In this document: positions 1 through 64,000 of the stretch, piece by piece
Layout: each line of letters begins with the position of its first letter
How positions within the stretch are numbered: position 1 is the stretch's first letter
Made by a program: the position numbers and the translations under genes
DNA from: Comamonadaceae bacterium
Lineage (GTDB): Bacteria > Pseudomonadota > Gammaproteobacteria > Burkholderiales > Burkholderiaceae_C
NCBI GenBank assembly: GCA_025352965.1
Contig: JANXRP010000134.1
Location: forward strand, 11,179-75,178
Length of the DNA stretch: 64,000 nt
Reading direction: 5' to 3'
The notes under the pieces: model-generated
What the model was told of the DNA's origin: nothing
Seen by the model: only the letters and a program-made list of their open reading frames with translations
Database searches by the model: none

Positions 1-778
1 CAGCCTGCTCGCCCATGGCCTTACGCGTCGCGTCCGAGATAAACGGGGACGGCGCTTCTTCAATCACTTTTTGATGACGACGCTGAATCGAACACTCACG
101 CTCGTTCAAATAAATGACATTGCCAAAGCTGTCGCCCATCAATTGGATTTCGATGTGGCGCGGCTCTTCGACAAATTTTTCAATAAACACACGGTCGTCG
201 CCAAAGCTATTGCGCGCTTCGTTACGGCAAGAAGTAAAGCCCTCAAGCGCTTCTTTGTCGTTAAAGGCCACGCGCAGCCCTTTGCCACCGCCGCCTGCCG
301 AGGCTTTAATCATCACGGGATAGCCAATGCCTTTGGCAATTTCCACCGCGCGCTCAGGCGTTTCGATCGCATCGTTCACACCTGGAATGCAATTGACTCC
401 CGCCTTGCCAGCTAGTTTTTTAGACTCAATCTTGTCGCCCATCGCGGCAATCGAGTGGTGCTTAGGGCCAATAAACACAATGCCCTCTTCTTCCACGCGC
501 TTGGCAAAGCCTGAGTTCTCAGACAAAAAACCATAGCCTGGATGCACCGCCTCAGCACCCGTCGCTTTGCACGCTGCAATTATTTTGTCGGCAACCAAAT
601 ACGACTCGCGCGAGGGCGCAGCGCCAATGCACACGGCCTCGTCCGCTAAGGACACATGCCGTGCATTGGCATCGGCTTCTGAATAAACCGCAACCGTTTT
701 AATGCCCATCTTGCGGGCAGTCGTAATGACACGGCAAGCAATTTCGCCACGATTAGCAATGAGGATTTTTTTAAACAT
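1..778 (-). CDS. pccA: Biotin carboxylase (alpha) subunit of propionyl-/acyl-CoA carboxylase, N-terminal part only; gene runs off the left edge
   Basis: Not in the ORF track (no stop inside the window). My own minus-strand translation from the ATG at 776-778 gives [42 protein letters not shown] and later [16 protein letters not shown], the biotin-carboxylase/ATP-grasp signature. It lies 30 nt downstream of the carboxyltransferase gene. Confidence 0.85.
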
Positions 779-808
779 GATCTTTTCTCGTTCTTATTCT
801 CTAGCGAT

Positions 809-2341
809 TTAAAGCGGAATGTTCCCATGCTTGCGCCACGGGTTTTCTAGCTTTTTGTCTTTCAGCATGACTAAGGAGCGGCAAATGCGTTTGCGCGTTT
901 CGTGCGGCAAGATTACATCGTCAATAAAGCCGCGAGCCCCAGCCACAAAGGGGTTGGCGAATCTGGCTTTGTATTCCGCCTCTTTAGCCGCTAGCTTTTC
1001 TGGGTCGCCTTTATCTTCGCGAAAGATGATTTCGACCGCGCCTTTGGCACCCATCACAGCGATTTCGGCATGCGGCCACGCAAAATTGACGTCGCCGCGC
1101 AAATGCTTAGAAGCCATCACGTCGTACGCGCCGCCGTAGGCTTTGCGCGTGATGACGGTAATTTTGGGTACGGTGCATTCAGCATAGGCGTAAAGCAATT
1201 TCGCACCGTGTTTGATGATGCCGCCCAGCTCTTGGCTTGTTCCTGGCATAAAGCCAGGCACATCGACAAAAGTAATCACGGGGATATTGAACGCATCACA
1301 AAAACGAATAAAACGTGCGGCTTTGATACTGGATTTGATGTCTAAGCAACCCGCCAGCACCAGCGGTTGATTGGCCACAACACCCACCGTTTGGCCTTCC
1401 ATACGAGCAAAACCAATGACGATGTTTTTGGCGTACTCGGGTTGTATTTCAAAAAAATCACCATCGTCCACTGTCTTGGTAATCAGCTCCTTCATGTCGT
1501 AGGGCTTGTTTGGGTTATCGGGCACTAACGTGTCAAGGCTCATGTCCATACGGGTTGCAGGATCGCCGCTAGGGCGCACAGGCGCTTTTTCGCGATTGGA
1601 CAGCGGCAAGTAGTTATAGAGACGGCGCAGCATCAAGAGCGCTTCGACATCGTTTTCAAACGCTAAATCCGCCACGCCCGACTTAGTGGTGTGCGTGATC
1701 GCACCGCCTAGCTCCTCGGCGCTCACTTCTTCGTGCGTGACGGTCTTGACCACCTCAGGGCCCGTCACGAACATATAGCTCGAATCCTTGACCATAAAAA
1801 TGAAGTCGGTAATCGCGGGGCTATACACCGCACCGCCAGCAGAGGGCCCCATGATGAGACTGATCTGCGGAATCACGCCGCTGGCGAGCATATTTTTTTG
1901 AAAGATATCGGCGTAACCACCTAGACTTGCGACACCTTCTTGAATGCGAGCGCCGCCCGAGTCGTTAAGGCCAATCACAGGCGCGCCCACCTTCATGGCT
2001 TGATCCATGATTTTGCAAATTTTTTCGGCATGTGTTTCTGATAACGCACCGCCAAACACCGTGAAATCTTGGCTGTAAACGAACACCAAGCGTCCATTAA
2101 TCATGCCGTAGCCAGTCACCACACCGTCACCTGGAATTTTGTTGTCCGACATACCAAAGTCCACGCAGCGGTGCTCAACAAACATATCCCACTCTTCAAA
2201 TGTGCCTTCGTCTAGCAATACTTCTAGCCGTTCACGCGCCGTTAGTTTGCCCTTGCCGTGCTGCGAGGCGATACGCTTTGCGCCCCCACCCATGCGGGCT
2301 GCAGCGCGTTTTGCTTCTAATTGATCTAATATATTTTGCAT
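809..2341 (-). CDS. pccB: Propionyl-CoA carboxylase beta subunit (carboxyltransferase)
   Basis: 510 aa. Carboxyltransferase family hallmarks are [31 protein letters not shown] and the duplicated crotonase-like halves. The length is typical of PccB. Confidence 0.9.
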
Positions 2342-3310
2342 TCATTCACCTTTGAAATTAAGTAGTTGCCGCGCCGCTGTAGACGCTGCCATTTGGCCAT
2401 TGGCCACTTGTTTAGTGAGCAACGGCAATTGCGTTTTTACATTTGCGTGCTCGAAAAATTGTTGCTTGAGCCCATCAAAGATTTGCTCCCACATCCACGC
2501 GAGGGCTTGCGATTCACGCCTTGCAGCCAATTTACCGTTTTGTGACTGCAAGGTTTGGTACTTTTGCACGCGCTGCCAAAAACCATCAATGCCAATGCTT
2601 TGCAAGGCGCTCATTTGCATCACTTCAGGATTCCACTCGGAGTTGCGTGCGTGACGACCATAGGCCCTGAGGCTGCTGGTGATTTGTGCTTCGGCACGAG
2701 TGGATGCAGCACTATCAATGTCGGCTTTGTTGATGACAACTAAATCGGCCAGCTCCATCACGCCTTTTTTAATCGCTTGCAGGTCGTCGCCTGCGTTGGG
2801 AAGCTGCATCAGCACAAACATATCCGTCATGCTGGCAACCGCGACTTCACTTTGCCCCACGCCCACAGTCTCCACAATCACCACGTCGTAACCCGCCGCC
2901 TCGCAAACCAGCATGGCTTCGCGCGTGTGCGATGCCACGCCTCCAAGCGTGCCGCTGCTGGGGCTTGGGCGAATAAAAGCGGATTCGTTGACAGACAGCA
3001 TCTCCATCCGAGTTTTGTCACCCAAGATAGAGCCGCCCGATACCGTGCTAGATGGGTCAACCGCCAGCACCGCAACGCGGTGTCCAAGGCCAATCAAATA
3101 GAGTCCCAGTACTTCAATAAATGTTGATTTACCGACGCCCGGCACACCACTAATGCCAAGGCGGAACGACTTGCCCGTATGCGGCAACAACTGCGTGAGC
3201 AACGCATCCGCTTCTGCTCGATGGTCGGCGCGGGTGGACTCCAAAAGCGTAATGGCCTTGGCAACAGCTCGGCGCTGGTTAGGGTGAGAACGAAGGATGA
3301 GATCAATCAA
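2342..3310 (-). CDS. meaB: Methylmalonyl-CoA mutase-associated G3E GTPase (MeaB/ArgK)
   Basis: 322 aa. Walker [10 protein letters not shown] and an NKAD motif (VVINKAD). Abuts the pccB start with no gap and lies inside the mutase operon. Confidence 0.85.
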
Positions 3311-3328
3311 GGCGTCACTCTGCTGCGT

Positions 3329-3925
3329 TTAATTCTTGGGGACTTTAGCCAGCAAATCTGCTCGCACCGTATTTTTAAAAGCCCAGACCCAAACCTCTAA
3401 ATTGTTAGTCGCCATATGGACGCCAATAAAGCCTGCCTTTTGAACTTTGAGTACTAATGATTTCACAGTAAATCCAGTTTTATGGGCAAAGAACTCGACG
3501 CCACTGCGCTCAATTTGTGCACTCCAACCGTACATGACATCCAGCACACGTATAGGGCCAGCAGGGGACTCGTACAGCACGTCATCAATATCCAAGTTTT
3601 GCTCTACCGTAGCGCGCATCACAGCGCCCATATCAGGTACACGAGCAACCAACATACCTCCGTCCTTAAGCACATGCCAAAAACTAGTCAGCACCTTGGC
3701 CACATCATGCTCGTAGTAATGCTCTAAGTTGTGCGAGCAATACACCACATCAAATTGATTGCCATCTAGCTTGCTCGTCATCTCGCGTGCATCGCAAAGC
3801 ACGTCGGGCTGTACCGTCGAATCAATATCCAGCAGCAAATGCTCAAATTCCTCAAACTCCTTAGGTAAGCGAATGCTTTTATCGTTACCGCCAACGTTGA
3901 GCAACTTCATTTTGAGCTGACTCAT
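3329..3925 (-). CDS. Class I SAM-dependent methyltransferase-like protein, function unknown
   Basis: 198 aa. Motif-I-like LLNVGGN, then [13 protein letters not shown] and [12 protein letters not shown]. Its ATG overlaps the scpA stop (ATGA at 3922-3925). Confidence 0.5.
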
Positions 3926-6096
3926 GCCTTAAAAGCGCTTTCAATCTGCTGAAGTACATCCCGAGCGCAAGCTGGAATTGGCGTACCTGGGCCGTAGATG
4001 CCTTTCACGCCTGACTCATACAAAAACGCATAGTCTTGCTGCGGAATCACACCACCCACAAATACGATGATGTCGTCTGCGCCTTGATCCTTCAAGGCTT
4101 GAATGATGGCGGGAATAAGGGTTTTATGACCTGCTGCGAGGGTGGAAACACCGACCGCATGCACGTCGTTTTCAATGGCTTGACGGGCGCACTCTTCGGG
4201 GGTTTGGAAGAGCGGACCAATGTCTACATCGAAGCCCAAATCGGCAAACGCCGTGGCAACGACTTTAGCGCCTCGGTCATGGCCGTCTTGCCCGAGTTTT
4301 GACACCATCACGCGTGGACGACGACCTTGCTTGGCGGCAAAGTCATTGATTTCGCTCTTGATGGCATCCCATTCTTTAGCCCAATCACCCTCTTGGTCGT
4401 AAGCTGCTGCGTACACGCCTGTCACCTTTTGCGTATCGGCTCTGTGCCGTCCAAATGAAGTCTCTAGCGCATCGCTGACTTCGCCCACCGTGGCGCGAAG
4501 CCGCATGGCTTTCACGGTCAAGTCTAATAGGTTTCCAGACCCCGCAGCAGCGGCATCGGATAAGGCTTGCAGGGCATTTTTAACAGCCGCAGCATCACGG
4601 CGCGCGCGTATCGCTTTGAGTTTGGTGATTTGTCCATCGCGCACCATGACGTTATCAATCACCAAAATTTCGGGTTGATCGGCCAGCGCTTCCTCTTTAC
4701 TCAGTTTGTATTTGTTGACACCCACAATCACGTCTTGTCCGCTGTCAATGCGTGCCTGTTTTTCGGCCGCCGCCGCTTCAATTTTGAGCTTCGCCCAGCC
4801 ACTATCCACGGCTTTAATCATGCCGCCCATAGCCTCGACTTCCTCGATGATCGCCCATGCTTTCTCCAGCATCTCGTTTGTCAGGCTCTCCATCATGTAG
4901 CTGCCTGCCCAAGGATCAACGACATTGGTAATGTGGGTTTCTTCCTGCAATATGATTTGCGTATTGCGGGCAATGCGACTTGAAAACTCAGTTGGCAGCG
5001 CAATCGCTTCGTCAAAGCTATTGGTGTGCAGGCTTTGCGTACCGCCAAAGACAGCCGCCATGGCTTCTACGGTGGTGCGCACGATGTTGTTGTAGGGGTC
5101 TTGCTCGGTCAAACTCCAGCCACTGGTTTGGCAGTGCGTGCGCAGCATCAAGCTCTTTGGCGATTTGGCATTAAAGCCCGTCATGATGCGATGCCACAGG
5201 ACGCGGGCGGCACGCATCTTGGCAACTTCTAGGTAGAAATTCATACCAATCGCCCAAAAGAATGAGAGCCGTCCTGCGAACTCATCTACATCCAAGCCTT
5301 TTGCCAGCGCGGTACGCACGTATTCGCGTCCATCGGCCAGCGTAAAGGCCAGCTCTAGCGCTTGGTTCGCGCCTGCTTCTTGCATGTGATAGCCACTAAT
5401 CGAGATCGAATTGAATTTGGGCATGTTCTTCGCCGTGTATTCAATGATGTCGCCAATGATGCGCATGGAGGGCTCAGGCGGATAGATGTAGGTGTTACGC
5501 ACCATGAATTCCTTCAGGATGTCGTTTTGAATCGTCCCCGAGAGTTTGTCTTGCGATACGCCCTGCTCTTCGGCCGCCACGATGTAACCCGCGAGCACGG
5601 GTAATACCGCGCCGTTCATAGTCATGGAGACCGAGACCTTATCGAGCGGGATTTGGTCAAACAAAATCTTCATATCTTCGACCGAATCAATCGCCACACC
5701 CGCCTTACCCACATCGCCCGTGACGCGCGGATGATCGGAGTCATAGCCACGGTGTGTCGCCAAATCGAACGCGACTGAAACACCCTGCCCGCCAGCAGCT
5801 AAAGCCTTACGGTAAAAGGCGTTCGAAGCTTCAGCAGTGGAGAAGCCCGCGTACTGACGAATCGTCCAAGGACGCACCGCATACATAGTGGCTTGCGGGC
5901 CACGCAGGTACGGCGCAAAGCCTGGGAGCGAGTCGGTGTGCGGCAAATCAGCTGTATCAGCCGCTGTGTAAAGCGGCTTGACGGTAATGCCGTCGGGCGT
6001 TTGCCAGTTGAGCGCATTCACATCCCCGTTGGGCGCAGATTTGGCCGCAGCTTTTTGCCAGTCGGCTAGATTGGAAGGCTTGGAAAAATTAGTCAT
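3922..6096 (-). CDS. scpA: Methylmalonyl-CoA mutase, single-chain (substrate barrel + B12-binding domain)
   Basis: 724 aa. Contains [12 protein letters not shown] and [13 protein letters not shown], plus a C-terminal cobalamin-binding DxHxxG motif ([10 protein letters not shown]). Confidence 0.9.
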
Positions 6097-6166
6097 CTGG
6101 CAATTCTACTCAATTATTTAAATATAATTATGAATTCAAAATTCAGTTTCATGTAAACTAAGTGGT
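6097..6166. promoter_or_regulatory. Divergent promoter/operator region between the scpA operon and the GntR regulator gene
   Basis: 70-bp AT-rich spacer between divergent start codons. It holds a perfect 10-bp palindrome TATTTAAATA (6115-6124) and the inverted repeat GAATT-caa-AATTC (6132-6144). No binding is demonstrated. Confidence 0.3.
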
Positions 6167-6802
6167 ATGGAACACAACCGTTTAAAGCCCCGCGCACTCT
6201 ACGAGGAAGTAGCTGAATTGCTGCGTGGGCGTATTTTTAGCCGTGAACTCGCCCCTGGCGATTGGGTTGATGAGCTCAAAATTGCGGCTGAACTGGAGAT
6301 TAGCCGCACGCCGCTACGTGAAGCTATCAAAGTGCTGGCGACAGAAGGCTTAATTACGATGAAAATGCGGCGCGGCGCTTATGTGACCGAAGTGAACGAC
6401 AAGGATCTGCGTGATGTCTTCCATTTGATGGCTGTGCTAGAAGCCGATGCAGCAAGCACTGTAGCTAGAGCGGCCACCGATGCGCAACTAGACGAACTGA
6501 GTGCGCTTCATCAGCAATTAGAGAAATCAATCAAGGACCGCGTCCAGTTCTTCAAGGTCAACGAAGCCTTTCACGTCAAGCTACTAGAGGTTGCCAATAA
6601 CCGCTGGCGTGACCAAATCGTGGCGGATTTGCGCAAAGTGATGAAGCTCAATCGTGCGCAATCGCTACTCAAGGCTGGGCGGATTGAGGAATCACTCGCC
6701 GAGCACAGCGCCATCATGACGGCGCTTAAAAAGCGAGATGCCGTGGCTGCACAAACCGCTATGCGATTGCATATTGAAAGTGGGCAAGAGGCGGCGGCAT
6801 AA
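6167..6802 (+). CDS. GntR-family transcriptional regulator (FadR/FCD subfamily)
   Basis: 211 aa. N-terminal winged HTH (ISRTPLREAIKVLATEGLI) and an all-helical C-terminal FCD-like domain. Divergent from the methylmalonyl operon. Confidence 0.8.
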   Translation: MEHNRLKPRALYEEVAELLRGRIFSRELAPGDWVDELKIAAELEISRTPLREAIKVLATEGLITMKMRRGAYVTEVNDKDLRDVFHLMAVLEADAASTVARAATDAQLDELSALHQQLEKSIKDRVQFFKVNEAFHVKLLEVANNRWRDQIVADLRKVMKLNRAQSLLKAGRIEESLAEHSAIMTALKKRDAVAAQTAMRLHIESGQEAAA

Positions 6803-6819
6803 GCTTTAGACTTGATTGC

Positions 6820-7524
6820 ATGAGCTATTTGCCGCCTGTTCGCCAACTGCCCGTTCTCGGAGTCGATTCGCACTTCCCACCAGTGGAAGAGGCTTGGGGC
6901 GACTCCGACCCCATCTCGGGACTGTTGTGCGCTGGCGCGGATTTATCAGTCAGGCGCTTAGTCGCGGCATATAGCCAAGGCATCTTCCCGTGGTACAGCG
7001 AGGACGAGCCGATTTTGTGGTGGTCGCCTGATCCACGCATGGTTTTAAAAATTACTGACTTCAAAGTGAGTCAATCACTAGCAAAAACCATCAAGCGATT
7101 TCAAAATGACCCTTGCTCTGAAACCCGCATAAATACGGCCTTCCCAGAGGTCATTGCCCACTGCGCCCAGTCCATAAGGGCTGGGCAGCAAGGCACTTGG
7201 ATTGTGCCGGCGATGCAAGCGGCCTATATTGCTCTGCACGAAGCGGGTTATGCACACAGCGTAGAAGTTTGGGTGCAGGGCAAACTGGTAGGCGGGCTCT
7301 ACTTCACGATGGTTGCCAATGCGGTTTTTGGCGAATCGATGTTTTCACTTCAAACGGATGCATCAAAAATAGCTTTGTCAGCGCTTGTGGATTTTTGCCA
7401 AAGTAGAGGCATTGAATGGATAGACTGTCAGCAGCAAACCGAACACCTCGCTAGCCTTGGCGCCAAGCCGATACCAAGGCAAGCCTTTTTGGATATGGTC
7501 TTAAGATCACAGCATGCCCACTAA
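6820..7524 (+). CDS. aat: Leucyl/phenylalanyl-tRNA--protein transferase
   Basis: 234 aa. Contains GIFPWYSEDEPILWWSPDPRMVL and GESMFS, characteristic of the Aat family. Confidence 0.85.
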   Translation: MSYLPPVRQLPVLGVDSHFPPVEEAWGDSDPISGLLCAGADLSVRRLVAAYSQGIFPWYSEDEPILWWSPDPRMVLKITDFKVSQSLAKTIKRFQNDPCSETRINTAFPEVIAHCAQSIRAGQQGTWIVPAMQAAYIALHEAGYAHSVEVWVQGKLVGGLYFTMVANAVFGESMFSLQTDASKIALSALVDFCQSRGIEWIDCQQQTEHLASLGAKPIPRQAFLDMVLRSQHAH

Positions 7525-8269
7525 ACCCGCCATCCAAGTTTTTGAGCGCATGTTTTTGCTGGTCGATATTTTGGCCAAGCGCTCACAGTCACTTAATTTA
7601 AAAGAGCTCAGCGAACTGGCGGGGCTGCACCCTTCCACCACACACCGTATCCTGAGCGACTTGGTACTCGGTCGTTATGTGGAACGCCCGCAAGCGGGTG
7701 TGTACAGGTTAGGTTTGCGATTTTTAGAGCTAGGCAATTTGGTCAAAAGTCGTCTTGATGTACGCGAAGCCGCACTCATTCCGATGCGTGCGCTGCACGA
7801 CAAGCTGGGGCAACCCGTGAGCCTTAGCGTACGACAAGGCGATAGCATTGTGTACATTGACCGCGCGTATTCGGAGCGCTCGGGTATGCAGGTGGTACGT
7901 GCCATTGGCGGTCGGGCGCCATTGCATCTCACGTCGGTTGGGAAACTATTTTTATCACTAGATACAGAAGCTCAGCTCAAGTCCTACGCTGAACGGACAG
8001 GCCTCAAAGGACAAACAGCCAATAGCATTACAACTTTAGAAGCATTAAAAAAAGAGCTCAAATTAGTAGTAAAAGCACAATCAGCCTATGACAAAGAAGA
8101 GTTAGAACTTGGTGTCAGATGCATCGCATCGAGCATCCATAATGATCGAGGTGAATTGATTGCAGGTTTGTCGATTTCTGCGCCGACCGAGCGATTGAAA
8201 ACTGAATGGATGATAACGTTGCAAGATACAACGGAGATGATTTCAGCCGCACTCGGCTATCAAGCCTAA
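7514..8269 (+). CDS. IclR-family transcriptional regulator
   Basis: 251 aa. N-terminal HTH (LKELSELAGLHPSTTHRIL) plus an IclR effector domain. Overlaps the aat end by 11 nt. Confidence 0.85.
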   Translation: MPTKPAIQVFERMFLLVDILAKRSQSLNLKELSELAGLHPSTTHRILSDLVLGRYVERPQAGVYRLGLRFLELGNLVKSRLDVREAALIPMRALHDKLGQPVSLSVRQGDSIVYIDRAYSERSGMQVVRAIGGRAPLHLTSVGKLFLSLDTEAQLKSYAERTGLKGQTANSITTLEALKKELKLVVKAQSAYDKEELELGVRCIASSIHNDRGELIAGLSISAPTERLKTEWMITLQDTTEMISAALGYQA

Positions 8270-8278
8270 TTTCGCAAG

Positions 8279-9244
8279 TTAGGCATGCGGTACGTTAGCT
8301 GGACGTGTCTCCAGCCAAGCTTTGACACGCTCAGCATCGCCAAGGCGAGAGTATTTGCCCATAGAGTCCAAAAACACCATAACCAGCTTGCGACCAGCCA
8401 CCGTGGTCTGCATCACTAGGCAGCGGCCAGCTGCGGTAATGTAACCCGTCTTTTGCACTTCGATATCCCAATTAGGGTTGGACGTGAGGCGGTTGGTATT
8501 GACGTATTGCATGGTGCGTTTGCCAACAGCAAGCTGATAACCATGCGAGGTAGAGAGAGAGCTCACAGTTGCATTTTGTGATGCGAAGGCGACAAGCTTG
8601 GCCAAGTCTTGCGCTGTGGAACGGTTATCGCTCGAAATACCCGTTGGTTCAACGTAATGTGTATTCATCATACCCAGCATCAGCGCCTTCGCATTCATCA
8701 GGCGCACAAACTCATCAATCCCTGCTGGATAAGTGCGGCCTAAGGCATAAGCAGCACGGTTTTCACTCGACATTAAAGCCAAGTGCAACATATCACGGCG
8801 CGTCATCGATGTACCTGCTCTTAACCGCGAAAAGCTAGCATGGCGAATATCATCATTTGTAATAGTAATGATCTCATCCATTGGTAAATTAGCTTCACTA
8901 ATCACAATACCCGTCATTAATTTGGTAATAGATGCAATAGGCAATACGGCCGCTTCGTTTTTGCTGAAGAGAACTTCATTGGTATTTTGATCGACGACTA
9001 AAGCCACGCTGGACTTGAGGTCTAACTCATCAGCCGCACTGTGGAGTCCCGTGAGCCGCCCCATCGAAGGCCCCTCGTAGGAGGCGCGCGCAAATCGCTT
9101 AGAACGAATAACCTTTTTGCTTGCGGTATGAGATTTTTTGACCTGCTTCGCGGTAGCGGTCGCCTTTTTCTGCGGCGCGACAGCCTGCACATTCACAGCA
9201 AACGCTAAAGCTAAAACGATCAGAAAGAAATGAATAATTCGCAT
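8279..9244 (-). CDS. pbpG: D-alanyl-D-alanine endopeptidase/carboxypeptidase (peptidase S11, PBP7-like)
   Basis: SxxK (SITKLMT), SxN (SSEN) and KTG (QKTGYI) motifs. Signal peptide MRIIHFFLIVLALAFAVNVQA. I chose the start at 9244 (AAGGA Shine-Dalgarno 4 nt upstream) over the track start at 9304. Confidence 0.8.
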   Translation of the reverse strand: MRIIHFFLIVLALAFAVNVQAVAPQKKATATAKQVKKSHTASKKVIRSKRFARASYEGPSMGRLTGLHSAADELDLKSSVALVVDQNTNEVLFSKNEAAVLPIASITKLMTGIVISEANLPMDEIITITNDDIRHASFSRLRAGTSMTRRDMLHLALMSSENRAAYALGRTYPAGIDEFVRLMNAKALMLGMMNTHYVEPTGISSDNRSTAQDLAKLVAFASQNATVSSLSTSHGYQLAVGKRTMQYVNTNRLTSNPNWDIEVQKTGYITAAGRCLVMQTTVAGRKLVMVFLDSMGKYSRLGDAERVKAWLETRPANVPHA

Positions 9245-9300
9245 AAGTTCCTTTGACTGGCCTCTCTGGCTGGTGCAAAAACAGATAGTCTGTGAGTGTA

Positions 9301-9337
9301 ACAAAGAAAAAGGGTTTACGATTGCTCGTAAACCCTT
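9301..9337 (-). terminator. Rho-independent terminator downstream of tRNA-Lys
   Basis: Perfect 11-bp stem AAGGGTTTACG/CGTAAACCCTT (9310-9320 and 9327-9337) with a 6-nt loop. On the minus strand it is followed by TTTTTCTTTGT. Confidence 0.75.
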
Positions 9338-9353
9338 GATTCTATTAAGTGAG

Positions 9354-9429
9354 TGGTGGGATGTGCGGGGGTCGAACCCACGACAAACGGATTAAAAGTC
9401 CGCTGCTCTACCAACTGAGCTAACATCCC
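9354..9429 (-). tRNA. tRNA-Lys (anticodon UUU), 76 nt with encoded CCA
   Basis: Minus-strand read: GGGATGTTAGCTCAGTTGGTAGAGCAGCGGACTTTTAATCCGTTTGTCGTGGGTTCGACCCCCGCACATCCCACCA. Acceptor stem GGGATGT/ACATCCC, D-arm GCTC/GAGC, anticodon stem GCGGA/TCCGT with loop CTTTTAA, T-loop TTCGACC. Confidence 0.92.
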
Positions 9430-9456
9430 ACTCTTGCTTCGCAGCAAAGCCTTCGA

Positions 9457-10257
9457 TTATAGCGTTGTTTTAGCGACTTTAGCAAGCGTCTTTATGGTCT
9501 CACCTGCTGCGCACAAGCCAAAAGTAGCTGTGACCGCAACACTCGATCCAAAGCCGTGACAATTGAGTGATCCATCAAACGAATCGTCAATCGCGCAGAG
9601 TTCATTGGTTATCTCGTGAACGGGCTTCTGAACTAGCTCCGTGCTATAGATACAGGCCACGCCCAGCTTGCCTTGCCGAGCAGCGCCATGTTGACGGCGC
9701 AGGTTATAGCGCATTTTTGCCAAAAGCGGATCGTGTGTCACATCAAGCAAATCATTTTTTTGAACTAAGTGCGCTTGCTGCTTGCCGCCCGCTGCACCCA
9801 CGGTGATAAAGGCAAGTTTTTTTTGATGTAAAGCCCAAGCCGCTAACGTGGTTTTTGCTACCACTTGGTCGCAAGCGTCGATCACACCATCTATTTTTGC
9901 AAACTCAGAAATCTCTATTGCAAGCGCAGGCCAGTTCTCTGGAGTTACAAAATCATCAATAAGTTGAACTTGGCAGTTGTTGTTAATATCCAACATGCGG
10001 TCTCGCATGGCTTCGATTTTGGATTTGCCAAGTGTTGAATCAAGCGAATGGATTTGTCGATTGATATTGGATTCGGACACGTGATCCATGTCAATCAGTG
10101 TAATTCGCCCGACTCCACTACGCACCAAAGCTTCCGCACTCCACGAGCCAACACCGCCTATGCCGACGACAACGATGTGGGATGCAAAAATTTGCGCTGC
10201 GCCAGAGATGCCGTACAGCCGAGCAAGCCCCCCAAACCGACGCGCATGATCGATCAC
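9457..10257 (-). CDS. tcdA: tRNA cyclic-t6A dehydratase (ThiF/MoeB-family E1-like, TcdA/CsdL)
   Basis: 266 aa. Rossmann motif VVVGIGGVGSW, then ITLIDMDHVSESNINRQ. Length and motifs fit TcdA rather than MoeB or ThiF. Confidence 0.75.
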   Translation of the reverse strand: MIDHARRFGGLARLYGISGAAQIFASHIVVVGIGGVGSWSAEALVRSGVGRITLIDMDHVSESNINRQIHSLDSTLGKSKIEAMRDRMLDINNNCQVQLIDDFVTPENWPALAIEISEFAKIDGVIDACDQVVAKTTLAAWALHQKKLAFITVGAAGGKQQAHLVQKNDLLDVTHDPLLAKMRYNLRRQHGAARQGKLGVACIYSTELVQKPVHEITNELCAIDDSFDGSLNCHGFGSSVAVTATFGLCAAGETIKTLAKVAKTTL

Positions 10258-11324
10258 AAGCGATCCAAGCGCCAGATTTGATATTTGAGCGCGAAGACTG
10301 CGCCAGCCAAAATGCCAGCTGTGGCAATAAAGCTACCTAAAGCTAACGTCGAAACCCCTGACAAGCCTTGTCCAATAGTGCATCCCATAGCCGTTACACC
10401 ACCAACACCCATCAAGGCAGCGCCAATTAAGTGGTTGGCAACATCCTCGACGCTGCCAAAGCCTTCCCATCGGAATGTTTTGGATAGTTTCGCCTCCAAA
10501 AACCCGCCGACCAAAACACCAAAGACACTCACAATACCCAAAGTCAGTACCTTACTTTTATCGCTAAAAAACATCACCCAATCAACGGTGTAGGCCATTG
10601 GTGCAACAAAGCTTAAAGATTCCGCTCGTCCAGAATTAGTTGCCAGATAAGCTTCTTGCAAAGTGTCTGGATGCTCTGGCAGATAGCCAAGCTTTCCGCT
10701 GACCCACCACATCGCTACAATCACGCCGCCAATCACAAGGCTTGGCAACCAAGCAGAGACGCTCCTCATCGCAGAGTTACGAAGCGCCCACGCAACCAAG
10801 GCTACTGCCAACACAAAAGAGATCAAGAGTCGCAGACCCGTAGTGGGCATGACGGTTGGGAGACTGAACAAATCAACTGTGTTGACACGCACAACCGCTG
10901 TGATGCCTTTCAGCGTCGCAAAGGCAGTAACGGCCATCACTATAAAAACAACGAGGGATTTCAAGCTGCCCGAGCTAATCCGCAGCAAAGTCTTATTGCC
11001 GCAGCCTGATGCCAGCACCATACCAAAGCCAAACAGCAAGCCGCCTACTGCAAACGATAGCCAAAGCACCTTAGACGAAACATAAAGTGTTTTTTCTGGG
11101 CTAAGCAAGCCCGCATAAGCCAAACCAGCAAAGCCAAGCATGGCGACGGCAATCGCCATCGCCCACATATGCATTCTTGTCCAGTCTTGCATGTTGACGA
11201 TGTCACTAACTGCGCCCATCGTACAAAAATGACTTCTTTGGGCAACAAATCCAAAGACGATAGAGAGTGCAAAAGCAGCCCACAAAACTTGACTTGTGAG
11301 AGCCACCACGTCAATAGTTGGCAT
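10254..11324 (-). CDS. YeeE/YedE-family inner-membrane protein (putative thiosulfate/sulfur-compound transporter)
   Basis: 356 aa and polytopic. Duplicated sulfur-transport halves with conserved Cys motifs (ASGCGNKT, MGCTIGQG). The stop overlaps the tcdA start by 4 nt. Confidence 0.75.
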   Translation of the reverse strand: MPTIDVVALTSQVLWAAFALSIVFGFVAQRSHFCTMGAVSDIVNMQDWTRMHMWAMAIAVAMLGFAGLAYAGLLSPEKTLYVSSKVLWLSFAVGGLLFGFGMVLASGCGNKTLLRISSGSLKSLVVFIVMAVTAFATLKGITAVVRVNTVDLFSLPTVMPTTGLRLLISFVLAVALVAWALRNSAMRSVSAWLPSLVIGGVIVAMWWVSGKLGYLPEHPDTLQEAYLATNSGRAESLSFVAPMAYTVDWVMFFSDKSKVLTLGIVSVFGVLVGGFLEAKLSKTFRWEGFGSVEDVANHLIGAALMGVGGVTAMGCTIGQGLSGVSTLALGSFIATAGILAGAVFALKYQIWRLDRL

Positions 11325-11352
11325 AGAAGAACCTCTTTTTGAAAAGCTATTT

Positions 11353-12171
11353 TTATTTCAATCGCGACAGACGATCCTTAGCAGCCGCCGCCGCTTCGGA
11401 CTGAGGGTAAATTCTCATCAAATCTTCTAGCGTACGGCGAGCGTTACGCGTGTCTTTCAACTCAATCTGGCTATTCGCCATAGCCAGCAAGGCTTCCGGA
11501 GCTTTGCTTGATGCGGGGTTAGCATCTACAGCCGATTTAAAGTTAACTATCGCTTCCCTATACTCCCGATTCGCATACTGCGCATTACCCAACCAAAACA
11601 AACCCAACGATTGATAGCCACTTTGCGGGTAACGACGCAAAAAATCAATAAATGACTGCGTTGTTGACTTAAAGTCACCTTTGCGGAACAACGCAAGCGA
11701 CGCGTCGTACTCCTTCACTTCGGCTGGATCAGCCAGAAACTCTTTGCCATCAGGGTTGACTTTAATAGGTTCTAAGCGGCGCATCCTATCGTCCACACCT
11801 TGAGCCAAATCACGCTGACGGCGCTGTATTTCGCTCACATCTTTCGCCAACTGTTCTTGCTGCCCGACTTGCTTGGACAGATCACTGCGCAGTTGTTCGA
11901 TCAGCGTTTGCAAATCCAACAAACTACGCTTGATTTGCATATTCTCATCACGTAGGCTTTGAATGCTTTGCTGTGCAAGTTGCAGATTTTGCAATGCTTG
12001 CTTATCTTGTGTACGCGACAGCTCAATTGCTTCGATTTTTTGCCGTAAATCAAGAATAGCTTTGCGCGCCTCCTCGTCATCAAACAGACCCGCAAAGCTA
12101 ATAGATGTGCAACCAAACCATAACGCTAAAAGCACAAGAAAGAATTTAAATTTTGCAACTTTCAGCAACAT
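11353..12171 (-). CDS. cpoB: Tol-Pal system protein CpoB (YbgF)
   Basis: 272 aa. Signal peptide, Gln/Leu-rich coiled coil, and C-terminal TPR-like repeats. Sits directly downstream of pal. Confidence 0.8.
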   Translation of the reverse strand: MLLKVAKFKFFLVLLALWFGCTSISFAGLFDDEEARKAILDLRQKIEAIELSRTQDKQALQNLQLAQQSIQSLRDENMQIKRSLLDLQTLIEQLRSDLSKQVGQQEQLAKDVSEIQRRQRDLAQGVDDRMRRLEPIKVNPDGKEFLADPAEVKEYDASLALFRKGDFKSTTQSFIDFLRRYPQSGYQSLGLFWLGNAQYANREYREAIVNFKSAVDANPASSKAPEALLAMANSQIELKDTRNARRTLEDLMRIYPQSEAAAAAKDRLSRLK

Positions 12172-12191
12172 GCTATTGGCCTTTATGAGTC

Positions 12192-12713
12192 TTAAGGCGC
12201 AGCAAGTTCTACGCGACGATTTTTAGCGCGGGCATCTTCGTCCGTGGCCGTACTGGCTGGCTTCTCTTTGCCAAAGCTGACCGCCTCCATTTGTGTCTCA
12301 GTGACCCCCAAAATAGCAAGCGCGCGTTTGACTGCATCAGCACGCTTTTGCCCCAGCGCCAAGTTGTATTCACGTCCGCCCTGATCATCCGTATGTCCAC
12401 CTAAGGAAATTCTAGCGTTACGGTTAACTGTTAAAAATTTTGCTTGTGCTTCTAAAAGACCTTGGTACTCTTGTTTTACAACATAGCTATCAAAGTCAAA
12501 GTACACGATACCAGGCTTTATAGCGGCGAGGGGGGGGGCTTCAATTGGTTTGATATCGCGAAGCGTAACGTCCGCTGGAGGTGGCGGCGGCGGCGCAACA
12601 GGTTCGGGCGCGCGATCCATAACGGGCGCCTGCTCTGTAATGGGAACCTTCGTTCCGCAAGCCACAAGCATTGCTGCGCTAAAAGCGAGTAAAAATAGTT
12701 TTGTACGAATCAT
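12192..12713 (-). CDS. pal: Peptidoglycan-associated lipoprotein Pal
   Basis: 173 aa. Lipobox LVAC, Pro-rich linker, and an OmpA-like domain (GHTDDQGGREYNLALGQKRADAV). Confidence 0.92.
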   Translation of the reverse strand: MIRTKLFLLAFSAAMLVACGTKVPITEQAPVMDRAPEPVAPPPPPPADVTLRDIKPIEAPPLAAIKPGIVYFDFDSYVVKQEYQGLLEAQAKFLTVNRNARISLGGHTDDQGGREYNLALGQKRADAVKRALAILGVTETQMEAVSFGKEKPASTATDEDARAKNRRVELAAP

Positions 12714-12733
12714 GAAAAGCTCCTAAGTGAAAG

Positions 12734-14062
12734 TTATTTTAAAGCGCCGCCTTGGAAAACACCCCAATCCGGTTCTCGAATATCGCCCAATGCTGCCGTG
12801 AGTTTAGATTTCACGCGACCATCTAAAGTCGTCGTCATCAACGCCTCTTGCCAACGGTTGCCGCTTGCAATTTGCGTCGCATAAATAATTTGTTTACCAT
12901 TTGCGCTAAAGCTTGGGCTCTCATCGGCATCAGTGTCCGTCAGTGGCTGCACTGCTCCCGAAGCTAGATCTTGTATCACTAGCTTGAAAGCGCCACCAAT
13001 TCGTGAAATAAAGGCAAGCTGCTTGCCGTTTGGACTAATAGCTGGCGAAATGTTGTAGTTGCCAGAAAAGCTAATGCGTTGTGCTGCCCCGCCGCTAAGA
13101 GGCATGCGGTAAATCTGAGGACTCCCTCCACGATCACTAACAAAATAAATGTTTTGTCCACCAGGCGCAAAAACGGCCTCGGTATCAATACTGAGTGAGC
13201 TCGATAATTTACGGGGTTCGCCGCCGCCCGCCGCCGACAACAAGAACATCTGTGAACCACCATCACGGCTCAGAGTCACCACTAGATTACGGCCATCAGG
13301 TGACCACGCTGGCGAGCTGTTTGACCCTTTGAAGTCGGCCACTACGCGACGACGGCCAGTGGCAACTTCATGAACATACACCACAGGTTTACGTGACTCA
13401 AATGACACGTAAGCGAGCTGCTGCCCATTGGGTGACCACGCAGGAGAAATGATCGGCTCATTGCTTGCAAGCGCAGAGCCTGCACCTTCACCATCGGAAT
13501 CCGCAACCCACAAATTGAACCTAGGCGATGTGCTACCGCCCGTTTTTGTAATGTAAGCAATGCGGGTTGCCGCAACACCCTTTTCCCCTGTTAACTTCTC
13601 ATAAATCCAATCCGCTATGCGGTGTGCGGTATAGCGCAATTCAGCACTGCCCACCACAAGATTTTGCGCACCCAACTCAACGCCCCGCACAGCGTCCCAC
13701 AAACGGCACCTCACATCAAAACGACCATCAGCCAAGCGACTATTACTTCCAACCAGCAGGGTATCAGCACCAAGCGACCTGATACGGGACCAGTCGGGGC
13801 GACTAGTTTCATCCAACCCACTCACACCATCCACAGAACGAAACACGCCCGATCGAATTAAGTCAGCTTGTACGATAGCGCCAATTTTTTGCGGTGCAAG
13901 CTCATCACCTCTAAATGCAACAATCGCCAGAGGAAGCTGCGTCGCACCAATGCCTGAGACTTCCACGCGAAACTGTGCTAACGCAGGTGGACTCGCCAAG
14001 CCAATGCTAGCGAGACCTGCCGCTTGTGCGATTACTTGTCGGCGAGTAAAAAAAGTCATCAT
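12734..14062 (-). CDS. tolB: Tol-Pal system beta-propeller protein TolB
   Basis: 442 aa. Signal peptide and repeated SPAWSPDG/SPSFSANG propeller blades. Lies upstream of pal. Confidence 0.92.
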   Translation of the reverse strand: MMTFFTRRQVIAQAAGLASIGLASPPALAQFRVEVSGIGATQLPLAIVAFRGDELAPQKIGAIVQADLIRSGVFRSVDGVSGLDETSRPDWSRIRSLGADTLLVGSNSRLADGRFDVRCRLWDAVRGVELGAQNLVVGSAELRYTAHRIADWIYEKLTGEKGVAATRIAYITKTGGSTSPRFNLWVADSDGEGAGSALASNEPIISPAWSPNGQQLAYVSFESRKPVVYVHEVATGRRRVVADFKGSNSSPAWSPDGRNLVVTLSRDGGSQMFLLSAAGGGEPRKLSSSLSIDTEAVFAPGGQNIYFVSDRGGSPQIYRMPLSGGAAQRISFSGNYNISPAISPNGKQLAFISRIGGAFKLVIQDLASGAVQPLTDTDADESPSFSANGKQIIYATQIASGNRWQEALMTTTLDGRVKSKLTAALGDIREPDWGVFQGGALK

Positions 14063-14841
14063 GTCTTTGATTGCTTTTTCGATTGATTTAAAAAATACAA
14101 CTGAAAATATTTATAAAACGTCGCTTGCGCTTGCATTTGGCACACAACAAAACCCAGTGCGCCATCTAAAAATCCAAGACGAATGATATAGCTTCGCACG
14201 AAAGCGACAACAGACGAAGCCATTGCACGTCCAATTGAAGTTGATTTTCCTTCTTGAGCTTTTTGTACCGCCCAAGCCTCACTATAAGTCTTAAGCTTAT
14301 CCCAATAATGATTAGGCGTAGGATAACTAAAGTGCAACAAAGGATGATGCAAGGATATCGTATGCGTATTTGGCACTACTGCTTGCAGACTTTCGTGGAC
14401 TAAATGATCATTAAAACGAGCTGTGCCACGCTGAAATAGTCGGGTGACTCGATCAGGTGACCATCCACAGTGATCAATCCATTGGCCGCAAAAAGATGTG
14501 CGACGAGGAATATCAAAAATAGAGGCTGTATTCGATTCCATCGCCCGCCGAATTTCCGCTGCCAACTCTGGCGTGACGCGCTCATCGGCATCAATCGACA
14601 AAATCCAGTCCCCCGTAGCTAAATCCAAGGCTCTATTTTTTTGCCGCCCAAAACCAGGCCAATCAAAAGTTGTCGTCACGCACGCGCCCATCTGCTGGGC
14701 GATCATGGCCGTGCCGTCTGAACTATCCGAGTCCACCACGATGACTTCACCCGCAAAAGAAACAGACGCCAAGCACGCCGCAATATTGCTGGCTTCGTTT
14801 TTGGTAATCACAATAACACTGAGGGCGCGGAGTTCAGACAT
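14059..14841 (-). CDS. Family 2 glycosyltransferase (WaaE/KdtX-like LPS core GT)
   Basis: 260 aa. Contains LSVIVITKNEASNI, VVDSDSSDGT and DADE (SIDADERV). The stop overlaps the tolB start (ATGA). Confidence 0.8.
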   Translation of the reverse strand: MSELRALSVIVITKNEASNIAACLASVSFAGEVIVVDSDSSDGTAMIAQQMGACVTTTFDWPGFGRQKNRALDLATGDWILSIDADERVTPELAAEIRRAMESNTASIFDIPRRTSFCGQWIDHCGWSPDRVTRLFQRGTARFNDHLVHESLQAVVPNTHTISLHHPLLHFSYPTPNHYWDKLKTYSEAWAVQKAQEGKSTSIGRAMASSVVAFVRSYIIRLGFLDGALGFVVCQMQAQATFYKYFQLYFLNQSKKQSKT

Positions 14842-14850
14842 GGTTCAATT

Positions 14851-16620
14851 ATGATCGCGGTACTTATGTTTTCTCTAGACGCTATCCAAAAATTTTATGC
14901 TCGCCTAGGCAAAATCCAGCCTTATTTTGAGCATGCTGGATTGCCTATTTTGGGTATTTTCATTGCCACGTTGCTGGTCTCACTCACTGAGCCTGCCATA
15001 CCTGCTCTGCTGCAGCCATTGCTAGACAAGGGCTTCGTGGGTAATGGTTTATCGCTTTGGAAGGTGCCAGCCGCCATCATTGGCTTGTTTGCGCTGCGCG
15101 GTTTAGCGGGATTTTTGGCACAATATTTTTTAGCGGTACTGTCAAACAACGCGATGCAAAAACTGCGCACCGCTTTATTTGCAAAAATGCAGCGCATTCG
15201 CATCAATGAGCTAGCCAAAACAACGTCCAGCAGCCTCTCGAACACCATCGTGCACGAAATTCAAAATGGCACCACGCAGCTTGTGAATAGCTTGCTCTCT
15301 ATTTTGAAAGACAGTCTCACACTGATGGCACTTTTGGCCTACTTGCTTTATCTTAATTGGCAGCTGACACTTATCGTCTTCACGATTATTCCGGGTGTAG
15401 CGGCCATCATGAAGTATTTTTCTAAACGTTTAGGTGGCATTGCTAAGACGGTGCAAAAAACGACAGATGATCTTGCCTACGTGGTAGAGGAAAACGTGCT
15501 GGCACAGCGCATGGTACGTCTGCATCAGGCGCAAGGTTTGCAAACCGCACGCTTTGAACTTCTCAGCGCAGCACTGCGCCGTCTTAGCATCAAAGGCATC
15601 ATGGGTGGATCGGCCATGACACCTCTCACGCAAATGCTAGCGGCAACAGCACTCTCCGCAGTCATATGCATTGCGCTTTGGCAAAACAACGCGGGAACCA
15701 GCATTAGCGTGGGCGGATTTGCAGCTTTTATTATGGCGATGCTGATGCTTGTGGCACCTATCAAACACCTCTCGGAAGCCGCAGCCCCCTTGGTTCGCGG
15801 GCTAGCTGCGGTTGAACGTGGCCTCGATTTTGTCGATTCTTTGGTCGATGAGACGTCGGGCCGCTTGCCCGTGCCGATGCAGAAAACATCAACAGCCTTG
15901 CGATTTAATAACGTCAAGCTACGTTACAAAGATGCTAGCGGATGGGCTCTAGATGGCGTATCGCTCACGATCCAAACAGGACAAAAGGTTGCCTTAGTAG
16001 GCACATCGGGCTCAGGCAAAACCAGCCTCATTAATTTACTGCCGCGCTTTTTAGAACCCACCGAAGGGGCAATCTTTTTAAACGAACAAGCTATTCCCGA
16101 ATGGGATTTGGCAGTACTTCGCAAGCAATTCGCCTACGTCAGTCAAGATGTGGTGATGTTTAACGACACGTTAGGTGCAAATGTTGCGCTTGGCGACCCA
16201 AATCCTTCACCAAGCCTTATCCAGCAAGCCTTGCAGGCCGCCCATCTTGACGAGCTCATCGCCTCCTTACCCAGCGGCATTCATACTGTGGTGGGACACA
16301 ATGCGGCTCAGTTATCGGGTGGTCAGCGTCAGCGCCTCGCTATTGCACGCGCCATTTATAAAAATGCGCCCATTTTGTTATTGGATGAAGCCACCTCGGC
16401 CTTAGACAACGAATCAGAGCGGGCCGTGCAACAAGCGTTAGATGAGTTGATGCAGGGGCGTACCACGCTAGTCGTTGCGCATCGTCTCTCGACGGTACAA
16501 AGTGCGGACTCCATTGTGGTGATGTCTAAAGGAAAAATTGTGGAAATGGGCACACACGAAGCCTTGCTTGCGCAAGGAACTCATTATGCGCGGCTCTATC
16601 AGATGGGACTAGCAGATTGA
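14851..16620 (+). CDS. msbA: Lipid A export ABC transporter (permease/ATPase) MsbA
   Basis: 589 aa. Six-TM domain plus an NBD with Walker A GTSGSGKTS, signature LSGGQRQR and Walker B ILLLDEATSALD. An alternative start at 14866 is possible. Confidence 0.85.
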   Translation: MIAVLMFSLDAIQKFYARLGKIQPYFEHAGLPILGIFIATLLVSLTEPAIPALLQPLLDKGFVGNGLSLWKVPAAIIGLFALRGLAGFLAQYFLAVLSNNAMQKLRTALFAKMQRIRINELAKTTSSSLSNTIVHEIQNGTTQLVNSLLSILKDSLTLMALLAYLLYLNWQLTLIVFTIIPGVAAIMKYFSKRLGGIAKTVQKTTDDLAYVVEENVLAQRMVRLHQAQGLQTARFELLSAALRRLSIKGIMGGSAMTPLTQMLAATALSAVICIALWQNNAGTSISVGGFAAFIMAMLMLVAPIKHLSEAAAPLVRGLAAVERGLDFVDSLVDETSGRLPVPMQKTSTALRFNNVKLRYKDASGWALDGVSLTIQTGQKVALVGTSGSGKTSLINLLPRFLEPTEGAIFLNEQAIPEWDLAVLRKQFAYVSQDVVMFNDTLGANVALGDPNPSPSLIQQALQAAHLDELIASLPSGIHTVVGHNAAQLSGGQRQRLAIARAIYKNAPILLLDEATSALDNESERAVQQALDELMQGRTTLVVAHRLSTVQSADSIVVMSKGKIVEMGTHEALLAQGTHYARLYQMGLAD

Positions 16621-16630
16621 GGCTCTTCAA

Positions 16631-18607
16631 TTGACTTACCGCCATGACATTGACGGCTTGCGTGCCCTTGCCGTTTTAGCTGTCATCATTTTTCACGCTT
16701 TTCCAAGCGCCCTGCCAGGTGGCTTTGTTGGTGTTGACATTTTTTTTGTTATCTCGGGCTATCTCATTACTGGCATCCTGCTCAAGCAACTGGCACTAGA
16801 TCAATTTTCGCTTGCACACTTTTATGCGCAGCGTATCAAGCGCATTTTTCCTGCGCTGGCAGCGGTACTCATTTTTTGCTTGTGCGTGGGATGGGTTGCG
16901 CTGACTTCTGGCGAATACAAACAACTGGGGAGATATACGGCAGGCGGCGCCGCGTTCTTAAATAATTTTTTATTCTGGCGCGATGCGGGTTATTTTGATA
17001 CTGCGGCAATCACTAAGCCGCTGCTTCATTTGTGGTCATTAGCCATTGAAGAGCAGTTCTATTTGATCTGGCCATTGTTATTGCTCATCTGCCACAAGCT
17101 ATCACACATCACGTTCAAAGCTCACAGCAAAGCTGTACTCATTGGCGTTATTTTTTGCACATCACTAATCTATAGCTATCAGCTCATGGGTCGTGATCTG
17201 ACAGCCGATTTTTACTCCCCATTCGCTAGGTCTTGGGAACTCATTATTGGTGCAGCTTTGGCCTATTGGCATCAGCGATCACCCATCCTGCAATTGCCCA
17301 AACGCGTTAGCCTATCGCTTGCGGTTATGGGCATCGGCTTGCTGCTGGTAGGTATGACACTCATTGACCCAACACGCGCCTTTCCAGGCCTGTGGGCGCT
17401 GCTACCCACACTGGGCACGGCCTGTCTCATTGCGGCTGGCCCTAGTACATACATCAACACACAATGGCTTGCGAGCCGCCCTCTTGTTTGGATAGGACTT
17501 ATCAGCTATCCACTCTATCTTTGGCATTGGCCTTTGCTCACTTTTGCCCGCATCTTCGAGGGACAAACACCATCCGCGGCCGTGCGTGGCATCTTGCTTT
17601 TAGCCAGCGTTGGCCTCGCTTTTTTAACATATCAATTCATTGAGCGCCCGATTCGATTCCCAAGTCGCCATCGCAAAGCATCTAAAAGCATCATTAGTAT
17701 CTTATGCATCACCATGCTCGCACTGTTTTTAACAGGTTATGCCATCACTCGAAATGAAGGTCTGCCCTTTAGACATTACGAGCGTTTAAATGCCGATGCG
17801 AGCAGCATCGTGCTGGGAGCAGATCGCGGCTTGCTTAAGCACGCATGCGACCTACCGCAAAATCTAGTCACTCAATTTGAATGGTGCTTAAGCCAAGATA
17901 AAGCAACATCTCCGCGCTTTGCCGTCATTGGTGATAGCAAGGGGGAAGCTTTGTACTATGGGCTCGCGCGCGAATCAAGACAAGACGAAAACTGGATGAT
18001 GTTGGGTTCTTTCCCAACGTTTAAATTGCAAAAAAATGCACCTTCGCACCTACTGGAGCTTGCTTTAAACCAGCTTGAGCATGATCGAGCTGTACAAACA
18101 GTGGTGCTCGTCAGCAGCTACAGACATCTTTTTCCAACCGATCACGTCAATGGTTTTATTCAAAAAATCTACACTACTGTAGATATCGAACAAGCCGTTG
18201 ACGAGCAAAATGAAATAATACGAAGACTTCAACAGGTAAACAAAAAAGTGGTGTTTGTCATTGACAACCCCACACTACCTGACCCCAGCAGTTGCATTGA
18301 AGGCGAAATGACATCTTTGCCTGTGTTGAATCGCTTACTTTACCGTGCTGCAAATCCAAACTGCAAAATGACTTATACAGACCATTTAGCAGGTACAGCG
18401 GCTTATCAGCAGTTTGTCAAGCTACTAGCTAACCGCAATCCACAGCTGCTGATTTTTGACCCCGTACCGATACTGTGCGACGTTCCTGCCAACCAGTGCA
18501 CGTATCACGAGGCCAAGTATTTTTTATACAGCTATGGCGACCACCTCTCTGACTACGCCAACTCCAAAATAGCCAAGCAATTACTGCCTTTGATTCGTCG
18601 CCAATAG
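16631..18607 (+). CDS. Acyltransferase-3 family membrane O-acyltransferase with C-terminal SGNH-like domain (OafA-like)
   Basis: 658 aa. N-terminal DIDGLRALAVLAVIIFH and about 10 TM segments, then a soluble C-terminal domain. The only in-frame start is TTG at 16631. Confidence 0.8.
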   Translation: MTYRHDIDGLRALAVLAVIIFHAFPSALPGGFVGVDIFFVISGYLITGILLKQLALDQFSLAHFYAQRIKRIFPALAAVLIFCLCVGWVALTSGEYKQLGRYTAGGAAFLNNFLFWRDAGYFDTAAITKPLLHLWSLAIEEQFYLIWPLLLLICHKLSHITFKAHSKAVLIGVIFCTSLIYSYQLMGRDLTADFYSPFARSWELIIGAALAYWHQRSPILQLPKRVSLSLAVMGIGLLLVGMTLIDPTRAFPGLWALLPTLGTACLIAAGPSTYINTQWLASRPLVWIGLISYPLYLWHWPLLTFARIFEGQTPSAAVRGILLLASVGLAFLTYQFIERPIRFPSRHRKASKSIISILCITMLALFLTGYAITRNEGLPFRHYERLNADASSIVLGADRGLLKHACDLPQNLVTQFEWCLSQDKATSPRFAVIGDSKGEALYYGLARESRQDENWMMLGSFPTFKLQKNAPSHLLELALNQLEHDRAVQTVVLVSSYRHLFPTDHVNGFIQKIYTTVDIEQAVDEQNEIIRRLQQVNKKVVFVIDNPTLPDPSSCIEGEMTSLPVLNRLLYRAANPNCKMTYTDHLAGTAAYQQFVKLLANRNPQLLIFDPVPILCDVPANQCTYHEAKYFLYSYGDHLSDYANSKIAKQLLPLIRRQ

Positions 18608-19792
18608 CGCGCCCATCATCAGCAAAATAAATTCGCCCATGCCAGCCCCGAAGAGTGGGCAGTTCATCATACTCATCAAAATTGTAATTGCCAGTGTCGC
18701 CCTGAGTGCCTGCTGCGCGGATGAATCCAATTGACCTGAATCGCGATAAATTGTTGCAAAAATGGTGAGTAAAAACGCTAAGCCAATCAGACCGCCTTCA
18801 ACCATCCACAATAAAAATTGCTGATGTGGATTACTAGGTGGGTTGACCTGATCAGCTCCGCCCAAACGGAGGTAATTGACGCGCCAACTACCAACACCAT
18901 GCCCAATCAAAGGCTTATCTTGCACCGCTTGCAGCGATTTAGCCCAGTAATCCAAGCGCTGCGCCTGCGATGTATCAAAGTTACCATTTTGGTACTCCAG
19001 TACATCCCGCTTAATCTCAGTCATCTTGGTTTGAAAACGCGTGGAAACTAATCCAAGTGTGAGTGCTATCACAATCGGTAAAAACACAACAGCGGGTCTG
19101 AATTTTTTCGGTAACAACCAAAAAATAGCAAGCGATATCGCCAGCATCATGACGAGATAACCTGTACGCCCCGTCATTACAAAAAACACATTAGAAATCG
19201 TTAAGGCAAGCATTGTTATCACAACGGTTTGACGCCATTTTTGTGGGATTTCAGCGCGCAAAAACCACACCATTACAAGCATGAGCGTACTCATCACGGG
19301 TTGCTCTAAGGTGCTGGTAAACACAATGCCTGCACTCAGTGGGAATTCGGTGATTGCCCAAGGAAGTGACACGCCAAGCCATAAAAACCACGAGCTGAGC
19401 ACAACAAACATTTGGCCAACGACAAACGCTACGAGAATCTTTAAAGCGTCGCGCCTTGTCTCAATTAAATAGTAAACGGCAGGCAGCACCCACAGCCTAG
19501 CGTGGCGCATAAAACTAACCATGCGTTCACCGTCACCACCTTCACTCCAAAGCAAGGACAAATACAGCCAAGCGAGCCCCGCTGCAATAGCGGTAAAAGT
19601 GATGTAACCACTTTTGACGAATCGGAGCTGCCTAGCTCGCCAAAGACTCACCAACTTTGCAGCAATCGCCAACACAACGAGTAGCTTAGAAATCGATACC
19701 AAAGCCACGCCCATGCTGACCGACACAGCCAAGCAATACAGCGCAGCCATGCTAAACGAATGCGTCAAATAAGGGCGATCTAGGCGCTGCAT
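18581..19792 (-). CDS. O-antigen ligase family (WaaL/Wzy_C) membrane protein
   Basis: 403 aa and polytopic. Periplasmic loop motif PHQQFLLWMVEGGLIGL resembles the ligase H-N-x-(F/Y)L...E-x-G motif. Confidence 0.7.
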   Translation of the reverse strand: MQRLDRPYLTHSFSMAALYCLAVSVSMGVALVSISKLLVVLAIAAKLVSLWRARQLRFVKSGYITFTAIAAGLAWLYLSLLWSEGGDGERMVSFMRHARLWVLPAVYYLIETRRDALKILVAFVVGQMFVVLSSWFLWLGVSLPWAITEFPLSAGIVFTSTLEQPVMSTLMLVMVWFLRAEIPQKWRQTVVITMLALTISNVFFVMTGRTGYLVMMLAISLAIFWLLPKKFRPAVVFLPIVIALTLGLVSTRFQTKMTEIKRDVLEYQNGNFDTSQAQRLDYWAKSLQAVQDKPLIGHGVGSWRVNYLRLGGADQVNPPSNPHQQFLLWMVEGGLIGLAFLLTIFATIYRDSGQLDSSAQQALRATLAITILMSMMNCPLFGAGMGEFILLMMGALLATNQRQ

Positions 19793-20871
19793 ATCGAACC
19801 ACTAGAGATTAAATTGTGAACAGCCAACGCAACATCCTGCGTCTGATAAGGTGCCACCAAACGCAGGCACCACGGCACGTCATGATACGACGTGACTTCG
19901 GCGTAAGTAAAAAGCACCAAGGTTGGTTTGCAAAGCGCTACAGCCATATGGTAAGGGCCTGAATCAGTTGAAATAAAAACATCCACTGCATCGATAACGC
20001 CCGTCAAACCACTAAGAGATGATTGCCCAGCCCAATCGATGATGTTGTCCGTATCACCCCATTTTTTTTGGTACACCGCCATAAACGTTTGGTTAATATC
20101 TTTCTCAAACGCCGCACCCGTGAGCACCAAGATGAACGGCGTCTGTGCGTCAATCTGTCCAAGCGCATCAGCCAACACATCCAAATTCGGACGCTTATGC
20201 AGCGCATCTGGCGTGCCGCAGCCAATGTTGAGGCCAATCACCATGCGGCTTGCAGGCAATTTTGATAACTGCGCATTCAGCCGATCACGTGCGTGTTCGC
20301 CATCTGCGGTTACTCTCAATTCAATCGCCTGCCCTTTGCGCTCTAATCCCAAAGTTGCCAGTGCCACGTAATCGCGCTGGGTGTAATCCATCGGTAGCGA
20401 GAGGTTGTGCGTCTTTGCAAATTGCTTCAGTGATGGTGCCGTTTGATCATAAAAAAGTGATCGTCCAAAAAAACTCGCAATACCCAGAGCCTTTGCTCCG
20501 CTTGTTTTGGCGCAGGCACGAGTCACTACACTTGTACGCAAACCTGAAGCTTCAAAGTCAATAATCAGATCGGGTTTCACCTCTGCACAAATCGCCTTCG
20601 CCTCAGCTAATATCGACTTCAGAGATATATTTTTTGCCCCCAACTCATGCGGCGAGCCACTCCGTATGGTGATGAAATGAGCACTTGTCAACAAATGATG
20701 CTGCTTGATGAGCTCTTCTGTGGCGTAACCTTGTTGCTTCGACAAAAACAACAAATGCAACTGAGCATTTGGCCATCGATTTTTAAGCGTGCGCCAAGCG
20801 GCTGAACTACGAAGCAAATCGCCAACGCCCACGCTGTGAGCCTTGACCATTAAGATTTTCACCGTACGCAA
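19780..20871 (-). CDS. Family 9 glycosyltransferase (LPS heptosyltransferase-like)
   Basis: 363 aa. GT-B fold with a GT9-type C-terminal motif (FISTDSGPYHMAVAL). Overlaps waaL-like by 13 nt and the upstream decarboxylase gene by 13 nt. Confidence 0.75.
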   Translation of the reverse strand: MRTVKILMVKAHSVGVGDLLRSSAAWRTLKNRWPNAQLHLLFLSKQQGYATEELIKQHHLLTSAHFITIRSGSPHELGAKNISLKSILAEAKAICAEVKPDLIIDFEASGLRTSVVTRACAKTSGAKALGIASFFGRSLFYDQTAPSLKQFAKTHNLSLPMDYTQRDYVALATLGLERKGQAIELRVTADGEHARDRLNAQLSKLPASRMVIGLNIGCGTPDALHKRPNLDVLADALGQIDAQTPFILVLTGAAFEKDINQTFMAVYQKKWGDTDNIIDWAGQSSLSGLTGVIDAVDVFISTDSGPYHMAVALCKPTLVLFTYAEVTSYHDVPWCLRLVAPYQTQDVALAVHNLISSGSICSA

Positions 20872-23144
20872 TCCGCAAAATACCGAGTAACCCCATCCGA
20901 GCCTTTTTCTTCCACAAGGCCATGAATATCGGTTTCAAAGCCTGGGCACTCGCGATTAAACTCACGTGCAAATTTGAGGTAATCCACAATTTTTTTGTTG
21001 AACACCTCTCCAGGAATCAATAGCGGAATACCTGGTGGATAGGGTGTCACCAAGCCCACGGTAATACGCCCCTCTAACTTATCAATTTCCACTCGTTCCG
21101 TCTTGCGATGCGCGATGTAAGCATAAGCATCACTTGGCGTCATGGCGGGCGTTAAATCGCTTTGATACACATCGGTCGTCAGGCGCGCAATATCGTGCTT
21201 GGCGTAGAGCGTATGCACATGCTGACACAGGTCGCGCAGCCCCATACGCTCGTACCGCGGATGTGCTTTGCAAAACTCGGGCAGGATACGCCACATCGGC
21301 TGATTGCGGTCGTAATCGTCTTTAAATTGCTGCAAAGCCGTGAGCAAGGTATTCCAGCGCCCCTTGGTGATGCCAATCGTAAACATGATGAAGAAGCTGT
21401 ATAGCCCCGTCTTCTCCACAATCACGCCGTGCTCAGCCAAAAATTTAGTCACGATACTGGCTGGAATACCTGTTTGGGCGAACTTACCATTCAAGTCGAG
21501 TCCAGGGGTTACGATGGTCGATTTAATTGGATCGAGCATATTGAAGCCGTCGGCCATCTTGCCAAAGCCGTGCCAGTTACGCGCGGTGTTTTCACCCGTT
21601 TTGCTACTGCGTGACTCGCCTTTAATAATCCAAGCGTCTGCCTTGCCAATTCCCTCTTCCGCCAACTTATCGGGGCCCCACACCTTGAACCACCAGTCTT
21701 TGCCGTATTCGGCATCGACCTTGCGCATAGCACGTCTAAAGTCCAGTGCTTCAGTAATGGACTCTTCTACCAGCGCTGTACCACCAGGGGCTTCCATCAT
21801 GGCCGCAGCCACATCGCAACTGGCAATGATGGCGTACTGAGGACTCGTGCTGGTGTGCATCAAATACGCTTCGTTAAACAAATGCCTGTCCAACTTGCGG
21901 TTTTGCGAATCTTGCACCAGCACGTGACTGGCTTGACTAATGCCTGCTAGCAGTTTGTGTGTGGACTGTGTGGCAAAAGTCAGCGCCTCTTTGGGGCGTG
22001 TGCGGTTTTTGCCCATGGAGTGATACGTGCCATAAAACTTATGGAACGCCGCGTGCGGCAACCAAGCTTCATCAAAATGAAGAGTGTCCACATAGCCATC
22101 TAGTAAATTCTTAATCGTCTCGGTGTTGTAGAGCACGCCGTCGTAGGTCGATTGCGTCACCGTCATCACACGTGGCTTCACTTTTTTAGGATCAACATGT
22201 TTGAGAAGCGGATTAGCAGCAATCTTTTTGCGAATACTGGCGGGCTCAAACTCTTCTTTAGGGATTGGACCAATGATGCCAAAGTGGTTACGCGTGGGCT
22301 TCATAAACACAGGAATCGCACCCGTCATGATGATGGCATGAAGAATCGATTTGTGACAGTTCCTATCCACCACTACCACGTCACCCGGTGCCACCGTGTG
22401 ATGCCAGACCATCTTGTTAGATGTGCTCGTGCCGTTAGTCACAAAAAAGCAGTGATCGGCATTAAAAATACGCGCCGCGTTCTTTTCAGACTCACCAATT
22501 GCGCCATCGTGGTCTAGCAATTGACCCAGCTCTTCCACTGCATTGCACACGTCCGCACGGAGCATGTTTTCACCAAAGAATTGATGGAACATCTGGCCAA
22601 TCGGTGTCTTCAAAAACGCCACGCCGCCCGAGTGCCCAGGGCAATGCCAAGAGTAGGAGCCATCCTGTGCGTAATGCACAAGCGCCTTAAAGAACGGGGG
22701 CTTCACGCCATCTAAGTAACTTTTGGCCTCTCGAATGATGTGTTTGGCAACAAACTCAGGCGTATCTTCAAACATGTGAATGAAGCCATGTAGCTCGCGC
22801 AGGATATCGTTGGGTAAATGACGGCTAGTTTTGGTCTCGCCGTAAATATAAATGGGCACATCAGCGTTTTTACGGCGTACCTCTTCAATGAAGGTACGCA
22901 AACCGAGCACTGCAGGATCCAGCTCGGGGCCTGGCGTGAATTCATCATCGTCCACACTCAAAATAAACGCGCTGGCACGGCTTTGCTGCTGGGCAAACTG
23001 GCTCAAATCGCCGTAGCTGGTGGCACCCAGCACTTCAAAGCCTTCGCTCTCTATTGCCGTAGCTAACGCACGAATCCCCGAACCTGAGGTGTTTTCAGTA
23101 CGAAAATCTTCGTCAATAATGACAATAGGGAAACGAAATTTCAT
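20859..23144 (-). CDS. Orn/Lys/Arg decarboxylase family, large fold-I PLP enzyme with N-terminal wing domain
   Basis: 761 aa. PLP-lysine motif STHKLL, plus CFFVTNGTSTSNK and DEAW. The size and N-terminal receiver-like wing match the LdcC/AdiA/SpeF class. Substrate is not assignable from sequence alone. Confidence 0.85.
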   Translation of the reverse strand: MKFRFPIVIIDEDFRTENTSGSGIRALATAIESEGFEVLGATSYGDLSQFAQQQSRASAFILSVDDDEFTPGPELDPAVLGLRTFIEEVRRKNADVPIYIYGETKTSRHLPNDILRELHGFIHMFEDTPEFVAKHIIREAKSYLDGVKPPFFKALVHYAQDGSYSWHCPGHSGGVAFLKTPIGQMFHQFFGENMLRADVCNAVEELGQLLDHDGAIGESEKNAARIFNADHCFFVTNGTSTSNKMVWHHTVAPGDVVVVDRNCHKSILHAIIMTGAIPVFMKPTRNHFGIIGPIPKEEFEPASIRKKIAANPLLKHVDPKKVKPRVMTVTQSTYDGVLYNTETIKNLLDGYVDTLHFDEAWLPHAAFHKFYGTYHSMGKNRTRPKEALTFATQSTHKLLAGISQASHVLVQDSQNRKLDRHLFNEAYLMHTSTSPQYAIIASCDVAAAMMEAPGGTALVEESITEALDFRRAMRKVDAEYGKDWWFKVWGPDKLAEEGIGKADAWIIKGESRSSKTGENTARNWHGFGKMADGFNMLDPIKSTIVTPGLDLNGKFAQTGIPASIVTKFLAEHGVIVEKTGLYSFFIMFTIGITKGRWNTLLTALQQFKDDYDRNQPMWRILPEFCKAHPRYERMGLRDLCQHVHTLYAKHDIARLTTDVYQSDLTPAMTPSDAYAYIAHRKTERVEIDKLEGRITVGLVTPYPPGIPLLIPGEVFNKKIVDYLKFAREFNRECPGFETDIHGLVEEKGSDGVTRYFADCVR

Positions 23145-23217
23145 GCGGAGCTCTCTAAGGTGAAATTTTTGATAAGGCGCGAAGTTTAAGGCACATTGTG
23201 CACAGGAGAAAGATGAA

Positions 23218-23655
23218 ATGGAACTATCTACGATCTGGTGGTTGCTGGCTGGCAGCTTCGTGGCGTTGGAACTCGCTACGGGTACGTTTTATTTATTGAT
23301 GCTTGCGATTGGCATGATGGCTGGCGCTATCGCCTCTCACATGGGCTTCAGCACAAGTATGCAGCTTGTGACCTGTAGCGTGGTGGCAAGCGGCGCAGTG
23401 GGCGCTTGGCACTGGTTTGGCCCACGCAAAAAAACTGAAAACGTCGAGAGCAATCAAGACGTGCACCTAGATGTGGGCAGCACCGTTGAAGTTAGCGCAT
23501 GGTCTGCCTCGGGGGCCGCATCAGTTGTGCATCGCGGGGCATCATGGTCGGCACGGCATAGCCAGAGCGGCCTGGCGGATAGCGCTCTGTTTCAAACGGG
23601 TTGGCATCGTATCGTCGCCGTCGATGGCAATACACTCGTTCTCTCGCAGATTTAA
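23218..23655 (+). CDS. NfeD-family membrane protein
   Basis: 145 aa. Two or three N-terminal TM helices and a C-terminal OB-like soluble domain. Lies immediately upstream of an SPFH gene, the classic pairing. AGGAGA RBS. Confidence 0.7.
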   Translation: MELSTIWWLLAGSFVALELATGTFYLLMLAIGMMAGAIASHMGFSTSMQLVTCSVVASGAVGAWHWFGPRKKTENVESNQDVHLDVGSTVEVSAWSASGAASVVHRGASWSARHSQSGLADSALFQTGWHRIVAVDGNTLVLSQI

Positions 23656-23665
23656 AGGACTCATC

Positions 23666-24586
23666 ATGGAAACCTCATTCCCCATCGCTGCCGTTTTGGT
23701 CGTTGTGGTTGTAATTTTTATTATTCGCACGCTCAAAGTCGTACCGCAGCAAAACGCATGGGTTGTCGAGCGGCTCGGTAAGTACCACAGCACGCTCACC
23801 CCAGGTCTCAATATGCTGCTGCCCTTTATTGATAACGTCGCCTACAAGCACTCACTTAAAGAAATTGCCATGGACGTGCCTGGACAGGTTTGCATTACCC
23901 GTGACAACACGCAGCTGCAAGTGGATGGCATCATCTACTTTCAAGTGACTGACCCCATGCGTGCGAGCTATGGCTCGGCCAACTACATCATGGCGATTAC
24001 GCAGTTAGCGCAAACCACCTTACGCTCAGTCATTGGCAAGTTGGAACTTGACAAAACATTTGAAGAGCGCGAAACGATTAACCATAGCGTCGTCAGCTCG
24101 ATTGATGCTGCCGCACTGAACTGGGGCGTGAAGGTGCTGCGCTATGAGATCAAAGACCTCACACCGCCCAAAGAAATTTTGCACGCCATGCAATCGCAAA
24201 TTACCGCCGAACGCGAAAAACGTGCGCTAATTGCCGCGTCCGAAGGACGCCGCCAAGAGCAAATCAATATCGCCACGGGTGAGCGCGAAGCCGCGATTGC
24301 AAGAAGCGAGGGTGAAAAGCAAGCCGTAATTAACAAAGCGCAAGGCGAAGCAGCATCCATTACCGCCGTGGCCGATGCGACTGCGGGCGCGATTGAGCGT
24401 GTGGCAGCCGCCATTCAAAAACCGGGCGGGGAGCAAGCCGTGCAGCTAAAAGTGGCAGAAAAAGCAGTGGAGGCTTATTCCAAAGTCGCTGCTAGCAGCA
24501 CGACCACCTTAGTGGTGCCATCCGACATGGGACAAGTGACGACGCTGATTGCATCGGCGATGAAGATGACGCAAGCGGTGAAGTAA
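23666..24586 (+). CDS. SPFH/band-7 (stomatin/QmcA-like) protein
   Basis: Start moved to the ATG at 23666 (METSFPIAAVLVVVVVIFII TM anchor). Contains VPQQNAWVVERLGKYH and a C-terminal Ala/Glu-rich coiled coil. Confidence 0.85.
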   Translation: METSFPIAAVLVVVVVIFIIRTLKVVPQQNAWVVERLGKYHSTLTPGLNMLLPFIDNVAYKHSLKEIAMDVPGQVCITRDNTQLQVDGIIYFQVTDPMRASYGSANYIMAITQLAQTTLRSVIGKLELDKTFEERETINHSVVSSIDAAALNWGVKVLRYEIKDLTPPKEILHAMQSQITAEREKRALIAASEGRRQEQINIATGEREAAIARSEGEKQAVINKAQGEAASITAVADATAGAIERVAAAIQKPGGEQAVQLKVAEKAVEAYSKVAASSTTTLVVPSDMGQVTTLIASAMKMTQAVK

Positions 24587-24590
24587 TACG

Positions 24591-26060
24591 ATGAAAAAAG
24601 ATCGGTTGACGTTTGCGCTTTTTGTTTTACTTTTCATCATTATTCTCGCGCGATTTGCTCTCCTAAATCAATATCCACTGATTGGTACAACCGAGCCGCG
24701 CTATGCCGAATTGGCCAGAAAAATGCTCGCAAGCGGCGACTGGGTCACGCTGTGGGTCAGCGATGGTGTGCCGTTGTGGGGTAAACCGCCTCTACTGTTT
24801 TGGGTAGATGCCATCTCCATGAGCTGGCTTGGCATCAATGAATTTGCGCTACGTCTACCGACCTTCATTGCATCATTACTCACTATCAGCTTACTTTGGT
24901 TTTGGCCTTATCCTGCAAAACCTGTCAGCTCACAGACGCTCTTTGCTCTCATCGCCAGTTTGATTTATATCTCTACGCCATTTGGATTTTTTGCGGCAGG
25001 TTTCGTGGCAACCGATATTTTTTTAGCGGGCGGATTGACGCTATCCATGGTGAGTTTTTGGGTAGTGACATCAAGCAATGACAAAGTCAAAAACACATGG
25101 TGGCGATGGGGATTTTTTGTTGGCGCAGCCATTGGACTTTTAGCCAAAGGTCCACTCGCCCTTGTGCTGCTCGGCCTTTCTTTGTTCTTGTGGATGATCT
25201 TCTCGCCCAAAGCTCGTATCCTTTTGATTTGGGAAACCCTGCCTTGGCTACGCGGTCTTGTGCTCATGGCCTTCATCGCATTTCCCTGGTACATCCTGGC
25301 GGAAATTCGTACGCCAGGATTTTTATACCACTTCATCATTGGCGAGCACATTGAGCGCTTCTTCGTCAAAGACTGGGCGGGAGGGCGCTTTGCAGCCAGC
25401 CATGGCGAACCCCTAGGCATGATTTGGTGGTTTGCCGTCGAGTCATTCTTGCCTTGGCTACTACTTGCAATTCCTGCTCTCTACCTCACATGGCGTGATA
25501 AAACAAAAACAGTCAGCATAGCAATCGCCGTATCCCATGCACCCTCTTGCGCGACGCAATACTTGCTGTGCTGGATTTTTGCGCCATTGCTGCTCTTTTC
25601 CCCTTCGCGCAACATCCTAGAAGCCTATATGCTGACTGCTCTGCCAGCATTTGCTTTGCTGATGAGCCAAGTCGTCATCCATCTGATAGGGCGCAGCAGC
25701 GCTTGGCGCTGGTGCATGGCACTAGCCGTGCCTGCACCACTGATTGTGATTATTGCTGTTGTCTTCTTTAACCCTGTGCTGGATAAACAATCACAAAAGC
25801 ATTTGCTCATAAACTGGGCACAAGGTACGCCCTTGGTCTACATTGGCAAGGTGCCGCCATCTGCTGCGTTTTATTCACAAAACCAAGCGTTAGACGCACC
25901 CAGTTTGGAGCAACTGGAAGCCACTCGCCTAGTGTCATCACGGCATGAACCCATGACCGTGGTCATGCATCAGACGGTGTTTGACGCCATGACCTCTACA
26001 CAAAAATTGCAATGGCAATTCATTGAGATTTATGGCGAGTACGTCATGCTGCGAAAATAG
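24591..26060 (+). CDS. Family 39 glycosyltransferase (ArnT/PMT-like, undecaprenyl-phosphate-sugar dependent)
   Basis: 489 aa and polytopic. N-terminal loop motif TEPRYAELARKM is typical of ArnT-like enzymes. Confidence 0.75.
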   Translation: MKKDRLTFALFVLLFIIILARFALLNQYPLIGTTEPRYAELARKMLASGDWVTLWVSDGVPLWGKPPLLFWVDAISMSWLGINEFALRLPTFIASLLTISLLWFWPYPAKPVSSQTLFALIASLIYISTPFGFFAAGFVATDIFLAGGLTLSMVSFWVVTSSNDKVKNTWWRWGFFVGAAIGLLAKGPLALVLLGLSLFLWMIFSPKARILLIWETLPWLRGLVLMAFIAFPWYILAEIRTPGFLYHFIIGEHIERFFVKDWAGGRFAASHGEPLGMIWWFAVESFLPWLLLAIPALYLTWRDKTKTVSIAIAVSHAPSCATQYLLCWIFAPLLLFSPSRNILEAYMLTALPAFALLMSQVVIHLIGRSSAWRWCMALAVPAPLIVIIAVVFFNPVLDKQSQKHLLINWAQGTPLVYIGKVPPSAAFYSQNQALDAPSLEQLEATRLVSSRHEPMTVVMHQTVFDAMTSTQKLQWQFIEIYGEYVMLRK

Positions 26061-26065
26061 TCTTC

Positions 26066-27130
26066 ATGATTTTTAAGCAATCACTTCAGCGGGAATTGTC
26101 ACGAACTTTTGGAGCTACCTTGGTCGTGCTCGTCACGATTGTGATGAGCATGATGCTCATCCGCACACTCGGCCTAGCCTCCAAGGGTGTTGTCAATCCA
26201 CAAGAAGTATTTTTAGTCATGGCTTACTCAGTGATGGGGCATGCGCCGACCATTTTGGCACTGGCTTTATTCATCACAGTGGTGAACACCTTGGCACGCA
26301 TGATCAGTGATAGCGAGGTGGTTATCTGGCTGAGCAGCGGCAAGAGCATCGCAAGCTTTATCAGACCATTATTCAGCTTCGCAGCGCCCATCTTTATGAC
26401 TATCACATTAATGGTATTCATGATCTGGCCGTGGTCTAACGCGCAGTTGCAAAATCTGCGTGACCGTTATGAGCAGCGAGGTGATTTGGAGCGCATTGTT
26501 CCTGGAGAGTTTCAAGAATCCGCCAATGGCAAGCGTATTATTTATGTTGACAAATCAGACATCAAAGATATCGACACTGCGCAAGCGAGCAACGTGTTTA
26601 TGGCCACCACTGACCAAGGCAAAGAAGTGGTAACGTCGGCGCAAAAAGGGCATGTCGAAATGATCAAAGGCGAGAAATACATCGTGCTAAATAAGGGACA
26701 TCAGCTCACTATCGACTCCTCTAAGCAAGACATTAAGCTCATGGAGTTCGAAATGATGGGCTCACTGATTAGTGCAAGTGACGCGGAACAATCAACTGGT
26801 TTTCCAAACGCGCGTACCACCTTGGCTTTGCTGCGAGACCCCAAATTAGATAATCAAGGTGAGCTATCTTGGCGTATTGGTATCGTGCTGGCCTCCATCA
26901 ATCTGATGCTGCTCGCGTTGGCCAGTGCTAGCACTAAGCCGCGCACAGCACGTAGCAGTCACTTGCTATTTGCAATCTTGGCATTCGTCACTTACTACAA
27001 CTTCATCAATGTGGGACAAAATTGGATTTCCTCAGGCCGTGTGAGCTTTTTTTCTAGCCTCTTTGTTTTGCATGGCGGTGTATTTTTCGTTATTTGGGCT
27101 TGGTTGGCACGACGTCAATATCGACCATGA
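26066..27130 (+). CDS. lptF: LPS export ABC permease LptF
   Basis: 354 aa. YjgP/YjgQ permease architecture (3 TM, periplasmic beta-jellyroll, 3 TM). Followed by a paralogous gene. Confidence 0.8.
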   Translation: MIFKQSLQRELSRTFGATLVVLVTIVMSMMLIRTLGLASKGVVNPQEVFLVMAYSVMGHAPTILALALFITVVNTLARMISDSEVVIWLSSGKSIASFIRPLFSFAAPIFMTITLMVFMIWPWSNAQLQNLRDRYEQRGDLERIVPGEFQESANGKRIIYVDKSDIKDIDTAQASNVFMATTDQGKEVVTSAQKGHVEMIKGEKYIVLNKGHQLTIDSSKQDIKLMEFEMMGSLISASDAEQSTGFPNARTTLALLRDPKLDNQGELSWRIGIVLASINLMLLALASASTKPRTARSSHLLFAILAFVTYYNFINVGQNWISSGRVSFFSSLFVLHGGVFFVIWAWLARRQYRP

Positions 27131-28245
27131 AAACCGTTCGCCGCCTACTCTACGTCGATCTTGTGTCCAGCATTACCTACGTGTGCCTAGGGTTTTTAGC
27201 GTTATTCATATTTTTTGATTTAGTTGATGAGATGTCCTCTGTTGGCGTTCAGCGTTATGGATTGATACATGCATTTGCCTATGTGATGCTACAAATTCCA
27301 GGGCATCTATACGAGTTACTGCCTATAGGCGTTTTAATTGGCGGCGTATTAGTGATGGCTCGCTTTGCACAAAGCTCGGAATTCACAATTTTGCGAACCA
27401 GTGGACTAGATCCCCAGCGCGCGCTCAAAATTTTACTGATGCTAGGCGCCGGCCTTGTTTTCGTAACTTTTGTCATCGGCGACTATGCCGCGCCTCTGTC
27501 CAACCGGACGGCACAACTCCTGAAGGCCAAATACCAAGGCACAACCATTGCGGGTCAATCGGGTGCATGGCTCAAAGAGCAACAGCGCTATAGCCGCTAT
27601 GCCGTCAATGTGAGCGCCCTAGACGGTAATGGCGATATGGCACGTGTGCGCATTTTTGAGTTTGACACCAGCGGACGGATCATATCGAGCACCGAAGCAC
27701 CTCATGGGAAATTTTTAAATGACGCATGGTTGCTCACGAATGCCAAACGAATTGAGTTCCCGCAAAATTTAAAAGATGTGGCGATGGAGGCAGCTATAGA
27801 CGAAATTTCTTTAAATGTACGTCAATTACCCGAGTACCGCTGGCCCACCGAAATCAATGCGCAAATGGTATCGGTCGCGCTACTTAAACCCGAACGCATG
27901 CCCATTTATGATTTATTTCGCTACATCCAGCACCTAGACAATAACGGCCAATCCGCTCAGCTTTATGAAATTGAGTTTTGGAAAAAACTCTTCTATCCTC
28001 TAAGCTGCATGGTGATGCTCATGTTGGCACTACCTTTTGCCTACCTACATTTTCGCTCTGGCGGTATTGCTGCTTATGTCTTTGGCGGTGTGGTGACGGG
28101 CATTAGCTTCTTTTTGTTGAACAATGTTTTTGGCTACATCGGCAACATCTCGCACTGGGAACCTTGGATGGCCGCTGCCGCCCCAAGCATGATTTATTTT
28201 TGCGTCTCGCTAGCCGCATTCATGTGGGTCGTTTATAAAAAATGA
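27127..28245 (+). CDS. lptG: LPS export ABC permease LptG
   Basis: Start at 27127 (MKTVRRLLYVDL), overlapping the lptF stop as ATGA. Same YjgP/YjgQ architecture. Confidence 0.8.
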   Translation: MKTVRRLLYVDLVSSITYVCLGFLALFIFFDLVDEMSSVGVQRYGLIHAFAYVMLQIPGHLYELLPIGVLIGGVLVMARFAQSSEFTILRTSGLDPQRALKILLMLGAGLVFVTFVIGDYAAPLSNRTAQLLKAKYQGTTIAGQSGAWLKEQQRYSRYAVNVSALDGNGDMARVRIFEFDTSGRIISSTEAPHGKFLNDAWLLTNAKRIEFPQNLKDVAMEAAIDEISLNVRQLPEYRWPTEINAQMVSVALLKPERMPIYDLFRYIQHLDNNGQSAQLYEIEFWKKLFYPLSCMVMLMLALPFAYLHFRSGGIAAYVFGGVVTGISFFLLNNVFGYIGNISHWEPWMAAAAPSMIYFCVSLAAFMWVVYKK

Positions 28246-28625
28246 CAACTTCAACCATCAAGCCACTTGGTATTATTTTATTTGCGCATGGATCACGTGA
28301 CCCGCTGTGGTCTCAACCGATCGAAGCTATAGCGCATGAAATTTCTAAGGTATCTTCTGCTTATGAAGTTCGTTGCGCTTATCTAGAACTAATGCCACCC
28401 AACCTAGAAGATGTGGTCATTGAGCTAGCAGGGTTTGGCATTAGTCACATTCGCATTGCCCCTATGTTTTTAGGTGTCGGCAAACACGCCAGGGAAGACT
28501 TGCCTGCGATGACAACGAGACTTGCAAAAAACTATCCTAACATCCAACTTGAGCTTATGCCTTCAATCGGTGAGCACCCAGAACTCATTGCCGCTATTTC
28601 AAACATTCTTACCAAGAGCCTTTAG
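28242..28625 (+). CDS. CbiX-type (short) sirohydrochlorin chelatase-like protein
   Basis: 127 aa. GIILFAHGSRDPLW and the PMFLGVGKH pattern of CbiX(S). The ATG overlaps the lptG stop (ATGA). Confidence 0.6.
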   Translation: MTTSTIKPLGIILFAHGSRDPLWSQPIEAIAHEISKVSSAYEVRCAYLELMPPNLEDVVIELAGFGISHIRIAPMFLGVGKHAREDLPAMTTRLAKNYPNIQLELMPSIGEHPELIAAISNILTKSL

Positions 28626-29271
28626 GCCGCTTAGCCTCTACGGTTTTCAGCAACAAGGCAGCCGAGTCAGGACGATTAGCTTGCCGTGCAAAATCAAGCG
28701 CTGTAAGGTTTAAATCATTTTTAAGCAATACATCAGCACCTTCATCAATCAAAAGCTTCATCGCATCAAATGTGCCGTACATAGCGGCCATCATCAGGGG
28801 GGTGCTTTTATTGGGCGACTCCGCATCGATATAAGCCGATTTTTCTAAGAGTAATTTAATAATGCCGATGTGACCTTTTGTAGCGGCATAGTGCAACGGC
28901 GTCCACCCTGTTTTGTTGACATCTGCACCCTTGGCAATCAGCGCCTTAACTAACGCCTCATGGCCATTCAGTGCAGCCATCATCAAGGCGGATTCATCTT
29001 GCGGTGAGCGTGCATCAATTTTTGTTTTATTTTGCGAGAGCAATAAGCTAGCAGCTTTGAGAGCACCATCTCGCACGGCAAGAACCAATCCGGGTAAGCC
29101 ATCGGGACCCACCGTATTAGGATCCATTCCCCGAAATAAAAGCGTCGTGAGCGTACGTGTATCGTCCGTTTTAATGGCCTGAAAATAATCATCATAGGCA
29201 CCAGCCCACGCTGGCGAGGCGAATAAAGCTAAGACGTAAGCAAGGCCAATCAGTCGAATCATCGATTTCAT
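28609..29271 (-). CDS. Secreted ankyrin-repeat protein
   Basis: 220 aa. Signal peptide MKSMIRLIGLAYVLALFASPAWA, followed by about 5 ankyrin repeats (e.g. GWTPLHYAATKGHIGIIKLLLEKSA). Confidence 0.8.
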   Translation of the reverse strand: MKSMIRLIGLAYVLALFASPAWAGAYDDYFQAIKTDDTRTLTTLLFRGMDPNTVGPDGLPGLVLAVRDGALKAASLLLSQNKTKIDARSPQDESALMMAALNGHEALVKALIAKGADVNKTGWTPLHYAATKGHIGIIKLLLEKSAYIDAESPNKSTPLMMAAMYGTFDAMKLLIDEGADVLLKNDLNLTALDFARQANRPDSAALLLKTVEAKRPKGSW

Positions 29272-30080
29272 CGCGCAGCTCCCTTAAATAAATTGAAATA
29301 ATTGTCCCCAGTGATTTGAGCAATTTGCCCAACAGGCGCAGCCTTAATCCGCGCCAGCTCTGTGGCCACATAAGGCACATAAGCAGGTGTATTGGTTTTG
29401 CCACGATACGGCGATGGCGCAAGGTAAGGACTATCGGTTTCAATCAAGATGCGATCGAGCGGCACAAAGGCAGCAGCCTCCCGAATCGCCTGCGCATTTT
29501 TAAACGTCAAGATGCCAGAGAACGAAATATAAAAACCCAAATCAAGCGCCGCTTTTGCTACAACCGTTGTCTCGGTAAAACAATGGAAAACGCCACCCGC
29601 CGCACCCGCACCGCCGTCTTCCTTCATCTCCTTCAGGATGGCAATCGTGTCATCCGAGCTGCTGCGCGTATGAATGATGAGCGGTTTTTTGCAGATTTGG
29701 GCTGCGCGAATATGTATGCGAAAGCGCTCTCTTTGCCACTCCATATCTGCCACACTTCGTCCATTCAATCGGTAGTAGTCGAGCCCCGTCTCGCCAATGC
29801 CTACCACCTTGGGCAGCGCAGCGCGGGTCAGCAAATCCTCTACCGTCGGCTCTTGAATCGGTACACCATTCTCTAGCGTTTCGTTATCAGGATGCACGCC
29901 CACGGTTGCCCAAAAGTTATCATACGTGACCGCCATTTCATGAACGCTTGGGAACTCCTCTAACGTCGTCGAAATCACCATGGCATGTGTGACCTTGGCA
30001 GTCGCCATCGCGGCACGAATGTCCTTGATTTGGCTCTTGAGCTCAGGAAAATTAAGGTGACAATGTGAATCAACAAACAT
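29268..30080 (-). CDS. TatD-family metal-dependent hydrolase/DNase
   Basis: Start at MFVDSHCHL (30080). The HxH metal motif and later His/Asp ligands (ETDSPYL) are present. Confidence 0.85.
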   Translation of the reverse strand: MFVDSHCHLNFPELKSQIKDIRAAMATAKVTHAMVISTTLEEFPSVHEMAVTYDNFWATVGVHPDNETLENGVPIQEPTVEDLLTRAALPKVVGIGETGLDYYRLNGRSVADMEWQRERFRIHIRAAQICKKPLIIHTRSSSDDTIAILKEMKEDGGAGAAGGVFHCFTETTVVAKAALDLGFYISFSGILTFKNAQAIREAAAFVPLDRILIETDSPYLAPSPYRGKTNTPAYVPYVATELARIKAAPVGQIAQITGDNYFNLFKGAAR

Positions 30081-30098
30081 AGCAACCCATCTCAAAAA

Positions 30099-31103
30099 TC
30101 ATTTAGACGCCATAGCCTGCTTGGCTTGCGCAAGTAATGCCTCAATCATCAAGCCCGCGTTTAAGGTGTGTTCAGACGACCTAGCCTGCACATTTAAAGC
30201 CTTAGACCAAGTGGTCAGTTTATAGAGCGATGCTGCATTTGGATTGCTCGCCATCGCATCAAAAAATTTTGGCTCTGCGCCTTGACTTACGCAAATAGCA
30301 TCGTGGCAGAGTTTTTGCAAAGCGCCCACCAGTGCAGCAGGTGTTTCCGTCAAGGCGGTGGGTAGCTCTGATGGCAACGCACCCTTGGCAATCAGTTTGG
30401 GAAAGTCCTGCCAAGCTGATGTTTTCGTCATGGCCCGACTCATCGCCAATGCCGTTTGCGGCTGCCCGCCTGCGGCTTTGAGCCACACACTTGCATCCGT
30501 CAAAGTCACGCCCTCAGAGGCTAGCCAAGCCACAGCCAGCTTAGTCTCGGGTGGTGTCAATACGAAACTTTGGCAGCGACTTCGAATAGTAGGCAAGAGT
30601 GCCGCACTGTCTTCAGTTGCCAATACAAACCGCGTATGACCAGCAGGCTCCTCCAGCGATTTGAGAAGCGCATTGGCAGCGATGTGGTTCATGGCCTCAG
30701 CGGGATAAATCACCACAACGAGACCTTTGCCTCGGCTACTGGTACGCTGAACAAAGCTAATCAAATCTTGTACAGCTTCCAGTTTGATTTGCTTGCTGGG
30801 TTTGCGTTTTTTATCGTCCAACTCGCTTTGTGTTTTTTCATCTAACGGAAAGCCCAACTCTAGCGATAACGTCTCAGGCAAAAGAACGGAAAGATCAGGG
30901 TGCGACTTAGCACGCACCATGTGACAGCCATCGCATTGCCCGCAGGCCTTGTAGAGCTTGGCTTCACACAAAGCGCTTGCAGCCATTGCCATCGCAAGCT
31001 CAAACTGACCAAGGCCTGCCGTGCCTGTGACTAGCCATGCGTGACCGCGCTGCGCAGTCAAGCGCGCTAGGTCGGCTTCTAGCCACGGTGCGAGGTCTTT
31101 CAC
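30099..31103 (-). CDS. holB: DNA polymerase III delta-prime subunit
   Basis: 334 aa. AAA+-like N-domain, zinc module CGQCDGCHM and SRC motif (IRSRCQSF). Overlaps the tmk stop by 4 nt. Confidence 0.8.
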
Positions 31104-31726
31104 AAATAACCTCTTGCTTTGGCAACTGCAATCACATCCGCAAACACCTGCTCGATGCTTTGATTGGCTTCGATTCGCGCAAAGCGCTTCGGGTCAGCCT
31201 CTGCACGCGCTGCATAACCGCTGCGCACGGCCTCAAAAAATGCCACAGGCTGAGACTCAAACTTATCAGGCACTCGTGCTTGGCTCAAGCGCTCGGCGGC
31301 AAGCGCAGGCGCAAGATCAAACCAATAGGTCAAATCGGGTTGCAATCCAAGCTGAACCCACGACTCTAAAGTGGTCAAGGTCTGCAAGTCAAAACTGCGC
31401 CCCGCGCCTTGGTAGGCAAAGGTGGCGTCAGTAAAGCGATCGCACAGCACGACTTCGCCACGTGCCAGCGCAGGACGAATCACGCACGCCACATGATCAC
31501 GCCTTGCAGCAAAGACCAAAAGCGATTCAGTCAGCACGTCCATCGCATCGTTCAAAATCAAGGTGCGCAGTTTTTCGGCGAGCACCGTCCCACCTGGCTC
31601 GCGGGTCAATGTGACCTTGCAGCCCTTTGCGGATAAGGCTTCGGAAAGACCCGTGATATGCGTGGACTTGCCCGCGCCATCAATACCTTCAAAACTAATG
31701 AAGAGTCCACTGGTCTGCACGTTCAT
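31100..31726 (-). CDS. tmk: Thymidylate kinase
   Basis: 208 aa. P-loop [14 protein letters not shown], a DRF motif, and lid region. Confidence 0.9.
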
Positions 31727-32760
31727 TTCCTCCCCAAAATAAAGCGATTCACCGCTGCATTGTGCGCGGTCAACGTGCTACTAAATTCGCTACTACCATC
31801 GCCCCGCGCCACGAAGTACAAGGCTTTGGTCGGCTTAGGATTGGCTGCTGCGTCTAACGCGGCTTTGCCAACCAGCGCAATAGGACCTGGTGGCAAACCC
31901 AGGCGGGTGTAGGTGTTGTAAGGCGTATCACGCGTGAGATCCGTGCGACGAATGTTTTTGCGCTGCGCCAAAAAGCGCTCACCCATGCCGTAAATAACCG
32001 TTGGGTCGGTTTGCAGCAGCATCCCAATGTTTAACCGATTAACAAACACGCCAGCAATCTCGGCGCGGTCGGTGGGCTTGCCCGTTTCCTTTTCAACGAT
32101 GCTGGCAAGCACAAGCAATTCGTCTGCGGTTTTAAGTGGTGTCGGCTGCAAACGACTATCCCATGCGGCTTGCAGGCGTTTATCCAGAGTCGCAGCAGCC
32201 TGCTTGTAAATGACATAGTCACTGGCGTTCTTAGCGTAAGCATAGGTATCTGGGAAGAAACGCCCCTCTGGCAACATCCCGCTTTTGCCAAGCGTCGTCA
32301 TCAGCTCCGCATCACTCAAATTTGCAGTTGTGTGCTTGAGAGAAGGCGCCGCATTGATGGCTACGCGCATTTGCGAAAACGTCCAGCCCTCAGGAATCAC
32401 CAGTGAAAGCATGATCTCATCGCCCGACACCATCTTGTGCAACATGCCATAGGGTGTGAGGTTGGATTCAATCGCATACGTGCCCGCCCGAATCGGCTTG
32501 CTGCGTCCGTATGCAAAGCTGGCAGCGCGAAACCACACGGCAAGCAGCGTTTGATTAGCACCTGTGGCTTTGGCGACACTAGTAGCTGCGCCTTTACTAG
32601 AGCTGCCCGCATCGATGGTGACCTCGGTGCCAGCACCGCCATCCGATGGCAGCAAGGGCATATTCAGCCACCAAAGCGCACAGCCTAATAGCAATGCAAC
32701 AGGAGCGATGATGAGTAAAAACAATCGGCGAATCATGGAGGGTGATGATAATGGAGGCAT
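31723..32760 (-). CDS. mltG: Endolytic murein transglycosylase MltG (YceG family)
   Basis: 345 aa. N-terminal TM anchor and a YceG domain ([14 protein letters not shown]). The start is ambiguous; an alternative ATG at 32736 gives [10 protein letters not shown]. Confidence 0.85.
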
Positions 32761-33535
32761 GGAAACTTCGACCGACAGATTTAATCATCTCGCAATGGAT
32801 AGCGAAGATCACCTTGCGGTGATTCGTGCTACGGGTGCGGATGCTGCTTCGTTTTTGCAAGGTCAGCTCAGTAACGACTTTGTGCTTTTAAAGCCAAACC
32901 AGTGGCAGCTCGCCGCGTATTGCAGCCCCAAAGGACGGATGCTGGCCAGTTTTTGGGGTATCAAGCTTGCCAGTACGCCTGATTCACAAGACATTTGCCT
33001 CGTGCTCTCCCAAGACATCGCAGCGACGACCCTCAAACGCCTCTCCATGTTTGTGATGCGCGCCAAACTGACGCTTACCACTGCGGACGACATGCTGCCC
33101 GAGCTCTTTAGCGTGCACGGCCTAGCCGCATGGTCTGAACACGAGGTAGCGCGCGGCGTTGCACGTATCACCGCGCCGCTGGTCGATTTATTTGTGCCGC
33201 AAATGTTGAATTACGAATCCATTGGCGGCGTGAGCTTCAAAAAGGGCTGCTATCCAGGGCAAGAAATCGTGGCTAGAAGCCAGTTTAGAGGTGCAATTAA
33301 ACGCAGGACATACCTAACTAGGATAGAAGACGGGCAAGCCACGTCCCATGTGGGCTACGAGGTGTTCGCTGCTGACAATGATGAATCAGTTGGTATGGTT
33401 GTGCAAACGGACGGCGATCAAGCTTTGATTTGCATTCAAACTAGCAGCGCAGGCGCGGATTTACGGCTTGGATCAAAAGATGGCGCAAGGCTCAAGATGC
33501 TGGATTTGCCGTATCCGCTTTTAGAAGATATTTAA
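32759..33535 (+). CDS. ygfZ: Folate-binding Fe-S cluster repair protein YgfZ family
   Basis: Signature KGCYPGQE (FKKGCYPGQEIVAR) and N-terminal FLQGQLSND. The start is uncertain: 32735, 32759 or 32796 are all in frame. The track start at 32564 would lie deep inside mltG. Confidence 0.65.
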   Translation: METSTDRFNHLAMDSEDHLAVIRATGADAASFLQGQLSNDFVLLKPNQWQLAAYCSPKGRMLASFWGIKLASTPDSQDICLVLSQDIAATTLKRLSMFVMRAKLTLTTADDMLPELFSVHGLAAWSEHEVARGVARITAPLVDLFVPQMLNYESIGGVSFKKGCYPGQEIVARSQFRGAIKRRTYLTRIEDGQATSHVGYEVFAADNDESVGMVVQTDGDQALICIQTSSAGADLRLGSKDGARLKMLDLPYPLLEDI

Positions 33536-34392
33536 ACCAACCGCTTGCGCATCTCAATATGCGCAATGCCTGCTTCCTCAAAAATCTCGCCGTGCGGCGC
33601 AAAACCAAACTTAGCGTAAAAATCTTGCGCACTAGTCTGCGCGTGCAGCACAGCTTCTAAATCTCCCCTGCTGGAAGCCTTATCCAGTAAGGCCTGCAGC
33701 ACGATTTCACCAAGACCGCTACCGCGCAGCACGCGCTTGACGGCCATACGTCCGATGCGTGACACCCCATTTTCGGCAGGCAACAAGCGCCCCGTCGCCA
33801 TGGGTTGTTCCAAGCGGTTGAAGACGACAGCGTGTTCGCTTTTGGCATCCCATTCGTCATGTTCAAGCGCCAATGGCACGCCCTGCTCTTCTACAAAAAC
33901 CTCGGTACGAAGCGCCATCGCGCTATTGCCAAGAGCGTTCCAATCGTCAACTTCAAGGCGCGTCATCGGTTTGCCCGCTTCAAAATCAAGGAGCCAGTTG
34001 CGCAAAACATCGGGCACGCTTTGTGATTTCTGCGTGGCAGGATTGGCATAAACATAAACCAATTCGCCCGTGACCAAGAGCTTGCCATCGCAAAAGATAG
34101 CGCCTGTAAACGTCATGGACGAATTGCCAATGCGTGAAAGCTTCAAGCACACACGAAGGCGATCTTCGTACCGCGCTGAAGCTTTGTATTCGACAACGGC
34201 CTTGGCTACGTACAAATCTCCGCCGAGCTGATGCATGGATACCTCGTAAGGCATCGCCAGGGCACGCCAGTATTGGGCTACCGCAGTATCAAAGTACATC
34301 AAATAATGACCATTGAAAACAATTTTTTGCATATCCACCTCGACCCAGCGAACGCGAAGCGTGTGGGAAAAGCGAAAATCTGAGAGAGTCAT
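33532..34392 (-). CDS. Fusion protein: N-terminal 4HBT/YbgC-like acyl-CoA thioesterase + C-terminal GNAT acetyltransferase
   Basis: 286 aa. The N-terminal half has a hotdog pattern (VRWVEVDMQKIVFNGHY). The C-terminal half has GNAT motif A (VKRVLRGSGLGEIVLQ). Confidence 0.7.
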   Translation of the reverse strand: MTLSDFRFSHTLRVRWVEVDMQKIVFNGHYLMYFDTAVAQYWRALAMPYEVSMHQLGGDLYVAKAVVEYKASARYEDRLRVCLKLSRIGNSSMTFTGAIFCDGKLLVTGELVYVYANPATQKSQSVPDVLRNWLLDFEAGKPMTRLEVDDWNALGNSAMALRTEVFVEEQGVPLALEHDEWDAKSEHAVVFNRLEQPMATGRLLPAENGVSRIGRMAVKRVLRGSGLGEIVLQALLDKASSRGDLEAVLHAQTSAQDFYAKFGFAPHGEIFEEAGIAHIEMRKRLV

Positions 34393-34446
34393 AGGGGATT
34401 TCCTAGAATAGGATGATTATTTGTTGTATCAGGGGAGTTTATCCAG

Positions 34447-35601
34447 ATGGCTTTTATCAATTACGTCACGCAAATTCAATTCGACTTTGGCGCGATTAGC
34501 TTGCTCAAGTCCGAATGCCAGCGCGTCGGCATCACCAAACCACTCATCGTGACCGACGCGGGGGTCAAAGCAGCTGGGATTTTGCAAAAAGCACTCGATC
34601 AACTTGGCGGTATGGCGATCGAAGTCTTCGATCAAACGCCGTCCAACCCGACCGAAGCGGCTGTGATGGCGGCTGCCCAGCAGTATCAAAAGAGCGGCTG
34701 TGACGGCCTCATTGCCGTGGGCGGCGGCTCTGCCATTGACTGTGCTAAAGGCGTGGCGATTGCAGCGACACATACAAAATGTGAGCTCGGGTCGCTCAAA
34801 ACTTTTGCCACGATTGAAGGCGGCTCTGGGCTCATTACCGACCGCGTCGCACCCTTAATTGCCATTCCCACGACTAGCGGCACGGGATCTGAAGTGGCCA
34901 GGGGCGCCATCATCATTGTGGCTGATGGCAGGAAGTTAGGATTTCATTCGTGGTTTTTAGTGCCCAAAACTGCCATTTGCGATCCCGATCTCACTCTGGG
35001 CTTACCACCAAAACTCACGGCCGCCACGGGCATGGATGCCGTCGCACACTGTATGGAGACCTTTATGGCGCCGCTGTTCAATCCACCCGCAGACGGCATT
35101 GCACTGGACGGTCTTGCGCGCGCTTGGGCGCACATTGAACGTGCCACACAAAACGGCTCAGACCGTGAGGCGCGCAGGCAACTCATGAGCGCGTCCATGC
35201 AAGGCGCAATGGCCTTCCAAAAAGGACTCGGCTGCGTGCATTCGCTTAGCCACAGCTTGGGCGGCGTTAATCCCATGCTGCATCACGGCACGCTCAACGC
35301 CATGTTTTTGCCTGCCGTGGTGGCGTTCAACGCGCAGGCGGAATCGATTCAAACCGAGCACCGACTAGACCGCATGGCTTATGCCATGGGGCTTGGCGAG
35401 GGACGAGGGGACGATATTCCAATCGCCATTAAAGACATGAACATGAGGCTTGGACTTCCTTCAGGGCTTGCGGCTATGGGCGTGACCAGCCAGCAGTTTG
35501 GTAACATCATCAATGGCGCGCTTGCAGATCACTGCCATAAGACCAACCCTGTGATTGCTAGCGCTAGTCAATATATCGAAATGCTAACCCTTTCAATGTA
35601 A
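34447..35601 (+). CDS. Iron-containing (group III) alcohol dehydrogenase
   Basis: 384 aa. Contains GGGSAIDCAKG and metal-binding His motifs (AVAHCMET, HSLSHSLGG). Confidence 0.85.
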   Translation: MAFINYVTQIQFDFGAISLLKSECQRVGITKPLIVTDAGVKAAGILQKALDQLGGMAIEVFDQTPSNPTEAAVMAAAQQYQKSGCDGLIAVGGGSAIDCAKGVAIAATHTKCELGSLKTFATIEGGSGLITDRVAPLIAIPTTSGTGSEVARGAIIIVADGRKLGFHSWFLVPKTAICDPDLTLGLPPKLTAATGMDAVAHCMETFMAPLFNPPADGIALDGLARAWAHIERATQNGSDREARRQLMSASMQGAMAFQKGLGCVHSLSHSLGGVNPMLHHGTLNAMFLPAVVAFNAQAESIQTEHRLDRMAYAMGLGEGRGDDIPIAIKDMNMRLGLPSGLAAMGVTSQQFGNIINGALADHCHKTNPVIASASQYIEMLTLSM

Positions 35602-35648
35602 ACTTAAGCCTTATTTTTATCGATACCTCATCCGTCCAACATTAGATT

Positions 35649-37487
35649 ATGGAATTCAATTTAGAACGCTTCGAGCATGCAGTTAATACACGTCAATATG
35701 AAGCGTCGGGACGCGAATTGATGCAGCTCTTGCAGATGTTAGATAACCACTATGGCAACTTAGCACCCAGCTTTTCAGCGAAGCCCATGGCCGCATTGGC
35801 TAATGGGGATGATGTTGATGCGCACATTTTGACTCGCATCGCCTCGGCAATCTCCCACCTATTTTTGGATCCAGGGTTCACACTTTCGCCACAAGGCTAT
35901 GCACAAGCATTGCAACTACAGCGATGGCTGGGCACACTATTTGCCGTGACGCCCTTTCGAAATGCCGATCACGTGATTCGAGCCTTGAATAACCTTGGCT
36001 GGGACAAGGATGAGCTACAGCTAACCCCAGACAACTTAAATAAATTTGCCTTACTGGCTTTCCCTGAATCCGAGATTCCTATCAATTTGGATGGGCTTTG
36101 GGCTGCCAACCCGGCCTTGGCGGTCAGTTTGTGCATGCTATGGATGGCGCCAAGATTTTTGGCCTCGCCGTCTGCACATGCCAAGCGTGAACTTGTATTG
36201 GGCTGGCTACCAGAAAAATTACAACAGATGGATTTGGATCAACTTCCGTCTGGCATCATGCACGATGTCTACATGCATTGCAGCTATGCGGATCGACCCG
36301 ATCGTCATCGCATCAAAGGTGCGATCAACGTTATCGTGCGCAACAAAATGCTGCAAAACGGGTTATCGGATGCACCACCACTAAACCCTTTGCCCAAAGG
36401 TGAAAAACCAACCATGTTGGTCGTACTCGAATGGTTCAATGGATCCCACTCGATTTACCGCACGCACTCGACCACCATGCGTGCTGCGCGCCGCCACTTT
36501 CATGTTGTCGCGATGGGCTATCCTAGCAACGTAGACGACTTAGGGCGTGCCGTATTTGATGAATTTATTGAAATCAAAGGTGGCTCGATGATCGAGCAAA
36601 TGGCACATATCCGTGATACGGCTATTGCCAAGCAAGCACGACTTTTCTATATGCCAAGTGTGGGGATGTTTCCGCTCACCATGTTCGCCTGTAATTTGCG
36701 CTTCGCTCCGCTACAAGTGATGGCGCTCGGCCATCCTGCTACCACGCATTCACCGCACATGGACTACGTTGTGGTCGAAGACGACTACGTCGGCCTTGAG
36801 AGCTGCTTCTCGGAGAAGCTACTACGTCTGCCCAAAGATGCGCTGCCCTATGTGCCCTCTGCCGCAATGCCAGAAAACTTAGTTCCCAATCTGCGTGACA
36901 ACGACGGCAAAAATCCAGACATAGTCAAGATTGCGATTTGCTCCACCACGATGAAGCTCAACCCGCGTTTTTTGCAAACGTGCAAAGCGATTGTGGACAC
37001 AGCCAAAACACCTGTGCTTTTCGAGTTTATGGTTGGACAGGCAACCAGTTTGATACATCCGCAAGTTAGCCGCGTGATTAAGCAATTCTTAGGGGATAAC
37101 GCGCATGTCAATCGCCATCTGGGTTATCCAGAGTACATGGCCAAAATCAATGAATGCGATATGTTCATCAATCCATTCCCTTTTGGTAATACCAATGGCA
37201 TTATTGACACCTTGACTTTAGGTCAAGTCGGCGTGTGCCTCAACGGTACAGAAGTATTCGAGTGCATTGACCGCGGCTTGTTTGGTCGTCTTGGCGTGCC
37301 CAGCTGGATGGCCACTAATTCCATCGAAGAGTACATCGCCGCAGCGGTACGCTTGATTGACAACCCAAAAGAGCGTCTCAAATTACGCCGCGAAATGATT
37401 GCTAAAAATGGTGTGCAAATTTTGTTCACAGGACGTCCCGAGATTTTTGGCGACCGGTTGATTGAACTGGTACACAAAGTGGCCTAA
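35649..37487 (+). CDS. HMW1C/ApNGT-like cytoplasmic N-glycosyltransferase (GT41, no TPRs)
   Basis: 612 aa. All-alpha N-domain plus GT-B. The motif strings HDVYMHCSY, HSIYRTHSTTM, LGHPATTHSPHMDYVVVEDDYVG, LLRLPKDALPYVPS, STTMKLNP and NPFPFGNTNGIIDTLTLG match my recollection of the H. influenzae HMW1C / A. pleuropneumoniae NGT family. They also parallel the OGT motifs GYPGT..MDY and NGHTTGMD. Confidence 0.75.
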   Translation: MEFNLERFEHAVNTRQYEASGRELMQLLQMLDNHYGNLAPSFSAKPMAALANGDDVDAHILTRIASAISHLFLDPGFTLSPQGYAQALQLQRWLGTLFAVTPFRNADHVIRALNNLGWDKDELQLTPDNLNKFALLAFPESEIPINLDGLWAANPALAVSLCMLWMAPRFLASPSAHAKRELVLGWLPEKLQQMDLDQLPSGIMHDVYMHCSYADRPDRHRIKGAINVIVRNKMLQNGLSDAPPLNPLPKGEKPTMLVVLEWFNGSHSIYRTHSTTMRAARRHFHVVAMGYPSNVDDLGRAVFDEFIEIKGGSMIEQMAHIRDTAIAKQARLFYMPSVGMFPLTMFACNLRFAPLQVMALGHPATTHSPHMDYVVVEDDYVGLESCFSEKLLRLPKDALPYVPSAAMPENLVPNLRDNDGKNPDIVKIAICSTTMKLNPRFLQTCKAIVDTAKTPVLFEFMVGQATSLIHPQVSRVIKQFLGDNAHVNRHLGYPEYMAKINECDMFINPFPFGNTNGIIDTLTLGQVGVCLNGTEVFECIDRGLFGRLGVPSWMATNSIEEYIAAAVRLIDNPKERLKLRREMIAKNGVQILFTGRPEIFGDRLIELVHKVA

Positions 37488-37506
37488 CTCATAGAACCTA
37501 AATAGC

Positions 37507-38745
37507 ATGCGACTTATTTATTGCGACACTGCACTGGCCGATTTAAATGGACACTACTATTCAGAGTGTCTGATGACAGTCAATGCGTTTGCAAATGCAG
37601 GTATTTTTTCGCATATTTTTGGTCATGTCGCGGCTAAAGATGTTAATTTAGCGCCACTGAACGTCGCACCTCATTTTCGAACGCAGAAGTGGGAATGGCT
37701 TGGTTTTTCTAACGACTTTTTATGCGGCCCCATAGAGTCACTACTCATTTCAGCCCATATCACCGCAGAAGACTTGGGGCGAATTGAAGGCTGGACAAAC
37801 ACTGACATCTTGTGCTGGAATCACATTACGCCTTCGGACTTATTTGCCTTAGGACTGTGGGGTAAAAATTTGCCCATAGACCAGACACCGCATTTTCTAT
37901 TGCACGTAGGTATACAGCCAGGTATCTACCCTATTGTTGAAGATGGCGAGCTATCGGGTCGCTTCGAAATTCTTGATCGCACCTCTGCTGAGCAATTCAG
38001 ACTAGCGGCTAAGCGTCTGCCGCAGCACATAAAAGATCGGGTTAAATTTATTGCATACGACGAATTAGCGGCCAAAAGTTACCAAGAAGTCTTGTTGCAA
38101 CCGGTGCATGTTGTGCCATTTTGCTCGTATGAAAATGCTAATCCTATTCAACGAAGCTCGTCAAAAATTACTGTCTCATACCTAGGCGTCCCCAGAGAGC
38201 CCAAAGGCTTTGGCACGGCCCCTTATGTTATTGAGCAACTCTTAACACAGACGCCTGAACATGTGAACTTTATGGTTCAGTTAGGTGGGGATTGGAAAAT
38301 TGGGGGAGACAGATCAAAAGATGAGCAGCAAATGATGCGTGATCTTGCAAGCAAAAATCCACGCGTCAAGGTTGTCCAAGGACCGCTTACCGAAACCGAG
38401 TGGCAAGGCATGTTAGACAACACCGACTTGCTGCTCCTTCCCTACCATCAGCAATCTTATGCCAGTCAAACTTCTGGCCCCTGCATGGAGGCGCTAGCGA
38501 ATGGCATTGTGCAGGTTGCAACCAATAAAACAACCATGGAGTTTGCACTTAAACGGCATGGTATGCCAGGTGTGTTGATTGACGAACCCACGGTTGAGGA
38601 AACGGTTCGTGGCGCGTTATCCGCCATTGCAAATTATGATGCGCTGGCCGTAAAGGCTTATGCTGCAAGCCAGCAATGGAGAAGTTTTCATAACCGTGAG
38701 AATTTTGCTGCACATGTTTTTAGACTATTGCAAGCTAACGTTTGA
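37507..38745 (+). CDS. Soluble GT-B fold glycosyltransferase (GT4-like)
   Basis: 412 aa with no TM segments. C-terminal Rossmann half with LLLLPYHQQSYASQTSGPCMEALANGIVQV resembles the GT4 E-x7-E region. Starts 19 nt after the NGT gene. Confidence 0.55.
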   Translation: MRLIYCDTALADLNGHYYSECLMTVNAFANAGIFSHIFGHVAAKDVNLAPLNVAPHFRTQKWEWLGFSNDFLCGPIESLLISAHITAEDLGRIEGWTNTDILCWNHITPSDLFALGLWGKNLPIDQTPHFLLHVGIQPGIYPIVEDGELSGRFEILDRTSAEQFRLAAKRLPQHIKDRVKFIAYDELAAKSYQEVLLQPVHVVPFCSYENANPIQRSSSKITVSYLGVPREPKGFGTAPYVIEQLLTQTPEHVNFMVQLGGDWKIGGDRSKDEQQMMRDLASKNPRVKVVQGPLTETEWQGMLDNTDLLLLPYHQQSYASQTSGPCMEALANGIVQVATNKTTMEFALKRHGMPGVLIDEPTVEETVRGALSAIANYDALAVKAYAASQQWRSFHNRENFAAHVFRLLQANV

Positions 38746-38797
38746 GTTAAAGAAATTGAATGCAACCAATCAGAACACAAGGACGAAAGGATAGGAT

Positions 38798-39526
38798 TTG
38801 AACCAAGTCAATAAACCGATTGTCACCCAAATTGAGGAGGCAGTTCAAAACATTCCCGGATGGTGCCCCATTGACCAACTGTTGTTGTTATTTACCCTCG
38901 CCCATACCAGTGCCGATCTAGACGGTGATATTCTTGAACTTGGATCGTGGTGCGGACGCTCAGCCGTGGCTATGGGAATGGCGATCCAGTTATCAGGAAA
39001 CTCAAAGCTCCACTGTGTTGATTTGTTTCCTAAAAAAGAAGACTGGCACAAAACTCCTGATGGTGACTATTCTCTTTCGGTCAATATTGATGATCGTAAT
39101 GTCGTGGCATACGCCCACGGTGGACAAACTGTTTGGGCGGAAGCCTTCGAGCGAGATATTGCTCCTGTTTACGAAAAATTTCCAGGCACCCTTGAGGCTT
39201 TCAATACTTTCGTTGCAGAAAATGGATTGTCAGAACAACTCATTCCTTTTAAGGGCGACTTACAAAGTTTTATCAAAAATGCGTCTTCCGGCTTGAAGCT
39301 TCGTATGGCATTTATTGATGGTGATCACAACTATCATGCGGTTGCAAAAGACATTGAAATTATTGAACGGTTTTTGGTGCCTGGCGCTTGGGTTTGTTTT
39401 GATGATGCCTTTTCGAATTATCCAGGAGTTAATAAAGCCATTGAACTACACATCATTCATAGTGGGAAATATAGTCAATTTCAACAAATGACACGGAAAT
39501 TTTTTATTGCGCGGTATATAGGGTAA
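38798..39526 (+). CDS. Class I SAM-dependent methyltransferase (Methyltransf_24/CmcI-like)
   Basis: 242 aa. Motif I GDILELGSWCGRSAV and FIDGDHNYHAV. The only plausible start is TTG at 38798. Confidence 0.6.
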   Translation: MNQVNKPIVTQIEEAVQNIPGWCPIDQLLLLFTLAHTSADLDGDILELGSWCGRSAVAMGMAIQLSGNSKLHCVDLFPKKEDWHKTPDGDYSLSVNIDDRNVVAYAHGGQTVWAEAFERDIAPVYEKFPGTLEAFNTFVAENGLSEQLIPFKGDLQSFIKNASSGLKLRMAFIDGDHNYHAVAKDIEIIERFLVPGAWVCFDDAFSNYPGVNKAIELHIIHSGKYSQFQQMTRKFFIARYIG

Positions 39527-39563
39527 TTGTGATTAGGCTCTGAATTTATAATTAACCATTAAT

Positions 39564-40514
39564 ATGAAAATACTTGTTACAGGTGCCTGTGGGTATAAAG
39601 GGCATGTTCTCGTTCCTAAGCTACTAATCAAAGGCTATAAAGTAATTGCCTTTGATCTACAATGGTTTGGGAATTTCTTAGATCCACATCCAAATTTGAC
39701 CATTATAAAAGGTGATGTTCGTGAGATAAATACTATTCCCTTAGATGGTGTGGATTGCATTATTCATCTGTCATCAATCGCAAATGATCCTTGTGGCGAT
39801 TTAGATCCCAAGTTGACTTGGGAAGTTAGCGCACTAGCGACGATGCAACTAGCTGACAAAGCGAAAAGAGCAGGTGTTAAACGTTTTATATATGCATCCT
39901 CAGGTAGTGTTTATGGAATCAAAGATGAATTGCAAGTAACTGAAGATTTAGAATTAACCCCTATCTCAGAATACAATAAAACAAAAATGGTCGCTGAGCG
40001 AGTTTTATTGAGCTACGACAATGATATGACAGTACAGATAGTGCGTCCTGCTACTGTCTGCGGCTATTCACCACGTATGCGTTTGGATGTTTCTGTTAAT
40101 TTATTAACCATGCAAGCCATTACAAATAAGAAAATTACAGTCTTTGGTGGCGATCAAGTGCGACCAAATATTCATATTGAAGACATAACAGATTTATATA
40201 TTTTTTTAATTGAGCATCCGGAATTAAAAGGTATCTACAATGCTGGCTTTGAAAATATTTCCATACTAGATATTGCAAAACTAGTGACTAAATTTATTGA
40301 TGCAGAAATAATCTTAACCCCATCTAATGATCCTCGATCTTATCGAATCAATTCTGATAAATTACTAGCCACTGGATTTAAACCTCAAAAAACAGTTTTA
40401 AATGCTATAGAAGAAATAATTGAAAAATACAATCAAGGAAAATTAAAAAATGAAGATAAATTTCATAATTTAATTTGGATGCAAAAAACTATATTAAATA
40501 AAATAACACACTAA
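39564..40514 (+). CDS. NAD-dependent sugar-nucleotide epimerase/dehydratase (extended SDR)
   Basis: 316 aa. Contains VTGACGYKGHV (GxxGxxG) and the catalytic YNKTK. Confidence 0.8.
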   Translation: MKILVTGACGYKGHVLVPKLLIKGYKVIAFDLQWFGNFLDPHPNLTIIKGDVREINTIPLDGVDCIIHLSSIANDPCGDLDPKLTWEVSALATMQLADKAKRAGVKRFIYASSGSVYGIKDELQVTEDLELTPISEYNKTKMVAERVLLSYDNDMTVQIVRPATVCGYSPRMRLDVSVNLLTMQAITNKKITVFGGDQVRPNIHIEDITDLYIFLIEHPELKGIYNAGFENISILDIAKLVTKFIDAEIILTPSNDPRSYRINSDKLLATGFKPQKTVLNAIEEIIEKYNQGKLKNEDKFHNLIWMQKTILNKITH

Positions 40515-40517
40515 CAT

Positions 40518-41117
40518 ATGAATAACGTGCACAATCTTGAAGATCATTTTGAGCAATATTCGGCTAAGTTGCAACGGATACTTGCCAGCACTGAATGGGA
40601 TAATGTATCACAGCTTGCACAAGATCTTCTATCATGTTGGAAAAGGAAGTCCCATGTATATATATGTGGTAATGGCGGTAGTGCTGGAAACGCCAATCAT
40701 CTAGCCAATGATTTTATTTATGGCATTGCAAAAATGACAGGTGCCGGATTGCGGATATCAAGCTTATCCACAAATACCTCAGTTATTACCTGCTTAGCGA
40801 ATGATATTGGTTATGAAAAAATTTACTCAGAGCAACTTGCAGTACTTGGTCAAAAGAATGATCTTCTTATTACATTAAGTGGCAGTGGAAATTCCTCCAA
40901 CATCATAAATGCTCTCAAGCAAGCAAAGGAGATGGAGATAAAGTCATACGCAATACTAGGATATGATGGCGGCGCTTGCAAAGAAATTGCAGATATATTT
41001 ATACATTTCCCTGTGAATGACATGCAAATGGCAGAAGATTTACAACTGATATCAGGTCATATGATTATGCAATGGCTCTATAACAATAAAAATCAGATTC
41101 AATCAAATATTCATTGA
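40518..41117 (+). CDS. SIS-domain sugar-phosphate isomerase, GmhA-like paralog
   Basis: 199 aa. Contains VYICGNGGSAGNANHLANDF and TLSGSGNSSNI, as in phosphoheptose isomerase. Confidence 0.75.
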   Translation: MNNVHNLEDHFEQYSAKLQRILASTEWDNVSQLAQDLLSCWKRKSHVYICGNGGSAGNANHLANDFIYGIAKMTGAGLRISSLSTNTSVITCLANDIGYEKIYSEQLAVLGQKNDLLITLSGSGNSSNIINALKQAKEMEIKSYAILGYDGGACKEIADIFIHFPVNDMQMAEDLQLISGHMIMQWLYNNKNQIQSNIH

Positions 41118-41150
41118 TAACTAATTACATTTCTATTATTAATTGTTAAA

Positions 41151-42308
41151 ATGTTAAATAAAAAAAATATAATTTTAATGGGGATGCAAATATCCGATCG
41201 AATAATATTGATGGGAAAATTATGGAAGAATTTAAATCATACTGTAATTTTACTATATTGCAATGAGAGTATTGTTTTCACAAACTTAAAAAACGAATCA
41301 TTTGATGTCATAATAAAAGCACAAAATGCTGATGAATTATTAACCATAGCAATGAAAATCAGCAACTCAATTTTTCATTATTTCAACTACGGCCCCGATC
41401 AACTTGGATATTATCTTTATTCAAATAAATTCACTTATATATATGATTATAAGGATTTATTTTCAAACGTAGTACATCAAACTATTGATGATAACTCATT
41501 AGCAATTGAAAAAGAGATTGTAAAAAACTCTGTTGCCATTACCCGTAGGGATGAGCAAATATTTTACTATCTAAAAATGAATAATATTGATTATGATCTA
41601 GAAAAAATAATATATTCCCCAGGCTATTTTAACAAAGAGATTGAGTATGAAAAAAAAGTCATATCAAATCTATCAAATTATTATGTAGATAAACCTATCA
41701 AAATAATTATGAGTGGCGGCTACTTATCGGAAAGTAATCCTGAATCTATATTATATGAAGGCATATCACATTTAGTTAAACAATTTGCAGGTAATGGACT
41801 GGAAATTGATTTGATTGGCAATTTTTCATCCTCTTTATCACATGAAGCCAGCAATTTCCCATTGCTCACTGAGCTTGTTAGTAGAAAATGGGTGAATATT
41901 TTACCTATGACTAATTCAGAGGATTTTGATAATGTTTTATTAAATTATGATTTTGCAATGCATATGTTTAATTTTGATGTAATTGAATCAGATTACACGA
42001 TTCAATTTAAAAATTCAAATTTATTAGATTACGGCGGAAGCGCTAGAATATACTCATTTATAAAAGCTAATCTTCCAATCATCCTTGGAAAATCGCTACC
42101 TCATATTAAAAATATATTGGAAAATTCAGGGTTCGCAATTGAATACCGTGATGAATACAAAGACTCCATGAAGAATATTTTAAATAATTATAGAGTAGCA
42201 AATTATAAAAAAGAAATATATCCATATCGAGATAAGTTCAATGATAGAGTTGCTACGATTAAATTTAAAGAAAACATAAAACAAATTGGAAAGGAAATAT
42301 ATGCGTGA
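41151..42308 (+). CDS. Hypothetical protein; possibly a very divergent GT-B-like enzyme
   Basis: 385 aa, extremely AT-rich codons, no TM segments, and no motif I can name. Two Rossmann-like halves are suggested (NIILMG..., IKIIMSGG...IDLIGN...). The coding call rests on ORF length and operon packing. Confidence 0.4.
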   Translation: MLNKKNIILMGMQISDRIILMGKLWKNLNHTVILLYCNESIVFTNLKNESFDVIIKAQNADELLTIAMKISNSIFHYFNYGPDQLGYYLYSNKFTYIYDYKDLFSNVVHQTIDDNSLAIEKEIVKNSVAITRRDEQIFYYLKMNNIDYDLEKIIYSPGYFNKEIEYEKKVISNLSNYYVDKPIKIIMSGGYLSESNPESILYEGISHLVKQFAGNGLEIDLIGNFSSSLSHEASNFPLLTELVSRKWVNILPMTNSEDFDNVLLNYDFAMHMFNFDVIESDYTIQFKNSNLLDYGGSARIYSFIKANLPIILGKSLPHIKNILENSGFAIEYRDEYKDSMKNILNNYRVANYKKEIYPYRDKFNDRVATIKFKENIKQIGKEIYA

Positions 42309-42999
42309 AATTGAAAAAAAAATCCGCGCCTTTGAAATGCGATTGCAAGCCAATATGAAGGAAGTTTTTTGTCCAGTTCATTTGTCACTAGGGCATGAGT
42401 CGGTGGCAGCAGACTTACATGAAGTTATGCAGTCTGGTGATTGGCTATTTTCAACACACCGGAATCATCATCATTATTTAGCAAAGGGCGGATCAGAAGA
42501 AAAGCTTTGGGATGAAATAATGGGATTAAAGTCTGGCATCAATGGTGGATTTGCTGGCTCACAAGCGGTTGTAGATCCAAGCATTAATTTTCACTCTAGT
42601 GCAATATTAGGTGGCCTTATAGGCGTTGCAGCAGGGACTGCAATGGCTTTAAAATTAAATAATAGCAATGATATATCGATTTGTGGCATAGGTGACGCAG
42701 GAACTGAGCAAGGTGTATTTTGGGAGAGTCTAAACTTTGCTGCATTGCATAATTTGCCTGTTGCATATATTTGTGAAAACAACGGAAAGTCTGTTGATGC
42801 ACTAATTGAAGAAAGGCAGGCAATGCCTATCAGCTCAAGAGTTGCAGCTTTTGGAGTCACTACATTTAATAATGTGAAAGTAGCTATCGATTTTTGTAGA
42901 AAAGAAAAAAAACCTGTATTTTGCGAAATTAAAGTCAACTTAGAATGTGCACACATCAACATGGCAACCATGCTTGATTTGTGTGCGCATACAGCTTAA
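42301..42999 (+). CDS. Thiamine-diphosphate-dependent dehydrogenase E1 alpha-like subunit (short form)
   Basis: About 233 aa. Contains HLSLGHESVAADL...STHRNHHHYLAKGG (the E1-alpha HLxxGQEA...YRxH pattern). The ThDP motif is GIGDAGTEQGVFWESLNFAALHNLPVAYICENNG (GDG...NN). The start is placed at the ATG at 42301 after AAGGAA. Confidence 0.7.
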   Translation: MREIEKKIRAFEMRLQANMKEVFCPVHLSLGHESVAADLHEVMQSGDWLFSTHRNHHHYLAKGGSEEKLWDEIMGLKSGINGGFAGSQAVVDPSINFHSSAILGGLIGVAAGTAMALKLNNSNDISICGIGDAGTEQGVFWESLNFAALHNLPVAYICENNGKSVDALIEERQAMPISSRVAAFGVTTFNNVKVAIDFCRKEKKPVFCEIKVNLECAHINMATMLDLCAHTA

Positions 43000-43020
43000 T
43001 ATATTTTGAAGGTATTCATA

Positions 43021-43677
43021 ATGAATATGAATTTAAAAAATACAAAAAAAACATTTGCTTCAGAAATAAATCGTGCGCTTCATGACTCATTAGAGGCAGA
43101 TTCAAACGTAGTCGTTGGTGGGCAACTCGTTAAGTATGGAGTTGCTGGTTTGACAACTGGTCTTTATGATAAATTCAAGAATCAATTTATTACATACTCT
43201 GTATCGGAATCTTTAATGAATTCTAGTGCGATGGGATTAGCACTTGCTGGCAAGCGTGTCGTTATGATTCATGTCAGGATTGATTTTTTAGCTAGCGGTA
43301 TGTGCGCGTTAGTCAATCATGTCCCAATATGGTATAAAAAAGGATTGAAAATGCCTATTACCTATATTTGTCAAGTAGGTAAAGGAATGGGGCAAGGTGC
43401 CCAACATAGTAAAGATCTCACTAGTTGGTTTCAAAATTTTGAAGGCTGGACCGTAAAAATACCTGAAACGCCACAACAAGCGTTCGATATGCTTCAAGAG
43501 TCTATAAAAGGTGATAAGCCAGTTATGTATGTTATACATCGCGAGCTTTTCGATTTACCAGAAGGAAAAAAAATTACTATCAATAAAGAAATTAAATTAT
43601 GCGGAGCTAGCCAAGAGCATGAATCAGATTTTTACGGAGCTGAATTCATTTCAGCTAAAAGTAAACTTATAAAGTAA
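43021..43677 (+). CDS. E1 beta-like subunit (transketolase pyrimidine-binding domain only)
   Basis: About 218 aa. FASEINRALHDSLEADSNVVVGGQLV...YSVSESLMNSSAMGLALAGKRVVMIH follows the E1-beta Pyr-domain pattern. The C-terminal transketolase domain is absent. Confidence 0.7.
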   Translation: MNMNLKNTKKTFASEINRALHDSLEADSNVVVGGQLVKYGVAGLTTGLYDKFKNQFITYSVSESLMNSSAMGLALAGKRVVMIHVRIDFLASGMCALVNHVPIWYKKGLKMPITYICQVGKGMGQGAQHSKDLTSWFQNFEGWTVKIPETPQQAFDMLQESIKGDKPVMYVIHRELFDLPEGKKITINKEIKLCGASQEHESDFYGAEFISAKSKLIK

Positions 43678-43734
43678 GCTTCTCCGAAAGTAAAAAATCG
43701 CATCTAACCGCATTCAGTAGTTAAAAATTTTATA

Positions 43735-44997
43735 ATGAACATAAAAATATTAAATGATTATGATTCCTTTGAGCTAGCTAATGGGAGTAAGCGCGGGGAT
43801 TTTGATATCGTTTTATATGGTGCTGGTACAGCTGTAAGTTCGTATGCCAGAATGGCGCTAGCAGCGCTCCGTCATCTAGGTGTTGAGCCTCTATGCTTTA
43901 TAGACGACGACCCGAAAAGAATTGGTGAATCATTTTTAGGTATTCCTATTTTTAAACCTGAATATTTAAATTTATTAGATAAAAAATGCATTGTGCTTGT
44001 GTCAAGTAACTATTTTCCAAGCATTACGAATACGCTCCAGCGACTAAATTATCAAGGTCTTCTTTATAGCTTGACTCCACTTCTGCGATCAAGCGCGCCT
44101 GAAGCCTTTGAGTCGCTAATGTCTTTTGATGAAGTATTGCGGCGATTACACACGCATCATTCCAAACTTGAAAGATTTAGTTCAGCCGAAAATCTCAATA
44201 AACCTGTAGTCTTAAACGCTATCGATATACAAGTGACCGAGCGTTGCTCAATGAAATGTATTGACTGTTCAAATTTAATGCAATATTACGAGCAGCCTAA
44301 GGATGCAAACACAGAGGATTTTTTAAGTAACATCGCCACTCTCATCCGGTCCGTACAGCGCATTGATGATGCCCGAGTTTTGGGAGGGGAGCCTTTTATG
44401 TATAAAGACTTGCCTCAGATCCTAAATTTACTTTCTCACAGTGAAAAAATTGTGAGAGTTACAGTATATTCTAATGGAACTTTCGTTCCTAGAGAAGATA
44501 TATTAAATGCACTTATTCATCCAAAAATAGAAGTGGAAATTACTGACTACGATGAACTTTCAAAAAAACATGATCAAGTCGTAAATACATTCAAAAATCT
44601 TCATATTCGATATATCACTCATAAACCACAAAATTGGACTGATTCGGCTAGGATTGTTAAAAATAATAAAACTGTGAATGAGCTTAATACAATGTTTGAA
44701 AGATGCTGCGTCAATGATGCATTAACACTTTTGCATGATAAGCTTTATCATTGTCCATTTTCAGCAAATGCATATAATTTAAAAGCAATACCTGATGATT
44801 CAACGGATTACATTGAATTTCCTTCTATTGAAAAAAATGAAAATATTCAAGAAAAAATAAATCAATTTTATTTCAAAAAAAATCATTTATCAGCTTGTCA
44901 ATATTGTTTAGGTCGAGATTTTACTCAAGAGGCAGTTGTAGCTGCCATACAGACAAAAAAAGCAATTCCAATCCCTGTCGTATGGGTAAAGAATTAA
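43735..44997 (+). CDS. Radical SAM enzyme with N-terminal Rossmann-like module and Cys-rich C-terminal (SPASM/twitch-like) region
   Basis: 420 aa. CxxxCxxC is present (ERCSMKCIDCSN). C-terminal cysteines are CCVND...HCPF...ACQYCLG. The N-terminus reads DIVLYGAGTAV...CFIDDDPKRIG. Confidence 0.75.
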   Translation: MNIKILNDYDSFELANGSKRGDFDIVLYGAGTAVSSYARMALAALRHLGVEPLCFIDDDPKRIGESFLGIPIFKPEYLNLLDKKCIVLVSSNYFPSITNTLQRLNYQGLLYSLTPLLRSSAPEAFESLMSFDEVLRRLHTHHSKLERFSSAENLNKPVVLNAIDIQVTERCSMKCIDCSNLMQYYEQPKDANTEDFLSNIATLIRSVQRIDDARVLGGEPFMYKDLPQILNLLSHSEKIVRVTVYSNGTFVPREDILNALIHPKIEVEITDYDELSKKHDQVVNTFKNLHIRYITHKPQNWTDSARIVKNNKTVNELNTMFERCCVNDALTLLHDKLYHCPFSANAYNLKAIPDDSTDYIEFPSIEKNENIQEKINQFYFKKNHLSACQYCLGRDFTQEAVVAAIQTKKAIPIPVVWVKN

Positions 44998-46373
44998 TAA
45001 AAATTTCATTCATAATACCCACATTCAGATCCACTCTGAATGGGTTAATTAATTATATTGAAAAAATATTGATTAAAACTAAGCTAGATGCAGAAATTAT
45101 TATTATAAATGATTTGCATACTAGGGTTTTATGTATCCATGACTTTCCTGATAAATTTGAATTTTTAAATATTAATATAATTAACAATTTAGAAAATAAA
45201 GGGCCTGGATATTCTAGAAATATAGGTATTTCTAGTGCAAAAAATTCATATCTATGTTTTTTAGACGATGACGATGACTTATCTATAGAGGGGTTAGAGA
45301 AGCTAAAACTACTTTGCAATGATGCAGACTTAATTTGCCTCAAATTTTTTGATTCAAAAGGCACCTTTTCAAACCATTCTATTGTTAAATCTTTCCCTAA
45401 TGGAGCCAGCTACACTGGAGATTTTTATGTTAAAACTATTAATAAGTTAGGATTTTTGGCTTCTCATTGTCAACCATATTTATTTCAAAAAAAATTTTTA
45501 AATAACAACAATCTAAAATATCCAAATACTTACATTGTCGAAGATATCTCTTTTGTAACGGCATGCCTCATTCAATGTAAAAAAATATCTGTCTATAATT
45601 TTGATTTTTATATTTATGCATCCCGATCTGGCACTTTGAAAGAGGATGCTAATTTTTTACGACTTATTGACATTTTTTTCGCCCAAAATTGGCTTCAATC
45701 TTATTTTTCAAAAAATTTTGAAGCTGAAAAAAAAGAATTATTAAAAAAAACTATTACCTTATTAAATTTACTTTTCATTTGCCGTGTTATTTATAACGAA
45801 ACTAATTCATTTCAAAGAAATAATGCATCTTATTTTGATGAAACATCAGACAAAATTTTACATTCAATATTGAACAGTGAAGAAATAAATCAATATTTAG
45901 AAAAAATTCATTCGAATAATTACTCAAAATCAATTAGTAACCAATCTGCGCAAACCATAACAAACGAACTAGGCTATTATTTTTCACACATTAGAAATAA
46001 AATTAAAGAAAAAATAATTTCAAAAACTAATCCGCTTGAAATCACATTATTATATTGTTATGGTCCCATATCAATTGGTTATTTTTTAATGTTTAAAAAA
46101 ATTAATCCCATGTCTAAAATTTTCTTTATTGATGACAATATAAATAGTCAACAGAAAAAAAATATCTCTTATGGAGAATATACAATGCGTGTCGAAGAAT
46201 TTATCTCTAATAATAATTTAAATTTAAAAAAATGTGATTTAAAAATTATAATTTGTCATCTACATTTTCATGTGATAAAAAAAATACATGCAAAATCAAT
46301 TCGCGATTTCAAAAAATTTAGCAATGCTAATTTTTCTCTCACGATTAATGATTTATATACAGTTTTTGATTAA
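44982..46373 (+). CDS. Family 2 glycosyltransferase with about 220-aa C-terminal extension
   Basis: Start at MGKELIKISFIIPTF (44982), overlapping the radical SAM gene by 16 nt. The GT-A motifs are IIINDLHT, GPGYSRNIG and FLDDDDD. Confidence 0.75.
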   Translation: MGKELIKISFIIPTFRSTLNGLINYIEKILIKTKLDAEIIIINDLHTRVLCIHDFPDKFEFLNINIINNLENKGPGYSRNIGISSAKNSYLCFLDDDDDLSIEGLEKLKLLCNDADLICLKFFDSKGTFSNHSIVKSFPNGASYTGDFYVKTINKLGFLASHCQPYLFQKKFLNNNNLKYPNTYIVEDISFVTACLIQCKKISVYNFDFYIYASRSGTLKEDANFLRLIDIFFAQNWLQSYFSKNFEAEKKELLKKTITLLNLLFICRVIYNETNSFQRNNASYFDETSDKILHSILNSEEINQYLEKIHSNNYSKSISNQSAQTITNELGYYFSHIRNKIKEKIISKTNPLEITLLYCYGPISIGYFLMFKKINPMSKIFFIDDNINSQQKKNISYGEYTMRVEEFISNNNLNLKKCDLKIIICHLHFHVIKKIHAKSIRDFKKFSNANFSLTINDLYTVFD

Positions 46374-46382
46374 ATTAAAAAC

Positions 46383-47822
46383 ATGAATACTAAAATAGTT
46401 TTTGTTTCAGGTCGTTTTAATGTACTGCATCCTGGTCATTTGCGTTTGTTGCGCTTTGCAAAATCATATGGCAATCGGTTAATAGTAGCTGTCGAGAGCG
46501 ATGAAAGCGCAGGCAAGTATGCACTTGTGCCAGAACAGCTCAGGCTAGAAGGCGTACAGAGCAACAGCTGTGTTGATGAGGCCTTTATTGCGCATGAATC
46601 AATTCCTAGTTTAATAACCAAATTACAACCCGATTTTGTTGTAAAAGGTAAGGAGCATGAATCATTATTCAATCCTGAATTATTTGCTCTAGAACAATAC
46701 GGAGGCCATTTGGTCTTCAGCTCTGGAGAGGCCATTTTTTCTTCATTGGATTTAATTCGAAAAGAATTTAGTAGTTTTGATCCATCCTCTATCAGCCTAC
46801 CATCTGAATATCTTGCTAGGCATCAGATTCAGGTTCAGCATCTAATCCGCTTAATTGCACAGTTTGCAAAATTAAATGTTTGCGTCTTAGGTGATTTAAT
46901 CGTCGATGAGTACATCACTTGTGAACCGCTAGGAATGTCCCAAGAAGATCCTACCATTGTCGTTACACCCATTGATTCAATCCGCTTTATTGGTGGTGCT
47001 GGTATCGTTGCAGCGCATGCGGCTGGGCTTGGCTCTTGCGTAAGTTTTGTGTCAGTAGCTGGGATTGACGATGCAAGAGATTTTGCCATAAAAAAACTTT
47101 CGGATGCCGACGTGCACTTACATATCCTAACCGATAGTAGCCGCCCTACAACGCTAAAACAGCGTTTTCGCTGTAAAGGTAAAAGCCTTCTGCGGGTAAG
47201 TCATTTGCGTCAAAATGCTATATCAATAACATTACAAGAACAATTATTAAAAAAAATTGAAACTATACTAAAAAATGGCATTGATTTACTAGTTTTTTCA
47301 GATTTTAATTATGGCTGCCTCCCACAACCCTTGGTAGATAGGATTATTCAAAGGGCTAAAAAATATGGCGTATTATTAGCCGCAGATAGTCAATCGTCGT
47401 CACAAATGGGCGATGTCAGTCGCTTTGTAAGCATGGATTTAATCACACCCACCGAGCATGAGGCACGCATTAGCACGCGTAATCACGAAGATGGTTTAGT
47501 TGTACTCGCTGAGTCACTTAGAACTCAATCTTTCGCCAAAAATATATTACTTAAAATGGGCGAAGAAGGGTTGCTTATTCATGCTGTTAATAATAAAGCT
47601 AATAATTCATGGCTTACAGACCGCGTCGATTCTCTTAATAGTTCACCGAAGGATGTGGCTGGTGCGGGCGACTCGCTACTCATTGCGAGCGCTCTAACTT
47701 TGGCAAGTGGAGGCAATATTTGGGAGGCCGCATGTCTTGGCTCACTTGCTGCAGCAGTGCAGGTTGGACGTGTTGGAAATACACCAATTCAAGCTGCGGA
47801 GTTATTGCAGGAGCTTATCTAA
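46383..47822 (+). CDS. Bifunctional cytidylyltransferase-like nucleotidyltransferase (N-terminal) + PfkB/ribokinase-like sugar kinase (C-terminal); HldE-like with reversed domain order
   Basis: 479 aa. The N-terminus, FVSGRFNVLHPGHLRLLRFAKSYGNRLIVAV, carries an HxGH motif. The C-terminus, DVAGAGDSLLIASAL, carries the PfkB signature. Confidence 0.7.
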   Translation: MNTKIVFVSGRFNVLHPGHLRLLRFAKSYGNRLIVAVESDESAGKYALVPEQLRLEGVQSNSCVDEAFIAHESIPSLITKLQPDFVVKGKEHESLFNPELFALEQYGGHLVFSSGEAIFSSLDLIRKEFSSFDPSSISLPSEYLARHQIQVQHLIRLIAQFAKLNVCVLGDLIVDEYITCEPLGMSQEDPTIVVTPIDSIRFIGGAGIVAAHAAGLGSCVSFVSVAGIDDARDFAIKKLSDADVHLHILTDSSRPTTLKQRFRCKGKSLLRVSHLRQNAISITLQEQLLKKIETILKNGIDLLVFSDFNYGCLPQPLVDRIIQRAKKYGVLLAADSQSSSQMGDVSRFVSMDLITPTEHEARISTRNHEDGLVVLAESLRTQSFAKNILLKMGEEGLLIHAVNNKANNSWLTDRVDSLNSSPKDVAGAGDSLLIASALTLASGGNIWEAACLGSLAAAVQVGRVGNTPIQAAELLQELI

Positions 47823-48565
47823 TGCGAGCCCTGCTTTTAGCAGCCGGCCTTGGGACACGACTAAGACCAATTACAAATGTGATGCCAAAATGTTTAGTGA
47901 AAATTAATGGCCGGCCACTACTTGATTATTGGTTGGAACTCTTAAGTCAAGCGGGCATCACTGAGGTGCTTATTAATTTGCATTATCTGCCAGAACAAGT
48001 TTTAGATTATATAAAAACTTGCAAATATCCAATAACAATAACAACTGCATTTGAGGAAAATTTATTGTCAACGGCTGGAACAATTTTAAAAAATAAAGAT
48101 TTTTTAAAAAAAGAGCCTTTTTTTGTTATACATGCAGATAATTTATCAATATTCAATGTAAATGAATTTAAGGAAAAGTTTTATAGGCGAGAATCTACCG
48201 TGGAAATTACGATGATGACATTTTATACAGATTCCCCCAAAGAGTGCGGCATAGTGGAGTTAAACAGTAATAATATTGTTTCCGCTTTTCATGAAAAAGT
48301 GACCTCGCCTCCAAGCAATCTCGCAAATGGAGCTGTATACATTATTTCACCTCTAGTTGTTGATTTCATATCAAGTCTTAAATTAACAGTGATAGATTTT
48401 AGTACTCAAGTACTTCCGCATTTTATGGGGCGTATCAATACTTACCACAATCATTTTTATCATCGAGATATCGGAACGATCACCAGCCTCGAAATTGCAG
48501 AAAAAGAATATCCTAAATATTCAAAGCTTTATCATCAACATTTTATACAAACATCCCTTTTATAA
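47822..48565 (+). CDS. Sugar-1-phosphate nucleotidyltransferase (HddC/RmlA-fold)
   Basis: Start at MRALLLAAGLGTRLRPIT (47822, a TAATG overlap with the upstream stop). G-x-G-T-R-L nucleotide-binding motif. Confidence 0.75.
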   Translation: MRALLLAAGLGTRLRPITNVMPKCLVKINGRPLLDYWLELLSQAGITEVLINLHYLPEQVLDYIKTCKYPITITTAFEENLLSTAGTILKNKDFLKKEPFFVIHADNLSIFNVNEFKEKFYRRESTVEITMMTFYTDSPKECGIVELNSNNIVSAFHEKVTSPPSNLANGAVYIISPLVVDFISSLKLTVIDFSTQVLPHFMGRINTYHNHFYHRDIGTITSLEIAEKEYPKYSKLYHQHFIQTSLL

Positions 48566-48617
48566 AATCAACACAAGATTCTATAAACATCGCTGAAATA
48601 GCAACTCTAATTGACAC

Positions 48618-49598
48618 ATGATTATTTCTAAAACTCCTCTTCGCGTTAGTTTTTTTGGTGGTGGAACCGACTTACCAGAGCACTTCTCCAAACATGGTGG
48701 AGCTGTGCTTGGTACGGCAATTGATAAGTTCGTCTACATTTCAGCCTCACGTTTTCCATCCGAGCTATTTGATTACAGTGTGCGGCTGGCTTATAGTAAA
48801 GTTGAAAACGTGAAGAGCGTTGCTGACATACAACATGCCCCTGTTCGCGAAATTTTAAAACTCAACGATATCGAAAAAGATATTGAAATTAGCATTTCCG
48901 CAGATCTTCCCTCCTTTTCTGGGCTGGGCAGCTCTAGCAGCTTTACGGTCGGCATGCTTAAAGCCATCAAAGCTTATAAAAACGAACATATTGCCACGAA
49001 TATCTTAGCTCGTGAAGCCATTCGTATTGAAAGAGATGTCCTCAAAGAGGCTGTGGGCTTTCAAGATCAAGTATTTGCGGCGTTTGGTGGATTTAATATT
49101 ATTGAATTTAGTGGGCAAGATCGAATGCGTGTTGAGCGGCTGTCACTCAGCCTCGATCGTGAGCAAGAGTTAAGGTCGCATTTAATGATGTTCTATACGG
49201 GCATCACTCGGCGTGCGCAAGGTATCGAAAAAACAAAAATTGCCAACATTTCTGCGCTTGAAGGTCGCCTAACGTCCATGCGCCATATGGTGGATGATGC
49301 TCATACCGTATTGACATCCAAATCTTCACTCACTCGTTTGGGCGAGTTATTGCACAAAACTTGGATAGAAAAAAGGCAACTAACCAGTGATGTTAGCAAT
49401 CCAACTATTGACGAAATGTATAAAAAAGCGCTAACAGCTGGTGCTATTGGCGGCAAGTTACTCGGAGCTGGAGGTGGAGGATTTATGCTGTTTTTTGTAC
49501 CACCAGATAAGAAAGTTGCTGTTAAATCTGCGCTAAAAAATTATCATGAAATCACATTTAATATCAACGCTGCGGGCAGTACGATTATTCATTCTTAA
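48618..49598 (+). CDS. GHMP-family sugar kinase, HddA/WcbL-like (D-glycero-alpha-D-manno-heptose-7-phosphate kinase type)
   Basis: 326 aa. N-terminus MIISKTPLRVSFFGGGTDLPEHF, GHMP motif II PSFSGLGSSSSFTVG, and C-terminal KLLGAGGGGFMLF. Confidence 0.75.
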   Translation: MIISKTPLRVSFFGGGTDLPEHFSKHGGAVLGTAIDKFVYISASRFPSELFDYSVRLAYSKVENVKSVADIQHAPVREILKLNDIEKDIEISISADLPSFSGLGSSSSFTVGMLKAIKAYKNEHIATNILAREAIRIERDVLKEAVGFQDQVFAAFGGFNIIEFSGQDRMRVERLSLSLDREQELRSHLMMFYTGITRRAQGIEKTKIANISALEGRLTSMRHMVDDAHTVLTSKSSLTRLGELLHKTWIEKRQLTSDVSNPTIDEMYKKALTAGAIGGKLLGAGGGGFMLFFVPPDKKVAVKSALKNYHEITFNINAAGSTIIHS

Positions 49599-49609
49599 GC
49601 GTCAAAATA

Positions 49610-50176
49610 ATGAGTAATTTTAAAATTCAGCTAGATTCAGTTGCATCCAGTTTAGATCTTTTACATGCTTCTACGGAAACGTCTATCCAAGAAGCAATCG
49701 CCTTACTAAGTCATGCGCTTAAAGTTCGACTGCCTGTTTTAGTCTGCGGCAATGGCGGATCAGCCGCTGACGCACAGCATATTGCTGGAGAAATGGTGGG
49801 CAAATTTCTTGCCGAACGCAAAGCCTTAAATGTGCGTGCGCTGTCAACGGATACTTCTGTGATTACGGCTTGGGCTAACGATGTGAGCTATGACACGGTC
49901 TTTTCTAGGCAAGTGGAGGCCTATGGGCAGCCAGGTGGCGTGCTTTGGGCCATATCGACAAGTGGCAACTCTAAAAATGTGATTGAAGCAGCCTTGCAAG
50001 CTAAAAAACAAGACATGAAAGTAATTGGTATGACGGGCGAAGGAGGCGGGGCATTGGCAAACTTATGCGATATATTGATTGCCGCTCCATCCAAATATAC
50101 GCCTCGCATCCAAGAGATGCATATGATGATTTACCATCACATTTGTGAAATGATTGAAAAAAAATTTGTTAAATAA
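49610..50176 (+). CDS. gmhA: Phosphoheptose (sedoheptulose-7-phosphate) isomerase
   Basis: 188 aa. Contains VLVCGNGGSAADAQHIAGEMVGKF and ISTSGNSKNV. Confidence 0.8.
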   Translation: MSNFKIQLDSVASSLDLLHASTETSIQEAIALLSHALKVRLPVLVCGNGGSAADAQHIAGEMVGKFLAERKALNVRALSTDTSVITAWANDVSYDTVFSRQVEAYGQPGGVLWAISTSGNSKNVIEAALQAKKQDMKVIGMTGEGGGALANLCDILIAAPSKYTPRIQEMHMMIYHHICEMIEKKFVK

Positions 50177-50192
50177 ATTTAAAAGGTTAAGT

Positions 50193-51125
50193 ATGAAGAT
50201 ATTGGTCACTGGTGGTGCCGGTTATATTGGATCCATCTTGGTTCCTAAGTTATTAAATGAAGGACATGCGGTGACGGTCATCGATAACTTCATGTTCAAG
50301 CCTAACTCTTTAGCTGAATGCTGCGCAAATGATGGCTTTAACGTCATTCGAGGCGACGCTAGAAATGAAGAACTCGTAAAAAAAGAAATGGCGAGCGCTG
50401 ATGTCATCATTCCATTGGCCGCCTTGGTAGGTGCACCACTTTGCAAAACTGATCCCATCGGTACGCAAACAACAAACCAAGACGCTGTAGAAATGATTTG
50501 TCGCCTAGCTAGCAAAGATCAACGCATATTGATGCCCGTCACCAATAGCGGCTACGGTATCGGCGATAAGGACAGCGAGTGCACAGAAGAGTCCCCGCTA
50601 CGTCCCATCTCCCTTTATGGTGTGACCAAGGTTAAAGCAGAAGAGGCTGTACTCGCTCGCGAAAATAGCATTACATTTCGTCTAGCTACAGTGTTTGGCA
50701 TGGCGCCGCGCATGCGAACGGATCTGCTAGTCAACGACTTCACTTACCGCGCCGTACATGATCGCGCTGTCGTTATTTTTGAAGGCCACTTCAAACGGAA
50801 CTACATTCATATTCAAGATGTGGTGCGTGCATTTTGTTATGGCATTGATCACTTTGATGCGATGAAAAGCAATGCGTACAACGTCGGACTTGAATCAGCT
50901 AATCTTTCCAAACTTGAACTGGCTGCAGCCATTCAAAAACACGTTCCCAACTTCGTTTTTTTAGAAGCACCGATTGGTGAAGATCCCGATAAGCGCGATT
51001 ACATTGTGTCTAATGCAAAACTAGCAAAAACAGGTTTTGTCACAGAGTGGGGACTGGATCGTGGCATCAAAGAGCTCATTAAAGGCTACACCATTTTGCG
51101 AGACAGCGTCTACGCCAATGTTTAG
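50193..51125 (+). CDS. NAD-dependent sugar-nucleotide epimerase/dehydratase/reductase (extended SDR)
   Basis: Start at MKILVTGGAGYIGS (50193). Catalytic YGVTK. Confidence 0.8.
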   Translation: MKILVTGGAGYIGSILVPKLLNEGHAVTVIDNFMFKPNSLAECCANDGFNVIRGDARNEELVKKEMASADVIIPLAALVGAPLCKTDPIGTQTTNQDAVEMICRLASKDQRILMPVTNSGYGIGDKDSECTEESPLRPISLYGVTKVKAEEAVLARENSITFRLATVFGMAPRMRTDLLVNDFTYRAVHDRAVVIFEGHFKRNYIHIQDVVRAFCYGIDHFDAMKSNAYNVGLESANLSKLELAAAIQKHVPNFVFLEAPIGEDPDKRDYIVSNAKLAKTGFVTEWGLDRGIKELIKGYTILRDSVYANV

Positions 51126-51130
51126 ATTGA

Positions 51131-52336
51131 ATGATTGATATGCAGTGCCGCGTTTGTGATTCAACCGAGCTAACACCCGTTGTTGATCTTGGCGATCAGC
51201 CTTGGTGTAACCATTTCTTGCAACTTGAAGAAGTGGGCAAAGAGCCCTATTACCCACTTCGGTTGGTTTACTGCAAAAATTGCCGTACATCGCAGCTGGA
51301 TTACACCGTTAAAAAAGAAATTATGTTCGGTGACCACACCTACTTATCAGGTGTCACAAAATCCCTTGACGCCCATTTCAGAGAAGTGGCTGAGCAAGTA
51401 GATATTCGATTCTTCAAAGATAAGAAGCAAAAATCTGTGCTGGATATCGGCTCCAATGACGGGACGCAGCTCAAGCACTTCCAGCGCTTAGGCTACGACG
51501 TGCTAGGTGTTGAATCGTCAATGACGACGGCCAAAATGGCGAACGATGCGGGTGTGCCCACATTGCAAGCTTTCTTTAATGAAGCAACTATTAAAAAGCT
51601 TGACAGAAAATTTGATATTTTTAATGCCTCAGGTGTCTTCTTCCATTTGGAAGAGTTGCACTCGGTTTGCGAAGGCATCCGACTAGGCTTAAATGACGAT
51701 GGCGTGTTTGTTGTTCAATTTCTCTACATGAAAAGCATCATGGAGAATCTAGCCTTTGATCAAATCTACCACGAGCATTTGCTCTACTACACGCTAGAGA
51801 CCATTGAAACACTGCTCAATCGCCACGGATTAGAAATGTTTGATGCACGGCTAGCCTCGATTCACGGCGGATCCATCATCGGCTACGTCGGGCACAAAGG
51901 CGCAAGACCCGTTTCGGCGCAATTGATAGCTATGCGTCAAACTGAAGATGCCAGCGACTGCAACAAGATTGAGGCCTATCACGCCTTCCACGACCGCATC
52001 AAGCAGATGAAGTTAGAGAACGTAGCTTATCTGCGCGCAGCAAAAGCGAGTGGCAAGCGTATTTGGGGGTTTGGTGCGCCAGTCAAAGGCAACACCATGC
52101 TCAATTATTTTGGCGTAGGACCCGATTTAATTGAATGTTTAACTGAAAAAAATAAGCTCCGCAAAGGTCTCTACTCGCCTGGCATGCATATCCCTATCGT
52201 CATAGAAGATGAGTTAACTGAAAAACCTGATGTTTATTACGTATTTGCATGGAATTTCAAAAACGAAATTCTTAAAAATAATCAACACCTCATAGACGCT
52301 GGCGTCGAGTTTTATTTCCCTGTTAATCCAGCTTAA
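51131..52336 (+). CDS. NDP-sugar C-methyltransferase (TylC3/EvaC-type architecture)
   Basis: 401 aa. N-terminal Zn-ribbon CRVCDS...CKNC, SAM motif VLDIGSNDGTQL, and a C-terminal C-methyltransferase-type domain. Confidence 0.75.
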   Translation: MIDMQCRVCDSTELTPVVDLGDQPWCNHFLQLEEVGKEPYYPLRLVYCKNCRTSQLDYTVKKEIMFGDHTYLSGVTKSLDAHFREVAEQVDIRFFKDKKQKSVLDIGSNDGTQLKHFQRLGYDVLGVESSMTTAKMANDAGVPTLQAFFNEATIKKLDRKFDIFNASGVFFHLEELHSVCEGIRLGLNDDGVFVVQFLYMKSIMENLAFDQIYHEHLLYYTLETIETLLNRHGLEMFDARLASIHGGSIIGYVGHKGARPVSAQLIAMRQTEDASDCNKIEAYHAFHDRIKQMKLENVAYLRAAKASGKRIWGFGAPVKGNTMLNYFGVGPDLIECLTEKNKLRKGLYSPGMHIPIVIEDELTEKPDVYYVFAWNFKNEILKNNQHLIDAGVEFYFPVNPA

Positions 52337-52349
52337 TTGGACTGCCGCA

Positions 52350-53240
52350 ATGCCCTCTTCCCAAGCCATTCAAGTGCTGCAACATGCGTTATCTAGTCTC
52401 ACGCATCCCATCGTCATCGCTGATCTAGGATCCTCAGGCAATGCCGTGACGCCCTTGCCTGATTGGTTTACTAAATATGCAGTGTCGATCTCAATTGATG
52501 CCTTAACACCTGGTGAATCGAACAGCAGCCTTTTTTCAAAAAATATTGTTGTATCAGGCTTGGCCGTCAGTGATGCTATTGGCTTAGGCACGCTGATTGA
52601 GCGCCAGTTCTCTATGTGTAGTGGACTCAATGAGGTTTACCCAAATGAAGTAGCAACATACGGGATTGAGTCGTTTTATCAAGAGGTAAAGCGGATCAAC
52701 ATGGCAACAACGACTTTGCCAGAAATACTGAAAGAGCATGGACTACTCCAGATTCATTACCTCAAATTAGATCTTGAAGGCTCGGATCTTGCCGTGTTGG
52801 ATTCGTGCGCTGGTGTACTCAAAGCATGCGCCTTATTGCAAGCAGAGCTGCGCAATACACCGCTTTATGTTGGCGAAAAAACATTGGGAGAGAGCCTCAC
52901 CCATATCAATCGCCAAGGTTTTGACTTGATTGATATGAAAAATGAATTTTGGAAACGAAAAACACCCAACCGCCACCGAGTCAGTCATGGAAATCTCGCT
53001 TACTCGGATGCGGTATTTACAAGGGAAATAAAACCTGAAAACGATATCGCAATCGTCATCCACGCACTCCTGCTTCATTTTTATGGCTACACCAATTTAG
53101 CGGAGCATTGGTTAATTGATCAAATGATGACCGATACGCAGCTGCGCCTAGCCTTATTTGGAGTGCTGTTCGATCCTGAAACACTCCTGCAGCAGCCTTT
53201 CAATCATGCTTTCTTTACCCATTTAGCACTTGCTCGTTAA
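52350..53240 (+). CDS. FkbM-family methyltransferase
   Basis: 296 aa. IVIADLGSSGN and the FkbM hallmark IHYLKLDLEGSDLAVL. Confidence 0.55.
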   Translation: MPSSQAIQVLQHALSSLTHPIVIADLGSSGNAVTPLPDWFTKYAVSISIDALTPGESNSSLFSKNIVVSGLAVSDAIGLGTLIERQFSMCSGLNEVYPNEVATYGIESFYQEVKRINMATTTLPEILKEHGLLQIHYLKLDLEGSDLAVLDSCAGVLKACALLQAELRNTPLYVGEKTLGESLTHINRQGFDLIDMKNEFWKRKTPNRHRVSHGNLAYSDAVFTREIKPENDIAIVIHALLLHFYGYTNLAEHWLIDQMMTDTQLRLALFGVLFDPETLLQQPFNHAFFTHLALAR

Positions 53241-53252
53241 AAACCCCCGATC

Positions 53253-54164
53253 ATGAACATTCTTTTAACAGGCGGCAGTGGATTTTTAGGTACGGCACTT
53301 AATCAATTTTTACAAAGCGCTGGTCATGCCGTGCAATCGCTGGATTCAAAAAATTGTGATCTGACGAGAAGTGATAGTCTTTTAAGCTTCAACCACACGA
53401 AATGGGATCAAATTATTCATCTAGCAGCTTGGACGCAAGCGGGTGATTTTTGTCTCAAACATCCAGGTGAGCAATGGGTGATTAACCAGAAGATCAACAC
53501 GCATGTACTAGATTTTTGGCAAAGCCAACAACCACAAGCCAAGCTCGTATTCATGGGCACCAGCTGCGCCTACGCAGAAGGGTCAAATCTGCGCGAATCA
53601 GAATATATGGATGGTGAGCCAACGCCCAGCCTCTATACCTATGCGATGACCAAGCGAATGCTGTATCAAGGTGCTCGAGCCTTACATCAGCAGTTTGGCT
53701 TGAACTACCTGTGCATTGTCCCCTCCACGCTTTACGGCACGGGTTACCACACGGATGGACGTCAAATGCATTTTATTTTCGATTTAATTCGCAAGATTAT
53801 TCGTGGTCATGAATACGCGGAACCTGTTGTGCTCTGGGGTGATGGCCTGCAAAAAAGAGAGCTCGTTTGGTTGGATGACTTTATTCACATCATGTGGGAT
53901 CTCAATCAAAAAACAGCCAATGATATTTTTAATATTGGCGCAGGCACAGAACACACGATTCGACACTTTGCAAGGCTTATCTGTGCATCCGTTGGCTACG
54001 ATGTATCCAAAATTGAATATGACACAGCACGTTATGTGGGTGCAACTTCTAAATGTTTGAATATAGACAAGACAACGAACGCACTTAAAGAGCTACCGCA
54101 AACGGAGCTCAGTCTTGGTATTCAAAAAATCGTGGCTTGGTTTTATGAACATAAAGCTTACTAA
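53253..54164 (+). CDS. NAD(P)-dependent sugar-nucleotide epimerase/reductase (GDP-fucose-synthase-like SDR)
   Basis: 303 aa. Contains LTGGSGFLG and the catalytic YAMTK. Confidence 0.75.
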   Translation: MNILLTGGSGFLGTALNQFLQSAGHAVQSLDSKNCDLTRSDSLLSFNHTKWDQIIHLAAWTQAGDFCLKHPGEQWVINQKINTHVLDFWQSQQPQAKLVFMGTSCAYAEGSNLRESEYMDGEPTPSLYTYAMTKRMLYQGARALHQQFGLNYLCIVPSTLYGTGYHTDGRQMHFIFDLIRKIIRGHEYAEPVVLWGDGLQKRELVWLDDFIHIMWDLNQKTANDIFNIGAGTEHTIRHFARLICASVGYDVSKIEYDTARYVGATSKCLNIDKTTNALKELPQTELSLGIQKIVAWFYEHKAY

Positions 54165-54179
54165 TCAGCGTCTCTTTGC

Positions 54180-54884
54180 ATGAAAAAATTAACAGCATTG
54201 ATACTGGCTGGTGGATTCGGAACAAGGCTGCAAAGCGTTGTCAAAGATGTCCCCAAACCCATGGCCGACGTGCGGGGTGAACCATTTTTAGCGCACCTCA
54301 TACGCTACTACCAATTACAAGGCGTGACTCAGTTTGTGTTGTCCGTTGGGTACAAGGCTGACACCATCATCGATTATTTTAGCGATAGCTTTGAGTCAGC
54401 CTCCATACAATACATCCGCGAGAATGTGCCGCTTGGTACTGGCGGTGCGATCAAATACGCGCTCAACCATCTTGCAACCGATTGGCAACCAGATTTGATC
54501 CTCAACGGTGACACGTGGTACGAGGCCAATGTCTCTGAGCTGATTGGATTTGCGATGGCTAAGCATGTCCCTGTTTCTCTATCAGTCAAACCCTTGCCGT
54601 TAAATGATCGGTACGGATCAGTCGTACTTGAAGCAAGTGGACGTATCAGCGGTTTTCGCGCAGATCCAAGTGATCACGCTAATATCAACGCAGGCTGTTA
54701 TTACATCCAAGCTGCGACCTTGCAAACTATCCTTGCCGGCTATCCAGATACCTTTTCGTTTGAATCTAGCTGCCTACCCCAGCTCGCTCAAGCAGGTCAA
54801 CTTTCAGGCTATATTTGCGATGCCACGTTCTTAGATATTGGCATACCCGAAGACTACGCCAAAGCAGCTAGCTTGCTGCCTTGA
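54180..54884 (+). CDS. Sugar-1-phosphate nucleotidyltransferase, HddC-like
   Basis: 234 aa. Contains [22 protein letters not shown]. The 3' end overlaps the convergent galU by 17 nt. Confidence 0.75.
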
Positions 54885-55767
54885 GATACGCTCTGAAGTC
54901 ATCCCTCGTCTCAGGATGCTTAAGCCCACAAGCCACCGTCGCCTGCAAGTAACCTAGCTTCGAGCCGCAGTCATAGCGTGTACCCGTAAATCGATTCGCA
55001 ATCACGGGTTTATCTTTCAGCATCGCAGCAATCGCATCGGTTAACTGCAATTCACCGCCCGCACCAGGCTTGATATTTTCAATATATGAAAAAATATCAG
55101 CATCCAAGATGTAACGTCCGACAACTGCCAAGGTGCTTGGGGCAACTTCTGGCTTTGGTTTTTCAACAATATCTGTCACGATTTCATTCAAGGTATCAAG
55201 CGCCGTAGTCGACACGATGCCGTAACTAGCCGTTTGACTACGCTCGACGTTTTGCACTGCCAGTACGCTCGCACCACCATGAGTTTTGTAGGCTTGTATC
55301 ATTTCAGTTAAAGCGCCCTCACCGCCTGCCCTAGCGTCAATAAAGTCATCAGGAAGAATGACGGCAAATGGCTCATCGCCCACCAACGCCTTCGCCATCA
55401 GCACAGCATGGCCAAGACCGAGTGGCTCGGACTGCCGCGTATAGCTAAAGTTAATGCCTTTGGGCGATGTGCCCCGTGCAATAGCAAGCAAGTCAGCTTT
55501 GCCGCGCGCCTCCAGTTCCGTCTCTAGTTCATATGCTTTATCAAAGTGATCTTCAATACTGCGCTTGGTGCGTCCTGTTACAAAAATGATGTCGGTGATG
55601 CCCGCTGCAATCGCTTCTTCCACCGCGTATTGAATGAGGGGCTTGTCCACAATAGGCAACATCTCTTTGGCGATAGCTTTGGTCGCAGGAAGGAAGCGGC
55701 TGCCCATACCCGCAACAGGAAAAACAGCTTTACGAATTGGCTTTGCAGGCTGGGTAATGTAGGTCAT
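54868..55767 (-). CDS. galU: UTP--glucose-1-phosphate uridylyltransferase
   Basis: Start at [47 protein letters not shown] (55767). Classic GalU N-terminal motif. Confidence 0.9.
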
Positions 55768-55784
55768 AAAAGAACTTAAAGAGC

Positions 55785-56900
55785 TTAGAGAACTTGAATG
55801 CGTTGATGATCTTGCAGATGGAGGAATTCCTTGAATTCTCGCACTAGTTGCTCGCTTTGAATCACCGCCCCACTCCAAGCTTTTTCGCGCCCAGCAAAGT
55901 TGTCCGCATAAACATGGAAATCTTGCCGATCAGGAATCTTGCCATCTGGCAATGTTCGCGCCCACTCTAGCATTGGTGCCAGCACCACGACATTGTCTAA
56001 AAATGTGGTGCTTTTATGCCGCCACTTGAGCGCCTTATCCAACCATCCCGCAATCAAGTGCTTTTGAAAATGAGGGATCAACACAATCTCATCATCATGT
56101 AACTTGCCCGCGTAATTCATGTGACAGTGATAGTCTGTCAACCCACCGTCCCAGTACGAACCTTGCGGCGCACCTGCAATGTCATTCATTGCATTCAAAA
56201 CAAATGGGATGGAGCAAGATGCCTGCAAAGCCGCGTAGAAATTGGCTTGCACGAGGGGTAGTTGCTGCGTCGCGTAATCGGAAGTATCAAACGGCAACTC
56301 ACCCTCATCGTATCCACTGCTAAACACCACTCGTTCCATCAATCCACCCATCGCACGGCGAGCGGCTAAGTTAGCAAAGTAAGCCGCCGCAAAGCCAAGC
56401 ATCGTGCGGACTTGCAGCCTTTTATCAGATTGCGTTTGGCGTAAAAATCCACGACCACGCGAGGTAATGATATGCAAGTTGTAGCGCGGATGATTGAGTA
56501 CCTCTTGCAGATGATTTTCAAAAAATGAAACGAGCGCCTTTGAAAACTCCGTACTCACAAACTCGGCGCTTGGCATCACTCGCTTGCCGCGCTGGTTATA
56601 CACGGGCTCGTAATCTTGAGCGATGTAGTCCTTTGTCAGTCTCTCAAATCCAGCTTCGCAGTCATCCATACACGCCGTTGCCATACGCCATGCGCCAATC
56701 GATGCGCCCAGCAAATCAACGGGCTGGCTGGACGTTTTAAGCCATTCGCCAAAAATAAATTTATCCAAACCCAAGAGCAGCAAGCCTTTCGGGCCACCTG
56801 CTGCGCCCGCCACCACGCGAATATCTTTGGCTTGCAAGCCATTTTTTGCAATGTGCGCTTTGGCTTTTTTTCCTGCGTAAATGGCGAGTGCTTGAGTCAT
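55785..56900 (-). CDS. Patatin-like phospholipase family protein
   Basis: 371 aa. Oxyanion GGAAGGPKG, nucleophile elbow GxSxG (GASIG) and a DGG motif (YWDGGLTDY). Confidence 0.7.
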
Positions 56901-56907
56901 GCTAGCG

Positions 56908-59076
56908 TTACTTCTTTAGTTTGGCGAAGGCTGACATCATGGCATTGGGGCCAGCCTTACCAGCCGTGACATCCAGCCTCATCGACAGACCAATACGTTT
57001 GCGTGCCACGTCAATTTCCATCACTTTAACGCTCACAATATCACCTGTCTTCACCACCTCGCGCGCGTCACTCACAAACCGAGCCGCCATTTGGCTGACA
57101 TGAACGAGTCCATCTTGATGTACACCCAAATCGATGAACGCGCCAAATTGCGCCACGTTGCTCACCGTACCTTCCAAAATCATGCCACCCCGCAAGTCGG
57201 TGATGTCGTTCACACCATCCGTGAGTTTGGCCACTTTAAAGTCAGGCCGTGGGTCGCGCGCATCGCCCAGCAGTTTTTCAAACGTGATTTTGGCTGCCTG
57301 CAGCAGCGCTTGCATCTTGTCATACGACTCGGGGTGAACACTGGTTCTATCGAGCATGTTGTCACCATCACGGATGCGCAAAAATCCCGCGCACTGCTCA
57401 AACGCTTTGGCACCCAGACTAGGCACTTTTAGCAACTGTTGGCGATTAGTAAACGCGCCGTTGGCATCGCGCCAAGCCACAAGCTGCTTGGCCTGCGAGG
57501 CAGATAGCCCTGAAACCCTTGTCAATAAGGGCACGCTGGCCATATTCAAATCGACGCCCACACCGTTCACGCAATCTTCCACCACGGCATCCAACGCCTT
57601 CGCTAAATCGCCTTGATTCAAATCATGTTGATACTGCCCCACGCCAATGCTTTTAGGGTCAATTTTTACCAACTCAGCGAGAGGATCTTGTAACCGCCGT
57701 GCAATGCTGACCGCGCCGCGAATGCTCACATCCACATCAGGCATCTCAGCGCTTGCGTACTCAGACGCGCTGTACACCGATGCACCCGCTTCGCTCACCA
57801 CGATTTTTTGCATGTGTACGTTGTTCAGTTTGAATTTGGCAATAAGTTCACCCGCCAACTTGTCCGTCTCGCGGCTGGCTGTACCGTTGCCAATAGCGAT
57901 GAGTTCCACGCGGTGATGCTGGCACAGCTTAGCGAGCGTGAAGAGCGATCCCTCCCATTCGCGGCGAGGCTCATGCGGGTAAATCGTCGCGGTGTCGAGT
58001 AATTTGCCCGTGCTATCCACAATCGCCACCTTCACACCCGTGCGAATCCCAGGATCAAGCCCCATCACGACTTTGGGGCCTGCAGGGGCGGCCAGTAACA
58101 GATCGCGCAGATTGTCTGCAAACACTTTGGTGGCCACCACTTCGGCAGCTTCCCGAAGGCGGGTCAGCAAATCGCGCTCAGTGGAGAGCGACAGCTTGAC
58201 GCGCCACGTCCACAAAATCGTTTTTTTGATGAGTGCATCGCTGGCACGATCTTGGTTCGTCCATTTCAAATGCGCTGCTATCCGACCCTCTGCGAGTGCC
58301 GAGAATGTTGCTGCCTTTGCATCTTCAGGATCAGTCAGGATCAGCACTTTCACATCCAAAAACTCTTGCGCCCTGCCCCTAAAAACCGCCAGCGCACGGT
58401 GCGAGGGCACGCGGGATATGGACTCGGAGTAATCAAAGTAATCGCGAAACTTTGCAATCTCAGCGTCGGCTTCGTTTTTTCCTGCCACTAATTTGCTTTG
58501 CAGCTCGCCATTCGTCCAAAGCCATTCGCGCATCAATTGAACGAGTTTCGCATCCTCTGCCCAGCGCTCGGACAAAATATCACGCACGCCGTCCAGCACC
58601 AGCGCAACCGATGTGAAGTCTGCGCCGTCCTCGGGCTTCGTCGCTTGCACATAAGGCAATGCCTCGCAAGCCGCATCCAGACTGGGCTGCGCGAACAGTG
58701 CGTCTGCAAGCGGCTCTAGCCCTGCCTCGCGAGCCATCTGCCCTTTGGTGCGGCGTTTGACCTTGTAAGGCGTATAGATATCCTCTAACTCTTGCTTGCT
58801 TGGAGCAGTAAGCAGCAAAGCATTCAACTCAGGTGTGAGCTTGCCCTGCGCTTCAATCGTTTTAATGATGACGGTGCGTCGATCTTCTAACTCGCGCAAA
58901 TAGGACAACCTTGCTTCCAATTCACGCAGCTGAATGTCGTCTAACCCGCCTGTGACTTCTTTGCGATAGCGGGCGATAAACGGGACGGTTGCCCCGCTAT
59001 CCATTAGTTCTACTGCCGCTTTAATTTGATGAATGCCAACCTTAATCTCATTGGCGAGTTGCTTAAATAAATCCAC
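56908..59076 (-). CDS. tex: Transcription accessory protein Tex (S1 RNA-binding)
   Basis: 722 aa. N-terminus GATVPFIARYRKE, YqgF/RuvC-like and HhH regions, and a C-terminal S1 domain (GTVSNVAQFGAFIDLGVHQDGLVHVSQM). GTG start. Confidence 0.9.
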   Translation of the reverse strand: MDLFKQLANEIKVGIHQIKAAVELMDSGATVPFIARYRKEVTGGLDDIQLRELEARLSYLRELEDRRTVIIKTIEAQGKLTPELNALLLTAPSKQELEDIYTPYKVKRRTKGQMAREAGLEPLADALFAQPSLDAACEALPYVQATKPEDGADFTSVALVLDGVRDILSERWAEDAKLVQLMREWLWTNGELQSKLVAGKNEADAEIAKFRDYFDYSESISRVPSHRALAVFRGRAQEFLDVKVLILTDPEDAKAATFSALAEGRIAAHLKWTNQDRASDALIKKTILWTWRVKLSLSTERDLLTRLREAAEVVATKVFADNLRDLLLAAPAGPKVVMGLDPGIRTGVKVAIVDSTGKLLDTATIYPHEPRREWEGSLFTLAKLCQHHRVELIAIGNGTASRETDKLAGELIAKFKLNNVHMQKIVVSEAGASVYSASEYASAEMPDVDVSIRGAVSIARRLQDPLAELVKIDPKSIGVGQYQHDLNQGDLAKALDAVVEDCVNGVGVDLNMASVPLLTRVSGLSASQAKQLVAWRDANGAFTNRQQLLKVPSLGAKAFEQCAGFLRIRDGDNMLDRTSVHPESYDKMQALLQAAKITFEKLLGDARDPRPDFKVAKLTDGVNDITDLRGGMILEGTVSNVAQFGAFIDLGVHQDGLVHVSQMAARFVSDAREVVKTGDIVSVKVMEIDVARKRIGLSMRLDVTAGKAGPNAMMSAFAKLKK

Positions 59077-59120
59077 AGAAATAAACCTACAAATACTTTC
59101 TAAATATCAGTAACCAAGTT

Positions 59121-59240
59121 CCCCCCGAACGGGGGGATGTCGCCATGCGACAGGGGGGAAGACAGTAGTGTCGCAGATTAGCTCATTTGCATCACAACCG
59201 CCTTCCCCCCGCGCTTCGCGTCCGCCCCCCGTTTGGGGGG
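59121..59240. repeat. Compound palindromic intergenic element: two inverted copies of a roughly 40-bp G6/C6-hairpin unit
   Basis: Copy A (59121-59161) reads CCCCCC-GAAC-GGGGGG-A-TGTCGC-CAT-GCGACA-GGGGGGAAG. Copy B (59202-59240) is the inverted version, CTTCCCCCC-GCGCTTCGCG-TCCG-CCCCCC-GTTT-GGGGGG. GGGGGGAAG (59153-59161) and CTTCCCCCC (59202-59210) form a further 9-bp long-range stem. Confidence 0.7.
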
Positions 59241-59247
59241 CACATCA

Positions 59248-60153
59248 TTAGTCGGCTCTCAGTGCCGCTTTCAACTTCGCCCTAATCTCAGGCTTAGATT
59301 TAAACGGATCGGTCGGATTTCGAATCAGCACCAAATCTTCCATACGGTCCTGCACGCCAGCCAGCGCGTGTGGATGGCTATAGATATAAAAGCGATCAGC
59401 CTCCAGCGCTGCAAACACGGCATTGGCTACATCAAGCGCCGTCAATTTGCCGCTACCCACTGCTTTGTCAGATTGCGCTTGTCCAATCAATTGGCTCTTC
59501 GTCAGCTTGCCGCCAGAAAGCGCCGTTGGACGATTGCGCTGGCTTTGCGTAATGTTGGTCGGTACAAAAAATGGGCATAGCACCGATGCACTGATTTGAT
59601 CCGTGACAAGCCGAAGGTCTTGATACAGCGACTCCGTCAGACTCACCACCGCGCTTTTGCTCACGTTGTACACACCCATGTTCGGTGGATTGAGTAAGCC
59701 CGCCATGCTAGCCGTATTGACGATGTGCCCTTGATAAGTGACATCCTTTTTTGCCGCATCGAGCATCATCTGCGTAAAGAAATGCACGCCGTGCACCACG
59801 CCCATGACGTTCACGTCCATGACCCACTTCCAGTCGAGTAGTGAGCTCTCCCAAATCAAACCACCCGCACCCACACCAGCGTTATTAAACACAAAATGCG
59901 GCGCACCAAACCGTGCCAATACCGCGTCGGATAGGGCTTTCATAGCCTCGGCGTTCGCCACGTCCACGCGCATGGCCAGCACCTGCGCGCCCATGCCTGT
60001 GATCTCGGTAACGGCTTTATCGAGTGCGTCTTGCTGCACATCAACCATCACGATATTCATGCCACGAGCAGCGGCAATGCGTGCGCACTCCAATCCAAAG
60101 CCAGAGCCTGCGCCTGTGAGGACAGCTGTTTTATTTTTGAAATCAGTAATCAT
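59248..60153 (-). CDS. Short-chain dehydrogenase/reductase (classical SDR)
   Basis: 301 aa. Contains TGAGSGFG, NNAG and the catalytic YNVSK. Confidence 0.8.
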   Translation of the reverse strand: MITDFKNKTAVLTGAGSGFGLECARIAAARGMNIVMVDVQQDALDKAVTEITGMGAQVLAMRVDVANAEAMKALSDAVLARFGAPHFVFNNAGVGAGGLIWESSLLDWKWVMDVNVMGVVHGVHFFTQMMLDAAKKDVTYQGHIVNTASMAGLLNPPNMGVYNVSKSAVVSLTESLYQDLRLVTDQISASVLCPFFVPTNITQSQRNRPTALSGGKLTKSQLIGQAQSDKAVGSGKLTALDVANAVFAALEADRFYIYSHPHALAGVQDRMEDLVLIRNPTDPFKSKPEIRAKLKAALRAD

Positions 60154-60169
60154 GAAACAACCTTTACGT

Positions 60170-61117
60170 TTAGGCTTCAGCCTTCTTTAAAACAAATCCA
60201 ATGCGCGGGAAATGCACGTGAACAACCCCCGTCAACTCATGCTCGCGACGCAGCGTGAAGCGTGTGCGAGTAGCAGCGACAAGCGTGCCACTCGTCACTT
60301 CTAAACCAAAGCTTTCCGCCGTGATGGTCACCAGGGTGCCTAGTGGAATGCCGTGTTCGTCTTGAAAATTGGCACTGCTGAAAGCCATATCTGGTGTGGC
60401 TTGGCGGGCGATTTCTAAAGATTCACCGCGTGACAACTCCGTGCTATTGCGCTTGCCATGACCCAACGCGGCGACTCTATCCATCCATGGCAAGATCGCT
60501 GCATTGCTTGCGAGCACATCAGCAACCGCTGGCAAGCGGCGCGTAAACCATAGCGGGTGGTAGATGGCTAAATCGGCCACGGACACCTGATCGCCGAGCA
60601 CGAACGGCGAGCTCTCCAGCATCGTCGCGATACGGCGCAAATAAGATTTGTACGCTGCGGCTGCATCCCCTGGATACATGCGCGGCGCACCACCGCGCAT
60701 CGCGCCGCGATCCATGGCAAACGCCTTCATATCTTGAGTCGGATTTAACCGCGCATACTCCATGCCACCTTTGGGCGAAAAGTTGTACGCCATTGCTGTA
60801 GAAAACAAAGTTCCATCTGCCCATTGCGCCAGCGTGCGTGCAAGTCCCGTCTGCCCTTGTGGGTAAAGGCTTGGAGCAGGATTCAACGACTCTAGCACTT
60901 CACAAATCAGCAGCGTATCGCAATACACATCTGCGCCAATTTGCAGCACGGGCACGCGGCGATAGGCACCCGTCAAGGCTTGCAGCTCGGGCTTGGGCAT
61001 GATGGGCGAGACATCACAGGATGTCCACGCCAACTTTTTAAGTCCAAACGTTAATCGGATTTTTTCTGCAAATGGCGAATTGGGATAGTGGTGAAGAATC
61101 AAGTCAGACATGCCCAT
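60170..61117 (-). CDS. Glutathione S-transferase-like protein with extra C-terminal domain
   Basis: 315 aa. N-terminal thioredoxin-like GST fold (LHHYPNSPFAEKIRL...VPVLQIG), a helical GST_C region, then about 80 additional residues of unknown fold. Confidence 0.6.
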   Translation of the reverse strand: MGMSDLILHHYPNSPFAEKIRLTFGLKKLAWTSCDVSPIMPKPELQALTGAYRRVPVLQIGADVYCDTLLICEVLESLNPAPSLYPQGQTGLARTLAQWADGTLFSTAMAYNFSPKGGMEYARLNPTQDMKAFAMDRGAMRGGAPRMYPGDAAAAYKSYLRRIATMLESSPFVLGDQVSVADLAIYHPLWFTRRLPAVADVLASNAAILPWMDRVAALGHGKRNSTELSRGESLEIARQATPDMAFSSANFQDEHGIPLGTLVTITAESFGLEVTSGTLVAATRTRFTLRREHELTGVVHVHFPRIGFVLKKAEA

Positions 61118-61122
61118 CTCCT

Positions 61123-62139
61123 TTAAACCATCTTCACCAATTGTTTGCCAAAATTTTTGCCTTTGAGTAATCCCAAAAACGCTTCTGGTGCAGCCGCAAT
61201 GCCATTGGCAACCGATTCACGTGCATTCAGTTTTTTAGTCGCCACCAGCATGCCCAGTTCTTTCAAAGCCTCTGGCCACACTTCCATGTGCTCAGCAACG
61301 ATGAAACCTTCAATCTTCATGCGATTGACCAAAATCAGCGCAGGATTAGCCAGTGGCATCGGCGCACCGTTGTAGCCTGCAATCATTCCGCAAATGGCCA
61401 TGCGACTAAAAGCGTTCATACGCTGCAAGACCGTATCCATGATCCAGCCGCCCACGTTTTCAAAGTAGCAATCAATGCCGTTTGGCGCAGCTTCTTTGAG
61501 TGCCTTGTTGAGCGCCTTGCCGTCCGTGTGTTCTTTGTAGTCGATACAGGCATCAAAGCCAAGTTCATTGACGACGTAATCACATTTGTCTTTACCACCA
61601 GCAATACCCACCACGCGGCAACCGCGTGCCTTGGCAAGTACACCCACGGCACTACCGACCGCACCCGAGGCAGCAGTCACGCAAACGGTTTCGCCCGCTT
61701 TGGGATTGCAAATTTTGACTAAGCCGTACCAAGCCGTCACGCCAGGCATACCCACTGCGCCAAGATAGTTTGATAGCGGGATGTGCGTCGTATCGACTTT
61801 GCGCAGCATACCCACGACTGAATCGGACACAACGCTGTACTCTTGCCAACCGCCCATGCCGACCACCTTATCGCCCACCGCAAATTTAGCGCTCTTGGAT
61901 TCGATCACCTCCCCAGCTGTGCCGCCAATCATGTGCTCGCCCAGCGGCTGCGCAGCTGCATAGCTCTTGCTGTCATTCATGCGCCCGCGCATGTAGGGGT
62001 CAAGGCTCAAGTAGTGGTGCTTGACCAACACCTCACCATCCTTCAAGCTAGGCGTGGGCACAGAGACGAGCTTGAAGTTGCTAGCCACGGCATCACCCAC
62101 AGGGCGGTTGTCTAAAACGATTTGTTGATTGATAGGCAT
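61123..62139 (-). CDS. NADP-dependent medium-chain oxidoreductase (alkenal/enone reductase, CurA/YncB-like)
   Basis: Start at MPINQQIVLDNRP (62139). Cofactor motif AASGAVGSAVG. Confidence 0.8.
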   Translation of the reverse strand: MPINQQIVLDNRPVGDAVASNFKLVSVPTPSLKDGEVLVKHHYLSLDPYMRGRMNDSKSYAAAQPLGEHMIGGTAGEVIESKSAKFAVGDKVVGMGGWQEYSVVSDSVVGMLRKVDTTHIPLSNYLGAVGMPGVTAWYGLVKICNPKAGETVCVTAASGAVGSAVGVLAKARGCRVVGIAGGKDKCDYVVNELGFDACIDYKEHTDGKALNKALKEAAPNGIDCYFENVGGWIMDTVLQRMNAFSRMAICGMIAGYNGAPMPLANPALILVNRMKIEGFIVAEHMEVWPEALKELGMLVATKKLNARESVANGIAAAPEAFLGLLKGKNFGKQLVKMV

Positions 62140-62162
62140 AAAAGTCTCCTGGAATAAAAAAA

Positions 62163-62606
62163 TTAATCGGTTGAAATTTGAGATGTGGCTCTTGCAGGTA
62201 GCAGACGCTTCACGTACTTGAACGTTCCCGTGGCGTGCGCGCACACTCTGCCTGCTTCATCATAAATGGACGCTTCGGTAAATGCCATCGTGACCGTGCG
62301 GTGGATGAGTTTGCCTTTGGCAGTAAGTAGGCCAAGCGGGCTAGGCCGCATGAAAGTTGTTTTCATTTCAATCGTGACCACACCCATCTCTTGCTGGGCA
62401 CTACGCGCCGCTGTCGCCATCGTCACATCCAAAAGCGTCATCACTACCCCGCCATGCGCCACCGCAAACGAATTGGCGTGCTCTGGCTTGGGCGTGTAGA
62501 GGATGGTGGATTCGCCGCCCTCAAAGCGGGTGAGATCGAATCCCAGCAGCTTGACGAATGGAATTTCTACGCCAAAACCTTTGGCCGCAAATGAATCTGC
62601 GGACAT
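62163..62606 (-). CDS. PaaI-family hotdog thioesterase
   Basis: 147 aa. NSFAVAHGGVVMTLLD is typical of PaaI/YigI thioesterases. Confidence 0.75.
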   Translation of the reverse strand: MSADSFAAKGFGVEIPFVKLLGFDLTRFEGGESTILYTPKPEHANSFAVAHGGVVMTLLDVTMATAARSAQQEMGVVTIEMKTTFMRPSPLGLLTAKGKLIHRTVTMAFTEASIYDEAGRVCAHATGTFKYVKRLLPARATSQISTD

Positions 62607-62609
62607 GAT

Positions 62610-63404
62610 TTATCCGCCTGTCACGATCGATACGCCGCCGTCCACAGCCATCCACTGACCTGTGATGTGCTTGCCCGCGTTTGATGCGTAGAGCAAGGTC
62701 AAACCTTTCAAGTCTTCGTCGTCACCCAAACGGCCAAGTGGTGCACCTTCTTTGAGCTTGTCTTCACCCATCGCAGCCAAAAGTCCGTAAGTCATTTTGC
62801 TAGGGAAGAAGCCTGGGCATACCGCATTGACGCGGATGTTGTACTTGCCCCACTCTGCCGCCAAGGCGCGGGTGAAGTTAATGACCGCGCCCTTACTGGT
62901 GTTGTAGGCAATGGTGTTCATGCCCGCAGGATTGCCACCGAGGCCCGCGATAGATGCAAGATTGATGATGGAGCCCGATTTGCGAGCAATCATCGACTTC
63001 TTGGCAATTTGCTGGCTCAGCAAAAAATAGCCACGAATATTGAGATTCATCACCTTATCCCAAGCATCCACAGGATGGTCTTCGGCAGGCGAGCCCCATG
63101 CTGCGCCTGCGTTGTTGACCAAAATATCAACATGACCCAGACGCGCAATTGATTCGTCGGCAAGCCTTGTGATGTCTAGCTCTTGAGCGCAATCAGCCGC
63201 AATAAAGCTGGCGTCAATACCTTGCGCTTTAAGTACAGCAACGGACTCTTCTAAATCACTGGCTTTGCGCGAAGACAGCACCACCTTCGCGCCCGCTTCG
63301 CCAAGGCTTTGCGCCATTTGAAGCCCTAGGCCACGTGAGCCGCCTGTGACAAGCGCGGTCTTACCGCCGAGGTCAAACAGTTGTTGAATCGTTCTAGTGG
63401 TCAT
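62610..63404 (-). CDS. Short-chain dehydrogenase/reductase (FabG/gluconate-5-dehydrogenase-like)
   Basis: Start at MTTRTIQQLFDLGGKTALVTGGSRGLG (63404). Contains NNAG and YNTSK. Confidence 0.85.
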   Translation of the reverse strand: MTTRTIQQLFDLGGKTALVTGGSRGLGLQMAQSLGEAGAKVVLSSRKASDLEESVAVLKAQGIDASFIAADCAQELDITRLADESIARLGHVDILVNNAGAAWGSPAEDHPVDAWDKVMNLNIRGYFLLSQQIAKKSMIARKSGSIINLASIAGLGGNPAGMNTIAYNTSKGAVINFTRALAAEWGKYNIRVNAVCPGFFPSKMTYGLLAAMGEDKLKEGAPLGRLGDDEDLKGLTLLYASNAGKHITGQWMAVDGGVSIVTGG

Positions 63405-63432
63405 TACGTTACTCCAAATCAAAAATAAAAAT

Positions 63433-64000
63433 TTAAAAAGCGTTTTCTGGTAAGTCAGCACAGGTCGAATCGCGACTGCTGACCACATTGAGCCAAGCGT
63501 CAATCTTAGGCAACTCGTAGTTAAAAAAGAATTGCATTGCACCTAGGCGACCTAACGATGCATCATCCGTTTTACCCACGCAAGTCATGCCCACATCTAG
63601 CCAAATCCAAGCTAAAACGGCATGACCGAATGCCTGCATAAAGGGGACGGCGTTCGCAAGCGCTTCAGATGGTTTTCCCGTTGACCACGCGGCATTTTTT
63701 GCCACATCAATTTTGTTGGCGTGCTCGCGTAGCGCTACCGCATGGGTCTGTAGGGCCGGCATCTGGGAAGCCTTATCAATCGTGGCTTTGAAGCGTGCAA
63801 CGAGCACGCCATAAGCCTTGCCCTCCTCCATCAACACCTTGCGCCCCAGCAAATCCAAAGCTTGAATGCCGTGCGTGCCCTCGTGAATCATGTTCAAGCG
63901 GTTATCGCGCCAATATTGCTCGACTGGAAAATCACGTGTGTAACCATAACCGCCGTGGATTTGAATCGCCAAACTGTTGGCCTCTAAGCACCACTCAGAC
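63433..64000 (-). CDS. Acyl-CoA dehydrogenase, C-terminal part; gene continues beyond the right edge
   Basis: Contains AIQIHGGYGYTRDFPVEQYWRDNRLNMIHEGTHGIQ. My own translation shows the frame stays open upstream of the track start (a TTG at 63972) to position 64000 (..SEWCLEANSLAIQIHGG). Confidence 0.8.
   Translation of the reverse strand, partial: SEWCLEANSLAIQIHGGYGYTRDFPVEQYWRDNRLNMIHEGTHGIQALDLLGRKVLMEEGKAYGVLVARFKATIDKASQMPALQTHAVALREHANKIDVAKNAAWSTGKPSEALANAVPFMQAFGHAVLAWIWLDVGMTCVGKTDDASLGRLGAMQFFFNYELPKIDAWLNVVSSRDSTCADLPENAF

Follow-up and report, generated by a model that had tools for sequence, protein, structure and literature searches.

An N-glycosyltransferase gene and galU border an exchangeable sugar cassette in sister Comamonadaceae

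The window, by which we mean the whole 64-kb stretch of DNA analysed, contains 19 plus-strand ORFs without internal stops that span 35649-54884 between Fe-ADH and galU. An ORF scan bore out, gene by gene, the earlier note's description of a tightly packed, same-strand island: intergenic gaps do not exceed 57 bp and three gene overlaps occur. The galU gene is convergent with the island and overlaps the last cassette gene 3' end to 3' end. GC content is 0.52-0.54 in the flanks versus 0.25-0.46 within the island, with the NGT gene at 0.50. The features are as follows:

34447-35601: Fe-ADH, upstream flank
35649..37487, plus: NGT, putative HMW1C-like UDP-glucose:protein N-beta-glucosyltransferase, 612 aa, left slot anchor (Pfam HMW1C_N, HMw1_D2, GT41)
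37488..54907, unstranded: replaceable slot without counterpart in the closest sister genome (blastn)
37507..38745, plus: GTB412, predicted soluble GT-B glycosyltransferase (weak Glycos_transf_1 match, below cut-off)
38798..39526, plus: Methyltransf_24 SAM methyltransferase (Pfam 69.8 bits; conserved in L171)
39564..40514, plus: SDR1, extended SDR nucleotide-sugar epimerase/dehydratase (Pfam Epimerase, 120 bits)
40518..41117, plus: GmhA1, sedoheptulose-7-P isomerase-like (SIS_2; TIGR00441 gmhA 127.9 bits, below the cut-off of 209)
41151..42308, plus: orphan 385-aa predicted GT-B glycosyltransferase, GC 0.27 (AF2 pLDDT 78, pTM 0.82)
42301..42999, plus: short (232-aa) E1 alpha-like ThDP subunit (Pfam E1_dh 98 bits, profile 14-220/300; start refined using L171 gene calls)
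43006..43677, plus: 223-aa E1 beta-like subunit with just the pyrimidine-binding domain (Pfam Transket_pyr 69 bits, Transketolase_C domain absent)
43735..44997, plus: radical SAM enzyme, 420 aa (Pfam Radical_SAM 34 bits)
44982..46373, plus: GT2 glycosyltransferase, 463 aa, long C-terminal extension, GC 0.25 (Glycos_transf_2 47.6 bits)
46383..47822, plus: reversed HldE-like bifunctional enzyme (CTP_transf_like aa 8-91, PfkB aa 166-467)
47822..48565, plus: NTP1, putative sugar-1-phosphate nucleotidylyltransferase (NTP_transferase 112 bits)
48618..49598, plus: HddA-like GHMP heptose-7-P kinase (GHMP_kinases_N/C; NF049969 HddA 167.6 bits, below the cut-off of 600)
49610..50176, plus: GmhA2, sedoheptulose-7-P isomerase (SIS protein; TIGR00441 199.8 bits, slightly below the cut-off of 209)
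50193..51125, plus: SDR2, extended SDR (PDB 6vo6, E 3e-116 over 308 residues)
51131..52336, plus: NDP-4-keto-sugar 3-C-methyltransferase family enzyme (Methyltransf_13 and Methyltransf_14, 165 bits)
52350..53240, plus: FkbM-family methyltransferase (Methyltransf_21 37 bits)
53253..54164, plus: SDR3, extended SDR, GDP-fucose-synthase-like C4 reductase/epimerase (NF047922 128 bits, below cut-off)
54180..54884, plus: HddC-like heptose-1-P guanylyltransferase, last slot gene (NTP_transferase family; NF049965 166 bits, below the cut-off of 300)
54868..55749, minus: galU, UTP-glucose-1-P uridylyltransferase, conserved right anchor (TIGR01099 354 bits, above the cut-off of 327)

The first gene had been proposed to be NGT-like, and its product indeed aligns full length with ApNGT and AaNGT (residues 4-607 match PDB 8p0q/3q3e/8j30, E ~1e-178). 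R169, H205, D206 (DVYM motif), H362, K436, Q464, H490, Y496, N516 and D520 coincide with functional residues of AaNGT/ApNGT; every residue shown to matter is kept, including all known peptide-binding and UDP-glucose-binding residues. The score against NCBIfam NGTferase, 732.7 bits, is under the equivalog cut-off of 1000. As judged from these alignments, ORF1 is a true HMW1C/ApNGT-type N-glycosyltransferase with a donor pocket of the UDP-glucose type, and attachment of heptose would need other transferases. With a dN of 0.017 and a dN/dS of 0.03, the lowest among nine neighbouring genes compared, NGT is under selection and is more constrained than any other gene of the region.

The gene string headed by NGT is same-strand and gap-poor, and no terminator-like sites were found between its genes. 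In L171, an independent metagenome scaffold, the genes from NGT to GT2 keep this order (84% nucleotide identity), and L010 carries the right-hand part of the island through galU. Therefore, the arrangement is not an assembly artefact.

In heptose-type cassettes, GTB412 opens the variable slot. It has no PDB sequence match and no detectable similarity to any solved GT; its close homologues number only 9, all within this lineage, and relatives at about 30% identity exist. Its earlier assignment as a soluble GT-B enzyme agrees with the AF2 model (pLDDT 65), for which the best Foldseek matches were GT4/GT5 GT-B enzymes. The orphan matches nothing in Pfam or NCBIfam, and the suggestion that it may be GT-B-like gained support from GT4-like GT-B matches to its model (TM ~0.6). 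We model both proteins as GT-B folds, and the Foldseek matches for both include the protein O-glycosyltransferases SdgB and Gtf3. In L173 and L175, homologues of the orphan adjoin genes for GmhA, reversed HldE and E1 alpha/beta.

Among the remaining products, SDR1 reaches no NCBIfam equivalog. The radical SAM translation shows a CxxxCxxC motif and is 95% identical to its L171 counterpart; the GT2 gene, which starts 16 nt inside the radical SAM gene, matches PDB 5tze/5tz8 (E 1e-7). In the reversed HldE-like enzyme, the nucleotidyltransferase is N-terminal and the heptose-7-P kinase C-terminal (rfaE_dom_I 174 bits, rfaE_dom_II 62 bits, both below cut-offs), and the NTP1 ATG overlaps its stop codon by 1 nt. 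SDR2 matches PDB 6vo6, which we take to be the C. jejuni GDP-heptose C4-dehydrogenase Cj1427. The 3-C-methyltransferase family enzyme matches PDB 4rv9 (E 6e-70) and TcaB9 (E 2e-52), and SDR3 matches PDB GDP-fucose synthases (E 2e-22). Two nucleotide-heptose routes are thus predicted; one of them leads to GDP-heptose, resembles that of Campylobacter and includes a C4-dehydrogenase and a 3-C-methyltransferase.

Comparison with sister Comamonadaceae revealed a new feature, an NGT-to-galU slot that holds swapped cassettes. By blastn, homology to L006, L009, L013 and L003 ends at window positions 37465-37477, i.e., at the NGT stop codon, and homology to L006 restarts at 54908, in galU. At least seven cassette versions (heptose, GDP-fucose, CDP-deoxyhexose) occupy exactly this slot. 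The NGT protein of the closest relative is 97.5% identical, yet that genome carries a CDP-deoxyhexose cassette, and others carry GDP-fucose genes. Thus, NGT does not always travel with heptose genes, as the earlier note had envisaged, and the unit is a conserved NGT plus an exchangeable slot rather than one fixed island. Nor is 35.6-39.5 kb a fixed NGT module, because the 412-aa transferase lies within the variable part. The physical link between NGT and a cassette does recur, both in sister genomes and in the independent sample, and the arrangement of NGT with a variable cassette belongs to one freshwater lineage.

In every cassette variant the first gene is co-oriented with NGT; the NGT stop overlaps the next start in L003, L008 and L013, and the two genes abut with one base in L009. 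L010 is a minimal cassette with one transferase, GTB412, and the GDP-heptose module, which pairs this transferase with the donor of that module; the two also occur together in L001 and L180. L003-L005 read NGT-fcl-gmd with no second transferase, and L180 has two GDP-sugar pathways with one extra GT, so that transferases must sometimes be encoded elsewhere. A separate FkbM gene is present in most cassettes.

Among approximately 150 more distant NGT loci, TpsB or TpsA-like genes occur in about 60 and sugar genes in almost none. NGT adjoining nucleotide-sugar chemistry is therefore unusual, as had been claimed. An FkbM domain is fused to NGT in P0076 and P0103, and a methyltransferase-TPR homologue lies within 10 kb of NGT in ~26 distant loci, mostly together with TPS genes, and directly 3' of NGT in both loci where gene order was seen. 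In the nearest outgroup, an NGT clade at 70% identity sits behind a repeat exoprotein whose 1029 residues include 31 sequons, which points to protein acceptors.

The absence of exporters from the island also held up. In a hydrophobicity scan (19-residue windows, threshold 1.6), no island ORF had more than two separate hydrophobic windows, and the few that slightly exceeded the threshold (maximum 1.81) fell inside soluble Rossmann-type enzymes; the island thus encodes no Wzx/Wzy/Wzm and no polyprenyl-phosphate transferase. No membrane proteins were found among the cassette ORFs scanned in L001, L003, L006, L008, L009 and L013; for L010 the scan covered one non-homologous ORF, and L180, judged by its Pfam gene table, shows soluble enzyme families and a single gene that lacks a Pfam match. 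The slots of the seven cassette versions annotated by ORF scan or Pfam gene tables hold no polymerase, flippase, ABC transporter or polyprenyl-phosphate transferase, and no exporter or initiating-transferase genes were found directly outside the slot. The O-antigen ligase, which the earlier note reported missing, is indeed missing from the island; the window does encode an O-antigen-ligase-family protein and MsbA, 7-21 kb upstream.

We tentatively favour a reading in which the conserved NGT and its lineage-variable cassette diversify a glycan built in the cytoplasm, with cassette transferases extending an NGT-primed N-glucose. GalU, at the other slot edge, would supply UDP-glucose. From its orthology and conserved residues, NGT would place beta-glucose on Asn of NX(S/T) sequons in one or more secreted, adhesin-type proteins encoded elsewhere. 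The cassette enzymes would make rare sugar donors: (i) the Cj1427-like C4-dehydrogenase, 3-C-methyltransferase and GDP-fucose-synthase-like reductase would yield a GDP-3-C-methyl-heptose, and (ii) GmhA1 and the reversed HldE-like enzyme, both in Module A (39.5-48.6 kb), would yield a second nucleotide-heptose, whose probable modifiers are SDR1, the radical SAM enzyme and the ThDP E1 pair, which together may introduce a two-carbon branch. The soluble GTB412, orphan GT-B and GT2 would add these sugars onto the N-linked glucose, the three methyltransferases would cap the glycan, and the glycosylated protein would then be exported, making a lipid carrier or flippase unnecessary. What the sequence gives directly is the enzyme family assignments; donor synthesis, extension and capping, and export we infer. 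If this reading is true, the cassette may make unusually elaborate protein-linked sugars.

It is supported by a genuine, selected NGT at the head of the gene string, by replaceable cassettes without membrane proteins, by methyltransferases that partner NGT in other loci and by a precedent, the A. pleuropneumoniae rimO-ngt-agt operon, whose downstream gene encodes a GT4 enzyme that lengthens the N-linked glucose in the cytoplasm (PMC5303269; PMC12159676). The product there is cytoplasmic N-glucosylation with alpha-1,6-glucose elongation. Both loci have an NGT orthologue with identical functional residues and a soluble GT-B (GT4-like) gene directly downstream on the same strand, neither adjoins an adhesin or transporter gene, and in both NGT is conserved and the partner GT narrowly distributed. 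In contrast to that operon, the island follows Fe-ADH instead of rimO, adds 17 genes (nucleotide-heptose synthesis, C-methylation, branching, methylation) and has a downstream block that is swapped among related genomes; its downstream GT lacks detectable similarity to solved GTs, so GTB412 is at most a candidate counterpart of ApAgt. HMW1ABC/EtpBAC-type TPS loci with HMW1C share the transferase family and probably the NX(S/T) reaction, but no TpsA/TpsB was found in the window, nor in any close relative up to a distance of 10 kb.

Other observations count against extension of an NGT-primed glucose. No acceptor protein was found within the 64-kb window, and the island encodes no GmhB phosphatase. 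An unfolded adhesin that carries bulky oligosaccharides would need to traverse Sec and type V secretion. The NGT-cassette adjacency may be a single ancestral event kept by descent, in which case the genomes are not independent evidence, and sister cassettes with fewer transferases than sugar pathways weaken a self-contained protein-glycan model. LPS/capsule loci classically feature heptoses, 3,6-dideoxyhexose-type pathways and low GC, and genes for LPS core and export are found 7-21 kb upstream: besides MsbA (614 bits, above its cut-off) and the ligase-family protein, the window encodes a GT9 heptosyltransferase, LptF/G and an ArnT-like protein there.

These points make LOS-type decoration, an alternative that the earlier note also named, the main rival, possible though somewhat less likely: cassette GTs would act on lipid A-core at the cytoplasmic face before the MsbA flip, and NGT would merely be the conserved border of a recombination hot spot, like gnd at enterobacterial O-antigen loci. 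The cassette may then be only a lipopolysaccharide locus neighbouring NGT. Like LOS loci, the cassettes consist of soluble GTs and nucleotide-sugar genes only, with LPS-typical chemistry (heptoses here, GDP-fucose and CDP-deoxyhexose genes in sisters), and those with fewer GTs than sugars fit transferases encoded elsewhere. Hypervariable loci between conserved flanks include the galF-gnd O-antigen locus of Enterobacteriaceae and the waaC-waaF LOS locus of Campylobacter, and the slot resembles them as a low-GC, same-strand cassette of rare-sugar pathways and transferases swapped between flanks, one of galU/galF type. Unlike those loci, the examined slot versions lack Wzx/Wzy/Wzm/Wzt and an initiating transferase, and they border on the left on a protein glycosyltransferase gene, which overlaps or abuts the cassette in four sisters. 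This close junction and the constant co-orientation of NGT with the first cassette gene argue against a mere border, as does the family-level link of NGT to FkbM and other methyltransferases elsewhere; moreover, no cassette examined contains core-type GTs (GT9, GT8, GT25), and the housekeeping genes tmk, holB, tatD, yceG and Fe-ADH part the LPS genes from the slot.

It is improbable that the slot is the sugar-supply and GT part of an ordinary O-antigen or capsule pathway with an unlinked initiating transferase and exporter (Wzx/Wzy or ABC). Its sugar chemistry is typical of undecaprenyl-linked polymers, and the ligase-family gene and an AT3-SGNH acyltransferase gene in the window suggest that this bacterium produces one, but Wzy/Wzx normally co-vary with the repeat unit inside the variable locus, and the seven annotated slot versions and the regions directly outside the slot lack them. 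NGT-independent cytoplasmic O-glycosylation of another protein (flagellin, pilin or S-layer type) is very unlikely: flagellin glycosylation islands are characterised by exporter-less sets of rare-sugar genes together with soluble GTs and methyltransferases, and the SdgB and Gtf3 matches fit, but flagellar, pilus and S-layer genes are absent from the window and from the 10-kb flanks of sister loci, and no Maf-type or TPR-type flagellin transferase occurs. Overall, the earlier note's observation is confirmed and its interpretation partly supported.

The predicted donor chemistry is closest to the C. jejuni capsular GDP-heptose modification, with GmhA, HddA, HddC, the GDP-heptose C4-dehydrogenase Cj1427 and C4-reductases; the island differs by inserting a TylC3/TcaB9-type 3-C-methyltransferase, which has zero mentions in that source (PMC10680097). 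It shares the GmhA, HddA-like and HddC-like enzymes, the GDP-fucose-synthase-like reductase and an SDR2 very close to the 6vo6 enzyme, and it lacks the Kps export genes and a clustered GmhB. Adhesins are also glycosylated in the cytoplasm before export by the Gtf systems of serine-rich repeat proteins and by the autotransporter heptosyltransferases Aah/TibC. As proposed here, soluble transferases build the adhesin glycan in the cytoplasm, and nucleotide-heptose is used on adhesins; unlike the island, those systems are O-linked, use unrelated initiating enzymes and have their genes beside the substrate.

The island comprises 19 intact ORFs, all on the + strand between 35649 and 54884, and the gene list proposed for it in the earlier note was borne out by ORF and domain searches:

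35649-37487, + strand, NGT, a 612-aa HMW1C-like N-glycosyltransferase
37507-38745, + strand, GTB412, a 412-aa GT-B transferase
39.5-48.6 kb, + strand, module A: SDR1, GmhA1, orphan GT-B, E1 alpha/beta pair, radical SAM enzyme, GT2, reversed HldE, nucleotidyltransferase
48.6-54.9 kb, + strand, module B: HddA-like kinase, GmhA2, HddC-like guanylyltransferase, SDR2, C-methyltransferase, FkbM, GDP-fucose-synthase-like reductase

No intergenic gap exceeds 57 bp, and three overlaps occur (E1 alpha/orphan GT-B; GT2/radical SAM gene, 16 nt; NTP1/HldE-like stop, 1 nt). The upstream neighbor is an Fe-ADH gene. Downstream lies a convergent galU, which scores above its equivalog cut-off and overlaps the last island gene 3' end to 3' end. 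The flanks have a GC content of 0.52-0.54 and NGT one of 0.50, against 0.25-0.46 in the remaining 18 island genes. An assembly chimera behind this drop was ruled out, since independent contigs carry identical junctions. Promoter and terminator scans of the island could not be distinguished from shuffled sequence, a search for the RfaH ops/JUMPstart motif returned just two chance-level matches, both intragenic, and no tRNA, integrase or other mobile-element mark was found at the slot edges (the sole tRNA is at 9.4 kb). No GmhB (HAD phosphatase) was found among the island genes by Pfam.

The proposal that the island encodes nothing hydrophobic also held. In a hydropathy scan of all 19 ORFs (19-residue windows, threshold 1.6), none had more than two separate hydrophobic windows; the few windows exceeding the threshold reached at most 1.81 and all fall within soluble enzymes. 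No multi-span membrane protein is present in the island, and no initiating polyprenyl-phosphate transferase, Wzx/Wzy or ABC exporter lies in or beside it; the closest ABC protein is MsbA, 19 kb away. An LPS neighborhood occupies 14059-28245 (GT2, MsbA, an AT3-SGNH acyltransferase, an O-antigen-ligase-family protein, a GT9 heptosyltransferase, an ArnT-like PMT and LptF/LptG), with a large Orn/Lys/Arg decarboxylase gene and a band-7 gene interspersed.

NGT carries the Pfam domains HMW1C_N, HMw1_D2 and GT41, that is, the N-terminal all-alpha domain and GT-B catalytic domain by which HMW1C-like NGTs are defined, and residues 4-607 match the NGTs of Aggregatibacter aphrophilus and Actinobacillus pleuropneumoniae whose structures have been solved (phmmer, E ~1e-178). 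Structural and mutational work has assigned sequon reading to Arg177, His214 and Asp215 (of a DVYM motif) and UDP-glucose contacts to K441, Q469, H495, Y501, N521 and D525 (PMC10507012, PMC10466321). Alignment to the solved enzymes places R169, H205 and D206-V-Y-M209 at the former positions and K436, Q464, H490, Y496, N516 and D520 at the latter, all conserved, and R169 and D206 are invariant across 16 homologues. The 612-aa protein thus aligns with the functional residues of HMW1C/ApNGT, as the earlier note had supposed. Its score of 732.7 bits lies below the equivalog cut-off of 1000 for UDP-glucose:protein N-beta-glucosyltransferase (NCBIfam), a cut-off that, judging by the score, seems meant for proteins much nearer to the characterised enzymes. 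Judged by these residues, the gene is predicted to encode a functional NGT whose donor is most probably UDP-glucose, and any heptose attached to anything would therefore be attached by other enzymes. The operons joining NGT to fcl and gmd, together with the fucosyltransferase activity of the GT41 enzyme SPINDLY, raised the idea that NGT itself uses GDP-sugars; we consider this unlikely because every residue of the UDP-glucose pocket is conserved. An HMW1C-like protein of Yersinia pestis is reported as an O-GlcNAc transferase (PMC11329713).

The window NGT was not on record in an exact-sequence look-up. It is the most conserved protein of its neighborhood, being 97% identical to its counterpart in sister locus L006 (neighbors, 84-93%) and 85% identical to that in L003 (neighbors LptF, LptG and TatD, 53-67%). 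It is also the most constrained gene there (dN 0.017, dN/dS 0.03), and since its dS is similar to that of its neighbors, recent transfer does not explain this conservation.

The source organism is a member of a Comamonadaceae lineage represented by freshwater MAGs, and in sister genomes both flanks of the island are syntenic (left: lptFG ... tmk, yceG, Fe-ADH, NGT; right: galU, patatin-like, tex). Nucleotide homology ends at window position 37465-37477, the end of NGT, and restarts at the 3' end of galU (54908). The slot between them holds different cassettes:

Contents of the slot between NGT and galU
Window and L171: GTB412, module A and module B (the L171 contig ends inside GT2)
L001 and L007: GTB412, GmhA, acetyltransferase, reversed HldE, NTP, GT2, module B
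L010: GTB412, methyltransferase and module B only
L180: fcl, gmd, GTB412, methyltransferase, module B
L006: FkbM, CDP-glucose pathway genes, DegT enzyme, two small GT-like proteins
L009 and L013: fcl, gmd, FkbM (L013 only), CDP-glucose genes, split transketolase, SDR, GT2
L003-L005: fcl and gmd only

Hydropathy scans of cassette ORFs from six sister loci gave at most one hydrophobic window per ORF; in L010 the scan covered the single ORF without a window homologue, and L180 was judged by its Pfam table. In L003, L008 and L013 the NGT stop codon and the fcl start overlap, and in L009 the two abut by one base. The order NGT-fcl-gmd (L003 10001-13900, L013 10001-13927, L180 2-3433) recurs in several sister genomes, with host-like GC in L013 and L180, the two in which it was measured, and may be the ancestral operon form. 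The L003 arrangement, NGT-fcl-gmd without a second glycosyltransferase, fits no model well.

The sugar-synthesis genes of the window fall into two modules. In module B, GmhA2 (199.8 bits), the HddA-like kinase (167.6) and the HddC-like enzyme (166) are best matches to their families, each below the equivalog cut-off. SDR2 matches PDB 6vo6 (E 3e-116), which we take to be Cj1427, the GDP-heptose C4-dehydrogenase of Campylobacter. This activity has been described for Cj1427 (PMC10680097). The island C-methyltransferase belongs to the NDP-4-keto-sugar 3-C-methyltransferase family (E 6e-70 to PDB 4rv9), and at 50193-52336 the 6vo6-like SDR immediately precedes this TylC3/TcaB9-type enzyme. The coherent reading of module B predicts GDP-3-C-methyl-heptose as its product, a sugar of which we know no report. 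In module A, the ThDP E1 alpha/beta pair is shortened and the HldE-like enzyme (46383-47822) has its domain order reversed, with the nucleotidyltransferase first and the heptose-7-P kinase second. The reversed HldE occurs also in two unrelated, low-GC metagenome contigs (L173 1403-2875; L175 588-2039), where homologues of the orphan GT-B adjoin GmhA, reversed HldE and E1 alpha/beta genes. By this recurrence, module A looks like a travelling module for a second, probably branched, nucleotide-heptose.

Besides NGT the island encodes three transferases: GTB412, the orphan GT-B and the GT2. GTB412 follows NGT on the same strand after a 19-bp gap with no terminator-like site between them, in a scan not distinguishable from shuffled sequence. 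Its model has a GT-B fold (pLDDT 65) closest to GT4/GT5 enzymes, the top Foldseek matches being glycogen synthase, PimA, BshA and SdgB, and no PDB chain matches it by sequence at E <= 1. The 385-aa orphan is likewise modeled as GT-B (pLDDT 78, pTM 0.82), with GT4-like Foldseek matches including PglA and Gtf3. Useful Pfam matches are missing for both, and the two define two uncharacterised GT-B families. In the minimal cassette of L010, GTB412 is the single extra transferase and is paired with the GDP-heptose module; on the basis of this pairing a GDP-heptose is its putative donor.

In reviews, HMW1C-like genes form two groups, one tied to two-partner secretion and one adjacent to "other transferases". 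In the literature searched, we met no nucleotide-sugar cassettes headed by an NGT gene, and nothing on NGT with heptose or on the window's lineage. The closest precedent is the rimO-ngt-agt operon, in which the gene immediately after ngt encodes a GT4 enzyme that elongates the N-linked glucose within the cytoplasm, with no adhesin gene adjoining (PMC5303269, PMC12159676, PMC3983070). The core of the window locus is also an NGT followed by a GT-B transferase without a substrate gene; the locus as a whole is expanded by donor-sugar pathways and methyltransferases. Unlike HMW1ABC-type two-partner secretion loci, it has no adjoining tpsA/tpsB; neither gene was found in the window or in the close relatives L001-L013.

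About 150 more distant NGT loci (47-59% identity) were examined from Herbaspirillum, Polynucleobacter, Paraburkholderia, Pseudomonas and others. TpsB or TpsA-like genes lie within 10 kb of NGT in ~60 of them, and a homologue of a 587-aa methyltransferase-TPR protein does so in ~26 (e.g. L086 11940-13703), directly downstream of NGT in L086 and L087, the two loci with gene order seen. Two homologous NGTs carry a fused C-terminal FkbM domain (P0076, aa 653-780; P0103, aa 658-795). Together, the methyltransferase-TPR genes and these fusions suggest that methylation commonly accompanies NGT glycosylation; the cassette FkbM/Methyltransf_24 proteins show family-level sequence similarity or none to these fused domains. 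In the nearest outgroup (70% identity; L011 2-4633, L178 2-4555), NGT stands directly behind a repeat exoprotein of >1029 aa (31 NX(S/T) in 1029 residues) and a 493-aa Lcl_C lipoprotein, both likely NGT substrates in that clade. These neighbors indicate that the usual business of the NGT family is adhesin glycosylation, often with a methyltransferase partner. A panel of sugar genes matched only a handful of the distant loci, mostly by a gmhA, and in a Pfam census of the neighbors of 40 non-TPS loci the 25 commonest families were all housekeeping ones, with no sugar genes among them. The coupling of NGT to nucleotide-sugar cassettes is thus peculiar to the window's lineage. Many Burkholderiales homologues (P0042, P0047, P0085 and others) bear the NCBI label "peptide transporter", which looks like a propagated misannotation.

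We favor, as quite possible if short of probable, a reading in which NGT and the cassette act in one pathway; the family assignments and the synteny are shown, and each transfer is inferred. NGT would place glucose on Asn, using a donor that GalU, encoded at the far slot edge, could supply; cassette transferases would then add lineage-specific sugars, and methyltransferases would cap the glycan. More tentatively still, the lineage may possess a natural lipid-carrier-free N-glycosylation, in which the conserved cytoplasmic NGT primes proteins and an exchangeable O-antigen-like cassette, through its methyltransferases, rare-sugar pathways and soluble transferases, builds lineage-specific oligosaccharides on the glucose before export, a protein-linked counterpart of O-antigen diversity. 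The rare sugars would be GDP-3-C-methyl-heptose and a ThDP/radical-SAM-modified heptose here, and fucose or CDP-deoxyhexoses in sister genomes. Several points lower our confidence in the favored reading: (i) the adjacency of NGT and cassette could be one ancestral accident kept by descent and held by flank recombination, (ii) no sequon-rich or adhesin-like acceptor protein was found in the window, and (iii) the locus has the LPS-like traits, and some cassettes the shortage of transferases, described below. A 260-aa upstream ORF considered as substrate was dropped for its KGCYxGQE motif, presumably YgfZ-like.

A serious though rather doubtful alternative is that the slot is an LOS-type locus decorating the lipid A-core and merely adjoins NGT. 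The island's composition is compatible with an LOS/outer-core locus, and its sugar chemistry, low GC and flank-bounded replacement resemble LPS loci, from which, when of LOS type, membrane proteins are missing too. MsbA (above cut-off), the O-antigen-ligase-family protein, the GT9 heptosyltransferase, the ArnT-like protein and LptF/G are encoded 7-21 kb upstream; however, housekeeping genes separate these core genes from the slot. The sugar genes of L003-L005 come with no transferase besides NGT, and L180 combines two GDP-sugar pathways with one extra GT, so that cassettes are not always self-sufficient. An O-antigen or capsule pathway with exporters encoded elsewhere is improbable: unlike such clusters, neither the island, its immediate flanks nor the scanned sister cassettes hold an initiating transferase, Wzx/Wzy or ABC exporter, and no annotated cassette version encodes a polymerase, flippase or initiating transferase. 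NGT-independent protein O-glycosylation by the cassette is more improbable still, as no flagellar or pilus genes lie nearby and, unlike a flagellin glycosylation island, neither the window nor the sister flanks contain a flagellar gene.

The locus places a known enzyme in a new genomic arrangement, with predicted new sugar chemistry; complex, exchangeable N-glycans built without a lipid carrier are plausible but unproven. To our knowledge, the NGT glycans described so far range only from a single hexose to short chains of glucose. Were the cassette sugars indeed added to NGT-primed glucose, the lineage would have the first natural NGT route to N-glycans that are complex and variable and need neither lipid carrier nor oligosaccharyltransferase; protein-linked glycans would diversify by cassette exchange as O-antigens do, and glycoengineers would gain ready soluble enzymes for elongating Asn-glucose in the cytoplasm. 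Should the slot be an LOS locus, it would be a system of ordinary type beside an unusual neighbor. Whatever the acceptor, 3-C-methylation of GDP-heptose and the recurrent module of reversed HldE, short ThDP E1 and GT-B are the predicted new chemistry.

Upstream of the island, 28609-29271 (- strand) encodes an ankyrin-repeat protein of 220 aa whose N-terminus is hydrophobic. All sister genomes conserve it at this position, which for a free-living bacterium is unusual.

Follow-up and report, generated by a model that had tools for sequence, protein, structure and literature searches.

Introduction

N-glycosyltransferases (NGTs) work in the cytoplasm and need no lipid carrier to N-glycosylate proteins, which makes them prized tools for glyco-engineering. 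To our knowledge, the glycans they make are mono- or di-hexoses, or dextran in Actinobacillus pleuropneumoniae, and their product is naturally extended only in a few Actinobacillus species, where Agt polymerizes glucose on it. The A. pleuropneumoniae genes lie in the order rimO-ngt-agt, with ApNGT (PDB 3Q3E) followed by Agt, an alpha-1,6-glucosyltransferase of family GT4; no adhesin or TpsB gene adjoins ngt, an arrangement classed as "category 2" (PMC3983070). ApAgt is more than 50% identical to AmGGT, an enzyme with crystal structures described in 2025 (PMC12159676). The related enzymes of the H. influenzae HMW1A-HMW1B-HMW1C and ETEC EtpBAC loci are encoded within two-partner-secretion systems. 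The GT41 superfamily also includes XcOGT, which is of the OGT type, and Y. pestis HmwC, an HMW1C-family O-GlcNAc transferase that uses UDP-GlcNAc and has Ser at a position typically occupied by Thr in UDP-Glc N-glucosyltransferases (PMC11329713).

Here we describe an NGT locus in a 64-kb stretch of DNA (the window) from a Comamonadaceae bacterium that, unlike A. pleuropneumoniae, is a free-living freshwater organism. The housekeeping genes around the NGT gene are of the Burkholderiales type and the contigs closest to the window are Comamonadaceae metagenome-assembled genomes, in line with the initial annotation of this DNA. That annotation proposed an NGT gene (35,649-37,487, plus strand, ATG start, 612 aa) and a second glycosyltransferase gene, here called GT412 (37,507-38,745, plus strand, ATG start, 412 aa), as a pair mirroring ngt-agt. 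Both open reading frames are where it placed them, on the same strand with 19 nt between the NGT stop codon and the GT412 start. It ended the unit at 38,745, which is too early, as the unit continues to ca. 54.9 kb.

Results

The 612-aa protein is a genuine full-length NGT of the HMW1C/ApNGT family, an assignment that draws on domain matches, homology searches and active-site residues. Pfam recognizes HMW1C_N (residues 2-143, 1.8e-22), HMw1_D2 (148-233, 3.2e-27) and GT41 (1.8e-6), and no TPR. Thus, the all-alpha N-terminal domain proposed earlier is present (the AAD, ca. residues 2-233, followed by the GT-B domain), and the protein differs from XcOGT in having an AAD in place of TPRs. Searches of PDB sequences returned AaNGT (8p0q, 8.7e-179, query residues 7-605), ApNGT (3q3e, 6.8e-178, residues 4-607) and 8j30 (5.9e-176, full length), a similarity well past chance level. 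The four peptide strings that first suggested the family, including HSIYRTHSTTM, all occur in the translation. The protein scores 732.7 bits over its full length against NCBIfam NF049992 ('UDP-glucose:protein N-beta-glucosyltransferase', NGTferase), below the 1000 bits required of an equivalog; this model therefore leaves exact functional equivalence uncertified, and family membership rests on the other evidence.

The active site is intact. The window NGT is 47% identical to ApNGT, and each of the 17 residues that we checked for binding of donor or sequon is conserved. Residues with described UDP-binding roles include Lys441 of ApNGT, a Thr, the Asn of the GNTNG loop, a ribose-binding Asp, and His/Ser/Arg 276/277/280 (PMC10507012, PMC10466321). 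The window NGT keeps the UDP-binding set as K436, T433, T515-N516-G517, D520, H267, S268, R271, H490 and Y496, K436 being the phosphate-binding Lys that corresponds to K441; the alignment thus shows neither this Lys nor the GNTNG loop to be lost. The residues that read the +2 Ser/Thr of the sequon (Arg177, His214 and Asp215) correspond to R169, H205 and D206, the last of which begins a DVYM motif (D206-V-Y-M209), and G361, H362 and Q464 are also conserved. T433 and Q464 match T438 and Q469 of ApNGT, a combination typical of the UDP-hexose donor type and unlike that of HmwC, the Ser-type O-GlcNAc variant of Y. pestis (PMC11329713). The predicted chemistry, transfer of a hexose from UDP-hexose to Asn in N-X-S/T, is that of the HMW1C and EtpC family.

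The initial annotation stressed a background outside the Pasteurellaceae. We found more than 2,332 NGT homologs; Burkholderiales make up most of the GTDB species represented, of which there are at least 221, and a 2014 review already lists Burkholderiaceae NGTs (PMC3983070). The Burkholderiales setting is therefore common and previously reported, and it is not new. Many of the other Burkholderiales and Pseudomonas NGT loci that we retrieved have a TpsA-TpsB-NGT arrangement. In contrast to these and to the HMW1ABC and EtpBAC systems, no tpsA or tpsB gene adjoins the window NGT or occurs elsewhere in the window, and the locus in this respect resembles "category 2". As an acceptor, we found neither TpsA nor an autotransporter nor a sequon-rich open reading frame in the 64-kb window; substrates of the NGT would be encoded outside it. 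The gene upstream of NGT is also different: a Fe-dependent alcohol dehydrogenase gene (34,447-35,601, plus strand), a conserved left neighbor ending 47 nt before NGT, occupies the position of rimO in A. pleuropneumoniae.

GT412 is a soluble glycosyltransferase of the GT4-like, retaining GT-B type that belongs to an unnamed family. A hydropathy scan found no hydrophobic or transmembrane segment, as the initial annotation had claimed. The Pfam models Glycos_transf_1 and Glyco_trans_1_4 score 19.3 and 20.8 bits, below their cut-offs of 26.4 and 27. An AlphaFold model of moderate quality (pLDDT 65) was compared with known structures by Foldseek, which returned glycogen synthase 3fro (2.4e-13) followed by PimA, BshA, MshA and SdgB, with TM scores of ca. 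0.55; the model thus has the two-Rossmann GT-B fold of GT4/GT5 retaining enzymes. An exhaustive HMMER search gave 488 family representatives at E < 1e-10, which share G15-H16, R230, K233, Y313, S323 and E328. R230 and K233, candidates for the phosphate-binding Arg/Lys, and E328, a candidate for the C-terminal Glu of the EX7E region, are near-invariant and the first Glu of EX7E is not conserved, with roles assigned by analogy only. Among PDB sequences, GT412 and its profile match generic GT4/GT5 C-terminal domains only, the best match of the profile being MshA (8e-4). As a candidate Agt-type enzyme GT412 was rejected: neither it nor its profile matched any PDB chain named Agt or AmGGT at E ≤ 10, in a PDB copy that may lack the 2025 AmGGT structures.

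If the pair were a true analog of ngt-agt, GT412 would use UDP-Glc to build oligo-glucose on the N-linked glucose, and the genes that follow would be functionally unrelated. The immediate proximity of the two genes on one strand, the soluble retaining-type GT-B nature of GT412, as in the GT4 enzyme Agt (PMC12159676), and the UDP-Glc supplier galU nearby all fit such an analogy. Nevertheless, we consider it improbable. The searches detected no sequence similarity linking GT412 to Agt or AmGGT, rimO is absent upstream, and relatives of GT412 have HddA-like kinase and E1 alpha/beta sugar genes as neighbors. The gene is also strain-variable. It occurs in three related loci (L001, L004 and L007) and is absent from L003, L005, L006 and L010, where other genes follow NGT and the NGTs are 89-98% identical. 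The closest relative, L003, has an NGT 97-98% identical, yet lacks GT412. Within the lineage, GT412 co-varies with a module of HddA-like, SDR, C-methyltransferase and FkbM genes and is found only where that module occurs; this association with a heptose-type pathway makes a glucose-polymerizing role not the likeliest one. Thus, of the proposed two-gene logic, an adjacent soluble GT-B enzyme stands as an analogy, while Agt homology, the rimO context and conservation of the pair as a module do not. The extension sugar is predicted to be cassette-specific and of the heptose type, rather than glucose.

A hypervariable cassette of low GC and ca. 17 kb (37.5-54.9 kb), devoted to nucleotide sugars, begins with GT412 and has NGT at its left border and galU at its right. 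Besides GT412 and a GT2-family enzyme, it contains ca. 16 genes for sugars that are of the heptose type, C- or O-methylated, or branched; all lie on the plus strand. GT412 is followed by a Methyltransf_24 methyltransferase, an SDR epimerase/dehydratase and the first of two GmhA-like SIS isomerases (38,798-41,117), where GC drops to 0.34-0.43, and then by an orphan 385-aa protein (41,151-42,308, GC 0.27) with no Pfam or NCBIfam match, for which the single-sequence AlphaFold model (pLDDT 36) was unusable. A split TPP-dependent E1 alpha/beta-like pair and a radical SAM enzyme (42,286-44,997) are likely involved in sugar branching or modification; the E1 pair likewise lies 3' of GT412-family genes in L083 and L089. 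The second cassette glycosyltransferase (44,895-46,373, 492 aa, GC 0.256) matches Glycos_transf_2 at 2.3e-12 and has no hydrophobic segments. A heptose-type module (46,383-51,125) comprises an HldE-like adenylyltransferase-kinase with swapped domain order, an NTP-transferase, an HddA-like GHMP kinase, the second GmhA and an SDR, every score being under its equivalog cut-off. A sugar C-methyltransferase, an FkbM methyltransferase, an Fcl-like SDR and an HddC-like nucleotidyltransferase (51,131-54,884) end the cassette. The convergent galU gene (54,868-55,878, minus strand) encodes a UTP-glucose-1-phosphate uridylyltransferase (TIGR01099, 354.3 bits against a cut-off of 326.8) and is a conserved flank in L003 and L007. 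Its product, UDP-Glc, is the NGT donor.

NGT and the cassette are tightly packed. No gap exceeds 57 nt in the series of 20 genes that runs from the Fe-dependent alcohol dehydrogenase to the final gene, NTP2, and terminator- and promoter-like sites between 34,300 and 40,000, which spans the junctions from the dehydrogenase to the SDR gene, are no more common than in shuffled sequence. With the open reading frames as called, NGT and the gene after it share 1-4 nt at the NGT stop codon in L005, L006 and L010. The cassette has a GC content of 0.26-0.45, as opposed to 0.51 in the flanks, and its content varies among strains with NGTs 89-98% identical while the NGT and galU borders stay fixed. Both the nucleotide-sugar pathways and the soluble glycosyltransferases change from strain to strain. 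Heptose-type genes in the window strain are replaced by CDP-dideoxyhexose-type genes in sister strains, such as the 3,6-dideoxyhexose-type RfbF, RfbG and DegT of L003. A hydropathy scan found no polytopic membrane protein in six cassette variants (window, L001, L003, L006, L007 and L010), which therefore encode no Wzx, Wzy, ABC permease or initiating phosphoglycosyltransferase.

Discussion

Much about the cassette recalls surface-glycan loci. Low-GC exchangeable DNA between conserved borders, including one of the galU/galF type, is seen in O-antigen loci (galF-gnd) and in the Campylobacter LOS and capsule loci (hddA/hddC/gmhA), and the heptose modules of the latter combine, as here, HddA-, HddC- and GmhA-like genes with methyltransferases. 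The cassette (GT412 to NTP2) could be a locus for LOS/LPS outer core or for another lipid-linked surface glycan, one that NGT simply flanks. In that case, its soluble glycosyltransferases would work at the inner leaflet with lipid A-core as acceptor, and the product would be flipped by MsbA; NGT, a functional enzyme, would decorate adhesins encoded at other sites with simple N-glycans of one hexose. LPS-core genes (WaaL-like, GT9, MsbA-like, ArnT-like, LptFG) lie 7-21 kb upstream of NGT and the cassette, and the genes nearby include a GT2, an MsbA-like ABC exporter, an AT3-SGNH acyltransferase, WaaL/Wzy_C and a GT9 heptosyltransferase. The galU/galF type of border is classic for O-antigen loci, and a galU border with low-GC hypervariability is typical of surface-polysaccharide loci. 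The dideoxyhexose-type genes of L003 and the heptose genes of the window are those of classic LPS sugars, and one GT412-family member (P0131) sits in a dTDP-rhamnose/ABC-2 polysaccharide cluster. NGT itself resembles the flanks, with a GC of 0.495 and 89-99% identity in all close relatives. We regard this explanation as a serious one that is nonetheless well short of an even chance. Wzx/Wzy, Wzm/Wzt and an initiating transferase are absent from 6/6 variants, so that the cassette, unlike hypervariable surface-glycan loci, has no flippase, polymerase, ABC transporter or initiating transferase, and its left border gene encodes a protein N-glycosyltransferase. Moreover, the housekeeping genes holB, tmk, yceG and tatD part it from the LPS-core genes, and NGT is joined tightly or by overlap to the first cassette gene.

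Gene order and fusions elsewhere also argue against a mere flanking role. In L083, a contig unrelated to the window (GC 0.41), the C-terminus of an NGT (50% identity) is followed by a GT412-like gene (24% identity), SIS and E1 alpha/beta, the order seen in the window. P0134 is a GT412-like::TPR::GT41 fusion, a natural architecture showing that both enzyme types can act together, and P0076 is an NGT::FkbM fusion. These three cases tie NGT/GT41 independently to such tailoring enzymes, and other loci add further links of this kind. In L113 an NGT homolog is oriented divergently from a GT412-like gene. FkbM is the +1 gene after NGT in eight distant loci and in L003, and in Paraburkholderia, Caballeronia and Cupriavidus, operons of the TpsA-TpsB-NGT type carry a methyltransferase+GT9-like gene 3' of NGT. 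GT412-family members often adjoin HddA-like kinases (L088, L093 and L100).

A glycosylated small molecule, or a free metabolite derived from nucleotide sugars and unrelated to proteins or LPS, is very improbable as the cassette product. Although radical SAM, split TPP-E1, C-methyltransferase and FkbM enzymes are typical of natural-product sugar tailoring too, the cassette encodes no PKS, NRPS or terpene scaffold enzyme, exporter or regulator, and its strain-wise swapping between fixed borders resembles a surface-glycan serotype locus.

We favor an explanation in which, in this lineage, a conserved NGT gene opens a cassette that ends at galU, and in which the closely spaced genes of this cassette, all read in the same direction, have been exchanged horizontally. 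The functional cytoplasmic enzyme would prime Asn in N-X-S/T, most likely with Glc from UDP-Glc, on proteins that are exported afterwards, and GT412 and/or the GT2 enzyme, also in the cytoplasm, would add cassette-specific sugars to this N-linked glucose, by a route that dispenses with lipid carrier, flippase and oligosaccharyltransferase. Strain-specific N-glycans would result. Taken as a whole, we give this explanation about an even chance. Several findings count against it: the window carries no acceptor gene; soluble glycosyltransferases and sugar genes without membrane proteins are also the look of an LOS/outer-core locus; the near-genomic GC of NGT, and its conservation while the cassette varies, fit a mere flank too; the GT412 family is not restricted to NGT contexts (P0131, and P0130 and P0135, which stand alone); L006 and L010 have no glycosyltransferase within 10 kb 3' of NGT; and the NCBIfam cut-off was missed. 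If the cassette enzymes do not act on Glc-Asn, the locus would be an ordinary NGT next to an LOS-type glycan island.

Accessory enzymes adjoining NGT, namely FkbM, methyltransferase+GT9-like fusions, the GT412 family and nucleotide-sugar cassettes, are widespread in environmental Burkholderiales, and in one lineage a hypervariable cassette is anchored by NGT. We tentatively propose, at somewhat less than an even chance, that NGT-primed Asn-Glc is elaborated in the cytoplasm by soluble glycosyltransferases that differ from strain to strain, GT412 and GT2 among them, and that this holds for the Comamonadaceae lineage described here and probably also for other bacteria from the environment. Unusual sugars made by the exchangeable cassette, such as dideoxyhexoses, modified heptoses and sugars that are branched or methylated, may thereby form complex, serotype-like N-glycans free of lipid carrier and oligosaccharyltransferase. 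If cassette enzymes do act on Glc-Asn, the locus would represent a natural cytoplasmic assembly of diverse N-glycans, offering new soluble elongating enzymes for engineering and giving free-living freshwater bacteria strain-specific protein glycan "serotypes".

NGT and its soluble neighbor

The initial annotation proposed that two adjacent plus-strand ORFs, one of 612 aa (35649-37487, here called NGT) and one of 412 aa (37507-38745, here called GT412), mirror the ngt-agt gene pair of A. pleuropneumoniae in a non-Pasteurellaceae background. The two ORFs and the 19 nt between them were exact, and all four peptide strings quoted for the longer one are present in its translation. Pfam places HMW1C_N on NGT residues 2-143 (1.8e-22) and HMW1 domain 2 on residues 148-233 (3.2e-27), together with a short GT41 match, and finds no TPR repeats, as had been claimed. 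The NCBIfam model "UDP-glucose:protein N-beta-glucosyltransferase" aligns end-to-end with a score of 732.7 bits, which lies below its 1000-bit equivalog cut-off. Among PDB sequences, nearly full-length matches were obtained to the NGTs of Aggregatibacter aphrophilus (AaNGT; 8p0o/8p0q, 8.7e-179) and A. pleuropneumoniae (ApNGT; 3q3e, 6.8e-178; 8j30, 5.9e-176), both 47% identical to the window protein, whereas OGT-type GT41 enzymes matched far more weakly (1e-7).

We mapped onto NGT the residues experimentally shown to bind peptide or donor (PMC10507012, PMC10466321), and every one is kept. They include the residues that recognize sequon positions +2/+3 (R169, H205 and D206-V-Y-M209), as well as H267, S268, R271, G361, H362, T433, Q464 (ApNGT Q469), H490, Y496 and D520. 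The strong similarity to ApNGT, with K436 (ApNGT K441) and T515-N516-G517 intact, bears out the original assignment to the HMW1C/ApNGT family. Thus, the Pfam, NCBIfam and PDB matches and the conserved residues make membership in the NGT family well supported, and we infer the exact NGT activity. T433 and Q464 form the UDP-hexose signature, which speaks against O-GlcNAc transfer by NGT of the kind performed by the Ser variant HmwC of Y. pestis (PMC11329713).

Homologs of NGT number more than 2,332 proteins at E<1e-20 among the candidates tested and occur in at least 221 GTDB species, most commonly in Herbaspirillum, Polynucleobacter, Paraburkholderia, Caballeronia, Cupriavidus, Polaromonas, Limnohabitans and Pseudomonas. 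The non-Pasteurellaceae background is therefore real but not new; a 2014 review lists Burkholderiaceae among the NGT-bearing families and sets TPS-linked NGT genes apart from "isolated" ones (PMC3983070). Several HMW1C-like homologs (P0042, P0047, P0054, P0078, P0085, P0100 and P0109) are named "peptide transporter" in NCBI and UniRef; this is apparently a misannotation that has spread and that obscures the family in genomes of Burkholderiales.

GT412 has zero hydrophobic segments, sub-threshold Pfam matches of the Glycos_transf_1 type, and no NCBIfam match. Its AlphaFold model (pLDDT 65) matched glycogen synthase (2.4e-13), followed by PimA, BshA, MshA and SdgB, which are retaining GT-B enzymes of GT4/GT5 type; the earlier description of GT412 as a soluble GT-B enzyme is therefore correct. 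A word-indexed search recovered just nine relatives, all at least 80% identical, and a family-alignment search added one distant member (P0153). The family becomes visible only by exhaustive HMMER search, with 2,194 representatives at E<1e-3, of which 488 remain at E<1e-10 and 42 at E<1e-30. These proteins of ca. 400 aa constitute a real family without a name, across which G15-H16, R230, K233, Y313, S323 and E328 are conserved.

The A. pleuropneumoniae glucosyltransferase encoded next to ngt (ApAgt) is a GT4 enzyme more than 50% identical to AmGGT, an enzyme with crystal structures published in 2025 (PMC12159676). No Agt/AmGGT chain was matched at E<=10 by GT412 or by its family profile in a PDB copy that may lack the AmGGT structures, and the best PDB match of the profile was the MshA C-terminal domain (8e-4). 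Judged by these searches, GT412 is not an Agt-type enzyme, and it is very unlikely to be an Agt-like glucose polymerase in the literal sense. Thus, the mirror of ngt-agt stands as an analogy; it fails as homology, because GT412 has no Agt/AmGGT match, and as a conserved module, because GT412 is patchily present within the clade of the NGT tree.

A strain-variable sugar cassette anchored by NGT

NGT is followed by 18 further co-directional genes, extending to 54884 with gaps of at most 57 nt. The GC content is 0.50 for NGT, 0.46 for GT412, 0.26-0.45 for the remaining cassette and 0.51 for the flanks. After GT412 comes a Methyltransf_24 methyltransferase; three SDR epimerase/dehydratases are spread along the cassette, which also encodes two GmhA-like isomerases, an orphan 385-aa protein (41151-42308, +, GC 0.27), a split TPP-dependent E1 alpha/beta pair (42286-43677, +) followed by a radical SAM enzyme and a soluble GT2, a bifunctional, HldE-like protein whose domain order is swapped (46383-47822, +), HddA-like and HddC-like enzymes, a sugar C-methyltransferase, and an FkbM methyltransferase. 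The convergent right-hand neighbor scores as a bona fide galU (354 bits, against a 327-bit cut-off). Between 34300 and 40000, from the Fe-ADH gene through the SDR gene, promoter- and terminator-like sites were no commoner than in shuffled sequence, so an operon is neither proved nor broken.

The orphan protein has no Pfam or NCBIfam match, no homolog in related loci (tblastn against L001-L082), and a single-sequence AlphaFold model with a pLDDT of 36; a new type of transferase or of sugar-modifying enzyme is possible. In the HldE-like protein, the nucleotidyltransferase (residues 3-127) precedes the PfkB kinase (158-477), the reverse of the order in E. coli HldE (kinase, then adenylyltransferase), and the same 479-aa form is found in the related locus L001 at 70% identity. 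Split pairs of E1 alpha/beta or transketolase-like type are shared by the window and three other loci (L083:2139-6234, L089:4878-6904 and L010:18435-20173), with the window copies shortened to 237 and 223 aa, compared with ca. 310-350 aa in L083 and L089; such pairs may transfer two-carbon units to yield branched sugars. To the left, a 323-aa ORF with a GTG start (32564-33535, +) overlaps yceG (31723-32760, -) by ca. 200 nt. The gene at the same place in relatives is only 251-273 aa, so the additional N-terminal length here probably arose as an artefact of ORF calling.

The closest contigs are freshwater Comamonadaceae MAGs, including L003, whose NGT is 97-98% identical. Among relatives with NGTs 89-98% identical and the same left flank (yceG through Fe-ADH), the content of the interval differs. 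L001, L004 and L007 carry GT412 and variants of the heptose module. L003, which is the nearest relative, has no GT412; it encodes FkbM, a glucose-1-phosphate cytidylyltransferase (479 bits) and a CDP-glucose 4,6-dehydratase (510 bits), along with a DegT aminotransferase, a GT2 and a GT10-like protein, followed by galU. In L005, L006 and L010 the first gene encodes an SDR and, by its called start, overlaps the stop codon of NGT by 1-4 nt; next come genes for GDP-mannose dehydratase, FkbM, DegT and a split transketolase. The cassette is thus hypervariable, with NGT and galU fixed. A hydropathy scan found no polytopic membrane protein in any of six variants (the window, L001, L003, L006, L007 and L010); on its own, the cassette therefore cannot suffice for making O-antigen or capsule, and we rejected a classical locus of either kind.

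One of these relatives, L006 (JASGCK010000004), is labelled "Cytophagales bacterium", although it shares synteny and 90% identity with the Comamonadaceae window. Similarly implausible MAG labels are attached to Burkholderiales-type NGT loci L052 ("Akkermansia muciniphila"), L068 ("Bifidobacterium sp.") and L070 ("Bordetella parapertussis"). All four labels likely stem from binning contamination or mislabelling.

Within this lineage, GT412 occurs only where the module of HddA-like, SDR, C-methyltransferase and FkbM genes is present. Elsewhere, GT412-family genes lie directly after HddA-like kinases (L088, L093 and L100) or near E1 alpha/beta pairs (L083 and L089). These associations point to a cassette-specific, heptose-type donor for GT412 rather than UDP-Glc. 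The family also occurs outside NGT contexts, with one member in a dTDP-rhamnose/ABC-2 polysaccharide cluster and others standing alone.

Of more interest than the gene pair is the role of NGT as anchor of a strain-variable sugar cassette without membrane proteins. On sequence alone, a coupled model of cytoplasmic N-glycan elongation has about an even chance of being right. A somewhat less probable reading is that the cassette is an LOS/outer-core-type locus and NGT only a flank. Such loci look alike, with variable soluble glycosyltransferases and sugar genes, no membrane proteins and a galU border, and the near-genomic GC content and conservation of NGT fit a mere flank. LPS-core genes also lie 7-21 kb upstream, in a group (14059-28245) that comprises a GT2, an MsbA-like ABC exporter, an AT3-SGNH acyltransferase, a WaaL/Wzy_C ligase, a GT9 heptosyltransferase, an Orn/Lys/Arg decarboxylase, an SPFH protein, an ArnT-like PMT and LptF/LptG. 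Moreover, the window encodes no acceptor for NGT: no TPS-domain, autotransporter or sequon-rich protein was found in it, the top sequon density being 1.8 per 100 aa, in small proteins.

Tailoring enzymes linked to NGT and GT41 elsewhere

Bearing on the coupled model, NGT/GT41 linkage of the GT412 family was found in three of the 31 loci considered here. The unrelated contig L083, with a GC content of 0.41, encodes an NGT C-terminus that is 50% identical over 71 aa. Directly behind it come a GT412-family gene (24% identity), a SIS gene of GmhA-like type, two pairs of E1 alpha/beta genes, and SDRs; by these matches, this gene order is kept across deep divergence. On L113, an NGT homolog and a GT412-like gene are neighbors in divergent orientation. 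In the 1131-aa P0134 (L085:8001-11396), a GT412-like GT-B domain is naturally fused to TPR repeats and a full, OGT-type GT41 domain, and P0191 joins a GT412-like domain to TPR repeats. The neighbors of P0134, a TPR protein, prepilin peptidase, secretin and N-methyl pilin-like gene, suggest that the locus may glycosylate proteins in connection with a pilus or with secretion.

Two NGT homologs of 817-822 aa, P0076 and P0103, are natural fusions with a C-terminal methyltransferase of FkbM type (residues 653-780 in P0076). As a separate +1 gene, FkbM directly follows NGT in L003 and in eight distant loci (L030, L032, L040, L047, L052, L067, L070 and L073). The eight are of Limnohabitans/Comamonadaceae type. 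Such fusion and adjacency suggest O-methylation of the N-linked sugar. In TpsA-TpsB-NGT operons of Paraburkholderia, Caballeronia, Cupriavidus and Ralstonia, NGT is followed by a methyltransferase+GT9 (heptosyltransferase-like) fusion, another undescribed case of an NGT with a second glycosyltransferase, in cultured species. This 588-aa protein, with a SAM methyltransferase, is the +1 gene in L041, L048, L049, L051, L071, L080 (6940-8706), L081 and L082.

Our literature search found no paper on these arrangements of NGT/GT41 and tailoring enzymes. Several independent observations make a functional tie of NGT to such cassettes plausible, and the NGT-anchored cassette is part of a wider, hitherto undescribed pattern, in which tailoring enzymes travel with NGTs in environmental Proteobacteria.

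Follow-up and report, generated by a model that had tools for sequence, protein, structure and literature searches.

Known and proposed enzymes that add a two-carbon branch to nucleotide sugars

E1-type enzymes of the 'alphaKADH2' group consist of an alpha and a beta subunit and use pyruvate to place a branch on C3 or C4 of NDP-keto sugars (PMC12247030; PMC4753412; PMC10338323). The group includes AlmDI/DII (aldgamycin), AviB1/B2 (avilamycin), Pau11/12 (paulomycin), EvdU5/EvdS3 (everninomicin), and KbDH-alpha/beta (kibdelomycin), and for the last pair branching has been demonstrated in vitro with sugar analogues (PMC12247030). The characterised examples in the cited literature are from actinomycetes (Streptomyces, Micromonospora, and Kibdelosporangium). 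The acetolactate-synthase-like enzymes YerE, a flavoprotein, and ErwE branch CDP-3,6-dideoxy-4-keto-glucose in the formation of yersiniose and erwiniose for Gram-negative LPS. Their role, ThDP-dependent acyl-anion addition to an NDP-4-keto sugar of a Gram-negative glycan, is the one proposed here for a new enzyme pair (PMC9306805). The architectures are unrelated, however, since YerE belongs to the decarboxylase superfamily (TPP_enzyme_N/M/C) and consists of one chain, while the new pair is built from E1_dh and Transket_pyr domains.

This pair, here called mini-E1, is encoded at 42301-43677 of the window, the whole stretch of 64,000 nucleotides analysed, and its host is a freshwater betaproteobacterium. 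Compared by architecture and context, mini-E1 and the alphaKADH2 enzymes are both two-subunit E1-type ThDP enzymes without E2 or E3, encoded among nucleotide-sugar genes and beside an SDR that could provide an NDP-keto sugar. They also share the expected chemistry, in which pyruvate gives up a two-carbon unit to a ketone of the sugar ring (PMC12247030; PMC4753412; PMC10338323). Unlike the alphaKADH2 enzymes, mini-E1 occurs in a betaproteobacterium and its family reaches phages, the subunits are pared down to the PP and Pyr domains, the substrate is likely a heptose, the likely target is not an antibiotic but a protein or surface glycan, and a twitch radical SAM enzyme repeatedly accompanies the pair. 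We judge the chance to be about even that the pair is a minimal heteromeric ThDP carboligase, for which we infer donor, acceptor, and product. If true, an E1-type enzyme would place a two-carbon branch on an activated heptose in this betaproteobacterium.

The sugar island and its heptose genes

The mini-E1/radical SAM cassette lies within a low-GC, strain-variable island that is headed by an HMW1C/NGT-like gene and contains the following genes:

35649..37487, + strand: HMW1C/NGT-like cytoplasmic protein N-glycosyltransferase (Pfam HMW1C_N and HMw1_D2)
37507..38745, + strand: weak GT1/GT4-like glycosyltransferase (Pfam Glyco_trans_1_4 and Glycos_transf_1, both below cut-off)
38798..39526, + strand: class I SAM methyltransferase (Methyltransf_24; Pfam 4.3e-19)
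39564..40514, + strand: extended SDR, proposed NDP-heptose C4 dehydrogenase (best solved relative 6vo6_A)
40518..41117, + strand: GmhA-like SIS isomerase with a variant tetrad (TIGR00441, 128 bits against a cut-off of 209 bits)
41151..42308, + strand: GT-B fold glycosyltransferase, 385 aa (AF2 model and Foldseek)
42301..42999, + strand: mini-E1 alpha, ThDP diphosphate-binding (PP) domain only, 232 aa (PF00676)
43006..43677, + strand: mini-E1 beta, Pyr domain only, 223 aa (PF02779)
43735..44997, + strand: radical SAM enzyme, 420 aa (PF04055; N-terminal Rossmann-like domain and twitch-type core)
44982..46373, + strand: GT2 glycosyltransferase (PF00535, 2.3e-12)
46383..47822, + strand: domain-swapped HldE-like protein, N-terminal nucleotidyltransferase and C-terminal PfkB heptose kinase (Pfam CTP_transf_like and PfkB)
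47822..48565, + strand: sugar-1-phosphate nucleotidyltransferase (PF00483, 4.1e-32)
48618..54884, + strand: second heptose module of the same operon (HddA-like kinase, canonical-type GmhA, SDR, and four further genes)

Known NGT systems add hexoses, and none is known to occur together with ThDP, radical SAM, or heptose-modifying genes. As in the systems of Actinobacillus pleuropneumoniae (NGT) and Haemophilus (HMW1C), an NGT-like gene is present, here as the first gene, and further soluble glycosyltransferases follow. Its product scores 733 bits against NCBIfam NF049992 (NGTferase), below the cut-off of 1000 bits. In a sister strain the same gene (cluster at at least 90% identity) is followed by a different sugar cassette, and the gene is the conserved anchor of the island. 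Family scans of the island found no Wzx, Wzy, ABC exporter, or priming transferase. Together with the NGT-like first gene, this suggests that the glycan most likely is built on a cytoplasmic protein. Of the surface or protein glycan proposed in the initial annotation, the evidence thus points to the protein alternative rather than to LPS.

The three ORFs at 42301-44997 were confirmed as a truncated E1 alpha, a Pyr-only E1 beta, and a radical SAM enzyme. Position 42301 is the ATG of the alpha gene, whose homologues begin with MREIEK, and the stop codon of the radical SAM gene ends at 44997. The SDR and the GmhA-like gene had been placed before the pair; they do precede it, but not directly, as the GT-B gene intervenes, its last 8 nt overlapping the start of alpha. 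The GT-B protein had no match in the Pfam and NCBIfam scans; its AF2 model (pLDDT 78) retrieved GT4-type glycosyltransferases in Foldseek (E about 1e-9), and it belongs to a rare family with seven homologues. The GT2 gene overlaps the stop codon of the radical SAM gene, an adjacency found again in loci L001, L002, L037, L041, L045, and L047, and GT2 is likely the transferase for the modified sugar. Other cassettes have a conserved 236-aa protein to which the Methyltransf_24 protein is weakly related.

The pair sits within a heptose-nucleotide operon. The closest solved relative of the cassette SDR is 6VO6 (E 4e-38, 35% identity; next relative 3e-24), which we take to be the GDP-heptose C4-dehydrogenase Cj1427; the SDR has SSGSVYG and YNKTK motifs and lacks the dehydratase Asp/Glu pair. 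Cj1427 releases GDP-4-keto-heptose (PMC10680097), and a ketone of this type is the kind of acceptor used by characterised E1-type branching enzymes (PMC12247030). The SDR at 50193-51125 in the second heptose module is 58% identical to 6VO6. The cassette SDR is a distant paralogue linked to the HldE-like gene, not to the HddA/HddC route. The activation genes resemble those of the Campylobacter heptose system (GmhA-, HddA-, and HddC-like, with the matches in the second module below the NCBIfam cut-offs), but that system has no ThDP or radical SAM enzyme. The rest of the second module encodes a TylC3-type C-methyltransferase, an FkbM methyltransferase, an Fcl-like SDR, and the HddC-like transferase. 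The HldE-like protein matches rfaE_dom_I (174 bits) and rfaE_dom_II (62 bits), each below cut-off, and the nucleotidyltransferase at 47822..48565 is HddC-like (88 bits) and RmlA-long-like (105 bits), also under the NCBIfam cut-offs. No gene for the phosphatase GmhB turned up in the island.

The score of the GmhA-like isomerase falls short of the GmhA cut-off, and its tetrad is changed to His/Asp/Glu/His, with Asp for Glu65 and Glu for Gln172 of GmhA. This alteration of the metal/catalytic tetrad makes the SIS substrate uncertain, and the sugar could be something other than an ordinary heptose. Alternatively, mini-E1 could act on sugar phosphates like DXP synthase or transketolase, joining a two-carbon unit taken from a 2-oxo acid to an aldose phosphate; the variant SIS would isomerise the unusual ketose phosphate, and the HldE-like protein would phosphorylate and nucleotidylate it, so that the outcome would be not a branched sugar but a higher or deoxy sugar. 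The systematic difference between cassette SIS proteins and GmhA, the second GmhA in the same operon, the weak DXP_synthase_N matches of alpha, and the tightness of the SIS-SDR-E1a-E1b block (see below) are in line with this. We nevertheless consider it quite unlikely, as the product formed from pyruvate would be a 1-deoxy-ketose, which is no substrate for an aldose-ketose isomerase. A nucleotide-sugar SDR is moreover the strict partner of mini-E1, the radical SAM enzyme has an N-terminal domain similar to those of nucleotide-sugar enzymes, and minimal phage modules (E1ab, radical SAM, and GT) lack isomerase, kinase, and nucleotidyltransferase.

The mini-E1 pair and its family

The motifs given in the initial annotation are all found in the translations, and the two short adjacent ORFs match PF00676 (4.7e-28) and PF02779 Transket_pyr (5.1e-19). 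The alpha subunit carries CPVHLSLGHE and IGDAGTEQGVFWE...ICENNGKSVD (the GDAG...ENN ThDP motif), while over this motif TPP_enzyme_C gives only a sub-threshold match. Both subunits are truncated as described, and are much shorter than canonical E1: alpha covers only positions 14-220 of 300 in the E1_dh profile, and the Pfam scan found no Transketolase_C domain in beta, the true start of which may be the ATG at 43021 or 43027. The domains retained, PP in alpha and Pyr in beta, are just those that together build the cofactor site, and the regions that serve the dehydrogenase complex are lost. Glu68 of beta occupies the alignment position of the Glu that activates the cofactor in human E1 beta, and at least 95% of 78 aligned family sequences have it. 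The alpha family has the signature S[TY]HRNHHH and an invariant C-terminal Cys/His.

The pair also stands alone, as had been claimed: no E2, E3, or lipoyl domain was found in the scanned ORFs of the window (about 50 of the 62 ORFs of at least 150 aa, including all of at least 350 aa). PDH E1 alpha and beta are the best named families, which would fit a metabolic E1 (pyruvate, acetoin, or branched-chain), ordinary or decayed, whose place in a sugar island is accidental. This is highly improbable, given that E2/E3 are missing from the scanned ORFs along with the E1 regions used with E2, that the scores are far under the equivalog cut-offs (130 against 394 bits for alpha, 53 against 321 bits for beta), that the truncated form is kept at 60-93% identity in the best 120 of 525 homologues, and that mini-E1 is always accompanied by sugar genes.

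By sequence similarity, the pair belongs to a large uncharacterised family, widespread in uncultured bacteria and phages, so that the initial view of it as very unusual for proteobacteria gives only part of the picture. At least 525 alpha homologues were found at E <= 1e-5, the best 120 of which are 224-272 aa long, and mean column identity is 65% for 22 aligned alpha homologues; the radical SAM enzyme has 521 homologues at E <= 1e-3. With such numbers the ORFs and families are real well beyond chance. Of the non-redundant loci, 19 extend at least 4 kb to either side of mini-E1, and of these all 19 have beta, 17 SIS, 16 the SDR, and 10 radical SAM; the tightest block is SIS-SDR-E1a-E1b, and the domain-swapped HldE-like gene recurs near mini-E1.

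The module also recurs in many phage genomes, including those of the cultured cyanophages S-SM2 and P-TIM68. In phrog_34187, S-SM2 (SSM2_198), and P-TIM68 (gp190), annotated as 'transketolase central region-containing protein', the PP and Pyr domains (1.6e-20 to window alpha, 2.4e-8 to window beta) are instead fused in one chain of about 400 aa, 33% identical to window alpha. These genes lie in heptose-pathway blocks with isomerase, kinase, adenylyltransferase, epimerase, and GT genes. PHROGs gives the function of phrog_34187 as unknown. In S-SM2, a class II aldolase lies inside the block.

The opening step of E1 chemistry, 2-oxo-acid decarboxylation, could in principle be the whole reaction, with mini-E1 decarboxylating a sugar 2-oxo acid or some other 2-oxo acid but not ligating, and the aldehyde or acyl product decorating the glycan without a C-C branch. 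The S-SM2 aldolase would suit such a role. Yet Pfam/NCBIfam scans of the cassette found no KdsA/NeuB-type 2-keto-3-deoxy-acid synthase, acyl carrier, or acyltransferase, and the characterised stand-alone E1 pairs of sugar clusters in the cited literature are carboligases (PMC12247030), which makes this very unlikely.

The radical SAM enzyme and the proposed pathway

The radical SAM gene follows the pair as predicted (PF04055, 3e-8). Its product contains TERCSMKCIDC, with CX3CX2C at C171/C175/C178, and C-terminal cysteines, and C324, C325, C340, C388, and C391 are invariant in the family. SpeY (7WZV) was found by phmmer (5.5e-8) and came first in a Foldseek search with the AF2 model (pLDDT 89; E 6e-12, TM 0.67), followed by SkfB, BtrN, and BlsE. 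Judged by sequence and predicted fold, the enzyme is thus closest to the twitch sugar dehydrogenases SpeY (spectinomycin) and BtrN (butirosin, 4M7T), with which it shares CX3CX2C and the C-terminal auxiliary-cluster cysteines. Identity is only 19-20%, however, the substrate presumably is a nucleotide sugar, and residues 1-150 form an extra Rossmann-like domain resembling 3NKL and PglD_N. The gene is found within 6 kb in only about half of the mini-E1 family loci, but in a more distant mini-E1 family a radical SAM/SPASM gene adjoins E1 in 16 of 22 loci; the enzyme is no generic add-on, being tied to mini-E1 over a long evolutionary distance.

In the pathway we propose, the variant SIS, the swapped HldE-like protein, and the extra nucleotidyltransferase would make an NDP-heptose, which the 6VO6-like SDR would oxidise to an NDP-keto-heptose, most likely at C4. 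Mini-E1 would decarboxylate pyruvate and add the hydroxyethyl-ThDP carbanion to the ketone, giving a C-acetyl, tertiary-alcohol branched heptose. The radical SAM enzyme could then bind the nucleotide sugar via its Rossmann-like domain and carry out a second radical oxidation, an epimerisation, or a ring-forming step, before GT2 and the GT-B and GT1-like enzymes would assemble the glycan. We hold this sequence with roughly half confidence; the branching position and step order, like the substrates, are predicted. The branched sugar of the initial annotation is in part supported, by the truncated E1, the heptose operon, and the 6VO6-like SDR.

Either the SDR or the dehydrogenase-like radical SAM enzyme may make the keto acceptor. 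If the latter does so, in the manner of BtrN and SpeY, whose substrates are secondary alcohols of sugars that they oxidise, the SDR would act later as a ketoreductase or epimerase on the acetyl branch (like YerF or Pau7) or on the ring ketone. This order is somewhat unlikely, although the twitch dehydrogenase fold agrees with it. In the family of the window the SDR is more constant than the radical SAM gene (16 against 10 of 19 loci), and the closest solved relative of the SDR is taken to be a product-releasing C4 dehydrogenase and not a reductase. Twitch radical SAM enzymes also include epimerases and dehydratases. Phage loci bear on the question as well: the minimal module E1a-E1b-rSAM/SPASM-GT (L122) has no SDR, in agreement with oxidation by the radical SAM enzyme, and no sugar-activating genes, implying that the sugar reaches E1 in activated form. 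In the cyanophages, where the radical SAM gene is absent, a Zn-alcohol dehydrogenase lies directly upstream of the fused mini-E1, which hints at an alcohol/ketone oxidoreductase as the constant partner.

The truncated E1 pair and its family

The initial annotation described a truncated, stand-alone pair of E1 α and β subunits followed by a radical SAM enzyme in a sugar locus. The three ORFs are present with the boundaries listed below, and the motifs quoted for them occur in their translations. The pair is referred to here as mini-E1, the radical SAM enzyme as rSAM, the heptose-sugar genes around them as the cassette, and the low-GC run 35649-54884 in which they lie as the island.

Island features in the window, all on one strand
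35649-37487: NGT-like protein glycosyltransferase (HMW1C/NGT), first gene of the island; NF049992, 733 bits
39564-40514: SDR, three genes upstream of mini-E1; extended SDR related to 6VO6
40518-41117: GmhA-like SIS protein; 128 bits against a cut-off of 209 (GmhA equivalog)
41151-42308: GT-B fold protein (predicted), 385 aa; 8-nt overlap with the start of mini-E1 α
42301-42999: mini-E1 α, 232 aa; Pfam E1_dh, 4.7e-28, profile positions 14-220 of 300 only
43006-43677: mini-E1 β, 223 aa; Transket_pyr (PF02779), 5.1e-19, as sole domain
43735-44997: rSAM, 420 aa; PF04055, 3e-8
48618-54884: second heptose set; HddA-like kinase, canonical-type GmhA, SDR, then methyltransferases

The Pfam matches bear out the truncation. 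The α subunit is covered by E1_dh only in part, and a scan of the 223-aa β protein found no Transketolase_C domain, so that the C-terminal domain of β and the last third of α are absent from mini-E1. These two parts serve E2 docking and lipoyl acetylation in E1 enzymes, the Transketolase_C domain of β being the one that docks E2. The cofactor site is retained. The ThDP-binding motif GDAG...ENN (diphosphate/Mg) is found in α, where the match to human E1 α covers residues 12-179 (E 5e-17). The cofactor-activating Glu of human E1 β aligns with Glu68 of β, and this Glu is kept in at least 95% of 78 aligned family sequences.

When it comes to the 2-oxo-acid dehydrogenase E1s (PDH, BCKDH, acetoin), mini-E1 differs both in the missing domains and in its sub-equivalog scores; α reaches 130 bits against the PDH E1 model TIGR03182 (cut-off 394) and β 53 bits against the PDH E1 β model NF006667 (cut-off 321; NCBIfam). 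The pair also stands alone, as claimed earlier, in that Pfam identified no lipoyl, E2 or E3 domain in about 50 of the 62 window ORFs of at least 150 aa, including all those of at least 350 aa. A canonical metabolic E1 was rejected on architecture, scores and context, and any metabolic E1 function of the pair is extremely improbable.

In cofactor residues and gene setting, mini-E1 is reminiscent of the alphaKADH2 enzymes, the E1 α/β sugar-branching enzymes of actinomycetes. These transfer a two-carbon unit of pyruvate onto keto sugars, at C3 or C4, in pathways such as those to aldgamycin, kosinostatin, kibdelomycin, paulomycin and trioxacarcin, and are found in about 120 gene clusters (PMC12247030, a 2025 review). 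One of them, KbDH-α/β, is active in vitro on sugar analogues (PMC12247030), and further E1 α/β cases are known from avilamycin and everninomicin (PMC4753412; PMC10338323). Mini-E1 shares with these enzymes the heteromeric E1 organization, the GDG...NN-type motif in α, and the Pyr domain with its Glu in β. It is likewise stand-alone within the 64-kb window, in a nucleotide-sugar locus near an SDR. A function of mini-E1 as a non-ligating decarboxylase is very improbable. The branching enzymes of Gram-negative LPS sugars are described as being of the YerE type, which is unrelated to E1 (PMC9306805). YerE-type enzymes carry TPP_enzyme_N, M and C on one polypeptide; the N and M domains are absent from the Pfam scan of mini-E1, and a TPP_enzyme_C match over the ThDP motif of α is sub-threshold (19.8 bits, cut-off 21.9).

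In the literature consulted, E1-type ThDP sugar-branching enzymes are placed only in actinomycete antibiotic clusters. No E1-type ThDP enzyme was found described there in a heptose pathway, an NGT locus or phages, nor any system combining heptose, ThDP and radical SAM, nor ThDP branching of a heptose. The O-antigen region of Coxiella burnetii, as a putative further site of E1 α/β genes, was dropped as a precedent, since two Coxiella LPS papers make no mention of them. The general chemistry is already known. New are the truncation of both subunits, the pairing with a radical SAM enzyme, the setting among heptose genes, the occurrence in Gram-negative bacteria and phages, and a protein glycan as possible target.

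At E ≤ 1e-5, α has 525 homologues. The best 120 of these measure 224-272 aa, at 60-93% identity, and have in common the signature S[TY]HRNHHHYLAKGG and, near the C-terminus, an invariant Cys221 and His223. Neither NCBIfam nor Pfam has a specific model for mini-E1 or for either of the two radical SAM families found with it, and no functional model for mini-E1 was found when PHROGs was included.

Loci were drawn from genome, metagenome and viral collections and compared by tblastn and ORF clustering. For the short family, 19 non-redundant loci with at least 4 kb on either side were counted, and neighbours were scored within 6 kb. β lies downstream of α in all 19 loci, a SIS gene is found in 17, an SDR of the 39564 type in 16, a radical SAM gene in 10 and an HldE-like gene in eight. 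The core, recognized by Pfam in independent contigs, consists of SDR, SIS, E1_dh, Transket_pyr and CTP_transf_like+PfkB; one Pfam-annotated context has an extra HAD phosphatase, with FlgN nearby. A distant E1 family (32-45% identity) is found in Elusimicrobia, Omnitrophota, Patescibacteria and one anammox MAG. It has full-length subunits (α 320-350 aa, β 340-370 aa) and is again accompanied by an SDR, an HldE-like gene and GmhA, with one radical SAM/SPASM gene directly upstream and another downstream. With phage members included, the distant group comprises 22 non-redundant loci, 16 of which have a radical SAM/SPASM gene no more than 6 kb from E1. The recurrence in both the short and the distant family indicates that the link of the ThDP enzyme to radical SAM genes is old and recurrent, and so is its link to heptose genes.

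Two other proteins are conserved in many cassettes, and NCBIfam and Pfam contain no specific model for either. A 310-aa protein (L033 9261-10190 and homologues) is found in 22 phage and bacterial loci, and a weakly methyltransferase-like 236-aa protein (L001 9216-9923 and homologues) in 12. Both are absent from the window; profiles of the two gave no convincing match to the window proteins, only a weak one to the methyltransferase at 38798.

Partner enzymes and the proposed pathway

The pathway that we consider most plausible, and rate as about an even call, starts from an NDP-heptose that the cassette would make. The SDR would oxidize it to a keto sugar, and mini-E1 would add an acetyl unit from pyruvate to this ketone. 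A further radical step on the sugar would be carried out by rSAM, before the GT2 and other glycosyltransferases transfer the sugar, probably to protein primed by the NGT-like enzyme. As previously noted, an SDR and a GmhA-like gene both precede the pair, but not immediately, the 385-aa gene 41151-42308 lying between them and α.

The best solved relative of the 39564 SDR is 6VO6 (E 4e-38, 35% identity; next match 3e-24), which we take to be Cj1427, an NDP-heptose C4 dehydrogenase. This identity agrees with the second SDR of the window (50193-51125), encoded after the HddA-like kinase and GmhA and sharing 58% identity with 6VO6. The 39564 SDR contains the motifs SSGSVYG and YNKTK (Ser/Tyr/Lys), and no 4,6-dehydratase acid/base (Asp/Glu) pair was seen in its sequence. 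By homology, it is the putative supplier of an NDP-keto sugar near mini-E1.

The SIS proteins linked to the cassette form a distinct GmhA-like subfamily. They differ from GmhA in falling below the equivalog score and in an altered tetrad. The metal/catalytic site of GmhA is formed by His61/Glu65/Gln172/His180, and this canonical tetrad is present in the second GmhA of the window. When the cassette proteins (window and loci L001-L107) were aligned, with an E. coli GmhA sequence as reference and for numbering, Asp was found at Glu65 and Glu at Gln172, with His61 kept and His at position 180 in all but two. Since the tetrad is varied at 65 and 172 while His61 and mostly His180 are kept, the cassette protein is probably still an isomerase, and its substrate or stereochemistry may be different from that of GmhA. 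Such a variant isomerase could be fed by a DXS- or transketolase-like reaction of mini-E1 on sugar phosphates. This alternative is decidedly unlikely, and phage modules described below point instead to an already activated sugar as substrate.

The protein encoded between SIS and α has no family match and only seven homologues among 5.8 billion proteins. Its AlphaFold model (pLDDT 78) resembles GT-B (GT4-like) glycosyltransferases.

The CX3CX2C motif of rSAM is formed by C171, C175 and C178; these and the further cysteines C324, C325, C340, C388 and C391 are invariant in 30 sequences. The predicted model (pLDDT 89) displays a partial-barrel-plus-twitch fold with a C-terminal auxiliary [4Fe-4S] Cys set. 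Its top Foldseek match is 7WZV (E 6e-12, target TM 0.67, rmsd 3.1 Å), followed in order by SkfB, BtrN and BlsE; a sequence match to 7WZV is also found (5.5e-8). The PDB title of 7WZV is 'Twitch Radical SAM Dehydrogenase SpeY'. The likeness to SpeY and BtrN thus comprises CX3CX2C, auxiliary cysteines and modelled fold, at an identity of only 19-20%. Residues 1-150 form a Rossmann-like domain resembling a fragment of 3NKL and, weakly, PglD_N. Domains of this kind bind nucleotide sugars. The likeness to a dehydrogenase would also fit an arrangement in which rSAM instead of the SDR makes the acceptor ketone. Other twitch radical SAM enzymes epimerize or dehydrate, and the SDR, with 16 of the 19 loci against 10, is a more constant partner of mini-E1 than the radical SAM gene; this arrangement is considered unlikely, and oxidation by the SDR is the preferred step.

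The island and the destination of the sugar

The island consists of 19 tightly packed or overlapping genes, with a GC content of 30-45% versus about 50% on either side. It is bordered by housekeeping genes: upstream are mltG-tmk-holB-tatD and, at a greater distance, LptF/G, TolB, an O-antigen ligase and a GT9 gene, while a galU-like gene and tex lie downstream. The NGT-like gene is followed by genes for a weakly GT1-like protein, a methyltransferase, the SDR, SIS and GT-B proteins, mini-E1 and rSAM. After rSAM come a GT2, a domain-swapped HldE-like protein (nucleotidyltransferase, then PfkB kinase), a nucleotidyltransferase and the second heptose set, the remainder of which encodes a TylC3-type C-methyltransferase (Methyltransf_13/14), an FkbM methyltransferase, an Fcl-like SDR and an HddC-like transferase. 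Taken together, the second set resembles a route from GDP-heptose via a 4-keto sugar to a C-methyl-branched heptose; if it is one, two distinct branched heptoses would come from the island.

A sister strain (GCA_030054145.1, JASGCK010000004.1, 10001-21839; L188) has the same flanks and an NGT in the same 90%-identity cluster, followed by wholly different sugar genes. These encode three GDP-Man-dehydratase-like SDRs, a CapD-like protein, DegT and two GT2 proteins. The strain also has a two-subunit ThDP enzyme, of the split transketolase type (272 aa and 306 aa), beside the DegT aminotransferase. That NGT and flanks are conserved while the sugar genes differ indicates that NGT anchors a glycan island which is hypervariable between strains. 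The island borders show neither tRNA nor integrase nor repeats as signs of recent insertion, the sole tRNA being at 9354-9429, and megablast of the island gave no match in complete E. coli genomes.

The island lacks genes for a flippase, a polymerase, an ABC exporter and a priming transferase, which makes a role in LPS O-antigen less likely. A block of LPS-related genes (14851-20871) is found 15 kb upstream, with an MsbA-like ABC transporter, an AT3+SGNH acyltransferase, a Wzy_C O-antigen ligase and a GT9 heptosyltransferase. After this block come a PMT-family (ArnT-like) transferase (24591-26060) and LptF/G. Because of this ligase and heptosyltransferase, LPS is still a conceivable destination of the island sugars. 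An unusual neighbour of tatD-holB-tmk-mltG is a 220-aa ankyrin-repeat protein (28609-29271), which is also present in the sister strain.

The proteins of the flanks fall into clusters of at least 90% identity with MAG proteins that bear the label Betaproteobacteria or Rhodoferax, which makes a freshwater Burkholderiales MAG the probable source. One locus (L006), whose SDR, SIS and GT-B proteins are 92-98% identical to those of the window, is deposited as 'Bacteroidota bacterium', and a 258-kb contig near-identical to parts of the window as 'Cytophagales bacterium'. As the housekeeping proteins cluster with Betaproteobacteria, these labels are likely due to mis-binning.

Phage relatives and possible products

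Phage genes (P22-like portal, phage capsid protein or large terminase; Pfam) are found in eight of the 19 short-family loci. In these the cassette, in the order GmhA-SDR-E1α-E1β-GT2-rSAM-methyltransferase, is located between the portal and the scaffold/capsid genes. In a 45-kb IMG/VR contig (L112, IMGVR_UViG_3300028802_000026) the cassette region is 531-18000, and the same arrangement is seen in L046, L049, L056, L058, L064, L068, L072, L104 and L113. The genomes stem from groundwater and soil metagenomes. Judged from gene position, the site beside portal and capsid genes suggests virion glycosylation. A 454-aa TPR-containing protein is encoded downstream of the capsid gene in these phages.

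In all, 73 IMG/VR contigs carry mini-E1 relatives, and most of them contain a minimal module of E1α (206 aa), E1β (174 aa), rSAM/SPASM (364 aa) and a glycosyltransferase-like protein (259 aa, phrog_1574). The stops and starts of these genes overlap (translational coupling).

Phage loci with a minimal or fused form
L122 9986-13006 (IMGVR_UViG_3300003823_000001): minimal module; about 40 similar IMG/VR contigs
NC_015279.1 149421-150629 (L185): fused mini-E1 SSM2_198, Synechococcus phage S-SM2
NC_028955.1 167767-168912 (L186): fused mini-E1 gp190, Prochlorococcus phage P-TIM68

Recombination genes (RecT-like, RusA-like) adjoin the module in L122. The minimal module lacks SDR, isomerase, kinase and other sugar-activating genes, which argues that mini-E1 would act on an already activated sugar. 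The fused α-β form corresponds to phrog_34187 (function unknown in PHROGs), and the fusion shows that α and β make up one enzyme. S-SM2 and P-TIM68 are cultured T4-like cyanophages in which the fused protein is annotated as 'transketolase central region-containing protein'. A Zn-alcohol dehydrogenase is encoded directly upstream in both, and the surrounding block is annotated with phosphoheptose isomerase, heptose kinase/adenylyltransferase, carbohydrate kinase, epimerases and glycosyltransferases; no radical SAM gene was found around the fused gene in either phage.

If the proposed pathway is correct, an E1 has been pared down to the two domains that bind the cofactor and, joined by a radical SAM partner, serves anew as a mobile module that makes C-branched (or further rearranged) heptoses. 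Such a module would be spread in uncultured Proteobacteria, Elusimicrobia and candidate phyla, and in phage genomes including the two cultured cyanophages. A family with over 500 members would then be assigned a function, and new sugar structures would be predicted on NGT-type glycoproteins, maybe also on phage virions or on host surfaces modified by phages. For tertiary-alcohol synthesis, a very small ThDP carboligase would in addition become available.

It is a long shot that the product goes beyond simple branching and is a carbocyclic or bicyclic higher sugar. The heptose would in that case be oxidized at C4, mini-E1 would install the C2 acetyl unit at C4, and rSAM would take a side-chain hydrogen (e.g. 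from C7) and close the ring onto the acetyl carbonyl. Mini-E1 and a twitch radical SAM enzyme would then constitute a general mobile 'branch-and-cyclise' module, with which bacteria and phages decorate proteins or virions. The carbon skeleton of caryose, a sugar whose biosynthesis is described as unknown (PMC9092360), is that of a heptose carrying a C2 unit at C4 and a C7-C8 bond. Formation of calditol requires the radical SAM enzyme Cds, and the BHT cyclitol ether is lost when HpnJ is inactivated; these data, genetic rather than biochemical, indicate that radical SAM enzymes can cyclize sugars (PMC9092360).
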